Positions 1 through 64,000 of a DNA stretch of 64,000 nt are shown here, in pieces. Position 1 is the stretch's first letter. Every line of letters begins with the position of its first letter. The position numbers and the translations under genes were made by a program. Source of the DNA: Azolla caroliniana (Eukaryota; Plantae; Polypodiophyta); NCBI GenBank assembly GCA_043228905.1, contig JBHGNT010000002.1, forward strand, positions 18,848,001-18,912,000. Direction: 5' to 3'. The notes below the pieces were generated by a model that saw only the letters and a program-made list of their open reading frames with translations, was not told the origin of the DNA and did no database searches.

Positions 1-3000
1 GGCCCAACCCGGAAGACGCCGACTATGCAACATGGGAGCAAGTGGCAAGCTGAGTGATGTATTGCTTGGCGACATGTGTTCACGACCACATGCTCGGGTA
101 CATTCGAGAAGCCAAGATGCCGAAGGAAGCGTGGGAGAGTCTACGAAAGATTTTTGCCGCCAACACGACTGCGAGGAAGCTTCAACTACGCCAAGAGTTG
201 AATAATATCCAACAAAGGGATATGTTTTGAAGATCGAGGAGCTTTGCAACTCGCTCGGCTCGATAAGCGTAAACGTGGAGGATGACGAGATGGTGCAAAT
301 ATGCCTCGACGGCCTTGCACCACGATTCGGTGCGATGCGGACCGCCGTACTAGCACGGGAGCCCTCGTTCTTCGATCTTCAATCCATGTTGTTGGTCGAA
401 GAAAACCATGTTCGAACAAGGAGTAGCGCCCTAGAAGGCCAAATGCTCTACACGCACTTGGATGGAGGAAGAGGACGCGGCCGTGCAAGAAGAGGCCGAT
501 TCGGCCAAGGACGAGACAGACGAGGCTCGAATTACGAAAACAACTCGCAATTTTGGCATCAAGAAGGAAGCCATCGAGGAACCTTCGGAAGAAGGGGAAG
601 CTTCTATTCCGGTCTGAACCGACAAAGCTTGGTCAAATGCGGATATTGCGGGAAAATCGGTCACCACGAAGAAGAATGCCGTAAGAAGATACGCGAGTCG
701 ACTTCCCTAGTTGACAACTCACCAACTACGCCATCAACTCTGACTATGACGATCGTGGCGGAATGTTCGTGATGAGACATAGAGCGAATTCTATGTCGGC
801 CTCTACTTCTACTAATGCCTCCGGTCTGGAAGACGTATGGTTTGTCGATTCCGGTGCCTTGAACCATATGATGTCGCATCAAGAATGGTTCCGAGAACTT
901 TGAGAGCTGGATTGACCCGACTATGTCGAAACCGGAGACGATACTACGCACCCGATTCAGCACATCGGCAATGTTCCATTCGGAGAAGAAGGTAGGCAAA
1001 ATTATCTTAAAAATGTCTTGCATGTACCAACTATCACGAAGAATTTGGGCTCCGTCGGCCAAATTGTAGAGCAAGGAATGCAAGTACGATTTAATCAAGG
1101 CAGTTGCTTCATCGAAAAAGAGGGCCGAATGTTCACTCGTGACTCACACAGAGATGAAATCGGCCATGTTCGCAAAGGGCATGAAAGCCGATTTCGACAT
1201 AGAGTTATAGCACAAGCGGATCGGCCATATCAACCTCCAAAAGCTCAAGGCACTGCAATCGAAAGGAGTCGTCATCAGGCTCCCGACATTCATGGAGAAA
1301 GAGATTGAAGGCGTGTGTGCTGCTTGCGAATTCGGCAAGCAACATTGGCACCCATTTCCGAAGGAGCGGAACGTGAGCCTTTTACTTGACGTAATTCATT
1401 CCGATGTATGGGGTCCGGCTCAAACGGTGACATTCGGTGGATGCCGATACTACATGACCTTCATCGACGACTTCTCTAGGCACACTTGGATCTACCCGAT
1501 GCGACAAAAGAGCGAAGTGCTCGGACACTTCCAAAAATTTAAGAATGAAGCCACGGGCCGACATGTACGATGTCTTTGGTCGGATGGAGGCAACGAGTAC
1601 TTCTCTGATGAATTTTTGGCATTTCTACGGAAAGAGGGAATACGGCGAGAGTTTTCGTGTCGACATACGCCGCAACAAAATGGAGTGGCCGGACGCAAGA
1701 ATCGGCACATCCTCGAAGTGGCACGGGCTATGCTTAACGAAAAGCACATGCCAAAATCGTATTGGGTGGAAGTAGCTAACACGGCCGTCTATCTCATGAA
1801 TCAGTGTACGACATCGGGTGTGCACGAACTTACTCCTCACGAGAAGTTCTTCGGAAAGAAGCCGAACCTATCACATGTTTGGATATTCGGCTCCATTGCG
1901 TACGTGCACATCCCCGACGAGAAGCGTCAAAAGCTCAACCCGAAGTCAGAGAAATGTATCCTCGTAGGATACTCACTGGAGCAAAAGGGGTACAAGTGCT
2001 ACAACCCCTTAACTCGAAAATCTCGAGTAAGTCGAGATGTCGTTTTCGACGAGTTCGCATCCTGGTACGCACCACAGACAACTTTGACTTCGATTCCGCT
2101 CGACAGGGAATCCGCCGAGCAAGAGATAGAGGATGACGATTGCCTTACGCGCATGTTCGAAGAAAGTCCGATCATGACCCGACTGAGTGGACCACAAGAG
2201 CCTTTGAGCGATCAAAGCACATCTCGACCAAGTCTGAAGTTGGACAAAGGGAAGGCCAAAATGCCGGAGTATGAAGACGCTCATTTCAATGGCAACGAAT
2301 CGACTGACTCCCTCCATAGTGAGTTCGAAGACCTTGACATCCGGACAAATGGAGTGAAGAAAGCCTTAGAATCCGCAAACGAGAAGCTATGCCGATCCAC
2401 TCGTGAAAAGAACCCCGTAAGCCGCTTCGGCTATGATGAGTATATGGCATACCATTACGCCTTTATGATGAAGGTTGCAACAGTACGGGAGCCGGAAACC
2501 TTTTCCGAAGCCGTGAAGGACCGGCGATGGATCAAAGCAATGAACGAGGAGATGCGTGCACTATGCAAGAACAACACATGGGATATCGTTCCCCACTCAC
2601 CACACAAGAAGGCAATAGGCTACAGATGGATCTACAAGGTGAAGTATAATGCTGATGGCTCCGTCAATCGCTACAAAGCTCGACTCGTAGTGAAAGGATA
2701 CACGCAAACACATGGAGTTGACTACAAAGAGACCTTTGCCCCGGTGGCAAAGATGATGACTGTGCGGACCATGATCGCACTTGTAGCGGCAAAAGGGTGA
2801 CACTTCCCCAAATGGATGTAAAGAACGCCTTTCTTCAAGGTGAATTGGAAGAGGAGGTGTACATGGTCCAACCACCCGGCTTCGAATCCAACATCCATCT
2901 GAAAGCTGTATGTCGACTCAAGAAGCCTCTCTACGGCCTTAAGCAAGCACCACCGTGCTTGGCATTTTTAGATTACGCAATATCTTCATCAAATCGGCTA

Positions 3001-4560
3001 AATCAAATGTCGAAATTCGACAACTCCCTCTATGTACGAAACGAGTCTAAAAGCCCAATTTTCATCATTCTATACGTGGATGATCTCGTTATTGGAGGTG
3101 AGCATTTAGTTGACATCAACAAGGTGAAGTCCCTCGTCTCCAACAAATTCGAGATGACGGACATGAAGGAGCTACACTACTTCCTAGGCATCGAGGTGAT
3201 TCGGAATTCGGCCGGCATTATGATCTCTCAATGGCACTACATTCTCAACTTGTTATACAAGTTCGGGATGATGGAGTGCAAATCGATTGCTACGCCTCTC
3301 GATAGAAACCTCAAACTAGATGCCAACTCCGACACGAACGAGTGCGATCCAACTCAATATCGACAACTGATTGGGAGTCTCATCTATCTTACGATCACAC
3401 GACCCGACCTTAGCTATCCGATCGGACTCCTTAGCCAATTCATGCAAACTCAGCGAGATATCCATTTCGATTGCGCTAAGCAAGTATTACGATATGTGAG
3501 CGGAGCAATGGATTATGACATTCTCTACAAATCGGCCACACCAATACGACTCGAAGGATACACGGACACGGATTGGGTTGGCTACAAAGTTGATCGACGA
3601 TCGGCCTCCGGATTTTTCTTCTCCCTCGGTAATGGATCGATTTCGTGGAGTAGCAAGAAGCAACCTACCGTTGCTCTTTCGAGTACGGAGGTGGAATATA
3701 GGGGCACAACCGTAGCTGCATGTGAAGCCGTATAGCTTAAGAGGATTTTGAAGGATCTAGGCATTCCCATCAAGGATCCGACTCCCCTTTACTGTGACAA
3801 CATGAGGAGTATTTGTTTGGCTCGGAACCCGGTGTTCCATATCGAAGTGCACTATCACTTCATTCGAGAACGTGTTCAGGCCGGAGATGTCGACCTTTTA
3901 TACATCAACACAAATCTTCAAAAAGCTTCGGCAATTCATGTCACACCTTGGACTGATGATCCCTGACTTGCCAAGCTTGAGGTGGAGTACAAGCGAGAAT
4001 CGGATACTGACCGAATTGGATATGAGCCGAAACGGACAACAGAGATCATCTGAACTGGATACCAGCCGAAACGGACATCAACCGAAAGGAACCGACCCGA
4101 GTTGAGCTTGAGGGGGAGTGTTGAGAATCAAGCTCAACATAGAGCAACGTGTGAACACACCTTTTGAGAATCTATGATTACTCAAAGGTCAAGAGTCACA
4201 CCACCACTCTCTACACATTAAACTATGTGTCATAGATTCATATTCTATGACACATAACTAATGGTTCCATATTCCCCATGACCGTAAGACTTCACATTCC
4301 TCAAGGCTCTAGTAAGAGAGTGAATGTTGTAGTGAGTAAATGAAGAGAGAGGGTGACTCTATATAAAGCACCCTCCTACTCCATATTAAGTCGGTTGTGA
4401 CTCCTTGTAACGCTATTTTGTATCTCATATTCTACTTGTTAATATACATCTCCTTCTTCTTCTTGAGTACTTCATATTGTCTCTTATCTATCTTGTGTTT
4501 CTCTCATCTCCTCTCTTCTCTCACACATACACACATAACTCACATCTCTTCCGCTTCACA
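1..4560 (+). mobile_element. Ty1/copia LTR retrotransposon, degenerate, 5' end outside window
   Basis: gag with CGYCGKIGHHEEEC zinc knuckle, protease WFVDSGA (~838), integrase (HSDVWGP, TPQQNGVAGRKN), RT (YVDDL), RNase H (ALSSTEVEY) in copia order with stops and frameshifts; PPT AGGGGGAG 4111-4118 then LTR. Confidence 0.95.
4119..4560 (+). repeat. 3' LTR of the first copia
   Basis: Starts TG directly after the PPT, TATA-like ctatataaag ~4358, ends CA where an opposite-strand gag begins. Confidence 0.8.
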
Positions 4561-5425
4561 AGAATCACCATCGATTCTTTACACGAATAGTTTGCCGTAA
4601 TCATCGTATTCGGAGTTGATAGTGTAATTCGTGTGTTGTCGACTTGTGGAAGCCGACTCACTTATTCTTTTTCGACATTCCTCCTCGCGGTGGCCGATAT
4701 TGCCGCAATAGTTGCAAGTTGTGGGCCTCATTTGCCGACCATGCTTGGCGTGGAAGCTCCCCCCTCTTTTGAAGGTTCCTCGATGGCTTCCGTGAAGGTT
4801 TGATTTCCCTTTGTGTGATGGGTTGAATTGACCTCTTTTACCACTGTAACCTCTTCCTCGGCCACCATCCGAATTCGAGAAGAACATTTGTCATTCCGAT
4901 GTCTTGGTTTTGGTTTGGACGTGGTTCTCTTCAACCATTAGCATTGATTGAAGTTCGAAGAATGAGGGAGGGTTTTCCCTCGCCAAGATTGCCGTCATCA
5001 ACGAGTCGAATCGTTGTGAGAGGCCACCCAAGCATACTTGAACCATTTCGTCTTCGTCGACGTTTATTTTGATGGAACCAAGCGAGTCGCAAATGCTCTT
5101 GATCTTGGCGGTGTAGTTCGACACGGACATGTCTTTTTGCCGAATGTTGTTCAACTCTTGTCGGAGTTGAAGCTTTCGAGCGGTTGTGTTGGTGGCGAAC
5201 ATTTTCTTTAAGTTCTCCCACGCCTCTTTGGGCGTATTGGCGTCTCGAATGTGGCTAAGCATGTGGTCGTGGACACATGTTGCCAAACAATACATGATTC
5301 GACTCTCCGCTTGCTCCCATGTTGCATAGTCGGCATTTTTCGAGTCGGGTCGATTTTCTTGGGTGCCGTTGATGTAGCTCCAATACCCTTGGTCGACGAG
5401 GTATTGGGTTATCTTTTACTCCCAA
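4561..5425 (-). pseudogene. Copia gag fragment (same lineage as 1-4560 and element E), truncated both sides
   Basis: ORFs 4891-5295 and 4579-4887: TTARKLQLRQELNNI, LQSMLMVEENH, CNYCGNIGHREEEC. Confidence 0.9.
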
Positions 5426-6148
5426 TGATATGATGAGTAAGGAAGGACAAGGAAGACAACACTAGCATAAACAACAGAAACATAAGAGAAGGCTCACAGA
5501 CAAAAGGAATAAGGAAGACGAAAGTGTTATGTCAGATTGTCCCTCCTTGTGGGAAGTTGGTTGGCCGAAATAGGATTCGATCAAATGGAACTCCGAACGA
5601 ATGTATTCATATATATGTGTAGGAGATGAGTTAGTATATATAGGAAGAGTTGTATTGGTTGCGTGTGCATGTGGGATAACTCACTGAGAGTAAAAAGAGT
5701 GAGAGCAGCACTAAAGTATACAGAAGTGAGTAAGTGAGCGTGTGTGAGATATATAGAAGGTGTTGCAAGAGAAGAGTCACATAGAGAACGACAGAGCGCG
5801 AACACAGTAGTGGCTGTGCGAGTGCCATAGCTCAGAAGCTGAGCGTGAGAGGAAACAAAGGAAGAAGAGTGTAACACAAAGAAAAGAAAAGACAAATCAA
5901 GAAGCCGTGAAGGTGTCGAAACAAATAGATACCTACGAGTTAGGGTTTGGTGCACTCAACTGAAACTGTGGTTTCAGAGTACATCGATACCAAATCAGGT
6001 TCTATCATTCCATGCTTTATATTTCTTCTTGTCTCATAGTGGGAATTTCTGTTCCCCGTGGTTTTTCCATGAAATCAGGGTTCTCCACGTAAATCGTGTG
6101 CTCCTTGTTTTTCGTTTGGTTTGTGTCTCAATATATTTGTGGTTTACA
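5426..6148 (+). repeat. Probable solo or orphan copia LTR
   Basis: TG start where the gag breaks off; contains CCCGTGGTTTTTCC..GGGTTCTCCACGT motif shared with the H and F LTRs; no TSD or PBS found, ends uncertain. Confidence 0.45.
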
Positions 6149-6539
6149 TCCGAGTAAAATCTATGAGAAAGAAGGAAGAAAGACGTTTGTCAGTTTTCTA
6201 CATAAGAAGAGAGAAGAATCCTTAGATTCATGGTTGTACCTACTTACCCTCAACCATCCAACATCTTCTTCTGCTATGCTTCACCATAGGTGACCGTTTC
6301 TTCTTCTTTCCCCCTGTCAGAAATACTCTTCTTTCCCCAATCCTTCCACTCCAACCATGCCCGTATGCTTTCTTCTTTCCAGATCATCTACCCACTTTCC
6401 ACTGACTCCAGGAAGCTCCCCATTTCAAGCTTTCATGGCTTCTTCAGTCCCAAAATCCTGAAGCTGCTGACCTCTACTTCATCCCCACCTTTTTATTTAT
6501 CATCGTCATCTTCTTCTCTGCAAATCTAAACACTAACTG

Positions 6540-6930
6540 AGCGGCCAAGTGGCGGCGGCGATTGACTGAACGGCAGCCAAGCAAAGGCCGGATAGGAACA
6601 GCCGAACAGCAGCCAGGTGGAGCCCGGATAGCAGCGGCTAATGGCCGGACAGCAGCAATTGACCAGACAGCGGCCGAGTGGCGGTGGTGATTGGCCGGAC
6701 TGTAGCCAACATTGGCTGAGTGGTGGCCAGACAGCGGACGGACAACGGCTAAACAGTGGCCAAGTGGTGGCTGAACAACGGCGATCGGCCGAACAGCGAC
6801 CAGACAACGGACGAACAGTGGCCAAGTAGTGACCGAAGAACAGTGATTGGCCGAATAGCAGCTGAGTGGTGGCAATTGGCTGGACAGTGGCCGATAACGG
6901 TCGCGTGGTGGTGGCTGTGGTGGTTGCCGG
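6540..6930. repeat. GC-rich degenerate short-motif array (GGCCGAACAGC-like)
   Basis: Many imperfect tggcc/ggccg-aacag copies in an AT-rich context. Confidence 0.5.
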
Positions 6931-7473
6931 TTGCTACCTTAAAGCATAAGTAATGAAGGTTAAACTCTCAAATTGCAGTTGGATGTTATCGAAAGATTGC
7001 CATGGTAATTTTATACGGCTTATAGTAACTAGGTTCTATGTGGCCTTACGAATTATTCCTTTGAAGTGAATTGTTGCATTCAAATATCTTGTTGGTAGGG
7101 TTGAATCTTCGTGGGAAGAATGCATTGTAGATCGAAGAGGAACATAACGCATTTGAGGGGAAAAATGGCTGCCATTGGCCATTCAACTTGATAAATGGTT
7201 GATGAATAATGTGTACATTATCTTTTATCTTGTCCTTCAACTTGTATATGCTATCAAATGAAAGGTGTTGCTAAAAATGATATCATAGTAAAGGATGACT
7301 TTGTACGATTCTTTCATTGAGCCAACATCAATATATGTATTTATATCTATATATATTAATACTCGCAACATAATTTGAATTGTGTTTCCATTAGAAGCAA
7401 ATGGATACATTGGAGTACCCCTACTTGAGAGGTCTTTGAACTTTGGATTGCATTAGTTAGTGAAAAAAAACGT

Positions 7474-9321
7474 TTACAATTGTGCATTTATCCTTTCTTC
7501 AACAAAACTTCTAATGGAGAATGCCGTACATATGACCCCAACAACAAAAGATACGAGAATCAAACTGATACAAAAAAATACCTCGAGGCGTGGTAGACAC
7601 CCTCTCATGAGTCGAAGGTAGAGCAAGCAAGGAAATATGATGCATATGCTAACACTAAAGGTTGATCCAATGAGTGCAAGAATGTAGCTAAAGAATGGGA
7701 ATAACAAAGCAACTAAAAAGACAGAAAATGTAATGGTTGTGCGAGCCATAATGGATGTAGCGAGGAAGGTCCTACTTGACGGTGACAATGGGATCAGTCT
7801 ATCCACTGCAGACGACACCGGTGAAAGCAACAGAGCAAACTTTGTGATTGGTACTATTAATATTAGCCATGATGCCACCATTGAAGCTATATATTTAGAT
7901 GGTAGGTTGAGGGTGACTTGAGAATTCACATCATCACCAAACATAAATGCCCCTAGTAAACCTAACCCACCATAGCATATTGTTGCCATGCTAAAGCTAG
8001 TTGTGATGGCCTGCAAATGCAACAAATCCTTCAAATCACAACAACGTCAAGACAACATTTACAAGACGTACATAATGATACTATACAATGTGTTTATACA
8101 TCCATTAAAAATCATGATATCAAGAAGTAAAATAATATATAAAAAAATTTGATAGTTGGGTGTGATAGTGTAGTGGTCAAAGTTTAGGAGGCTTTGTGAC
8201 CCCATATGCTAGCGTTTTCATGCCTCCCTCATAAAGTTGGGGCCGTGATCATGTTTGGTTTGTGAAAAATAATGAGGGATTCCCAGTAACTTATGATGGA
8301 AGGAAGGTTCATAAATATCATTCATATTTTGACTTGAGATGTGTATATACATGATTGATTGGTAAATATCATTTCCTATTCAGTTGACATTAACAACTAT
8401 TATGTAGTTTGTCACTATTCATTCATATGTAACTAACTTTCAAAATAATGTTCGTGATGTAAAGAATCTGGAAAGCTATATATAACCTTGGTGAACTTGG
8501 TTCGATCTTTCATGGAGAGGTAAATGCTGGGAAGGACGATGTGGCCACTGTAGCAAAACAAGAAGATGGAGGTGGAGACAGGAACCTGAGCAAGGTGAAT
8601 GAAATCGAGATTTGAGCTTGAGATGGCGATATCTTCGCCCCCCACAATCGCAACCCAAATGACACACAGAATTACTGCCACTATGGTAATGGTAGAGCCC
8701 ATCGATGTAAATGACAGTGCTCGAAGATCCCGTAGCCATGTCATCGGAAGAACCACAAGCATTGCCAAGGATGTGAGAAACCAGCGATTGCTGAGAATCA
8801 TGCCAGTCTCTCTGATTTGGTACGATACAATTTGAACTAGATTGTCCGCTATAGACACTGCGTAGCTTACTAGGCACGAATAGATTTCGAGGTAGAAGAG
8901 AACGAAGAAAATGATCAATCCCTTCTTCCCGAATGCTTTTTCGGCAATGTCATCATAGGACTGGAGATCGGAGAACTTGTCTAGGCAGCGCTTGAGTAGG
9001 ATTGCAGTGTAGAAGTAGACAAGAGGCACGGGGAGGAGGGACAGGAAGATTATGCACCAGCCAGCAGTTTGGACAGCATAAGGGGATGCCAGCATTCCAA
9101 GGCCTGCACAATATATATTATATAGTGTCAAATCAATTAATTAACTTAGATTAATTTGAACATAACCATAAGCAGAGAGGGAGGAAGGTAATGTTGAATT
9201 GATGTATACCCAGAAGGAGACTAAAGCAATTGAAGAGGGCATGCAAGAAGGACGACTGAGCAGAATGAGAGTTAGAAGGATCAGAAGAAGAAGGTGGAAG
9301 AAGAGGAGAAACAGTGTCCAT
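7474..9321 (-). CDS. AVT1: Amino acid transporter, AAAP/Aa_trans family, AVT1-like (421 aa); exons 9321-9210, 9103-8487, 8010-7474
   Basis: GT-AG introns 9209-9104 (phase 1) and 8486-8011 (phase 0) give an uninterrupted frame: SSFLHALFN..LLG-LGMLASPYA..GW, YDDIAEKAFG, FCYSGH, SQVTLNLP, PFFSYILALIGS; many hydrophobic helices. Confidence 0.92.
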
Positions 9322-9343
9322 AACACAATTCACAATACAAGAG

Positions 9344-9380
9344 GAAGAAGAAGAAGAAGAAGAAGAAGAAGAAGAAGAAG
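9344..9380. repeat. (GAA)n microsatellite just upstream of the AVT1-like start codon
   Basis: Direct reading. Confidence 0.9.
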
Positions 9381-9712
9381 ATATATCTATATATACATAT
9401 GTATATGTTCGTTGTGGAAGTGTGAAAATAACAACATATAACCAGAAGTAAAGCTATTATATAGAGTAAGAAAGAAAAGATAAAACAACACCAAAATTAC
9501 CGAGGATAATAATATATATAACAAGAAGTAAATTTATTATATAGAGTAAGAAGAAAAGATAAACCAACACCAGAATTCCAAAACAACATCTTATTTGTTA
9601 CTGAGGTTCGGCCAATCAGCCCACGTCCTCCAAAACAACATGCTTTATTACCGTTGGGAGAGAAGAAGAAGAAGATATATATATGTATATGTATGTATAT
9701 ATATATATTTTG

Positions 9713-10159
9713 GCATTGTGATGTACAAAATCGTAGATAAGTTTTCATGCATCGAGAGAGACAACATTCCTTTATAAGGTAGAGCGGCTTGCCCAATGTG
9801 GACATGTTGAAACCCCTTCCTATGGCACTCAATACTCAGAAAAGATAAGATAGAGATAAGATGTCTAGAATAACAAATGTGCCTTTTCTATCGTTGTGCA
9901 TGTTTTTAAAGAGGTGGATAAAAATTGGTGTTTTGTTATTCCAAACATCTTATCTCTATCTTATCTTTTGTGAGTATTAAGTGCCATAGGAAGGGGTTTC
10001 AACATGTCCACATTGGGGAGGCGGATCTACCCGATAAAGGAATGTTGCCTATCTCGATGCATGAAAACATATGGTTTGCATTCTAATATCGTTAAATTTT
10101 TTTGTAGCAAAATCACAATTTGAATGGAAACTTATCTACGATTTTGTACATCACAGTGC
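9713..10159. mobile_element. Foldback/MITE-like element with long inverted arms
   Basis: 9713-~9875 is the near reverse complement of ~9933-10068 plus 10128-10159 (gcattgtgatgtacaaaatcgtagataagttt / aaacttatctacgattttgtacatcacagtgc). Confidence 0.8.
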
Positions 10160-10286
10160 TGAAAGGTTTATATTCCAAAACTTCTATAAAGTATATCATG
10201 TTTCTTCCCTAGGGCCTCTCTTCATTGTATTTGTTGACATGTCCGATCACTTATATTACTATTATTATTATTACTTTTATTATTAG

Positions 10287-10971
10287 TGTGCGTGAAAGGG
10301 CAAGGAACACCCTTCTTTAGTTACCCTTTTAGTTATTTTTAAAAAGGGTCTATGTAAACGCTTTTTTTTGTGTGTGAAAAGAAAAAGAAAAAGAAAAAGA
10401 AAAAGAAAAACTCAAAACATAGAGATGACCATTTTTTTGAGGAGGAGAAGAAAACGAGAAGAAGAGAGGGGCATGTGTGTAGAGCTGAGAACGACATTGT
10501 TTTGGACAGTTTGTCCTGTGGTTGTTTCCCTCATTGAGGGTTTTCCACCTTAAAATCTTGTGTCATCAATCTTGTATCACTTTGTGTATTTTGTGTTTGT
10601 ATTTGATCATTGCTTCTTAATATTTGAGCTTAAACACGATGCTTTTTACACTCTCACTTCCATTCATATCAAGTGGTATCAGAGCGAAGGTTGTGTTTCT
10701 TGCTCAATTATAAATAGAGGCAAACACATCAACAATGGTCGTTTTAAATGGCACAAACTATAAAAAATAGAGAGGTAAAATGAGAAATTTACTTTTGTAA
10801 AAATAATTGCATTTACGTGTGTTTGCATCGAATAAACGTGAAAAGAAAAGTGATGATGAGTGATCTTTTGAGAACAAACAGGTATGTGGTTTCATTCGTC
10901 GATGGGTAGGAGACAATGTCTTGAATCATATTGTGAATGAAACAAATGCAAAGACCGTTATGTACACATAA
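10287..10971 (+). mobile_element. Old Tork-like copia 5' end: LTR to 10671, PBS-Met 10674-10685, decayed gag start
   Basis: ...CA ag TGGTATCAGAGC; then MVVLNGTNY..NVLNHIVNETNA with stops; LTR start uncertain. Confidence 0.75.
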
Positions 10972-11666
10972 TGTTGGTGAGGGTAGGTCACCAATATTTA
11001 CATTAGTGAAGGGTATGTTCACTAATGTTAAAAAGGGGACCAATGATTGGATAGAAGGAATGATAAGTGCATGAACTATCATGATTTGGATAACCAATGA
11101 ATGGAGAGCCTTTTAGAAAGGCACATCTATTCAAGGGGCCTAGGAAAAGGTATAAATATGAGGCTTAGCTACCCTCATAATCACATTACGTCAGAAGGCT
11201 ACTGTCTTAGACACCGGTGGTGCGGGCTAGGCTTTCGTCTCGACAATCGTGTTTATCTCTTCCAAAGTATTAGTCATCCTAATATCTGGCGGTATGGGAC
11301 GTCGGTGGTAGGTTGGCTATGTTTAGATCATAGCTCGGGGGTGGTCGGGTTCTTCTATCCATTCTATTTTCCTTCTTTTACTTTACTTTGGTCTATTGAT
11401 TAGTAATAGACTCTTAACAGTGGTATCAGAGCATTTACTAACAATCTTTTTTTTTGTTTTGATATTTTTTGCGTGTGAACGATGGGGATCTAACAAGGCT
11501 CGTCGTGATCTTCACAGGATCAAAACAACATTCTTAACCTGATATTCTTCTTTCTCGATCTCTCTTTTCTTTTCTATGATGCTTTCTTCTTGGTCATATT
11601 AAAAGGGTATTACGTTTTCTTTTCGTTTCTTTCTTCTTTCTACCATCATACGATGTTAATCTACTT

Positions 11667-12110
11667 ATGCATCGGGTCGAGCATGTTTGCACTAATCGCA
11701 CATGCTCAACTCATGGCCCTTTCGCATATTGTGATGTATCTCCCACTCTCCCCTCTCTTGAGCCATCTCTTACGATAATAATTATTCTTGTGCATCGGGT
11801 CGAGCGTGTTTGTCCTAATCGCACATGCTCACCTCATGGCCCTTTTGCATATGATGTTGAGTATGCCACTCTTCCCTTTATTGAGCCATCACTGGGCTGA
11901 TTCTATGGGATGTTGTGGTCTTGAAGAGGTGTATGTCGCCTACCTATGCCACTCTACTCTCTATTGAGCCATCACTTGGCCGATTCTATGGGATGTTGTG
12001 GCCTTAACGAGGTATATGTCGCTTACCTATGCCACTTTACTCTTTATTGAGCCATCAATTGGTCGATTCTAAGGAGATGTGGTGGTCTTGAGGAGGTCCA
12101 TGTCGACTAC
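11667..12110 (+). repeat. Tandem repeats in the element A leader (~124 bp x2, ~85 bp x3)
   Basis: tgcatcgggtcgagc at 11668 and 11791; tatgccactc..attgagccatca recurring three times. Confidence 0.75.
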
Positions 12111-13110
12111 CTTAGGGTTTCATACCTTAAGGCATGCTTAATGATTCATACACCTAATTGATTATTATTCGAATTAATTTCTAATTACACAAATTTTCGT
12201 TTCACTTTTGTATGATTTTCTAGTAATTGTCATTTACCCACCCACAATTACCTCTCTTTCTTGCCCTTATTTTAAGTTCATCTATACTATTTATGTATGT
12301 TTAATGGTGTAACGATTCATGTAGACCATTTTTTAATATTGAGTGGGCATCATGTCGTTTTTTGAACGATTTTTTTAAACGGCTCATCTAGGTTGAACTC
12401 ATATTATTGAGCCTTAGAACTCGAGTAAAATCACATGAGTTCCCCTATTGATGTTTTACTCATAGATTTGAATTCTACATCTTTGCACACAACACCACCG
12501 CCACTTGTATCAATTTGTGGCTTAATATGTCACAATTGTGCAAATTACAACCACCATATTGGGATGTATATGTGCATACCTCGCACCATCCATTTATTTG
12601 TAACATTTTTTTTAGTAGGTAGCACATGGGTTTTTTGACCCTTGTTTTTGTCACTGCTTGATTCTTATGGGTAGTGCCTTATTTTATCGTTTTTGTCATA
12701 ACATTTGCTTGCTACTCACAAGACTAGAATATTACTTGCGAGTGCACTTGTTTTTTCACGTAATACACTTTCTCGACCATATCAATACATGTTGGGTTGG
12801 CACTCTAATATAAGGATAACTAGGAAACTACGTTGATGTTAGAACCATGGTTGAGCCTCGGGGAGCCGCCATGATTATTCAAGATAGAGATCCGAGAAAG
12901 ACATCTTAGCTATGTTTTCCCCCAATGGTTTTTAAAACACCATAGTGTTACCATAGTTATCGGATCTCGAATCACATCTCATATGTCTAGAGGGGTAAAG
13001 ACGTGAGATGCTTTCTTGGTAAAGTTCTTACAATCAAAATTTCAAGCATTCATTTTGCTTGTGTATTTTCTGAACCTCCTTATTTATATTGCATACTTAC
13101 AGCTTGCATC

Positions 13111-14728
13111 ATGGAACAAGTTTTGAACGTTGTTGGAGCAATCTCTTCGACCGAGACCTCTCAACTCCAATCCGCATCTCGCACACAAGCTGAGATCACT
13201 ATTGAGCAATTACTCACTACTACCTTGAATCAATTGGCCGAAATGAGGTAGGCCAATATGGCATTGGAAAAGAAATTCCAAGAATTGACAATTGAGTCTA
13301 AGAAAGAAGGTGAGCCTTCTTTCATAGTAACGCCATTCAAGGGAGATAAGAAAGAAAGAACCGAGGAGGCCATTAGCACTTGGCTTGGTCGTTGGGAGTC
13401 TCACTTTGAGCTCCACCCCAAGCCTGATGCTGTAAAAATTGGTTACGTCAGTCGTGAGTTAGGTGGCCGAGCTGCTGCTTGGTGGCGCGGCCTAAGGACT
13501 ACAAAGAACTTACCCACAACTTGGGAAGGTTTCATGGATGTTTTTAAGAAATAGTTTTTGCAGCCACCTTCTCAAACTGAACAAGCGCAACACTTGCTCA
13601 CGTTGTCGAGTAAACCATTTACCTCTCTTGAGGATTATGTGCATCATGCTCGGACCTAGATCCAAAAATCGGAACTTACGGGTGAGAAATGGTTTATTTG
13701 CATGCTTTTTGAATGATATTCCTAATGGGTATTATCATTGGATTGTCCATGACAAGGACCCCACAACTTTTGAGGAAGCCGTCAACATTGTACTTCGGTA
13801 CCATAAGATATCCAAGAAAGACCACAATAAACCCGAGTTCACCAAAACTCCGATTGTCAAGTTCATTGGGAAATGTAAGCAATCCAATGACACTCTTGAC
13901 CACGACTCCAAGAAACCTAACCTCTTCTATGCATATTGCAAGAAATGGGGCCACACAAAGGATACCTGCCGTTGTCTTGAGAGGAAGTCAATGAACACCC
14001 CTCCTCAAGACAAATCTACGAGTCACACAGGTGAGTCTTTTGATGTTGTTAAAGTTCATACCAACCACTTAAGTTCATGTGAATGCACTTTTCCTTCACA
14101 TTTACTTGGACCTATTGATATACTCCAAGTAGTCGGGTATATCAATGGAACACAAACACATTTCTTGTTTGATTCCGGTGGTTCTCACAATTTTCTTAAT
14201 GATCACTTTGTGCAGCAAATGGAACTCCACATAAACGCAAGTGATCATATCTATCAAGCTCAATACATTAGTGGCATTGTTTGTCAACTGCCAATTCAAA
14301 TAGATACCTATTTGGAGAAGCTTGACTTTCAGGTTAATGAAACTACAATCCATAGATGTCATTTTAGGATACCCTTGGTTTTTTAATAAAAACCCTTCTT
14401 TGTCCATTGATTGGATTAATCACTCAATCACATTTGAACTTAATAATTGTAAACATTTTATTCAATGTTCCAAACTTCCTTCTCGTTCACTTGTGTCTTC
14501 TAAATCTTTAAGTGAGTATTCAAGTTCATTAATTTATTCGTGTGTAATTGATCTTGCGCTTCAATTTTATTATTTTAATATTAACACAACACAATTACCA
14601 CATTATGAACAACGATTACTTGAATCTATTTTAGACGATTTTCAAGACGTGTTTCCTAACGAATTGCCACTTACTTTACCACCAAAACGTAATGTGGACC
14701 ATCAAATTGAACTCATTCCTGGTGCTGG
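13111..14728 (+). pseudogene. Element A gag-protease
   Basis: ORFs 13258-13554, 13538-14386, 14322-14741 with stops and frameshifts. Confidence 0.85.
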
Positions 14729-15169
14729 TGTTGCCGATTAGGAACACGGTCCGCGGTCAGTCCTTCGGCCTAAACCTCCAAGTGGGTGTGGAACAACGAA
14801 TAGGCGTCTAAGCGTAATGCGTAGGGGAATCTTCCCTGTAACCTATCAGCGTATAAGGGAGACAGCTACAACCGAATCCTTAGCAAAGGTTACACTTTTG
14901 TTCTTACACGCTTAGGTTTTCAAGACACACACAGTGGATTAGTTGTAGCTATACACAGAGAATCAGAGAAGATAGAATTCTATTATGAGACGTTTCTTAC
15001 ATTCCCAAAATTACACGCTCCCTCTATCAGAGGTTTTCTGCCCTTTATATACGTAGGGTCTATTTAGCCGTTCACGCTTCCTGCGTGAACCGTTACATGC
15101 GTTATGATCTTATATTATTTCTTATTCCTACGCTCTTGTCCGTCAGTTACTATTCCGGAGGACAACACC

Positions 15170-15186
15170 TGGCACGCCGGTGGGAC
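15170..15186 (+). promoter_or_regulatory. Second, oppositely oriented tRNA-Arg-complementary site at the PPT position of B
   Basis: TGGCACGCCGGTGGGAC 2 nt from the left LTR. Confidence 0.7.
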
Positions 15187-15327
15187 AGTGCCCTGGCACG
15201 TCGGACAGATCCCTTTAATCCTCTTCCAAAATGGCCCGGATGTTTGGCTCTGTTGCGGTGTCCGCTCTCGCGTTGTTACGCATGTGCATGCAGAAAGAGG
15301 TGGGACCACGGGGGCCTTGAACCGAGG

Positions 15328-15398
<71 letters not shown>

Positions 15399-16055
15399 CA
15401 GATACGCGGAAGTGAGAAGGAGAGAGAACGAACGGTACCCTTAATTACAATAACAGTCAATTACAATATCAAGAGATTACAAACTCTGACGGTTACAACC
15501 GGCGAGCCGGCGATGGACCTGACACGGGGACCCTACTCACGCACATAGACGGAACACACTGGACCCAGAAAACATAGAAGGGAGAGCCTCTGCTGGCAAT
15601 GCATGGGCTACCCACGAAGCAGAGGCGTCGAACTCCCAGCACCCACAGAGAATGATGGTCCGAGGAGGAGAGAGAGCTCGACACTCGGTCCTGCAACACC
15701 TCGTCCTCGCTATCGCGCGATCCCTTTTCCATTCCTCTCCCTCTCTTTTATAGCCCAAGGAGGGAGGCCGTTATCATCCGTTACATCACATTAATTCTCT
15801 GTCCTTTCGGATAGAGATACACCTCGATTCTCTCCCTATTGAATGCGTGCTACCTAGGATTTCCTCTCAGCCGACTTGTACCTACCTACTTACCATACAA
15901 CGAAAAGTGTGCTCGCGTGTAAGGGCCGGTTTACACACGCTAAACTTGGTTTCCGCCTAGGAACGGTTTTCTTTACGACATCCACCCCCACCTAACTGCG
16001 CATCCACCGGTATGTGCCAAAATTAGGCTCTTGCTGGAGAAAACCGGTCCATGCT

Positions 16056-19000
16056 TTACTCCTCGTTTTCCGGATCGTCATCCGCTTTGGACCGCTCGTG
16101 GTCGCCGTCCATGCTTTCCAGATCCGGCTCGCACTCGTGTCGTTTCTTAAACGCTTTGACCCTCTTCCCCGCTACCAGTATTGCCATCCTCGTACCGTCG
16201 AGCTCCGCAAGATGGTAGGTCCCGTTGTCGTTGGCGCCTGTCATTGTGTAGGACCCGATCTTCTTTGGTCGCAACCGGTGTGTCCGGTTGAACCGGGTCT
16301 GGTTCCGCTCCCTTGCTGCCCGCAGCTTTTCCTTCGCCCTTTTCATGTCCTCCGGCCTCCGCTCGAGTTGCCGAATCCGCGCCGCCAGCAACTCCTCCCA
16401 ACTCATCTCGTCCTTCCAATCTACCGCCGCCCATGAAGAAACCGTCCATTCCACCGGCATGATCGGCTTCTGTCCGTACATCAGTTCTGCCGGCATAAAC
16501 CCTATCACCGAACTGTGCGTAGTTCGGTCCGCCCATAGTGCGTAAGGAGGGAGCCGCGGCCAATTCCCGACCTGCCCTCCGCATGCACGCACCAACGCCT
16601 TTACGATCGGCCTGTGCCCACGTTCTACCTTCCTGTTCGCCTCCGGATTGTACGCCGTAGTGAGGGAGAGTTTGACCCCTAGCCGGTCGAACAACTCCTC
16701 AGCTTCCCGCGCATCTAGCTCTCCCCGGTCTGCCACGATCCTCCTGACACACCCGTACCGACACACTACCTCTTCGATCAGGAACTGGCATACCGCCACG
16801 GTTGTCTTGTTCTGCAGTGCACGGCCTTCCACTTGGTTCGTTAAGTCTTCCCGCGCGAGCACCAGGTATCGCATTTGTCCTACTCCCATCGGCATCGTTA
16901 CCAAGTCCACCATCCACTTGAAATGGACCACAGGCGGGTAAGTCGGGTGTAGCTCGTCCCCATGTCGGACTACGAGTGCATCTAACAGCTTTCACAAGTC
17001 GTTACGAACCGATGCACATCCTGGTACAGCCCGGCCACGAGTACTTCTCCTTCAGCTTCTCGAACGTGGCCCACATTCTGCGGTGCCCGGCCCAGGGACT
17101 CTCATGAAATGCCGCTAGTAGTTCCTCCTGTTCATCTTTCCTTGCCACTACTCGGAGCGGGATTCCGTTTCTCTTCTTCGGGTGCCTCCATATGCACTTG
17201 TCCCGTAGGAAGAATCGATACGCCTTCTTCCGTACCCGGCTTGCCTCTTCTTTCGTCCATGCTGCGTCCGGCGTCATCGTCCGTAGGAACCTCCCGATTT
17301 GGAGCCACTCCCCGTCGTACCTGCTTTCGTCAAATTCGTTAAGCGCCGGAGTGTCCCTTTTCCCCGTCGTTACGTTAGCCGACCCGAAGAAGTCCTCGCC
17401 GACTTCTTCGTCATCCGAAACCATGCCGTCTTCGTCGTTGAAACTCGCTCTCGAAAGCATGTCGGCCATGGTGTTATCCTTTCCGGAGATGTGCCGTATC
17501 TCCGGGTTCAAGGACTTAATGTACGCGCTATCCACCGGAGCATTGCTAGGTCCGACGTCACGCATCCGGAAACCATGCCGAGTATCGGCAGGCAGTCCGT
17601 CTCGATGATCACCTCCGTCCCGATCAGATAGTCCTTGTCGGCCTTGACTGCCGAAACGATACCCCAAAGCTCGCGCTTAACTTGGGCGTATCCTTGCTGC
17701 CGCTCGCTCAATACCTTCACCCCGAACCGGATCGGGAATCGTACGCTGTCCTTGTCCTCCTGACTAATTACCCACCCGATCCCGGTCGGGCTCGTGTCCA
17801 CCGTCACGCAAATGGGGACACCCTTGTCGTAAACCTCTTTACGGAGGGCCGACGCTACTGTAAGCGCCTCCTTTAGTCTCCGAACCGACTCCGTGTGCTC
17901 CGTCCTCCACTCGAACCCACGCCCATTCTTCAATAGCCCGTAGAGAGGCTCCGCAACATGCGTGTAGTGCGGAATCCAGATGTGGTAGAACGCGCATGCT
18001 CCCAAGAATCTAAGGACCTCCATGACCGACCCGCAATTGTCCCTCATCGCGGAGATGGCCTCTATCTTTGCCGGAGACGGTTTCCTCCTATAGGGCCCGC
18101 ACAGGTGTCCGACCACCAAGATCTCCGACTGTCCGAACGCCGATTTTTCTCTGAAGAAGGTGAGTCGTGCGTTTTCGAGCCTCTGCAGCACCTTCTCGCA
18201 GTCGTTGATGTGGTTCACGAGAAACCTCCGGCATCCGTCTGGCCCGACAGTCTCGTTCGCGTCATCCACCGGACACCCCTTTATCGGGATGTCATCCAAG
18301 AATGGCATGGTGATGTCTGGGATGTAGTCCCTTAGCACTTTGTTCATTGCGTTCACCATATGCGCCACCGAATTTTTCCTGCCTTGTGGTAGGGTACACA
18401 TCCATACTAGGCTGAGAGGAGTTCACACCGTCGTGATATCCCTGCTTTCCACGGCTAGTTGGAACTGGTCGTACCCCGAGTATAAGTCACCAACCGAATA
18501 GATCGACCTTCCAGCGAAGGCCTCCATGAACTGTTCTATGGTCGGTCCGAATCCTGCGTTACGGATGGTCACCTTGTTGACCGGTTGCAGGTCCTGAATG
18601 AAGCGCAACGTGCCGTTCTTCGTTGGCACCGTAAACCACCGATTCGAATACGGGGCACTCGATGGTTCGAGGATGCCCATCTCTACCTTTTGCTTCAGAA
18701 GCTCCATCAACTTCGGGATGTGAGCTCTCGGCACCGGAATCAGTTTGAGACTCCACGGTACATGCGGTACCGTGAGGATCACCATCGGTTCGACGATCAT
18801 CGGGTCCATGCGCCCAATCTCCTCCGGCGAGAACGCGAAGGCTTCCCCATGCCTTCCGAGCATTCTCCGAAACCTGTTCTCCTCCGCCGGCAGTAAAAAG
18901 CCACCCCCACCAACCTTGAGCTCCCGTAGCGTTATGTCGGTGAACCGGTGCCCTATGCCAGCCGGATTCCGTAAACTTGGGTCCGACGTGACCCCTTTTA

Positions 19001-21229
19001 TCCGCTCCTCACTGCCCTTCGGCAAGGGTGCCGCGACCGGCCTTACCTTCTGGTCCACAGTCTTGTACTTTGCACTCACGCGGGCCATCCGATCCGACCC
19101 GATCCTTTCCCCGAAGTCCGCGATGACTTCCATTCCCATCGAACCTACCGGAACGGTCCGGTCTTCTCTAAGGTCTTCACCAATCACCTTTCGCAACTCG
19201 CCCAAGGTGTCGTCAAAAGAGACCGCCTCCACGGCTCCGCTGATCTCTTCGTCGGAGGAGAGGACTCCGCATCCCCTGAGCCGCTCCTTCGCTCGCTTCC
19301 TTTCCCGGCCGTTGATGCCGGCCATAGTACAACCTCCGTTGTCAGAGAACCAAAATTTCCTACTTATGGTGCAGGTCTTCTTCCGTACTGTACATTTGTG
19401 GGGTTTTTCCTGGGTGCCCGGACTATTGCGGCCCCACGCCTTGATAGCACTCTCTAAAAATCCCCTCGGGTTTCGCCACCGAGGGTCTCGCAATTACGCT
19501 CATGGTTTGGTCGCACTGTCAGGAACTGGACTGAGTGACACCTGTCCTGGCTCTTGACTCTTGCATAGGCCGAACCGTTGTCCAGCACCTTGGTCTCCAT
19601 CCGTGCCGCCGTGATGTATGGCTCTCCTAGTATAACCGGATGCGAGGACATCTCCTGCACGAAGAAGTGCTGGTCGATCTCGACATCGCCGATTTTCCCC
19701 CGTACGTTCGGACAGGCTCCATGTAGTTCTTCCATGGCATGCGTTGTTGCCCGTATTTTCCAGCCATGCTTGGTGTTGATCGGCCATTTACCCCTCTTGT
19801 AGAAATCCATGGACATCAGGTTGATTTCGGATCCATGGTCTACCAAGGCCACCACCGGTTCCGGAACGTCGCCGATCCGTATAGGGGTTTCTGTAGTTGC
19901 CCTGGCCAATTGCGGCTTCGTGTCGTGGCTTTCCGCCAACTCGTCTTCTAGGGCCGTGTCTTCCAAGTGCGTGGTCCGCACCTTGACCGGCTAATCCGGT
20001 TCCAGCTCCGTCGAGAGCCTCTTCCACTTCACCAAGTCTACGATGGAGTCGTGGAACTCCCTCTTGGCGATTCCCAAGACCTCCCGCAATGACAGCTCCA
20101 TTTTACTGTCGAGGATCCGCTCTTCAAGGACCTTCCGTAGGTCCGTTGCTCTCTCTATTTCGGTGCTCAACCGAAACCCCGCTTGCTTCTTCCAATCCGG
20201 CGTGCCTGGGTTGCCGGCACCGGTCGGTTTCGGTCTGGACCGGGTCTCGTACCTCTGCGGGGGACCGACCCCTCCGGCCTTTCCTGGCCGTTTGTCTTCC
20301 ACCAGAACCTCGTAGTTCTGGCAAGCGGCTTCTGTGAAGCCCGTTTTCTCTTCGACCGGATCGTCCCAACCGGTGACCTCCTGGACCCGCTGTTCCGTGC
20401 GGTCCACCTCTTCCTTCTTCAACCGAGCTCCGGAGAGGCCTTCTAACACTAGCGGCCAGAATCCGGAGTCCTTCGCCTTCCGGGTCTCATCACCCCCGAC
20501 CAGAATTCCCGTCGACATTGAGTAGTTAACGGCTTCAACGTGCCATGCCGCGACCTCTTCCATCAACCTCTTCATTTCGCCGTGCCCCGTATTTAGTTCT
20601 AGGGCTCTCCGGGTCTCACTTGCGTGCACCCGCCTATTCCAGAGGTACACCACATTGGTCCTGAGCGCGTCGGCGAAATCCGTGCAATCCTTCCGAATGT
20701 GACTGATCGCGTCACACCACATGCACCGTTGCCCAGCCGGCAGCCTCCGGTCGCGAGGTTATTCGCCGTTGTCTCTCCGGGCCTGTGCGATCTGCAGGTC
20801 GCGCACCATTTGTGTCAACTCCTCCAGAGCCGCTCCTCCGGATGGGCCTCTGACCACATCATTCGATGCCGACCCCGACTCTAGCCAGATTTAGGTCTCT
20901 TCCTTCCTACCGGCCGACACCGATACCGGATCCTCGAGCCTCCTCGCCGGGACCGACCCTGACTCCGACGAGCTTCCGTCGCTCCAATCGCGCCGTTTGT
21001 CGAAACAGCTGCAGACCCGTTTTACCACGGCCTAGTCTGCTATGAGCCCTTCGTCCGTTTCCAATATGGGACCCACTTTTTCCCTGTCGAGCGCGTCCAC
21101 CGACTTGACAAACAGTAGTACTCGACACATTTCGAGCACTATCCAGTCCAGCGTCGACAGCCGCGCGAACCGTTTTACCAGCCGGTTGACGGCTACTGCC
21201 ATTGCCTCTGCTAGCTCCGATTCCCTCAT
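16056..21229 (-). pseudogene. Element C gag-pol
   Basis: Protease LVDHGSEIN, RT FIQDLQPVNK/FLDD, RNase H VDTSPTGIG, integrase HESPWAGHR, VADRGE, YNPEANRKVERGH. Confidence 0.9.
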
Positions 21230-21900
21230 CTTTCGACTCCTTTGCCGCCCGTTTCACGTCGGGTTCACCAAATATGTCGCGTTGTTACGCGCGTGCGTGC
21301 AGAAAGAGGTGGGACCACGGGGGCCTTGAACCGAGGAGCGAGAGAGAGAGAGAGAGATTTGCAGATATGCGGAAGCGAGAAGGAGAGAGAACGAATGGTA
21401 CCCTTAATTACAATAACACTTGATCATAATATCACGAGATTACAAACTCTGACAGTTCCAACCGGCGAGCCGGTGATGGACCCGACACGGGGACCCTACT
21501 CACGCACACAGACGGAACACACTGGACCCAGAAAACGTAGAAGGGAGAGCCTCTGCTAGTAGTGCACGGGCTACCCACGAAGCAAAGGCGTCGAACTCCC
21601 AGCACCCACAGAGAATGACGGTCTGAGGAGGAGAGAGAGCTTGACACTTGGTCCTGCAACACCTCCTCGCTAACGCGCGATCCCTTTTGCATTCCTCTCC
21701 CTCTCTTTTATAGCCCAAGGAGGGAGGCCGTTATCATCCGTTACATCACATTAATTCTCTGTCCTTTCGGACAGAGAAACCCCTCGATTCTCTCCCTATT
21801 GAATGCGTGCTACCTAGGATTTCCTCTTAGCCGACTTGTACCTAACTACTTACCATACAACAAAAAGTGTGCTCGCGTGTAAGGGCCGGTTTACACACGC

Positions 21901-24900
21901 TGTCGTGAAGAATTTCGGCCATAGGCGAAAACCGGGAAACATTGGCTACATCAGCGGGGTGCAACGTGTGTACGCACCCATGTACATTTAGTGTGAATAT
22001 CGAGGGCGCCTGGGTGCAACGTGTGTACGCACCCATGTACATTTAGTGTGAATATTGAGGGCGCCTTTATGGCGCCGAAGAGTAGTCAAGTCGGGATAGA
22101 CGATCCCATGTAAGTTGGGATTTGTCCCGCATTGTAATGCTTCCCTTCCGTCCCGACTTGACTACTCTTCGGCGCCATAAAGGCGCCCTCGATATTCACA
22201 CTAAATGTACATGGGTGCGTACACACGTTGCACCCCGCTGATGTAGCCAATGTTTCCCGGTTTTCGCCTATGGCCGAAATTCTTCACGACATCCGCCCCC
22301 ACCTAACTGCACATCCACCGGTATGTGCCAAGTCCGGTTGAAGGGTGAGAGATTTCGGCCGGTGAGAAACCGGTCTTCCGTGATCCGCATCTCGGCTCGC
22401 TGCCGGTTTGATCCGTCGGCTTCGAGTCTTCCTTCGCGCTCGCCTCCCCGTAGGCTCGTTCGACCCGTTGATGGGTCCTCTGTCGCGATCTCCGTAGTAC
22501 GCGTTCTTCCGTTGGCCCTTGTTCGGCCGTATGAACGCCCCGCTTCCCCCGTATGCCCGATGTCCTCCGCTTGAGGAATGCTCGTGGCAGCCCGCTTGGC
22601 CTCTGTTGTCGAATCGTGATGTCCGGATGGTGTTTCGCGTCGCCTTCGTCCTTCCGCCGCCACCTTCCTTCTCCATGGTCTTAAATCGCCGCGTCGGCTC
22701 GAACCGCCATGGTCTCCGGAACAGTGCGGAGGATCCCTTTCGGGCCTTCTCCGCGCTCGCCTTTCCGCTCCGGCACCTCCGTGTGCCACATAACCTCGTC
22801 CGTTGTTTGGCACTGCCCGTGTTGCACTCCTTGTCGGCCCCCTTTCCGGCCAGATCGTGCATCGCTGCTCACCCGCTTACCGGTGTCCTCTGCATCTGAG
22901 GAACACCCCGTAGTAGCCCGCTTGGCCCTTCCCGTCTTCATGCTGCTGCAACAGGTCCTGAGTCTTCTGCTTGCTATCGTCCCCTCGCCCCCACCAGCTT
23001 GTCACCCCGGCTTGCCGTGTCAGTCTTCATTACTTCGACGGAGCTACCGAGATCTACGAAGCGAGTAGGAGGATCCTTCACACCGGTTCTAGAGACTTCG
23101 GCAGTCGGCAACGTGGTCGACGTAAGACCAAGATAGTGACGGTGGCGGCGAGGTGACGAAGGCAAGGGCTACGGAAGGTCAGTCGACGGAGGATCCTTCA
23201 CACCGGTTCTAGAGACTTCGGCAGTCGGCAATGCGGTCGACGTAAGACCAAGATACTGATGGTGGCGGCGAGGTGACGAAGACAATGGGCATAAGGAAGT
23301 CCGGTCCTACGGGATCCCCACACCTGATCCGGAGACTCCGGCAGTTCCGCCAACATGGCAACGTGAGACCGAGGGAGAAGGATGGTGGCGGCGGGAAACG
23401 GGACCCGGCTACGCGGAAGACATGAGGAGAGTCTGGGAGGGACCTAAGCAAAAGACACCCGAATTTCGGCAAGCATAGAAACGGAGTCCGGTCCTATGGG
23501 ACCCTCACACTGATCCGGAGACTCCGGCAGTTCGGCCAACGTGGCAACGTGAGACCGAGGGAGAAGGACGGTGGCGGCAGGGAACGGGATCCGACGACAC
23601 GAGGTTCGGAAGGAGCCGGTAGGGGCAAACACGGGGAGGTGTGTCAGGCCGGAAACGCACACCTAGAACAGAACAAGAGTCTCGCAAATGGCCATCGCGG
23701 GCCGGATCGAAGCGTGACTACGGGACGGTGTTCGGCGCGGGTGGGGCCGAACGAAGGAAGCGGAAGACGGCACAAGGGAGGTGCCGAGAACGAAGTGACA
23801 AGTGCCTAGTGGACTGCACAGGGTCGGAATCCGGATGGCAAGAGAGGCCGGAGGAGGATTCTCCACACTCGCTTCGTAGATCTCGGTAGCTCCGTCGAAG
23901 TAACGAAGATTGACACGGCAAGCCGGGGTGACAAGCTGGTGGGGGCGAGGGGACGACGGCAAGCGGAAGACTCATGACCTATTGCAGCAGCACGAAGACG
24001 GGAAGGGCCAAGCGGGCTACTACGGGGTGTTCCTCAGATGTAGAGGACACCGGTATGCGGGTGAGCAGCGATGCACGATCTGGCCGGAAAGGGAGCCGAC
24101 AAGGAGTGCAATACGGGCAATGCCAAACAACGGACGAGGGTATGTGGCACACGGAGGTGCCAGAGCGAAAAGGCGAGCGCGGAGAAGGCCGGAAAGGGAT
24201 CCTCCACACCGTTCCGGAGACCATGGCGGTTCGAGCCGACGCGGCGATGTAAGACCATGGAGAAGGAAGGTGGCGGCGGAAGGACGAAGGCGACGCAAAA
24301 CACCATCGGGACATCACGATTCGACAACGGAGGCCAAGCGGGCTGCCACAAGCATTCCTCAAGCGGAGGACATCGGGCATATGGCGGGAAGCGGGGCGTT
24401 CATACGACCGAACAAGGGCCAACGGAAGAACGCGTACTACGGAGATCGCGGCAGAGGACCCATCGACGGGTCGAACGAGCCTACGGGGAGGCGAGCGCGA
24501 AGGAAGACTCGAAGCCGACGGATCAAACCGGCAGCGAGCCAAGATGCGGATCACGGAAGACCGGTTTCTCACCGGCGGAAATCTCTCACCCTTTAACCGG
24601 ACTTGGCACATACCGGTGGATGTGCAGTTCGGTGGGGGCGGATATCGTGAAGAATTTTGGCCATAGGCGAAAACCGGGAAACATTGGCTACATCGGCGGG
24701 GTGCAGCGCGTGTACGTACCCATGTACATTTAGTGTGAATATCGAGGGCGCCTTTATGGTGCCGAGGAGTAGTCAAGTCGGGACAAACGATCCCATGTAA
24801 GTCGGGATTTGTCCCGCATTGTAATGCCTCCCTTTCCTTGTTCTATAAAAGGAAGGGAACGCCCTTTGTCAAGGGGTTGCCCATTTTGCAATAGAGGGTA

Positions 24901-25406
24901 TACCGTTAGGTTTAGAGTTAGGTTCTTTCTTCTTCTTCCTCTTCGTGTTCACTTAGGGTTTGCTGCAGCTTATCTCCTGTGCAAGACCCCGCTCGGCGCG
25001 ACGAGCCCGAGAGCTCCCCGACGGCGGCTTGGCAGCAGACGACTACTGTAACCTACCTCAGCCCAGCTCGAAGCCGGGAATGTATTCTTCTGTTTATACA
25101 TATAGATATGTTTGCGTCTGTTTGTGTATATTCGCGTCTCTGTTGGTGTCGGGTGCTTCCCCTTTCCTGCGTTTCATGTACATAAGGGCGTGAGTTAGGT
25201 CTGCATGTGTGTGTGTGTGCGTGTGTGTGCGTGAGTCGGTGTTAAGCACGCGCTCCCTCTCTTTCTCTCTCTCCCTTCGGTTGCTTCCGGCGTGTTTCTG
25301 GGATGCCTCGGTAACGGTGAAGCACGACTTCCTACACTCAATCACTCCCTAGTCCAAGACCCCCGTGGTCCCGCCTTTCTCCACGCACGCGCATAACAAC
25401 GCGACA
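21901..25406 (+). mobile_element. Element D: non-autonomous LTR element related to C, inserted antisense in the C 5' LTR, with internal inverted duplication
   Basis: Partial 5' LTR 21901-~22149, PPT 24631-24642, full 3' LTR 24643-25406; LTR end and pre-PPT sequence resemble C; no pol motifs. Confidence 0.85.
22150..24784. repeat. Long inverted repeat, arms 22150-23066 and 23867-24784, ~800-bp spacer with diverged ~118-bp tandem units
   Basis: Near-identical ORF translations on opposite strands (22284-22862 minus vs 24071-24733 plus). Confidence 0.92.
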
Positions 25407-27196
25407 TTGCTAAACTCGGTTTCCGCCTAGAGACGGTTTTCTTCACGACACCACGTCCAGAGGTGATGTAGGGCCTATAGGTGCAACATGGTGTCCCCTG
25501 TTTGGTCGGGCTGGTTTCTCCCGGAGTCGCAGTCGCCGTGTGTGGGCGGTCCAGGTATGGTGGGCTCTTCTTCAGCTAGTGGGTTGGGCTCCATCGTTGT
25601 CGTGCTTGCAGTCGGTTGCGGCTCTGCCTCCATTGTTACGTCCTCCGTGGTGTCGGCCGTTTTTGTACGTTCCGGGGAGTGAGGCGGAGATTCCGCCTGG
25701 GCCGCACCGTTCTCCGTGTGGTCCGATGATAGCGTGGGCTCGTGCGGGTGAACCTCCTCTTGTGCAGTGGTTTCGCTGTCTGGTCCTGTGGGGGACTCCG
25801 CTCGTCGGTCCGCGCTGTTCCCCATCGTTGTCATTTTTGGTGATCGGGCCTGAGGTTCCTCTTCTTTGGCCGAGCTCGGCATTGGCATCGCGCTGGATTC
25901 CTCGTTTGTGCGTGTGTTGCCGGCTTGTGTGATCTGGTGAAATAGCTCCTCCTGGCTTTCACCAAAATCATCTAAGAGTTGCGCGTGTTCTTCAGAGTGT
26001 TGGTCCGCTAGCACACGATAGTCTTGCGCTAGGTCCTCTCGTACGGCCGCAATGCTCTCCTCATTTAGTTTATAGAAACCTCAGCCGTCTTTTCACCGGT
26101 TCTCCCAGTCCGCACGATACGCGTGCAATTCCGCTGCTTGGGTTGCCCACGCCATCCATCCTTTGTCTAGCGTCGTTTTCAATTGCGCTGTGAACCTCTC
26201 CCGATTTGTTTGGAGAAGGATACGCATGTTATCTGTGATGGCCTGGCAACGGTTGCGTGCGTCCTCCATCGACTTTTGGAGGTTTGCGATTTCTTGTTGT
26301 TTAACCGCCGCCGCTTCTTCGTACGTGGCCTTCAGGCCCGCCCACAGCTGGGATTCCTTTGCATGCTGTTCTTCTAATTTCCCCGTTTCATTGTTTCGGC
26401 GGATTTCGAGCTGATGCCTTCTGTCTTGTTCGACCACCAACTGCTCGTCGAACAATACCTTCTTTTTTTCTAATAAGGCCCACAGTCCCGCGATTGCCAC
26501 CTCCGATTTCTTCGCGTCCTCCCATAATTGGGCGTTGTTGTCTTTTGTCCGGATGTGCTGAGCTACCTCTGTAGCGAGTTTCTCTTCAAGGGTTTTTATT
26601 GCCTTCCGGCCGTTAGCCCGTATCTCCTTTTCTCTGTTTGAGGATTGGTGTAGTTCCGCTCGAAGGCGGTCAATTTCTGATTCCGCTAGTTGCACGGCCC
26701 TTTTCGCTTTTGAGGTGATGGCGGTCTAAGCCTCAAATTCTTCCTTTAAAGCGTCGATGGCGTGGTTTGGTGGCGGAGTTGCGTGTTGCGCCGTAGCCGC
26801 GTGAGCTTCCAACTCCGCGATGCGTTCGTTGGCTTTTTGTAGTTCGACTTGGGTCAGTTTCACCTTCTTCCAGACATTCTTATTTTTTATGGCCATCTCC
26901 TTGGCGCCCGTGTTGACCTTTGCTAGTTCCTGTAGTAAAACAGTGCTCGGCCACAACCGAGGAATAGGATCAACTTTCAGAAAACAGGAAATACAAAATG
27001 CACGAAGTACAATAGAGAGAAGAGTACACGGGATGTTTTACGTGGAAAACCCTAACGGGGGAAAAACCACGGGAGTCCTCAAACTCCAACTATCACTATA
27101 GACAGAGATGTACAATGGTGAAGCTACAAGGCAACAACCTTGAGCTCACTGTCTTCGCCACAGGCGGCGGCAGTACACAGAGGCAACGACCTCTTC

Positions 27197-27227
<31 letters not shown>

Positions 27228-27397
27228 CTACTCACTTTTCTCTCTCTTAAAATGAGCAACAACATAAACTGTTTGCCCTAAGTCATATTTATACACATAT
27301 GACTTTCGGGCTATTTACAAATATAGCCTCAAGGGCTCTTAGCAAACATATTCACAAATATGTCCCCGCATCCGGATCTCTCTCCGGGTACATCCGT

Positions 27398-27537
27398 CAT
27401 CCGGCTCCGTAACCGGGGTCTTCAGCATCCGGCTCCGTAACCGGGGTCTTCGTCATCCGGCTCCGTAACCGGGGTCTTCAGCATCCGGCTCCGTAACCGG
27501 GGTCTTCATCATCCGGCTCCGTAACCGGGGTCTTCAT
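27398..27537. repeat. 28-bp x5 tandem array in the H LTR (also 30738-30877)
   Basis: catccggctccgtaaccggggtcttcag units. Confidence 0.95.
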
Positions 27538-27593
27538 CATCCGACATCCGACCATCCCATCCGAAGGGACCGTAATCCCAACAAACTCCCCCT

Positions 27594-29882
27594 TCACTTC
27601 GGCCTGGGATGTCTCTCCAATCCGATCCTCTTCCGGCACGCTTCCAGCTTGTCGGGTGTGAGCACCTTGGTCAGCATATCCGACCCGTTCTCGTCCGTGT
27701 GGATCTTCGTCAGCACGAACTCCTTGTCTTCTATCCTTTCCCGGATCCAGTGATATCTTCGCTGTATGTGCTTCGTCCGGGAGTGATAGGCCGCGTTCTT
27801 CGCAAGGTGGATTGCACTCTGACTGTCACAGTAGAGTCGGTACTCCTCCTGCCGGATACCGAGCTCTCTAATGAAGTCCTTCATCCATATTATTTCCTTG
27901 CCGGCTTCAATAGCCGCCATGTACTCCGCCTCCGTGGTTGACAACGCAACCGTCTTCTGCAGCCTCGACTGCCATGAAACAGCTCCCCCTGCATACGTCA
28001 TCACATACCCTGATGTGGACCGGCTGGTATCTGCATCAGCCGACATATCCGAATCGGTGAAGCCGTCGAGTTCGGGCTTACCGGAGCCGAATCGGAGGCA
28101 CACGTTTGCCGTGCCCTTCAGGTATCGGAGTATCCACTTGGTCGCGTTCCAATGCTCTTTGCCGGGATTGCTCATGTACCGACTCACCACTCCGACTGCG
28201 TATCCAATGTCCGGTCTTGTACACACCATTGCGTACATCAAGCTTCCGACGGCAGAGGCATATGGCACTTTCATCATGTCCTCCTTCTCAGCCTTTGTCT
28301 TGGGGCTTTGCTTGCCGGACAGCTTGCAGTTTGCCGGGAGGGTCGATCTGACCGGTCTTGCTTCCGACATGTTGAACCGTTTAAGCACCTTTGTCACGTA
28401 CTTCTCCTGTGACAGCCACAACTGCTTCTTGCTCCGGTCCCGGATGATGTGCATCCCTAGTATTTGTCTCGCCGGACCCAAGTCCTTCATTGAGAAGGTT
28501 CGGTGAAGAGCCTTCTTCAGCATCCGTATTTTGACCTGGTCTCGTCCGACGATCAACATGTCGTCCACGTACAGGAGGAGTATTAGAAAGTCTCCTCCTT
28601 CGAACTTCTTCACAAACACGCAGTGATCGGACTGCGTTTTGTGGTACCCTTCGTCTGTCATGAAGGAGTCGAACTTCCGGTACCATTGCCGGGGAGCCTG
28701 CTTCAGACCGTAGAGGCTCTTCTTTAACCGGCATACCAGGTGTTCCTTCCCTTTCTTCTCGAATCCTTCCGGTTGCTGCATGTAGATCTCTTCTTCGAGG
28801 TCACCGTGAAGGAATGTCGTCTTCACGTCCATCTGTTCTACCTCGAGGTCCATGCTTGCCGCTATGCTCAGCACCGTTCGGATGGAGGTCATCTTCACTA
28901 CCGGGGCAAATATCTCGTCGAAGTCGACGCCCTTCTTCTGCTGAAACCCCTTCACCACGATCCTGGCTTTGTATCTCGGGGGGTTTCCGGCATCTCCCGG
29001 TTTCAGCTTGAACACCCACTTGTTTCGAAGTGCCCGCTTTCCTTTCGGCAACTCCACAAGTTCATATGTGTGGTTCTCATGCAGGGAATCCATCTCGTCT
29101 TGCATGGCACTCAACCACCTGCGGCTCTGGGTGTCATGCTTTGCTTCTTCAAAGCTCTCCGGCTCCCCCTCGTCGGTTAGCAGCACGTGCTCTGGTTCCG
29201 GAAATCTCCGGGGGGCCCTTCTCTCTCTTAGAGGATATCTCCGTTCCGGAGCTTCGGTAACCGGTTCTTCCGATTCTTCTTCATCCGAATCCATTTTGGG
29301 ATCGGGGCCGGTTCCGGTATCATTTTCATCTTCCTCGACCGGTTCTGTTTCTTCACCGTCTTCGGCCGGATCTTCGAGTGTTAACCGGTCCCTTGCCGGT
29401 TGGGACTGCTCCTCGTAGAGTTTATCCTCACCGGTCGACTTGGAGCTCTTCATCTTCTTCTCCGACTCCCAGTCGGCGAGTGTCTTGTTCTCCATGAAGA
29501 TGATATCACAACTCCGGAATATCTTCTTGTCGACCGGGTCCCATACTCGGTACCCGAACTCGTCATCGCCGTAACCGAGGAATATGCATGGCCGGGTCTT
29601 TGGATCTAGCTTTCCTCTCCGGTCCTTTGCCACATGCACGTATGCGAGACACCCGAACACCTTCAGATGCCGGTAGGATACTTCCCTACCGGTCGACACT
29701 CTCTGCGGCGTGTCCCCGTCCAAAGGTACTGAGGGTGATCTGTTTATCACGTATGTCGCCGTCGACATTGCCTCAACCCAAAACCCCTTGGGTAATTTCG
29801 CATGCGCCAGCATACTCCGGACCCTCTCCATTATGGTCCGGTTCATCCTCTCGGCCAGCCCGTTCAGTTCCGGAGTCTTCGG
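27594..29882 (-). CDS. Element H partial pol (integrase C-half, RT, RNase H)
   Basis: TPELNGLAERMN, YVDDML, ALSTTEAEY, HSRTKHI. Confidence 0.9.
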   Translation of the reverse strand, partial: PKTPELNGLAERMNRTIMERVRSMLAHAKLPKGFWVEAMSTATYVINRSPSVPLDGDTPQRVSTGREVSYRHLKVFGCLAYVHVAKDRRGKLDPKTRPCIFLGYGDDEFGYRVWDPVDKKIFRSCDIIFMENKTLADWESEKKMKSSKSTGEDKLYEEQSQPARDRLTLEDPAEDGEETEPVEEDENDTGTGPDPKMDSDEEESEEPVTEAPERRYPLRERRAPRRFPEPEHVLLTDEGEPESFEEAKHDTQSRRWLSAMQDEMDSLHENHTYELVELPKGKRALRNKWVFKLKPGDAGNPPRYKARIVVKGFQQKKGVDFDEIFAPVVKMTSIRTVLSIAASMDLEVEQMDVKTTFLHGDLEEEIYMQQPEGFEKKGKEHLVCRLKKSLYGLKQAPRQWYRKFDSFMTDEGYHKTQSDHCVFVKKFEGGDFLILLLYVDDMLIVGRDQVKIRMLKKALHRTFSMKDLGPARQILGMHIIRDRSKKQLWLSQEKYVTKVLKRFNMSEARPVRSTLPANCKLSGKQSPKTKAEKEDMMKVPYASAVGSLMYAMVCTRPDIGYAVGVVSRYMSNPGKEHWNATKWILRYLKGTANVCLRFGSGKPELDGFTDSDMSADADTSRSTSGYVMTYAGGAVSWQSRLQKTVALSTTEAEYMAAIEAGKEIIWMKDFIRELGIRQEEYRLYCDSQSAIHLAKNAAYHSRTKHIQRRYHWIRERIEDKEFVLTKIHTDENGSDMLTKVLTPDKLEACRKRIGLERHPRPK

Positions 29883-30260
29883 TGTCGTGCCTTTCGGCTC
29901 CGGATCGTTGCGTGAGTCGGGTGGGAACCGCCGAGGTTTTGGACTAGGAGAAAGAAGAATATGAGATGAGGCTAGTAATGAATAGATTATTAGAAAGAGA
30001 GATAGAAATTTCGTGAATCCCACGAGTGTATTGTATTCGATTAATCAATATTTAGATAAGAATATGTATTTAGATTGAAAGAAAGATATAAGAAACTTGT
30101 GAATCCCACAAGTATAGATTATATTATTTTCGTGAATCCCACGATTATATTAATCGGTTGGTGTTTTCGGAAATATATCCAATTTCCAAATATTTCACAC
30201 ACCTATTACATTGTGCTCCCCATCCTTATGTAGTGATGGGAGAGACTAAGCATAGCTACA
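29883..30260. mobile_element. Fragment of an unrelated element (probable truncated LTR) inside H
   Basis: Starts TGTCGTG exactly where identity with element F stops; repeated gtgaatcccac motifs. Confidence 0.55.
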
Positions 30261-30536
30261 TGCTAGTTCCTGTAGTAAAACAGTGCTCGGCCACAACCGA
30301 GGAATAGGATCAACTTTCAGAAAACAGGAAATACAAAATGCACGAAGTACAATAGAGAGAAGAGTACACGGGATGTTTTACGTGGAAAACCCTAACGGGG
30401 GAAAAACCACGGGAGTCCTCAAACTCCAACTATCACTATAGACAGAGATGTACAATGGTGAAGCTACAAGGCAACAACCTTGAGCTCACTGTCTTCGCCA
30501 CAGGCGGCGGCAGTACACAGAGGCAACGACCTCTTC

Positions 30537-30567
<31 letters not shown>

Positions 30568-31874
30568 CTACTCACTTTTCTCTCTCTCAAAATGAGCAAC
30601 AACATAAACTGTTTGCCCTAAGTCATATTTATACACATATGACTTTCGGGCTATTTACAAATATAGCCTCAAGGGCTCTTAGCAAACATATTCACAAATA
30701 TGTCCCCGCATCCGGATCTCTCTCCGGGTACATCCGTCATCCGGCTCCGTAACCGGGGTCTTCAGCATCTGGCTCCGTAACCGGGGTCTTCGTCATCCGG
30801 CTCCGTAACCGGGGTCTTCAGCATCCGGCTCCGTAACCGGGGTCTTCATCATCCGGCTCCGTAACCGGGGTCTTCATCATCCGACATCCGACCATCCCAT
30901 CCGAAGGGACCGTAATCCCAACAGTTCCCGATGGACTTCGACTAGGGCCGTGTTTAATCAGGGTATCTCCATCCCCACTTGGCGTACCCCGGCGTTCCTC
31001 TGTCTGCCGACCCTGGCTAACCGGTCCTCATCGTCGCTTTCCGTTGTTTGTGTTAGGGCACGCTCAATCATCTGGCGTTCCGTATGCTCTTTGGCCATTC
31101 ATTGGGCGGCTTTTACCTGTTGTATTGCCAGGAACTCCATGAGCTCAAAAGAAGTGCCGAACTGTAAGAGGGCGTTGAACTCATGGGCCGTATCCAGGAT
31201 ATCCGGATATGCCAAAACCTCACTTTCCGCCGTCAATACGGCTTTCCCTCATTTGGGACTGGGTCGTAATGATCGGTCATGGCTCCTCAATGATTTCGAA
31301 GGTGGTATTGGGTTCCGTAGCTGCGGAGCCATCGCCTTCGGTCGGTGTTTCTGTCACCGTGGGTACGTTTTTGACCAACCCCCGCCCATCTTTCTTGTCC
31401 AATCTACGTCGTTTCGGTTTGGGGCTATCCTGCCGTGTTTCAGTGTCTTGCTCTGGGGCTGCTTCCATGGAACGTGCCGGCTGTTCCTCCTGCGTTGTCC
31501 TTGTATCTGGCTGGTCGGTAGGTGGTGTTGTCCTTGGGTCAAGTTGGGCGGGTTGGGGTTCCTCTTCCCACTCTAGGGCCGATAACTCCGCTAACCTGTA
31601 CTTCGCAGATTGGGGCGGGGGCGTGGGCTGGCTGGGTTGCGGTGCCGGCAGGCCTCAGGGTGGAAATAGTACCGTAAGGTACTGTTGTATGATCGGCCTG
31701 AGCTTTTTTCCTACCTGGTACGCATGCAGGCCTTCCCTTAACGCCGGCCCCGTGATGACCCCCAATCGACCGCGTGCCCCTCAAAGGTATCGATAATGAT
31801 GCCTGCCTTCTGCTTAGGCATCCCATATGCGTTGACATGGACGCAACTGACTTCTAGCAGGAACTTCGCAACTT

Positions 31875-34835
31875 TGTTATAGGTTTTAGGGTTAGGGTCA
31901 AGGATGATAATCATGATAAAGATAGACATGGTGGTCATGATGAGGATGATGAAGAGCATGATGATGAGAGATCGTATAGAGAAGCATAGAGAAGCATTGC
32001 GGGGTGGGGGGTGGTGCCTAGAATGGCTCCACCCCCCTCCCAAGGGGATTCAACGTTGAGGGGGAGAGAGAGAGAGAAAGAGGGATGACAAGAGAGAGAT
32101 TAGGAGAGAAATGGTTCATTCTTCATTCATTCCCCATAAGGGGTTAAATAGTACAAGAGGGGGTAGTTACAAAGGGGTGTAAGCCCCATAGAGCATTCAT
32201 ACTGGACACTCACTCACACCTCATCGTATCCCTCCACATGCACACACGTGTGCATGTGTTCACATACATATCAACTCACAATTACATTTATGTTCCCTAC
32301 ACATATACAACATCATCATGATAATATTCGACCCTCGCTCATCACACTTGACTCTCCGTACAACTCGTACAGGGTAACACATATGGCACGCCCGTGGGAA
32401 AGTGCGTTGCACGTCGATCCCACATGCCTTGATGATGATATTTCTTCGACCGGAACTTCCATCGGTCCTTTCAACGATCGACTCCCTCGATCGGAATGCT
32501 TGACTCGAACATCTTTGTCGGTCAACAAATTGTCCGCGACACAACATTCTCGTTTTGTCGGCTTACGAACTTCGTCATGGGTCCAAAATCATGTCGTATG
32601 TATGTGTGTTCTTCCTTTGTTTTGAGTGTGTGTGAGTAGTCTTGGGGATTTTCAAAATTCTAGTGGTGCCCTCTTATTTTTTAAAATTTTGATATGTACC
32701 CTTGAGGTTTCACAATTTCATTCAGCACCCTCAAGGTTTCAATATTTGTTACATGCCCCCCCCTTTTTTTTCTTCTTTTTCTCTCTGTTTTCAATTTTAT
32801 TCTAGGTTTTTCTCTTTATTTCTTCTTCTTGCTCTTGTATCTCTGTCTCTCTCGTGCTCACGTCTGTCTCTGTATGCCTTTCTCTTCTTCGATTTTCTTC
32901 TTTCTCTTCTTTTTCTCTCTTTCTTCTTCTTTTCTGTCTTTCTTCTCCGTCTCTCCATGTCTTCCATGACTTCTTCCATTTTTCCTCTCTTTCTTTCTCT
33001 TCTTCTCTGTTTGTGCTGCTCCATCCTTTCTTCTCCTTCATTCTTTTTTCTTCCTTTTGCACTATTTCTCCTCGTTCTATGCCTGTTTTTGCTTCCTCTC
33101 CTTCTGAAGCTCCATAGTATCCATCCCTCGGCGCCAGTCGCCGTCTGTCTCTGCCTCTGCAACCGTCTCTATGCGGCCACTGTCCGGCGTCATCGTCTTT
33201 ATTAGCCCTATCCGGCCTATCTCTATTCCGGCCGTCGATCCGGCCGCTGTTCACCCTTCTATTCGTCCAATGTCTCTATCCAGCCCTTTCGGTTGCCTCT
33301 CCGTCACTTTGGCCATCTCCTAGCTGTTGTTGTCCGTTGTCCGGCCGTTGTTTGGTCGTTATCGTCAGACATCTTCGTCGTCCTGCCGGCTCTGTCTGAC
33401 TCCCGCCACCATTTCCGACCGTTGCTGTTTGGCCGTCTCTGTTTTCCGTCGTCCTCCGACACCGTCTGTCTTCCTGGCGGCCTGTCTGCTTCCCCGGCCT
33501 TGTCTGGTCCTCCGGCCGCTCCGGCCGCTCCAGCCACTGTCTGGCTATTCCGACTGGTTTCCGGCCCTTCCGGCAGCTTTTTCTGCCGTCTGGCCCGTCG
33601 TTTCATTGTCATTCGGCGTCTCGTCTGCTGTTCGACCTAGGGTTTGCTCATGGCTTTTGGGGTCTCTGGCCCTTTCCGTCTCTGTCCGGCTGTATCTCCG
33701 ACAGAAACCGTTTTCATCTCTCGTTGTCTTCGTCTGGCGCCCTGAGCCTTTTGTCCGTCAATGTTGTTGTCGAGTCACCCTCGTTGGTCCTGCTGTCTTT
33801 GCATGTGTGTGTTTGTTGTGATGTCCCTTTTTCTGGTTGTCGATGTTTGGTCCACGTCTGCATCTTCTTCTCTGTCTTCGATGCCCCTTCGGTGATAACC
33901 AACTTTGGTTCTTGTTCCGATTCCGGTTCCACTCTCTTTGCGTTGTTTCTTCTGGAACCATAGCCCATGCATTCGCAGCACATCCTGCCGGCCTCCGCTC
34001 CACACACTGCGTCTTCCACCGCAGTCTTCAGGTGGGCTTCTCTTACCGGTCGTGCTGGCACCGGTTCCCTCTGCGTCGCTGTTTTTCCAGCCGTGCATCT
34101 TGCACCACGCATTCGAACACGCACATTGTCACTAACCGCATTCGGAAACACGTACATGAACACCAATCGCAACCTTGCACAAACATCGTTTCCATTCATG
34201 AATTCTTTCATCGCATTGTCATTTCCTGCACTCACACAAATATGTCGCTATGGCCTTCGCTACTTCATCACCGCGTATCATTCTTTGACTCCGTTTCCAA
34301 AGGGGGGTCGCCGTAGTGGTCGCCAAAAGGTGTTATAGGTTTTAGGGTTAGGGTCAAGGATGATAATCATGATAAAGATAGACATGGTGGTCATGATGAG
34401 GATGATGAAGAGCATGATGATGAGAGATCGTATAGAGAAGCATAGAGAAGCATTGCGGGGTGGGGGGTGGTGCCTAGAATGGCTCCACCCCCCTCCCAAG
34501 GGGATTCAACGTTGAGGGGGAGAGAGAGAGAGAAAGAGGGATGACAAGAGAGAGATTAGGAGAGAAATGGTTCATTCTTCATTCATTCCCCATAAGGGGT
34601 TAAATAGTACAAGAGGGGGTAGTTACAAAGGGGTGTAAGCCCCATAGAGCATTCATACTGGACACTCACTCACACCTCATCGTATCCCTCCACATGCACA
34701 CACGTGTGCATGTGTTCACATACATATCAACTCACAATTACATTTATGTTCCCTACACATATACAACATCATCATGATAATATTCGACCCTCGCTCATCA
34801 CACTTGACTCTCCGTACAACTCGTACGGGGTAACA
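31875..34835 (-). mobile_element. Element G: non-autonomous LTR retroelement (2961 bp); LTRs 31875-32379 and 34331-34835; TSD AACTT
   Basis: 505-bp near-identical LTRs (1 difference seen); low-complexity non-coding interior; strand inferred from TATA-like tatttaa and CT tract; element certain, orientation less so. Confidence 0.9.
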
Positions 34836-35464
34836 AACTTCATAGAAGAAGGGATCCAGAATCTGCTTGGTTCTATAGGCCTTGGCGGAGGAGGAATATG
34901 GCCCGAAATATCGTTGCAGCGCCTCTGCAGGAGGGATGTCGAAATGCCTTTCGCCTAGCGATGACAGGTCCAACTTCTTCTGGATGGAGGAGTTGGTGAC
35001 CGTGTCGATGTTTAGCTTCGTGGCGATGTCCATGGCATCCGGGTGTGGGGGTGCTTCTGCAACCCGGATGTACCCATCCAGGCATTTCTCCACGAGCCAT
35101 CAGCGTAAGGCAGTAGAGATGAAGATCGTCATCGCCAGAGGAGGTTCGTGGGAAGGAGACTGGTGGTTGCGGCGGGTTGTAGCTATGTGATAGGATGGAG
35201 GAGAAGGTGAGGGGGAGGAGCGATGGAAGCGCTGATAGCTAGAAGATGAGTTTCTGTTTTGTGCAGGAAATCTTCTGTTTCCTTCTTTTTGTGGCTTAGG
35301 GTTCATTGGGTGGTGAGCCATCGTGGTGCCGCATGTTCTTGAACTAGGTGTTTGTGTATGTCTTTAGTCGTTTTAATAGTCGCTATCTTCTCCGTTTTTT
35401 TTTTTTTTTTTCATAACGGTTATCTACAACCTATTTTTACATTATGGTACAAGTGGGGCAGGTC

Positions 35465-38400
35465 ACTTACGGTACGGGTTCTCCGGCTCTGTCTTGTTCG
35501 ACGGTGAATGGGTTAGGTGGCATAGGGCCCAGGTAAGGTTTGAGCTGAAACCCATTCACCTTTTGCCAGACTACTTCCCCGACCAACGTACCTAGTTGGA
35601 ACGTGCCTTGTTCCGCTCCAATTATCCATTATAGGCCGGTCCAACGGAATCGTAACTTCCCCAGCATATGGCCCATGCAAGTTTGGAAAACCAGCACTGC
35701 TGGACCCACGGAGAACTCCTTTTCCCTTGCGTTCCGATGTCGATCCACAAACGCTTTACACCGTTGTTGTTCCTATTCCAAAATAGCCATGCTGTGGACA
35801 CATTTTTCCCCTAGTTCAAGGAGTTGGTGGAGTCCGACTTGGCTTCTGATAGTCGGTTCCGTACCTAAATTCGCAAACTAGGTACCTGAAATTCGACCGG
35901 CATCACAGCCTCAAGTCCAAACGCTAGTCGAAATGGTGTTGACTGTATGCTTGTTTTGTAGCTGGTTCTGTACGCCCATAACGCACTCTGTAGTTTGGTA
36001 TCCTAGTCCGTTCTATTTTCATTGGCGATTTTCTTCAAAATGGTCTGCAACGTCTTGTTGGTGGATTCTGCTAATCCATTTGCCTGGGGATAATATGGCG
36101 TACTCTTCTTATGGACTACGGCATAATGATGTGTTAATTCTCGAACAACCGTATTGAGAAAGTGGCTCCCCTGGTCATTGATAAGCTCAATCGGACACCC
36201 GAACCGGCACCAGATGTGCTAGTAAAGAAATCTGGCTGTGACGGCCGCCGTATTTTCACGTAGTGCCTTTGCTTCTACCCATTTTGTGCAATAATTTGTG
36301 GCTACCAATATGTATTTATTGCTAGTATGGGCTGCCGCCGGTGTGAAGGGCCCCACAAAATCCAATCCCCAATTTTGGAAGGGGTCTAGCGGTAATACGG
36401 GCTGGTGTGGCATCCTTGCGCCCTCTGCGGGTTGTCCCATCCGTTGACACAGATCACACTTTCTACAATACGCGGATGCGTCCTTCTGCGTTGTTGGCCA
36501 CCATAGGCCCGCCTGCCATACTTTCTGGGCTGTAACGTCGCCCACGTAATGGCCGCCTGCCGTGCCGCAGTGTGCCTCCCGTAAAACAGCTTCCTTCTCA
36601 TCCTGCCGTACCCCACGTCGCCAAATGCCGTCACTTCCTTTGTGATATAAAATGCCTTCGACGAGGCAGAAGTGACGGCTTCGGGCGGCTAGTCGTTTCT
36701 TCTCGTCCGTGTGTAATTGTGGTGGAGGCAGTCCCGTAGTCAAAAAGTACGTCATTTCCAAAAGCCACCGGTGCGGAAAGATCGATTCCATTCTTTTTGC
36801 TAGTGTCGCTACCCGTAGGATATCGGCGTCCGGAAAATCGTCGTCATCTTTTTGTATTGTTTCTCCATTCTCGAGTCTACTCAAAAAATCCGCCATTGCG
36901 TGTTGCGTCCTTGGTCGGTGTTGGATTACAAAATAGAATTCCTGGAGCAGCAACATCCACCGCGCCAATTTCCCTGTCAGGGCTTGTTTCTCCACCAAAT
37001 ACAGTAGCTTCGAATGATCCACGTGGAACGTGAATTTCCTTCCTAATAAATAGTGCCGGAATTTATTGATGCTATAGATCATCCCTAGCGCCTCCCGCTC
37101 CGTTGTGGAGTAGTTACGCTCTGCTGTTGATAATTTGCGACTAGCGTAGTATACTGGCTGATACTAGCTTGGTTCAGTGAGCTACATTAGTGCACTTCCT
37201 ATTGCTATGTCCGAGGCATCGACGAACATGTGGAATGGCTTCGCCCAAACTGGTGGTTGTACGACGGGAGCCTGTGTGAGCATTATCTTAAGTGCCTCGT
37301 AGGCCTTATCCTCCGTTGCAGTCCATTGGAAAGGAGTCCGATGTACGGCAGCGTGTAATGGTGTGGCGAAGTCCGCCAAATACCGTATCATCCGACTATG
37401 CCACCGTATTTGTCCCAAAAACTGGCTGAGTGATTTGGCGGTTGTCTGAGTGTTGGCTTGCGTAATCGCGGAGATTTTGTTCGGGTCAACAATTGTTCCC
37501 TCCTTGCTGACTATATGGCCCAGGAGAGTCCCGCTGGTCACGCCGAAAGCACATTTCGCGGGATTCAGGCTTAAGCGTGCCGTGCGGCCACGTTCCAGGC
37601 ACAGTTGTAAGTATGAAAAATGGTCTATTGTTCTCCCATATACCGCAAAGTCGTCTAAAAAAACTTGCATGAACACCAGAATGTATTCCCCAAAGATCTC
37701 CGTAATTGTCGGCGCCGTCTTTAGCCTGAACATCATGACGACTGCCACATATACTCCCCACTCTGTGACAAATGCCGTCTTTTCTTGGTCCTCAGGATGC
37801 ATGCGTACCTGGTTATAGCCACTGAAGCCATCTAAAAAATTGTACATCTCATGTCCTACGACGGCGTCTAGTACGCTATCGGTGAAGGGTAAGGGAAATG
37901 CGTCCGTAATGGTGACGACGTTTAATTTTCGGTAATCTACGCATACCCGTATTTTGTCGTTTTTCTTTGGAATGACCACTATCGGGCTTAACCATGTCGC
38001 TTGTTTAACTGGTCGTATGAACCCCGCCTTCAGGAGCTTGTCAATTTCTTCTTTCACGCGGGTCGTGTAGTTCGGGATCATGCGGTAGCGGCGCTGCTGG
38101 ACGGGTTTCGCGTCGGTTGCTAAATTGATCTTATGCTGATAGAACTTGGGATCTAACCCCTTCATGTCCTTGTGAGCCCAAGTGAACACATCCTTATATT
38201 CCGTGAGTAGTGCGATCATCGTGTTTCGCTGGTCCGGCCTTAATTCCTTTGCGATGGAGAGGAAACGAGGCTTCGATTCCATACCCATATTTACTTCTTC
38301 GAGGGCGGAAGCAGTGATTCGTTGTGAAATCTCCATTTCCCTTTCGAATGTCACCCGTGCTCTGCTGAGTTCCAATATGGACTCTGGGTTTGGTTCGTAA

Positions 38401-40800
38401 GGCTTGTTGTGGAGAATAGTGGTCGTGGCATATTCTGCCGCAGTTGCGATGACATCTATTTCAAACAGCGGAATAATCTGAGGTTGCTCGTCAAGGTATG
38501 CCTCTAATTCTGCATCCTCCACCCCAGCCAACATATTTATATCTTCTACGTATAATGGTGTTATACCCTTCGGTTGTGGCGTGCTTCCTTCCGTAGGTAC
38601 GCGAACCTTGGTGCGTCCGTGTCGGAAATTAATACACTTGTGTTGCCAGCTCTACTTGATATTTGCTACCCGAAGCCATGGTCTGCCCAGAAGCACTAGG
38701 TACGCCCCTGGGGCGTCCAAGGCAAGGACGACCACCGAGATGTCGAATCGGTGTCTGCCCACGATAATGCCTATTTTGCGAATTAACCCTAATGGTCGTA
38801 CTGAGCGGGTATCTGCCATTCGGAGCCAGAATGGGCAAGCCTCCCATTCTGAAATGCCTAACTACTCGCAAATTTTTGCGCTAATTACATTGACGCCTGA
38901 GCCGTCGTCGATTATGCATCTAGGAATTTCTTGTCTGTGTAATATTAATGTAATAGCCAGGTTGTGTTGATCCACTACCGGCGGTCCACTACAAAAGTTT
39001 GTAAGGTTTGTAGCGATACTCACCCCAGGTATGCCTGTCACCCATTCTTCCATGGTCTGTCGGAAGCGTGGGACTAGCTGCAGCAGTTTCTCCATGGTTA
39101 ACGTTATCTCACAGCCCGCTAACACCTGCCAAATGGGGTCTGGGACCGGTCTTTCGTCCTCTGCTCTCTCCATTGTGTTCGCGGACTCCTTCCACATACG
39201 TTCCGTATTTGTCGCGTTTGCTTTTTCCACCCATGCTTGGGCTTGTCGGCGTACCTCGTCTTGCGCAACCCAATCAACCGTTTTTGTTTGCTGGCGTGTC
39301 GTGACTTGCTGCACTTCCGCCATAATCATATTGACAGCGGGCCCCTTTCCCTTGCGTGCTGGGCATTGCGTGGCATGATGTCCGGGTTGCTGACAAATAA
39401 AACAATGGATGCTTGATTCACCCTTCTCGGCTCCTGGTGGTGTGTGCCGCTCCCCTGGTGCTACTTGCTCCTCGCGGTCCGGCCTCGTTTGTCGGAACGT
39501 ACGCGGTGGCTGTTGTTGGTCCCGTCGTTGTTCCTGGTGCCGCTCATCCCCGAGATTTCATCGTAATGCCGGTGATCTCGATATTGCCGTGGCTTACCAC
39601 GATAACCATTGAAGCCGCCCCGTTTGTTTGTCGGTCGTTGATTCTCGTAGCGCCGACCCCCTTTGGCGTAACTCAGATGTCCACGATAATCCTCGTCCTC
39701 TGGTTCGTCCTCCTAGGAAAAATTGTGATTTTGGCGATTCCGGTGGTACCGGTCCTCCCGTGGGTTGCGATCCTTATACCGGGGTCGGTCTTCTTGCCTC
39801 CCTTGTTCAGTCCGGTGTGGTTGATGTTGTGTGTCCATGCTGCGGACTGCGGGAGGGGCTCTGTTTAACATATTGTATTCGCATTGGTCGACTGTGTGAG
39901 CCTTCGAGTGGCAGATTGGGTAGTGGATTTGCATATTGCAGTCCACTACGGAATGCCCCGAGTTCAAGCAAATCGTGCACTGGATTGCTTGACGAAAGTA
40001 GCGTTCCTCATCCTGAGGTAACGCTTGTCGTAAGGAGGACATAGAAAACTTTTCCTTCTCATCATCCAACTCGAGCTATAATGCTCGTTCAATTACCATA
40101 TCCGTTGTTTCCCCTTTCACGATATTGTTGTTGAGCGTTGCCCGGATGGGCCGGTGTAAAGCTGCCAGAAATGTTTCCCGAGCCTCATCCTCCGCGGGGC
40201 TCTGTTCCAGTTTCCGTCATAAATTTTGGAAACGTAAGCTGAAGTCCGCTATCGTCTCGGTTGGCAGTTGCTTAATCATATAAAACTGTCTGAGGATTTC
40301 GCGTTGAGGAACCCTCCGATGGAAGAATCTCAAGAAAGCGGATTATAGCTGATCGAAGGTTGTTATTGCTGGTAAATCCATCTATGAATGCCAAAACGTT
40401 GCTCGCCCATCTAATATTAACCCGAACTCCGTCATTTTCAATTGGTGTGCTACCGCCTCCGAAAGTCTATGCACCATGTGGTTCGCATTCCAAACATTTA
40501 GGAACATGCGAATATGCGTTGCGGCGTCGGTTTCGTCGTTAAAGCAGGGGTAGGCAAAGGCCATGGTGGGGGTTACGGAGGGTCAGGAAAGACCACCGGG
40601 TGGCTGTGGTGAGCGTAGTCCCCGCGTCTCATCGAGGTATTTGGAGAACGAAGAATCACCTTTGTACTCACGGCAGGTAGTACTGAGGTTGCTGAGGTGC
40701 GGCTTTTGCCGTGCGCGTTCTTCTGTCTGGCGTGTGATGGACCTTGTTATTGGCCGGTCTTGTCGTGTTGGTTCTCTGGTGCGTCAGTGGCTAAACATCC
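35465..40800 (-). pseudogene. Element B gag-pol (broken by stops and frameshifts; ends approximate)
   Basis: CTICLNSGH knuckle, IIDDGSGVN protease, CVDYRKLN/FLDDF RT, VDASDIAIG RNase [18 protein letters not shown] integrase. Confidence 0.9.
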
Positions 40801-40834
40801 ATTCGTCGTTGTTCGTCTGTGAGAAGACACAGAT

Positions 40835-40848
40835 CACCAAGCGTGCCA
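40835..40848 (-). promoter_or_regulatory. PBS of element B (tRNA-Arg-like)
   Basis: Minus strand TGGCACGCTTGGTG, 4 nt after the 5' LTR. Confidence 0.7.
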
Positions 40849-41300
40849 AAAGTGTTGCCAATTAGGAACACGGTCCGCGGTCAGTCCTTCGACCTAGACC
40901 TCCAAGTGGGTGTGGAACAACGAATAGGCGTCTAAGCGTAATGCGTAGGGGAATCTTCCCTGTAACCTATCAGCGTATAAGGGAGATGGCTACAACCGAA
41001 TCCTTAGCAAAGGTTACACTTTTGTTCTTACACGCTTAGGTCTTCAAGACACACACAGTGGATTAGTTGTAGCTATACACAGAGAATCAGAGAAGATAGA
41101 ATTCTATTATGAGACGTTTCTTACATTCCTTCCCAAAATTACACGCTCCCTCTATCAGAGGTTTTCTGCCCTTTATATACGTAGGGTCTATTTAGCCGTT
41201 CACGCTTCCTGCGTGAACCGTTACATGAGTTATGATCTTATATTATTTCTTATTCCTACGCTCTTGTCCGTCGGTTACTATTCCGGCGGACAACAGCTGG

Positions 41301-42945
41301 TCCTGTGAGCATTCCACCTTACCGACTTAGTCGATTAGAAGAGGATGAGATCGCTAAACAACTTAAGGAATACTTGAGTATGGGCCACATTAGGTATAGT
41401 AAATCACCTTGGGGTGCGCTAGTTCTATTAGTTAAGAAGAAGGAAGGTTCATGGAGAATGTGTATCAATTATCGCCGTTTGAATAAAATGACAATTAAAA
41501 ATGCATATCAGTTACCTCGTGCCGATGATTTGATTGATCGTTTGCATGGGGCCCGATATTTTACGAAAATTGACTTACAGACAGGTTATCATCAGATTCA
41601 CATTGCTGAGGATGATATTCCTAAAACCGCTTTTTGTACGCGCTATGGCCATTATGAGTTTTTAGTGATGCCTTTCGGGTTGACTAATGCTCCAGCCACA
41701 TTCCAACAAGTGATGAATGATGTTTTCCGAGATCAACTCGGTAATTTTGTTGTCTTCTTCTTGGATGATATTTTTATATGTAACTGTACCTTGCAAGATC
41801 ATGTTCAACATGTTCGATTTGTTTTGCAAAAGTTGCGTGACAACTCTTTCTATGCAAAACATTCAAAATGTGACTTTTTCCAAAAATCTATTGTGTACAT
41901 AGGTCATTTAATTACGGAAAATGGTGTTGAAATTGAACCTTCTCGTATTGAAAAGGTTAAACTTTGGCCCATTCCTCGTAATATTCGTGAACTGCGATCA
42001 TTCTTAGGGTTTCTTGGATTTTTACGAAAATCAATTTGTAACTATTCCAAATTAACTACGCCATTAACTGACCTTTTAAAAGGTCATCCACGTAAGTCTG
42101 TCAAACCAATTGCATGGAATGAACAACTTGACAAATCATTTGAGACACTCAAAGAGCATGTGTGTCTGCCTCCCACTCTTCTATTACCGGACCCTTCTGA
42201 GCCTTTCTCAATCGAAACTGATGCTAGTGATTATGCTATTGGTGCCGTTCTTTTTCAAGGCGGTCACCCTATTGCTTTTGAAAGTAAGAAGCTTGATGCT
42301 GCTCAATCTCGGTATTCAGTTCAAGACAAAGAGTTGTTTGCGGTAATACATGCACTTAAAACATGGAGGCACTATCTCTATGGAAATAAATTTGTGGTTA
42401 CAACAGACCATCAATCATTGAAGTATTTTTGTGACTAGCTAGATCTTGTTGGTCGTAAAGACCGTTGGGCTAACCTTATGCAAGTTTTTGATTTTTCCAT
42501 ATGGTATCTCGCAAGGGTTCTATGAACACTGTTGCGGATGCTCTTAGTCGCATTAAAGAAGTTAACATGCTTAGCTTCACAGGAATAAAATTTGATCTTT
42601 TAGATCACCTTCGAGGGAAATACCTTGATGACAGTTATTTTTCGAAAAACTGGACGAAAGCCGAATCTGGTTTAGATGCCGATACTAGCACCCTACCCTT
42701 GAAGGCGACCTTTCACATTACAAACGGTTTGGTCTACCGTAGTGGAAAGGTCTATGTTCCAGATTTACCAAACGTAAAACAAAAAATTCTTCATGAATGT
42801 CATGATGCACCATTTGCTAGTCATCTTGGAATACACCAGACACTCGTTCTCATCTTGAGTACTTTTTTCTGGCCTAAGATGCGCTCTGACGTGCATAAAT
42901 ACGTAACTCAATGCTTCCAATGTCAGATTAATAAGTCGGAAATAA
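41301..42945 (+). pseudogene. Element A RT-RNase H-integrase N-terminus
   Basis: KTAFCTRYGHYEFLVMPFGLTNAPATFQ, FLDD, ETDASDYAIGAVL, ECHDAPFASH..CFQC. Confidence 0.92.
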
Positions 42946-43282
42946 AGGCCTTCAAGGGGCTATTATACTAGGCAACCTCGTTGGAAGTACCTCTCGTCGA
43001 TGAGATACTCACATTGCTCCTGCTCGGTTCCCTCCCGGACAACTAGGAGACGTTAGTTGTCATGTTGGGCAACGCCAGGCCAGAAGGAAAATAGTTGTCC
43101 CTAGCGAGGGTAAAATCAAACTTGCTAGAGGAAGAAGCTCGTCGGAAGGACTGGGAGTACGGAACCGATCCAAAGGCCTTGGTCATGGAAGATGACCACA
43201 ACCGGGGAAGAGGCCGGTATCGAAGTCCCCAAAACCGGGACAAGTCAGAGACGAGGTGAAAGTCAAGGGGGAGGCCTACTTG
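42946..43282 (+). pseudogene. Tork-like copia gag fragment
   Basis: LLLLGSLPDN*ETLVV..VKSNLLEEEARR..KSRGRPTC, similar to the element F gag. Confidence 0.8.
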
Positions 43283-43639
43283 TGTTGAGCGGCAAGCTCA
43301 ATTGGAGCCGGATCGGCTGAATAAGCCTGTCAAGCCGGTGAGCGAGACGGATTGGTGAGCCGGTGAGCACCCGGTGAGTTGGGGAGCTGGTTAGCCGGAT
43401 CCAGTAGTAACCGGAAACCTAGTAATAACTTAGATTAGTAGGTAGTTATTGTCTCGTAGTTAGTGTCAGATGCTCGTGTGAGCATTGAAGTACAATGTAC
43501 TTCTGTCAGTCCCATGAGGACTTGTATAAATAGTGTTGTTGAGCACGTTGTATATATAGTCTTGATATAATTTTTTGAATTAAGATTCTTGTTCTGCTCT
43601 TTCTCTGTCTCTCCCGAGTACTCTCTGTATTCTGTGTAT

Positions 43640-43685
<46 letters not shown>

Positions 43686-45321
43686 TGCGCAGCCAAGCTG
43701 TTGTCTTACGCTTTTGCACATACGTTTCCACATGGTATCAGAGCGCGAGGGTTGAAGACCTCTGCAGCCGACATTTGCTTTCGCAAGAAAAACCCTACAT
43801 GTTGTGAGACCATAACAATAGACAAAGAAAAAATATGGACATAGGTATGGCGAGTTCACTTCCTACAGAGAAGCTCGACCAGAGCAACTATGCATCCTGG
43901 TTATACAAAATGCACCAGTACCTACTGGCCAGGGGCATGGGTATTGGAATTTCGTCGAAGGGACGAATGAGGTAGTACCAGAGCTTGGACACAAGGACTT
44001 CCCGGTATGGGAGCAAGGAGCGAGCTGAGTATTATACTGCCTCACGTCTTGTGTGCACGACCAGATGCTCGGCTACATCAGGGATACAAAGATGCCGAAG
44101 GAGGCCTGGGAGAATCTGTGTAAGATTTTCGCCGCAAGTACCACAACCCGTAAGTTGCAGCTCCGGCAAGAGCTGAACAACATCCGACAAAGAGATATGT
44201 CAGTTACGGACTACACCACCAAAATAAAGGAGATTTGCGACGCGCTCGGGTCCATCAACATGACGGTGGACGAAGAAGAAATGGTACAAATCTTCCTTGG
44301 TGGTCTAGCGCAAAGGTACGGGCCAATCTAGACGGCAATATGCACCTAGGAGAAACCACCGTCCTTCTTCGACTTGCAATTGATGCTGATGGTCGAAGAA
44401 AACCATGCGAGTGGGTCCAGAACCACTCAATCAAACAGCCGGATGTTGTACACGGAGGCGGATAGGCCCCGTGGGCGTGGGGGACGAGGTGGGTCGACAC
44501 GCACTGGAGGCGGCCGACAAAAGCAGGAAAGAAGGCACAGAGAACGTGCCGACAGTAGTTCCAGAATTTCCACAAGTAGGGGGAGTCAAGGCGGCGCCAA
44601 AGGCCGGCAAGACAAATTCGCCACGGAATGCTAGTACTGTGGAAAAAAGGGCCACAGAGAAAGCGAGTGTTGGAGAAGCGCGCTGATTCGGACAGATTTG
44701 GATTTGGCAAAACCGGTCGGGAGAACTGGCAAAGCTCGCACTACGCACAAGGATCGAAAGGATCCGGAACCAGGGAGACCGATAAGGGGCCAGCCTTGGT
44801 GATGAAGCACGAGGCAAATTCAATGAAGAAGACCACTTCCAAATCGGAGGAAGTGTGGTACATTGATTCCGGCACATCGAATCACATGACGAGCCACAAA
44901 GAGTGGTTCTCCTTCTTGGAGAAACCGGAACAACCGGGAGTTGTTGAAACCGGAGACGACACTCCCCACCCAATTTTACATGTCAGAGAAGTCCCTTTGA
45001 GCCATGTTGGACAAAGGGGGAAGTTGATGAACGTATTACACGTTCCGACTATCACGAAGAACCTGGTGTCGTTTGGACAGATTGTCGACCAGGGGATGCA
45101 AGTGCGGTTTACGCACCTCGGGTGCTTCATCGAGGAAGAGGGCCAAATCATTGCGCAAGGACGCAGAGATGGGAGGATGTTCATCCTCAACACCTATGAA
45201 GTCGTCATTGCATTGTTCGCCAAAGGACAAAAGATTGAATCGGATATTGATCTTTGGGTCGAAGCATGCTACGGTGTACCAACTTTTGGGCAAAAATTTA
45301 GTACTAAATCGAGGAAGAAAA

Positions 45322-48300
45322 TGTAGAGAATCGACGCTCCGATTCACCTTCACCACTCGGCCACAACCAAGTAATCGCGAATCAATGCAGCAGAAAATAG
45401 GAAACACAGAGAGAGACACGATAACACAGGGATTAACGTGGAAAACCCTATACGGGAAAAACCACGGGAGTGCAAGACTCCAAACCAAAACTATGCACAG
45501 AGAAATGTACAATGGCGAGCTGCAAGGCGACGACCTTGAGCTCGCTATCCTCGCCACAGGCGGCGGTATTACACAGAGGCGTCGACCTCTTCCTCTCTCA
45601 CGCTCTATCTCTCTCACGGCTGCTCTCTCTTCACTCCTCTTGAGTGGAAAAACAGAAAAATGAGTAGCAACATTAAAACTGTTTGCCCTAAGTCATATTT
45701 ATACACATATGACTTTGGGGCTATTTACAACTATAGCCTCAAGGGCCCTTGGCAAACATATTCACAGATATGTCCCCGCATCCGGATCTCTCTCCGGGTA
45801 CATTCGTCATCCGGTTCCGAAACCGGGGTCTTCATCATCCGCTTCCGAAACCGAAACCGGGCTTGTCGGCATTCATCTTCGGACATCCGACCATCCCATC
45901 CGAAAGGGACCATAATCCCAACAAACTCCCCCTTCACTTCGGTATGGGATGTCTCTCCAATCCGATCCTCTTCCGGCATGCTTCCAACTTGTCGGGTGTG
46001 AGCACCTTGGTCAGCATATCCGACCCGTTCTCGTCCGTGTGGATCTTCGTCAGCACGAACTCCTTGTCTTCTATCCTTTCCCGGATCCAGTGATATCTTC
46101 ACTGGATGTGCTTCGTCCGGGAGTGATAGGCCGCGTTCTTCGCAAGGTGGATTGCACTCTGACTGTCGCGGTAGAGTCGGTACTCCTCCTGCCGGATACC
46201 GAGCTCTCTAATGAAGTCCTTCATCCATATTATTTCCTTGCCGGCTTCAACAGCCGCCATGTACTCCGCCTCCGTGGTTGACAACGCAACCGTCTTCTGC
46301 AGCCTCGACTGCCATGAAACAGCTCCCCCTGCATACGTCATCACATACCCTGATGTGGACCGGCTGGTATCTGCATCAGCCGACATATCCGAATCGGTGA
46401 AGCCGTCGAGTTCGGGCTTACCGGAGCCGAATCGGAGGCACACGTTTGTTGTGCCCTTCAGGTATCGGAGTATCCACTTGGCCGCGTTCCAATGCTCTTT
46501 GCCAGGATTGCTCATGTACCGGCTCACCACTCCGACTGCATATCCTATGTACGGTCGGGTACACACCATTGCGTACATCAAGCTCCCGACGGCAGAGGCA
46601 TATGGCACTTTCATCATGTCCTCCTTCTCAGCCTTTGTCTTGGGGCTTTGCTTGCTGGACAGCTTGCAGTTTGCCGGGAGTGTTGACCCGACCGGTCTTG
46701 CTTCCGACATGTTGAACCGATGAAGCACCTTTGTCACGTACTTCTCCTGTGACAGCCACAACTGCTTCTTCTTCCGGTCCCGGATGATGTGCATCCCTAG
46801 TATTTGCCTCGCCGGACCCAGGTCTTTCATTGAGAAGGTTCGGTGAAGAGCCTTCTTCAGCATCCGTATCTTGACCTGGTCTCGTCCGACGATCAACATG
46901 TCGTCCACGTACAGGAGGAGTATTAGAAAGTCTCCTCCTTCGAACTTCTTCACAAACACGCAGTGATCGGACTGCGTTTTGTGGTACCCTTCGTCTGTCA
47001 TGAAGGAGTCGAACTTCCGATACCATTGCCGGGGAGCCTGCTTCAGACCGTAAAGGCTCTTCTTCAACCGGCATACCAAGTGCTCCTTCCCTTTCTTCTC
47101 GAATCCTTCCGGTTGCTGCATGTAGATCTCTTCTTCGAGGTCACCGTGAAGGAATGCCGTCTTCACGTCCATCTGTTCTACCTCGAGGTCCATGCTTGCC
47201 GCTATGCTCAGCACCGTCCGGATGGAGGTCATCTTCACTACCGGGGCAAATATCTCGTCGAAGTCGACGCCCTTCTTCTGCTGAAACCCCTTCACCACGA
47301 TCCTGGCTTTGTATCTCGGGGGGTTTCCGGCATCTCCCGGTTTCAGCTTGAACACCCACTTGTTACGGAGTGCCCGTTTTCCTTTCGGCAACTCCACAAG
47401 TTCATATGTGTGGTTCTCATGCAGGGAATCCATCTCCTCCTGCATGGCAATTAACCACCTGCGGCTATGGGTGTCATGCTTCGCTTCTTCAAAGCTCTCC
47501 GGCTCCCCCTCGTCGGTTAGCAGCACGTGCTCTGGTTCCGGAAATCTCCGGGGAGCCCTTCTCTCTCTTAGAGGATATCTCCGTTCCGGAGCTTCGGTAA
47601 TCGGTTCTTCCGATTCTTCTTCATCCGAATCCATTTCGGGATCGGGGCCGGTTCCGGTATCATTTTCATCTTCTTCGGCCGGTTCTGTTTCTTCACCGTC
47701 TTCGGCTAGATCTTCGAGTGTTAACCGGTCCCTTGCCGGTCGGGACTGCTCCTCGTAGAGTTTATCCTCACCGGTCGACTTGGAGCTCTTCATCTTCTTC
47801 TCCGACTCCCAGTCGGCGAGTGTCTTGTTCTCCATGAAGATGATATCACGACTCTGGAATATCTTCTTGTCGACCGGGTCCCATACTCGGTAGCCGAACT
47901 CGTCATCGCCGTAACCGAGGAATATGCATGGCCGGGTCTTTGGATCTAGCTTTCCTCTCCGGTCCTTTGCCACATGCACGTATGCGAGACACCCGAACAC
48001 CTTCAGATGCCGGTAGGATACTTCCCTACCGGTCCACACTCTCTGCGGCGTGTCCCCGTCCAAAGGTACTGAGGGTGATCTGTTTATCGCATATGTCGCC
48101 GTTGACATCGCCTCGGCCCAAAACCCCTTGGGTAACTTCGCATGCGCCAGCATACTCCGGACCCTCTCCATTATGGTCCGGTTCATCCTCTCGGCCAGCC
48201 CGTTCAGTTCCGGCGTCTTCGGCACAGTAAACTCGAGCCGGATTCCCTTCGAGCGACAGTACTCCGCGAACTGCCCCCGGTATTCCCCTCCGTTATCCGC

Positions 48301-50638
48301 TCGTATCGCTTTCAGCTTCTTCCCGGATTCCCTTTCCACTCTCACGTGGAGTTCTTTGAAGATGCACAACACTTGGTCCGTTGTCTTCAACGGTGCCGTC
48401 CACAGCTTCCGGCTGTGATCATCAATGAATGTTACGAAGTACTGGGCTCCGCCATGTGACTTCGTTTCTACCTGACACACATCAGTGTGCACCAACTCCA
48501 ATGGTGCGCTACGTCTCGTCGGTGGCCTTGAGTGGAAGGAGGTTTGGTTCTGCTTACCGGCCAGGCAATCGGTGCACTTCTCCAGGTGCACATGCTTCAC
48601 TGGAATAAGGTTGTCTTCTGCAAGCCTCTTCATCCCCTTCTCACTCATGTGGCACAGTCTCTTGTGCCACAGCTCACCGGCAGTGTCGGCTGCCACGTTC
48701 AACTCTTCCGGACACAACCAGGCATTCATAAGGTACAGTGTGTTGACTTTCCGGGCCCGAGCCACTATCAGGCTCCCCTTGCTGAACTTCATTACGCCGT
48801 TCCGGATGCTACCTGTGTAGCCTTCATCGTCTAGCCTCCCGGCCGAAATCAGGTTCAATCGAACCTCCGGAACGTGTCGGACATCCTTCAGCAGCATTTT
48901 GCATCCGGTCGAGGTAGTCAACCACACGTCTCCTATGCCGGCAATCCGGCACGTACCTTCATTTCCCATCCGAACACAGCCATGCTCACCGACTGTGTAG
49001 GATGAGAAGTATCTTCTCTCCGGGGTCAGGTGGAACGATGCTCCGGAATCGACCACCTAGGTCGTCTCATCGCCGGCAACGTTTAGTTCACCTTCTTCGG
49101 TGATGAGCATGATTTCCTCTTCACTTGCCGCGAGCGCCGTCGTTCCTTTCCGGTCCTGCCCTCGCCGATCCGAACCATTTCGGTCCGTGGCTCCCCGGTA
49201 AACACCGTTCCGATCCGAAGACTTCTTCGAGTCGGTGTCGTCGGCTCCGATGTCTTTTCGGTAATGCACAATTCTTTCGGAAGTGCCCCGGCTTCCCACA
49301 GTGGAAGCATGTGGGCCTTCCTCATGACTGCGACCGGGTCCCCGACTTCTCCCGTCTTTGCGGACTCCGGTTCCGTTGTCTTCCCCGATCCGATTCGGTA
49401 AACAACATCTTCGGATCGGAGGCCGGTTCTTTATCTCTCCGACGCGCTTCTTCGTTCAAGATACTTGTCTTTACCGTTTGTAGGGACAAGTTATCTTCGG
49501 TGCAGGAGGTGCTGAGAGTCACCACCAAGTTCTCCCAGCTTTCCGGCAATGTACACATCAGAATGATGGCTTGCATTGCATCCTCCAGCGGGAACTTGAT
49601 CGCCGCAAGCTGGTTCACGAATCCCATGAACGTGCTTACGTGTTCCACCATACTCTCGCCGTCCCGGTACTTGAGGTTCACTATCTTCCTCATCAGGGAG
49701 GTCCGGTTCAACACATTCTTCCTCTCGTAGAGGCCCGACAGCTTCCGCCACATCTCATATGCGTTGGTGTCGTTCGCCACATGTTGTAGAACGCTCACGT
49801 CGACGTATTGCCGAATGGTTGCAACGGCTTTCCGGTTCAGAAGCCTCCATTCCGACTCAAGTACCCCCTTCGGTATTTCCGACCTGTCAATTGGTTCGTA
49901 CAGGTCCCGAACAATCAGAAGATCCTCCATCTTGATCTTCCAGTCGGCGTAATTCTGCGCATTCAGCACCATCATCCCCGGCTGCCCGCTGCCGCCGCCT
50001 TCCATTTTCTGCAGCAACCTCGCTCTGATACCAGTTTGTAGAGAATCGACGCTCCGATTCACCTTCACCACTCGGCCACAACCGAGTAATCGCGAATCAA
50101 TGCAGCAGAAAATAGGAAACACAGAGAGAGACACGATAACACAGGGATTAACGTGGAAAACCCTATACGGGAAAAACCACGGGAGTGCAAGACTCCAAAC
50201 CAAGACTATGCACAGAGAAATGTACAATGGCGAGCTGCAAGGCGACGACCTTGAGCTCGCTATCCTCGCCACAGGCGGCGGTATTACACAGAGGCGTCGA
50301 CCTCTTCCTCTCTCACGCTCTATCTCTCTCACGGCTGCTCTCTCTTCACTCCTCTTGAGTGGAAAAACAGAAAAATGAGTAGCAACATTAAAACTGTTTG
50401 CCCTAAGTCATATTTATACACATATGACTTTGGGGCTATTTACAACTATAGCCTCAAGGGCCCTTGGCAAACATATTCACAGATATGTCCCCGCATCCGG
50501 ATCTCTCTCCGGGTACATTCGTCATCCGGTTCCGAAACCGGGGTCTTCATCATCCGCTTCCGAAACCGAAACCGGGCTTGTCGGCATTCATCTTCGGACA
50601 TCCGACCATCCCATCCGAAAGGGACCATAATCCCAACA
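45322..50638 (-). mobile_element. Element F: full-length Tork-like copia; LTRs 45322-45923 and 50037-50638; PBS-Met 50022-50033; TSD GAAAA
   Basis: 602-bp LTRs with 2 differences seen; PPT 45924-45934; complete domain set. Confidence 0.97.
45934..50005 (-). pseudogene. Element F gag-pol with nonsense codons and a frameshift
   Basis: ATG 50005; stops at 49322, 49057 and 46099; VDSGAS, HTDVC, YVDDML motifs. Confidence 0.93.
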
Positions 50639-51860
50639 GAAAATAAACATTAAAATTTGAAAATAAAACAATTATCATCTATTGAATGGTTTTCAATTTC
50701 AAATAACAAATTCATTACATCACACTCGAATGTACAAAGATATTATACGCCACACTCGAAATGTCCCAAGGCCGTATTTAATACATTAATTGTAACTTCA
50801 TTCTCCTAGGTAGAGTTGTACGAAAGCACACCTGGAGAAGGTTTCGAATGTGATAGTTGGTCAGTCTCTCTCTCTCTCTCTTCTGTCTCGAAGTTATCAG
50901 ACAGACAGTGGCAGAAAGTTAGAAAGATGACACATATCTATTACCTATCTCTCTCTTTCTCTCTCTCACTCCACCTTCGAATCTCCGTTTCTTTCTTTCT
51001 TTCTGTTTCTCTCTCTCACTCCACCGTCGATTCTCTGTTTCCCCGCGTAGTTGTTGTTGTGTTCCCCTCTGTGCCAGGTTCGATCTCTGTCTTTGTATAT
51101 GTAGAGATTTATGTTTCCCCGGATTGATGTTCTTGTTGTTGATTTTCTTTCCTTGTGTATGCTCAGTTGTCTTCTCTGTTAATGCTCATTTGTCTCCTCT
51201 GCAGCAGCCTAATCAACAACCTCTTGCTTATAGGTGATTTTGGAGGCTTGGTGTGCTCCCAAGGTGTCGAAATCAACACGGTGTGGTACCTCTGCCTTGA
51301 CCTTGGCTCCATCTGCCTTCGACCCATCAATCCTTCTGCAGCTTGTACGACCTCCAGGTATTCTTTGTGCTGCATGCCCAACTGGTATGTTTTCGTTTTC
51401 TCTGTGTTTCCTGTCTGTCTATTTTTAATTTGTATGTGTATGGGCATTTTTAGGTTTTGATTATTCATAGTCTATGTGTTGCATGCCCAACTGGTATGTT
51501 TTCATTTTCTTTGTGTTTCCTATCTGTCTGTTTTTAATTTGTATGTGTTTGACATGGATGAGTTTTCTTCCGACTGTTTAGGGTGGTTGTGTGTTTGACA
51601 TGGTTTGTACATGCAACTTAGATGGAGTTGGCTATGATGAGTTGCTATGTTTTCGTTTTGTTGACCTATGTTTTCGTTTTCTCTATGTTTCTTGTTTGTT
51701 TGTTTTTAATTTGTATGTGTTAGACATGGATGGGTTTTCTTCCGACTATTTAGGGTTTTTGTGTGTTTGAACTGGCTTGTACATGCAATGTGATGATTTG
51801 CTATGTGTTGATGGTAATGTGATGAGTTTTATTCTAGTACATGCATATTCATTCAACGAG

Positions 51861-54800
51861 AATGGTGATGACTAGGACAATGACGAGAAGGACACCCATA
51901 AAGAAGACATTGATGAAAGAGAAAGTGAAGACACCAGTGAAGGAAGGAAAAAGGACACCTATCAAAGAAAGCAAGAAGACACCCACAAGAGAAAGGGTGA
52001 TGAATTCATCAACAAAGAAAGAAGATGTACCACTCCATCATTCGAGACACACCTCTCAGATGGAGTTATTTCCTTTGAGCATGACCTGAAGTTTATCCTG
52101 AGTTGAGAGAGTGGTTGATAAAAACTTGGGGGTCAGCACATCCCGATACAAGGCGAGGATTCCACATAAGTGGATTGAAGAGGGAATATGTGAACTTATT
52201 GAAGACGAGATATGAACATGTTTATGATACAAATTAAATCTGTAACAATGAGGTGGGTACTGTTTTTGCACGTGCATTTGCATGTGAAGTTCAAGGTGGC
52301 ATCGACGTAGATTGGGAAGATTTTAGTCAGCATCGGTCAGAACATTATAAAGGGTCCTCTAGTACCAACACTGACTTGAAGTCATCGGGAACCTCTCATG
52401 TGGATATTCCAGCTTAACACTTGTCCACCAAGTTCAATCTGCAAAGGTACGGGCCACAATGACTGAAAAGCATGAACAGATGATGGCTAGTTGCATAGCT
52501 TCTATGAGCTCAAGAATACAAGCACTACTTGTTGATTTGGAAGCAGTTAAATCAGCTGAGATACAGGCAGAAAAGAAATTCTCTTCATTAAAGACTACAT
52601 ATGAATGGATTGCATCGACAATCCAAAACTCAGAAAGTGAGGTGTTGAAAGAGGAGTTGAAGAAAGAGCTAAACAATATGGGCACTCAATTAGGTTCATA
52701 GATGAGAGACCTTGATACTTACAGGAATGCACATTCCGAAATAGATAATAAATTGTCAGCTTTAAAGTTGCATTCTGAGAACCTTGCGTGCTTGATGTAG
52801 GATTTAAAACAAAAAGGTTTTGAAACTTTGTGTCCATCTGTAATTGAGCACCCAAGTGGTATGGAAAGTACCATTACTAGTATAGCTATATCACGGTATT
52901 GGCTTTAAAAGTTATTTATTTCTACTTCTGTGGTATAAATATCATGTTAGCTAATATATTATAACTTGTGTTTGCAATCTGCCAGGTGTATATTTTGTGG
53001 CCTCAGATTCAAGCTGGAGGCTATGAATGTTGTGATTACACTGTGCTTGCACACATATCATGTGCTATTTGCTAAGTATCATTTTGAGAAAGAGAATACA
53101 TGTATGGACTATAAAACTACAATTGTGGTTGAGTGGTACTATGCTTGGGGTTTAAAAGTACACCCGTACGGTATGTGGCTCTACTATTCTATTGTTTGTA
53201 TTATATGAGGTCAATTTACATTTGGATTAGAACTAGTGTACGCCACAATTCATACTTCAAATTTAGGAGAACAATGGATTAGTATTAGTGTATCTCTAAC
53301 AACTAATATGTGGAACCCTAATTATGTGGGTTTGTATTGGCAGTACTCTTAATATATAATTGGTATGTGTAGTTGAAGGGATATTTTCCAGAATTAGTAC
53401 TAAAAGGGAACCAGGTACAACATCGTCCAATCTATATTGCAACTTGCCTAGTACTAGTTTAGTAGACACTATACTTGTAGTACACTGTTGACTGTTAGTA
53501 TTGTTTGTGTAACTTGGGAATTAGTACTAGTTATGTAATTTGGAAATGAGGTGTGTCAAACACATATCATGTTTAGTACTAATACTGTTCAAGATTAATA
53601 CTGTTGGTGTAATTAGTACAAGTTATGTAATTAGGTGTGTAGAACACATATCACGTTTAGTATTACTTGTGTGCAAAATACCACGTTAGTACTAAAATCC
53701 AATCTACATTTGTTGGATTAGATGTTAGCCCAATCTATATTACAACATGCCTAGTACTAGTGTTAGTACACACTATACTTGTAGTACATTGTTGACGATT
53801 AGTACTTAGCGAGTAGTACATTGTTCATGATTAGTACTAGTTCTGTAAATTGGGAACTAAGTGAGTAGTACATTGCTCATGATTAGTGCTAGTTTTGTAA
53901 ATTGGGAACTAAGTGAGTAGTACATTGCTCATGATTAGTACTAGTTTTGTAATTTGGGAACTAAGTGAGTAGTACATTGTTCAGAATTAGTACTCCTTGT
54001 GTAATTTGGGAACTAAGTGAGTAGTGCATTGTGCATGATTAGTACTACTTGTGTAAATTGGGAACTAAGTGAGCAATACATTGTTCATTATTAGTACTAC
54101 TTCTGTTCATTATTAGTACTAGTTCAGTAATTTAGGAACTAAGTGAGTAGTATATTGTTCAGGATTAGTACATTGTTCATGATTAGTACTATTTGTGTAA
54201 TTTGGCAATTGAGTGGTACATTGTTCATGATTAGTACTCCTTGTGTAATTTGACTAAGTTAGTAGTACATTGTTCATGATTAGTACTACTTGTGTAATTG
54301 GGAACTAAGTGAGTAGTACATTGTTCACGATTAGTAGTAGTTATGTAATATGGGAACTAGGTGTAGCTTACTGAATTAGTAATGCAGCTCTTGTGACCTA
54401 CATTGTATATCACGGTACTAATGTTGAAGGTTTTTTGGTTTCTTGCAATGAATGTTGTAGTGTCAAGCAACTCCACGCCAGGGAAGGTAATGAAACAACC
54501 GGCCCCTGTGCCTAAACCCTCGATATCTGCTGAACATTCCAAGGTTCAGGGACCATCATTACCAATAACCCATGAGTTTTATGATGAAGATGAATGTATG
54601 AGAAGGGCCATTGGAGCAGTGGAACATATGCTTCTACAAACAAATTCCCCAAGCTCCGGTCAACATCAAAACAATCCAGGTAACACAAATTTTGCCAACA
54701 TATCTTAATTCTCATTTGAGAAAGGTGTTGAATGCCTAATTTCTTTAGAAATAGAGCCAACTAAGAAGAGGAATGCTGCAAGAATGTTGTATGGAAAGGG

Positions 54801-56139
54801 CAAGAAAGTCAAAGTTGAATGCAATGGTGATTCATATATGTTCTCACCTGTCCGAAGAGTTGTCAACCTAATGCATTGTCTAATACCATGGACTTGTGTT
54901 ACTAGCTAATGACGAAATGATCTTTGGTGAGGGAGATACGAGTCCAAAACCACTTGCAATGGGGTATCTACGGTTGTACAGTATGACGATGTAACAATAG
55001 GTAAAAATGTGGCTCTTAACCCTATGTTCATTGTTGTTGGTATGTTTGCAAACTTTTGAGTATGTGAGTTGATACTAATATTCTTTGGAATCCCATTATT
55101 TAGGTTTACAAGAGTAGTCTGATTCCCAATTGCAATCAAATGAATCGAGAACTATATGGAGCACAAGTGCAGAGTCAGATTCTGGGATTAACCTTTGCAC
55201 GGAGGCAGACTCTGGAAGCACATCTTCCACATATGAGGACTGTGAGAAAAACGAAGCATTCATATTTGAAGAGCAGTTGGCATGTAAAAACAACAATTTG
55301 TCTAAAGAAGCCCATGAGGAGTGTGGAAAGAATATGGCAAGTACTGAAGAGAAGACTGATTGTACTGAGAATGTATCTATAGTGTCTAAAGATTCCCATG
55401 AGTGTGGAAAGAACATTGCTAGTACTGAAGAGGAGCCTGATTGTACTGAGAATGTGCTAGTAGTGTCTAAAGAATCCCATGAGGATTGTGGAAAGAACAT
55501 CGTTACTAATGAAGGGGAGCCTACAAGCATCACCCATGAGGACCAGGCAATAAAGACCGCCCAAGAAGGGGAGCACGGTTGTCTTAAGAATGAGGTGACA
55601 GCCACCATACAAGAGGAGTTGACCATGACTATTGCCACAGTCCACATACAAGAGTCTAATTGTATTAAGAACAAGTGTATAGGCATCGGTGATGATGATA
55701 GGGCAATAAAGATCACCCAAGAAGGAGAGCACAGTGGTCGTAAGAATGAGGTGACTATCACCAACCAAGAGTTCGCCAGGAGTATTGCGGTAGCCCACAT
55801 ACAGGATCCTAATTGTATTGAGACTGAGAATACTAGCAACAACATGAGTACTAAAACAACCCACATTCAAGAGATGAGTGATAATTTTTCTATCAACAAT
55901 ACATTTGTGGATGTGTGTACAAGCATTGCAGTTGCAGAAAACACAGTTGCTCTCTCAAGCTTGCCACTAGTATAAGGTGCCCGTGCATCCACGCTTGTCT
56001 CTTATGCCTCTGATTATGAAGTGTCACTTAGTCAACTGATACCTAAAGGCTTTAAGATAAAGAAGAATGTAAAATCAGAAAAAACTGGCACCAACAACAA
56101 GCGCATTACAAGATCAGCCAAATTGCCCTCTAGTGCCTG
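51861..56139 (+). pseudogene. Second gene in the DNA transposon: basic N-terminus, coiled coil, degenerate RING-H2 exon (52986-53170), acidic repeat region
   Basis: ORFs 51841-52089, 52459-52701, 52966-53208, 54403-54708, 55130-55975 all plus strand; full exon structure unresolved. Confidence 0.55.
53790..54360. repeat. ~52-bp minisatellite in a probable intron of the passenger gene
   Basis: tgggaactaagtgagtagtacattg at 53851, 53903, 53955 and onward. Confidence 0.9.
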
Positions 56140-56900
56140 ATTGTCTTTCGATTGTACTTGAACTTTAGCTGAACAGTTAGTGATGTCTGAAATTGAACTA
56201 TTTGGTATACCAAAATACTGTCTCATTTATCTGAAATAGTTATACCAGTGTCTTTCGATTGTCTTTCGATTGTACTTGAACTTTGGCTGAACTGTTAGTG
56301 ATGTCTGAAATTGAACTATTTGATATACCAAAATCCAGTAGTTATACCAGTGTGAAATTCTATATTGCCAATTGCAAAGAATGAAAATGTATTCTATTGT
56401 TAACTCTGAAATGCTATGAAGATCAGATCACTCATCTAGTGTTGTAGTGTAATCTGAATTTCTATATTGCTAATTCTGAAATGATCTTTGGTGAGGGAGG
56501 TACGAATTTATCACACTCCCAGGTACACTCCCATGCAACCATGATTGTGTTGATTACAAATAAAATTCTATATTGTTAACTGAGATGTTATATACAGTTT
56601 GTTATACCAGATGAAGATTTAGAAGACTGGTATATATTGTCATGCAACCGAACTTTACATCAGATGTATGTATCCGTCTAACTGAGATACTTTGGGAGAC
56701 TACTATGTATTACTTAATACTTGCAATTGACATTGGGAGACTGCTATGTATTACTTAATGCTTGCAATTGACATTAGTACTAAACTAATATGTATATTGA
56801 TACTTGCGTTAGTACTAATATGTATATTGATACTTGCTAAGTATGGTCTCCTTGAGTGCACACAATAGAGACTTGATAGTTGAATAAGTTTGGGCCATAT

Positions 56901-57103
56901 TTAGGCTACTAAGTATTCAAGACTTCACACCTTAAACCATAGAAACAAGCTTTAGGCTACTAAGTATTCAAGACTTCACACCTTAAACCATAGAAACAAG
57001 CTTTAGGCTACTAAGTATTCAAGAATTCACACCTTAAACCATAGAAACAAGCTTTAGGCTACTAAGTATTCAAGACTTCACACCTTAAACCATAGAAACA
57101 AGC
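56901..57103. repeat. 51-bp x4 tandem repeat between the convergent gene ends
   Basis: ttaggctactaagtattcaag at 56901, 56952, 57003, 57054. Confidence 0.95.
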
Positions 57104-57387
57104 AACTCTATAATTACCATAAACACTGACAATACAAAAGTATTGAAGACTTCACACCTTAAACCATGGAAACAAGCAACTCTATAATTACCATAAACAC
57201 TTACAATACAAGCTCAATAAATAGTCTCAATACATCAAATATATCGATTCATAATACATAATAGAAGAAAGACGAAATATATCGATTCATTTGTCAATCA
57301 TCAAAATTAATATATCAATACATCAAATAGTGAACTACAAGTGGATGTTTTTCAGTTTTCTGGTACAATGTATTGATAGGGTGACTT

Positions 57388-60300
57388 TCAAGCATTAAAT
57401 AGAGAGACCTCCCCTAATATGTGCTCATGAACCTCTTGGAGGACCTTGTAGACAGTGTTGTATCCTTTAACCTTGTGCTTTGCTTGAGTCATATTGAATT
57501 TGATCGCAAGAATGGCATCAACGAAGATTATTGCGATCGGTGTTTCTTTTAGTAATGCATGTGTTCTTGCACTGTGGCAACTTTGCATAATAGTTTCCAT
57601 ACACGACAAACTCACCAAGGTTGAAATTGTTGCCCCAGCCATCCCTCACCACTTCTTTCAATAATGTCTTGCCTTGCTTGCACACCACAATGTAGTAGTC
57701 TTCTAAATCTTCATTCTGAGGAGATTTGAGCACCGCAAAATGATCTCCAACTTCCAATAAAACTGTCAAGTCTTGATGTTGGTTGTAGTATACAATATCG
57801 TTTGAATGCGCATCCTCTTCAATATCATCTTGTTGTTCAGGCTCAAGCTTTTGCAGCTTCCAGGTCTCGACAATTGATAGGTCGATGCATTTATCCCAAG
57901 CTTCATCTATACACATGGAACAAAAGCATGATAAAGTACGGAGTAACAATTGTGTTTTGTCCTTGCGACTAAACCCTAATACACAATGGACGCTCCGTGT
58001 GCCTTTCACAGTTTTACAACCATATGATTTAGTTCTATAAACCTCATCAACGCGAACTTCAACAAACAATCTGTTCTTACCATCATTTGACATCTTCCAT
58101 GTTAGCCACTACACAACATCATGTGCATTTTGTAACTTGGCACCATTATTATCCAACTGCTCACTTGTAAGGGCACGTTTGATCACAACCCCCGCGCCAT
58201 CATGCTCTCCTTTTCCATGTCCAGACCCGAAGTAGTTCCATTGCATACGAATGTTGAATAAGGAGAAATACCTGCTTTTGTATCTCAGGTTTCCAACAAA
58301 ATTAGTACTATGTTGTCAATCGAGAGTACTACACATCCATTAATACTGATTTAGTACAAATACAAAACAAAGCATAGCACATCGTATCCATTGAGAACAC
58401 TCTACACTTATTAAAAGATAAATAGTACTATGTTGTCAACCATGTGAACTTGGCATCCATTAATACTAATTTAGTATGGATACAACACAAAGCATAGTAC
58501 AATGAATTCATGGAAAGCACTCTACATGAATTAACAGATAAATAGTACAAACTCTTCAATATCGGATAATACTATGTTGCTGATGACGAGTACTTTACAT
58601 TCATTAATACTGATTTAGTATAGATACAATACACAATACAGTACAATGTGTCCACGGAGAACACAACCCTCCTTAGAAGATAATTAGTACTACAACACAT
58701 GTACTTTACATCCCCCAATAAACACTGATTTAGTATAGATACAACACATAGTACAATACAGTGTGTTCATGGAGAACACCCAGCATGGATTAATAGATAA
58801 TTAGTATGAACTCTTCAATATAAGACAGTACTATGAGTACAAGACATGTACTCTACATCTTCCAATAATTACTGATTTAGTATAGATACAACACCAAGTA
58901 CAATACAGTGTGTTCATGGAGAACACTCAACATTGATTAAGAGATAATTAGTACAAACTCTTCAATCTGGGACAATACTATGAGTAAAAGACATTTACTT
59001 TACATCCTTCGATAATTACTGATTTAGTACAGATACAACACAGTACAATACAATGTCCATGGAAAACCCTCAACAAGGATTAAAAGATAATTAGTACAAT
59101 TCTCTTAAGGACGGACAATACTATGAGTACAAGATGAGTAAATATTGATTTAGTACAAATACAACACATAACATAGTACAATGTGTCTATGGAGAACACT
59201 TCACATGGATTAAAAGATGATTAGTACAATTCTCTTAAGGACGGACAATACTATGAGTACAAGACGAGTACTTTACATCCTTCAGTAAATAATGATTTAG
59301 TACAGATACAACATATAACATAGTACAATGTGTCTATGGAGAACATTTCACATGGATTAAAAGATAATTAATACAATTCTCTTAAGGACGAACAATACTA
59401 TGAGTACAAGACGAGTACTTTACATCCTTCAGTAAATATTGATTTAGTACAGATACAACATACAACATAGTACAATGTGTCTATGGAGAACATTTCACAT
59501 GGATTAAAAGATAATTAATACAATTCTCTTAAGGACGAACAATACTATGAGTACAAGACGAGTACTTTACATCCTTCTGTAAATACTGATTTAGTACAGA
59601 TACAACACACAACATAGTACAATGTGTCTATGGAGAACACTTCACATGGATTAAAGATAATTAATACAATTCTCTTAAGGACAGACAATACTATGAGTAC
59701 AAGACGAGTACTTTACATCCTTCTATAAATACTGATTTAGTACAGATACAACACACAACATAGTGCGGTGTGTCTATGGAGAACACTTCACATGGATTAA
59801 AGATAATTAGTGCAATTCTCTTAAGGACGGACAATACTATAGAGTACAATACGAGTACTTATTCTGATTTAGTAAAGATACAACACACAACATAGTACAC
59901 TTTGTCTATGGAGAACACTTCATATGGATTAAAAGATAATAAACACAAATTCATGTGACAGGATAGTATTATTTGATCAATCAAGAACAGTTAACTTAGT
60001 TACAAACAAAATTAGTATGCATGCATCCATGTGAATAATGTTGTGTTCGAATAGTTACAAGCATAATTAGTATGCATCCATGTGAATAGTACTGTGTGTG
60101 AATAGTTATAAACATAATTAGTATGCATGCACTAACACAAGAATTACTTCCTTACACATTTCATGATAAGTACTAAACATATGGATTAAAAATTACATGG
60201 TGATAAAGTAGAACGATCATGCCGCCTTAAACTACGAGGCAACACCATCAGACCAAACCCAATGACGGTTAAAGGTTAACCCTAGAGACAATAAATCTGC

Positions 60301-61874
60301 ATGGTGAAGCTTAAAACAATGTTGAACAAATAGTGTATCATGCTTTTTATCATCTGAAATGTAAAATATTGATTTCTGATGTAACTCATCGTCTTGCCTC
60401 CAATAGCAAATATGTACAAGTATTGTACATTAATCATTGTACCAATGCATTGATTGAACCTCATTTTGAACTTTAAATGTATAGTTTTCTGCAAAGTCAA
60501 TAATGGATACGATGACACCCGTTGGTAAGTTATTAATACATTCCTTGAACTGTGAATTTTGCTAATAACTCCGGAAGTTATGTGGAATGAACTCCCCAAG
60601 TTGTTTCTTAAATTCTGAGACAAGGGTAGCAGCACATGTCTCCTTATATACTTCCTTGATACGCTTAGTTACAAGTCCCTTGCGAATATTTTCAGTCACA
60701 TACTCTAAATATTTCCATTTCACGATATGATTGTTTCCCAAATCAAGCTCCTGCCTATAAAATAATGGTAACGAACAAACCTTACATGTTCTTAATAGAC
60801 ATGTACGACGATGCCACTCACATGATGGTTCTTTTTCACAAACACAAGACCTCCATAGCTCAGAAACGGATGCATAAGTCATGTTTCGTGCATTACACCT
60901 ATTATCCTCCTCGTTTGGTCTACAAACCTCACAAGTGCAGACACATAATTCCCCGTGTATACCCTTAGAATCAGTACGCATTGCATTCACTCCTAGCCTT
61001 AATATGTCCATCTTCATGTGGTACACACAACAACATGTATTCCTCTCATTTAATTTTCTAACATAAAATGGTTTCAAACCTTGAAACTTGCGGAATCCAA
61101 TAGTCACGCTTGGATGTTGGTCTTTAAAGTTCATGTACAATTCAGCCTACATCAACCAATATATATAGCAAACATTAATATACACTTGGTCAAAACACAA
61201 ATTTATGGATTGTGAATTGATATAAAAAAATGGAATACCTCTATCATCTCCAAGAAGTGTCTAGGGTAAATCTGGTACTTACCCTGACTTATTCGTTGTC
61301 TACACACGTCCTTCTTATTTGGTGAGACACGCGTATTTTTGGCCCAAAATGAATCCACTTTCTCAATAATCTCTTGAGATAAGGCATCGCATCATCGTCT
61401 ATGTCCCAACCCCAACCATTTGAATTGGCTTGAGTGTATATTTCGGCGCTGCTTCCTCAAGTTCCTTCTTTGAATACCCAAGGCTAAGGAAACTTTAGTA
61501 TCACTATATTTTTTTTCTCTCGCACCGTTCACAACCATGTGTAGGGCTGCCCTCTTTGCAGCAAGTTTGTCTATGCTCTCTACACCTTTCACTAAGTCTA
61601 GGGATGACTTCATATACTCTACAATCACTTCTGAAACACATTGGCCCCTAAATTTTATTCTCTCCATGTCTTCGTTCAAATGTTGATGGTGAAACACTGT
61701 ACATATAATATCCCTACGATCCTCTTCACTAAATCTCTTCGTTATTTCTACCTTATAACGGACTATGTGAAGAACCACTCGTCCCTTGGTCCTTTCAGAT
61801 ATACCTGAGTTACTTGACAACTCACTCTCGTTGGGGACCCCCATTTGGTCACTAGATTTATCCAAAAAAATCAA
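57388..61874 (-). pseudogene. Multi-exon DDD transposase (Sola2-like) with premature stops
   Basis: NTCCCVYH, Cys-rich region, DFAENY (D 60496-60498), ISDDKKHD..FV, WSDG (D 60247-60249), WNYFGSGHGKGEHDG (D 58199-58201), RTLSCFCSMC; GT-AG intron 60196-58272. Confidence 0.85.
58300..59945. repeat. ~147-bp tandem array (~11 units) in the transposase intron
   Basis: tctcttaagg at 59231, 59378, 59525, 59671, 59817; more diverged units to the left. Confidence 0.9.
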
Positions 61875-62077
61875 GTGTCCGGCGAGAGTAGTTAGTGTTA
61901 TATAGACTACACTAAGAAAACACAGTCAAATGTTTTTAAATGTGGCCTGCAAAGTGAGAAATAATTCGTTTCGAACATTAGAATTACTGATTAAATATGA
62001 CAATTGTAAAATCTAAAAATTTAGTACTGAAAAATGAAGAAATGAAAAAATTTAGTCCCGAAAATAAAAAAATGGAG

Positions 62078-62393
62078 GGAAGGAACCTCCAATGGTGGCG
62101 GGAGCGTTGATTCTGTGTGATATGCCGCCTCGATATGCTGGAAGGAACCTCAAATGGTGGAGGGAGCATTGAATTTGTGTGATATGCCGCCTTGATTTGG
62201 TGGAAGGAACCTCCAATGGTGGAGGGAGCATTGAATCTATGTGATATGCCGCCTTGATTTAGTGGAAGGAACCTCCAATGGTGGAGGGCACCTTGAATCT
62301 TTTTGATATGCCGCCTTGATTTAGTGGAAGGAACCTCCAATGGTGGAGGGCGCCTTGAATCTTTGTGATATGCCGCCTAGATTCGGTGGAAGG
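62078..62393. repeat. 62-bp x5 tandem repeat upstream of the transposase
   Basis: ggaaggaacctc at 62078, 62140, 62202, 62264, 62326. Confidence 0.95.
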
Positions 62394-64000
62394 ATCCTTG
62401 CCTCGATGGAAAAAGCCCCAAATCACCACGACATAAACTGCAATCGGTGGAAGTAAGAAAGTCGTTGTCGAAGAAGTCACTATTGGCTGTTATAAGAGGC
62501 CTCAGAATAGTCTTTGTTCCTGAACCTAAACCCTAACAAAAACAGAAACCCTAAAAAAACCAGAAATCCTCAACTCAAAAGCTCCAACCTGACATGGATG
62601 TCTGAGATTTGCTCCCTAAACCCTAACAAAACTCTTAGATTGGAGGAAAAGCAAAAACGTGACATGGATGTTTGAGATGAACAGCTCAGAGGGATAGAGG
62701 AAGAGGAGTATGAGGGGAACTGCCAAAAATGACGTGAGGGGAAAATAGCCCCCAAAATGGAAAGAACAGCTCCTCACATGTTCCCCTCGCTCCTTGTAGT
62801 AAATGACACTTGTACTACAGTCACCCCACTCTCCAAAATCGATTTTTTTTTTCTTTGATTTTTTTTTCTAAATTATTCAGTACTAACAGTATCGAAAGTA
62901 CTGACAATTTTTGTGGCCAAAAACAGTACTTTTCTGGTACACCGTAGCGTGCTTCCACCCCTCTTGCACAAGCGGATCGTCCACGTCAATTACTGGCGGC
63001 TTCAAGACTTGCAAACGAAACAAGTTGTTTTCGGTTTACCAAAGTTTAGTGGCCGAAAGGCCCGTGTATGTGAAGCCTGCCAACTCGGGAAGCAACACCG
63101 GCTTCCATTCCCCACCGAACGAAACTGGAGTTATAACAAGCTCGACCTTATCCATTCAGATGTTTGGGGACCGGCACAGAATGTTAGTCTTGGCGGGAGT
63201 CGATATTTCGTCTCCTTCATTGACGACTATAGCCGGCACACATGGATCTACCTCATTGAGCGGAAGAGCGAAGTTTTCGATTGTTTCCGGAACCTCCAAA
63301 GCATGGTGGAATGGGGATCGGAGAGAAAGATCAAATGTCTGCGGTCGGATGGCGGAAAAGAGTACTTTTTTGGCCAATTCAATAGTTATCTGCAGCAAAA
63401 GGGAATTTGGCGAGAGTTCAGCTGCAAATACACACCGGAACAGAACGACGTGGCTGAAAGGAAGAACCGTCGCTTGTCGACGCGGCAAGGGCAATGCTGG
63501 AAGAGAAGAGCATGCCCCATTTCTACTGGGCAGAGACGATCTGGACGGTCGTCTACATCCAAAACTGGATCGGTGACAAGGTGTCCGCGCATGAGCTATA
63601 TTTCGGGCACAAGCCGAATTTGCGACACCTTCGGGTATTTGGTAGCGTTGCATATGGGCATGTGCCAAATGGGAAGCGGAGGAAATTGGATGCAAAGTTG
63701 GAGAAATGCATCCTGGTCGGTTACTCGCATGAGCAAAAGGGGTATAAGTGTTATAACCCCCGGACGAAGCAAGTCCAAGTTAGCCGGGATGTTGAGTTTG
63801 ATGAGATGGCATCATGGTAAGCCTTATTGGCTCCGACTTCCGACCCCGACCCGATACCGGAGGATGAGGCTAGTGAAGTTGAACCAGCCCAGATAAAAGA
63901 TGATGAATTTGGGACTCAAGAAGAGAGTCCGGAATCATTTCGGTTGAGTGGGTCGAACGAGAGACTGGGTCAATCCGACCAGTCAGATGAGGAACCGGCT

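What the first reader, a model, noticed from the sequence alone, without database searches (positions are those of the whole stretch)
14729..41295. Gypsy element B has inward-facing tRNA primer sites at both LTRs and no adjacent PPT: candidate tRNA-primed second-strand synthesis
Seen: gag-pol and the LTR TATA are on the minus strand, and the 5' LTR is followed by a PBS-like TGGCACGCTTGGTG (40848-40835). Where the polypurine tract should abut the 3' LTR, the sense strand reads GTCCCACCGGCGTGCCA-gg-TG, which looks like a tRNA 3' end including CCA (15170-15186). Known: LTR elements prime the minus strand from a tRNA at the PBS and the plus strand from a PPT next to the 3' LTR; TGGCACGCC..GTGGGAC resembles Arg-type PBSs of Tat/Ogre elements (from recall). 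Inference: first-strand cDNA would present a second PBS, so a tRNA could replace the PPT primer. Alternatively the 3' tRNA mimic pairs with the 5' PBS for circularisation or self-priming. The clean GCTGG TSD and TG..CA ends suggest the element integrated in this form. Caveat: a purine-rich GGAAGAGGATTAAAGGGA lies ~45 nt from the LTR.
Basis: partly seen in the sequence, partly recalled or inferred. Interest (0 to 1): 0.85.

Follow-up and report, generated by a model that had tools for sequence, protein, structure and literature searches.

The report
Retrotransposons replace PPT with tRNA site
Many related plant jumping-gene families lack the purine tract that normally starts their second DNA strand and carry at that spot a conserved 40-base mirror image of an arginine tRNA's 3' half, so a second host tRNA likely primes that strand, a route not found in the papers searched.

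Summary
Observation confirmed and wider than reported. Element B (LTRs 14729-15167 and 40853-41295, TSD GCTGG, gag-pol on minus) has no polypurine tract (PPT). Two bases inside its 3' LTR lies a ~41-nt module that, on first-strand cDNA, complements a tRNA-Arg 3' end (17 of 18 nt). A 13-nt hairpin follows, then the complement of the T-loop and T-stem. A second element in the window (F, unrelated LTR) carries it too. So do 105 of 121 metagenome loci, in 13 LTR groups with no mutual similarity, always at the PPT position where orientation could be read. B's upstream purine run is not conserved. In 6 of 12 elements the 5' PBS is of another type and pairs only 5 bp with the module, so circularisation or self-priming is not required. 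Best reading: a second tRNA primes the plus strand (about 0.55). Main rival: the element's own tRNA-like RNA piece primes it (about 0.25). Untested: the host's tRNA, priming itself, and spread beyond one or a few host species. The scan noted this anatomy before on other pieces of this genome.

The parts
14724..14728 (+). Target-site duplication GCTGG (left)
14729..15167 (-). 3' LTR of element B (439 nt; TATATAAA at 15051-15044 on minus)
15168..15169 (+). 2-nt spacer between LTR end and module; inferred overhang removed by integrase
   Evidence: 68 of 93 related junctions have a 2-nt spacer and 88 of 93 begin with C
15170..15186 (+). Module, part 1: complement of tRNA-Arg positions 76-59 with one base missing (second primer site on first-strand cDNA)
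15187..15200 (+). Module, part 2: inserted hairpin GTGC-loop-GCAC, placed between the bases facing tRNA positions 59 and 58
   Evidence: 97% of cells paired, 22 sequences; no two-sided change
15201..15210 (+). Module, part 3: complement of tRNA T-loop and 5' T-stem strand (6 of 10 in this copy, mean 8.2 of 10 in 28 representatives)
   Evidence: most copies differ from this one at 15207-15208
15210..15227 (-). Purine-rich run 43 nt from the LTR; not a conserved PPT
   Evidence: 15214 differs in 77-92% of depth in 4 runs; no fixed distance in other families
15266..25450 (-). Nested Ty3 element C with ordinary PBS and ordinary PPT (internal control); itself carries an inverted insertion
25451..35200 (-). 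Extra 3' ORF of B in sense orientation, in three broken pieces (about 34836-35200, 30924-31874, 25452-26920), split by nested D and F
   Evidence: an open 1109-aa homologue in L016 without Pfam hit
26931..30923 (-). Nested truncated Ty1/copia element D (TSD GTTCC, ordinary PPT)
31875..34835 (-). Nested short element F, no pol found; LTRs 31875-32379 and 34331-34835 (1 mismatch), TSD AACTT; same two-site anatomy as B with an unrelated LTR
32384..32423 (+). Module of element F (4-nt spacer to LTR)
34316..34325 (-). 5' PBS of element F, TGGCGACCAC, a different tRNA end from the module
35450..40600 (-). gag-pol of B (gag with zinc knuckle, protease, RT, RNase H, integrase); broken by stops and frameshifts; no aRH found
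40835..40848 (-). 5' PBS of B, TGGCACGCTTGGTG, after a 4-nt spacer
   Evidence: the same junction is the loose-end consensus in runs X2 and X6
40853..41295 (-). 5' LTR of element B
41296..41300 (+). Target-site duplication GCTGG (right)

Best explanation
B belongs to a group of Ty3/gypsy families that have no PPT and carry, at the PPT position, a conserved module complementary on the first-strand cDNA to a tRNA-Arg 3' half, and a second host tRNA likely anneals there and primes the plus strand. Shown: the anatomy, its position, and its conservation across unrelated LTRs. Inferred steps: (1) A sense RNA from the LTR promoter is primed by a tRNA at the short 5' PBS (10-14 nt). (2) After strand transfer and RNase H removal of the RNA, the cDNA module is predicted to fold as a hairpin that leaves its first 9-10 nt free. 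(3) The tRNA's CCA end would bind this toehold and then swap T-stem strands with the module, giving up to ~27 bp, with tRNA base 66 bulged and the inserted hairpin opposite position 58. (4) RT would extend from the tRNA's 3' A through the 2-nt spacer into the LTR. (5) RNase H would remove the tRNA and integrase would trim the spacer after CA, as at the other end.
For: No PPT: 8-9 purines in the 15 nt next to the LTR in 28 of 28 representatives, against 11-12 for C, D and H in the window. Module in B and F, whose LTRs share nothing else, and in 105 of 121 metagenome loci; 87 LTR ends fall into 13 groups with no BLAST similarity. Position: in 21 of 21 loci with integrase-end or extra-ORF hits downstream of the module, these point at it from the other strand. 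TATA-like boxes lie on the pol-sense strand in 16 of 24 LTR clusters. tRNA identity: 15 of 15 natural tRNAs with this 3' half are tRNA-Arg (bacterial and phage proxies). The T-arm part, which the search pattern did not fix, scores 8.2 of 10 against 4.3 in downstream controls. A proxy tRNA pairs with the cDNA module at -43 to -50 kcal/mol (RNA parameters). The spacer is 2 nt in 68 of 93 and starts with C in 88 of 93, as at 20 of 22 5' junctions, which fits a primer ending at CCA and an integrase-trimmed end. The 5' PBS switches as a 10-nt block while the module stays (L065 against L022 and F). The position facing tRNA base 58 is the least conserved of part 3 (19 of 28), though only just (two others are at 20 of 28).
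Against: No biochemical or cDNA-end data. The host tRNA gene was not available, so the match rests on proxies. A tRNA annealed to DNA is an RNase H substrate, and how it would survive to prime is unexplained. The first 16 nt and one hairpin arm were fixed by my search pattern, so their conservation in the metagenome set is selected, and no two-sided covariation was seen. A family with an ordinary PPT could not have been found by that search. All 105 loci come from one series of assemblies, so breadth across species is not shown. Position 10 agrees between the 5' PBS and the module in several families (C with C, T with T), which fits two tRNA variants but equally fits pairing between the two sites. 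Phage tRNAs whose ends match B's 5' PBS were Trp in 11 of 12 loci, so that site's tRNA type is unsettled.
Confidence: 0.55

Rival explanations
1. The element's own RNA is the primer. The sense copy of the module folds like a tRNA T-arm with a tail ending in CCA; RNase H spares it and cuts after CCA, and this piece primes the plus strand like a PPT.
For: Same position and 2-nt spacing. The sense RNA folds at -11 to -20 kcal/mol, more strongly than the cDNA strand at -6 to -7.5. RNase H catalytic motifs are present in B. Ty3 RNase H reads local helix geometry rather than purines alone (PMC5371799 passages). It needs no second tRNA in the particle.
Against: It does not require near-identity to a real tRNA-Arg over 27 nt in 13 unrelated LTR groups. 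The mimic lacks a 5' acceptor strand, misses one acceptor base and varies at the T-loop A58 position. Seven one-sided changes keep G-T pairs on the cDNA strand against three that would suit the RNA strand, though this count is biased by the fixed pattern.
Confidence: 0.25
2. The module is a bridge, not a primer site. In the RNA it pairs with the 5' PBS, or with the freed 5' strands of the first-strand tRNA, to bring the RNA ends together. The plus strand starts from some other RNA fragment.
For: The 5' PBS and module pair 9-10 bp in 4 of 12 elements, B included. Position 10 agrees between the ends in several families. Sense module and proxy tRNA can pair at -28 to -36 kcal/mol. Precedents: Ty3's split PBS (PMC5371799 passages) and a tRNA-like sequence in HIV-1 U3-R (title only, in the reference list of PMC6468702).
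Against: In 6 of 12 elements, including L044 with gag, integrase and extra ORF, the sites pair only 5 bp. It leaves the missing PPT, the terminal CCA and the fixed spacing unexplained. Self-priming by the mimic would need a cut that severs the 3' LTR from the RNA.
Confidence: 0.12
3. The packaged RNA is the antisense strand, so the module is the true first-strand PBS and the short site at the other end starts the second strand.
For: The module is longer and more conserved than the 5' site. TATA-like boxes occur on the module strand in 6 of 24 clusters.
Against: TATA-like boxes lie on the pol-sense strand in 16 of 24 clusters, 117-252 nt from the module-side end. In none of 105 loci does a gag hit follow the module on its strand. 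There is no PPT in this orientation either, so a non-PPT primer is still needed.
Confidence: 0.04
4. A one-off accident: an inverted PBS duplication, debris of the nested insertion C, or an assembly error in one dead copy.
For: B is broken by stops and frameshifts, and C inserted about 100 nt from the LTR.
Against: Contigs in 4 of 4 runs bridge LTR and module. F has it with near-identical LTRs. It is present in 105 loci and 13 LTR groups. It contains T-arm sequence that the 5' PBS lacks.
Confidence: 0.02

Closest known systems
Ty3 of Saccharomyces cerevisiae (Ty3/gypsy, Metaviridae); PMC5371799, passages read
   Same: Domain order gag-PR-RT-RH-IN; best solved-structure relative of B's RT (4ol8, E 6e-47); short 5' PBS; tRNA T-arm engaged by element sequence.
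   Different: Ty3 primes the plus strand from a 12-nt PPT just upstream of U3, and its 3' PBS segment is complementary to tRNA on the RNA, inside U3. Here there is no PPT, and the 3' module lies outside the LTR, is tRNA-identical on the RNA and ends in CCA.
Plant non-chromovirus Ty3/gypsy: Athila, Tat/Ogre/Retand, Phygy, Selgy (Neumann et al. 2019, PMC6317226; passages, section 13, supplement rows)
   Same: No chromodomain hit, non-Met tRNA PBS, 5-bp TSD and an extra 3' ORF as in the OTA group.
   Different: No aRH (unlike Tat); PBS not Asp/Asn/Ala (unlike most Athila); TSD not 4 bp (unlike Phygy, Selgy). The RT groups with fern and liverwort proteins, apart from the seed-plant and aRH proteins. 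The parts of the paper I read examine primer sites only after the 5' LTR.
Known non-standard primers: self-priming Tf1/Tcn1/TAR and half-tRNA priming of copia, Osser, Bianca (PMC6317226 section 13; PMC5371799)
   Same: Departures from the textbook primer scheme exist among LTR elements.
   Different: All concern the first strand; in the passages read the second strand is always PPT-primed.
tRNA3Lys-like sequence in HIV-1 U3-R that promotes minus-strand transfer (Piekna-Przybylska et al. 2010; title only, seen in the reference list of PMC6468702)
   Same: A tRNA-related sequence near the 3' end of an LTR element.
   Different: HIV-1 keeps its PPT, and by its title that sequence lies inside U3-R and aids strand transfer rather than priming.

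Membership tests
Ty3/gypsy LTR retrotransposon | Two direct LTRs with TG..CA ends and a TSD | tested here: met
   430 matches, 9 mismatches; TSD GCTGG
Ty3/gypsy LTR retrotransposon | Order gag-PR-RT-RH-IN with RVT_1-type RT | tested here: met
Ty3/gypsy LTR retrotransposon | PBS after the 5' LTR | tested here: met
   TGG-initiated site 4 nt from the LTR, family-wide; host tRNA partner not identified
Ty3/gypsy LTR retrotransposon | PPT before the 3' LTR (usual: 'most' elements in PMC6317226) | tested here: not met
   8 of 15 purines; same in 28 of 28 representatives
Chromovirus | Chromodomain after integrase; RT in the chromovirus clade | tested here: not met
   RT far from the window's host element A; no Pfam hit in the integrase tail of relative L016; B's own broken tail was not scanned
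Tat (TatI-III, Ogre, Retand) | Additional aRH domain | tested here: not met
   aRH segments of P0068 and P0099 align nowhere in 34836-40852; no RVT_3 hit in the B ORFs scanned
Athila | 5-bp TSD, no aRH, extra 3' ORF | tested here: met
Athila | PBS mostly tRNA-Asp/Asn/Ala and RT within the Athila clade | tested here: inconclusive
   PBS resembles Arg or Trp ends; the tree held no named Athila reference, and B lies outside the Vitis/aRH clade
Phygy / Selgy | 4-bp TSD, no extra ORF, PBS Trp or Ala (supplement rows) | tested here: not met
   5-bp TSD and extra ORF in B
Dual-tRNA-primed element (proposed) | Host tRNA complementary to the 3' module | tested here: inconclusive
   15 of 15 proxy tRNAs are Arg, all bacterial or phage; no host genome held
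Dual-tRNA-primed element (proposed) | Plus-strand DNA begins with a tRNA | not testable with these tools
   needs cDNA-end mapping or in vitro priming

The most novel reading that the evidence does not exclude
An abundant and recently active lineage of plant Ty3/gypsy elements has dropped the polypurine tract altogether and primes both DNA strands with host tRNAs. The second tRNA binds a purpose-built 27-bp, three-way-junction site on the cDNA, which breaks the rule that LTR elements and retroviruses start their plus strand from a PPT.
Probability: 0.5. Interest if true: 0.92.

Novelty: new variant of a known kind. Interest (0 to 1): 0.8.

Why it matters
PPT priming of the plus strand is described as general for retroviruses and LTR retrotransposons in the reviews read (PMC5371799, PMC12789967); the known exceptions concern the first strand. 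A successful lineage with no PPT shows that this step can be rewired. Either leading explanation (a second tRNA, or a tRNA-like RNA piece) would be an undescribed primer type as far as ten searches show. It raises a testable question about how RNase H spares a tRNA:DNA hybrid. It would double the element's exposure to tRNA supply and 3' tRNA fragments (inference). It also warns that annotation tools which expect a PPT, or take the best PBS match as the 5' end, could miss or mis-orient these elements (inference).

Tried and rejected
No genome of the window was held, so copies could not be counted in the assembly. Viral contigs: no relative of the RT and no module. Rfam found nothing at 15100-15300; ARAGORN found no tRNA gene in the window; the plasmid search gave only chance matches. 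The 8-mer TGGCACGC with 1 mismatch is at chance level (36 against 33.6); only the long motif and its position are informative. No RNA holder was listed. Sixteen of 121 metagenome loci were dropped before counts because they lacked the N-AGTGC spacing and any LTR-like end; they look like chance bacterial matches. Some candidate 5' sites (L002, L021, L072, L112, L064, L097) were set aside as probably inside LTRs or at insertion flanks. Hits that do not fit a simple single element: L002 and L072 (coding hits upstream on the module strand), L049 and L067 (RT hits 4.1 and 1.9 kb downstream on the module strand), probably neighbours, not resolved. The displaced-PPT idea was rejected: best purine-rich 15-mers lie 45-185 nt from the LTR with no shared distance. 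Covariation could not be tested fairly because the pattern fixed the 5' arms; one search had a misplaced helix, corrected. No module for another tRNA type was found in the window or loci. The careful tree did not finish; the quick tree was used. Sequence strings of the primer sites gave no relevant paper and no hit in the 5 supplement files held for PMC6317226; its per-element PBS table may not be among them.
Full report
Observation. Element B has LTRs at 14729-15167 and 40853-41295 (430 matches, 9 mismatches, one 4-nt gap), TG..CA ends and a GCTGG duplication. It sits inside the reading frame of an older Ty3 element. Gag, protease, RT, RNase H and integrase are on the minus strand and broken by stops and frameshifts. 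Three elements are nested in its 3' part: C (Ty3, 15266-25450), D (truncated copia, 26931-30923) and F (31875-34835). C, D and the neighbouring copia H have ordinary purine tracts against their 3' LTRs (11-12 purines of 15); B has 8 of 15.

A second example in the same window. F has near-identical LTRs (1 mismatch), TSD AACTT and no LTR similarity to B, yet it shares 34 nt with B directly inside its 3' LTR (29 of 34). The pattern TGGCACGCCNGTGGGA matches perfectly only at 15170 and 32384. F's 5' PBS is TGGCGACCAC, a different end from the shared module.

Family level. Logan contigs of four runs (two organism labels and a leaf metagenome) were laid on B's left end: 2347, 2140, 2795 and 486 contigs. 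Contigs in all four runs bridge the LTR and the module. Loose ends before the LTR in X2 and X6 reproduce B's 5' PBS junction. At 15179 most depth reads T (79, 50, 82, 69%). The purine run 43 nt from the LTR is interrupted at 15214 in 77-92% of depth. On F's end, depth over the module is two to seven times that of the adjacent LTR bin, with loose ends on both sides, so other families share the module. Contig depth is not a copy number.

Many families. A metagenome scan for the motif plus GTGC returned 121 loci; it stopped at 43 of 64 parts. Of these, 105 have the exact module spacing and 16 were dropped as chance matches. All 105 come from one series of assemblies, so they may represent one or a few host species. 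Their LTR ends (87 usable, B and F included) form 30 clusters at 80% identity and 13 groups with no BLAST similarity. Of 99 loci with enough flank, 93 show an AACA end. The spacer is 2 nt in 68, 4 nt in 11 and 5 nt in 14, and begins with C in 88 (ends inferred from the motif, anchored by TSDs only in B and F). In 21 of 21 loci with integrase-end or extra-ORF hits downstream, these point at the module from the other strand, and in none of 105 does gag follow the module on its strand (four loci with other hits are listed under Tried and rejected). TATA-like boxes lie on the pol-sense strand in 16 of 24 clusters and on the module strand in 6; B's own box was missed by that expression. None of 28 representatives has a PPT at the LTR or at a shared distance. 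The search could only find module-bearing ends, so it does not show that every member of the clade lacks a PPT.

What the module is. On the cDNA strand it has three parts: 17 nt complementary to tRNA positions 76-59 with one base missing, a 13-14-nt hairpin, and 10 nt complementary to positions 58-49 (tRNA numbering from my own knowledge). All 15 natural tRNAs found with this 3' half are tRNA-Arg (13 TCG, 2 TCT; bacterial and phage); the host's tRNA was not available. The third part was not in the search pattern. It matches 8.2 of 10 on average, and 7 or more in 26 of 28, against 4.3 and 1.5% in 476 downstream windows. The two helices are 94% paired in 22 sequences, with no two-sided change, because one arm of each was fixed by the pattern. 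With a proxy tRNA and RNA energy parameters, the cDNA module pairs at -43 to -50 kcal/mol and the sense RNA at -28 to -36. On its own the cDNA strand folds at -6 to -7.5, leaving the first 9-10 nt free in 6 of 8 cases. The hairpin sits where RT normally stalls on a tRNA (m1A58, own knowledge), which suggests that the module arose by RT copying a tRNA, slipping and resuming (inference).

The 5' site. Twenty-two distinct 5' junctions were catalogued with a motif-limited expression: 11 begin TGGCACGC, 4 TGGCACACC, 5 TGGCGACCA, 2 others; 20 spacers begin with C. In near-identical LTR contexts the first 10 nt are swapped as a block (L065 against L022 and F) while the module stays. Phage tRNAs with the second end are Arg in 29 of 41; those matching B's own PBS are Trp in 11 of 12 loci, so its tRNA type is open. 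Pairing between 5' PBS and module is 9-10 bp in 4 elements, 6 in 2 and 5 in 6, the last including L044, which has gag, integrase and extra ORF. Against this, position 10 agrees between the two ends in several families, which fits either two tRNA variants or pairing in cis.

Mechanism. The plus strand must start near the LTR edge and there is no PPT. What lies there ends in CCA two bases out and keeps complementarity to a real tRNA over about 27 nt in unrelated families. The simplest reading is that a second tRNA-Arg anneals to the first-strand cDNA and primes (0.55). The main rival is that the element's own tRNA-like RNA piece is released by RNase H and primes (0.25). A bridging role (0.12), an antisense genome (0.04) and an accident (0.02) fit less well. 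The weak point of the best reading is that a tRNA:DNA hybrid should be cut by RNase H; the bulge and hairpin may protect it, which is untested.

Lineage. The closest RT relatives are unnamed metagenome proteins (57-78%), then Adiantum (50-51%) and Riccia (44-46%). In a quick tree of 59 rows, B lies in a 7-row clade (99) next to two Adiantum proteins (90), within a 25-row clade with Riccia (97), apart from the Vitis and aRH-bearing proteins. The tree held no named Athila, Phygy or Selgy reference. B lacks aRH, has a 5-bp TSD and carries a long sense 3' ORF, open for 1109 aa in L016, with no Pfam hit. It is a non-chromovirus Ty3/gypsy, likely of a non-seed plant, that fits none of the REXdb lineages on all features.

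Literature. Ten full-text searches found no description of a tRNA-primed plus strand or a PPT-less plant lineage; the library lacks most subscription papers. Read: PMC6317226 (passages, section 13, supplement rows), PMC5371799 (passages), PMC12789967 (passages), PMC11963269 (one passage), PMC6468702 (passages and reference list). The Ty3 review notes that Ty3's PBS is not regenerated from tRNA, so the stable missing base in the module says little about priming order. Earlier notes of this scan report the same anatomy on other pieces of this genome, and similar single copies in two fungal genomes; they are unreviewed and not counted as support.

Verdict. The feature is real, conserved and lineage-wide within the sampled host or hosts. 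It is a new variant of a known kind of element with a probably undescribed second-strand primer. Interest 0.8.

Noticed in passing
window 15266-25450: Element C has Phygy-like traits: a PBS that I recall as tRNA-Trp type, an apparent 4-bp TSD (CCGC/CCAC), a DUF4100 hit and a normal PPT. Its left terminal TG reads TC.
   Followed up: partly
window 21902-25408: An inverted piece of a related LTR element sits inside C's right LTR, with 521- and 399-nt inverted arms and a 46-nt duplication; no clean TSD seen.
   Followed up: no
window 26931-30923: Copia D has two near-identical LTRs and a TSD but lacks gag and PBS; its internal region ends in the same 10 nt (TGCTAGTTCC) that precede the left LTR in the target, suggesting a post-insertion duplication. 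Its full-length relative H lies at 45322-50638.
   Followed up: partly
L016 68-3397 (minus); window 25452-26920, 30924-31874, 34836-35200: A 1109-aa extra 3' ORF with long charged, coiled-coil-like stretches and no Pfam match is shared across the module-bearing families.
   Followed up: partly
L008, L020, L030, L054: A short (about 2.3-2.5 kb) family is symmetric at its two inner ends: AACA, a 2-nt spacer, then the same 10 nt; a compact substrate for testing.
   Followed up: partly
window 1-5349 and 43700-44400: Degenerate copia-type fragments in opposite orientations (about 67-70% identity).
   Followed up: no
window 51300-62400: Several AT-rich tandem arrays with periods of about 51-52, 62, 120 and 147 nt.
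   Followed up: no
window 9699-10173: A long near-perfect inverted repeat (156-nt arms, 24-nt loop), possibly a MITE or hairpin RNA.
   Followed up: no
L050 1062-1137 and 2756-2828: Two tRNA-Lys-like genes in a contig that ends in a module-bearing LTR.
   Followed up: no
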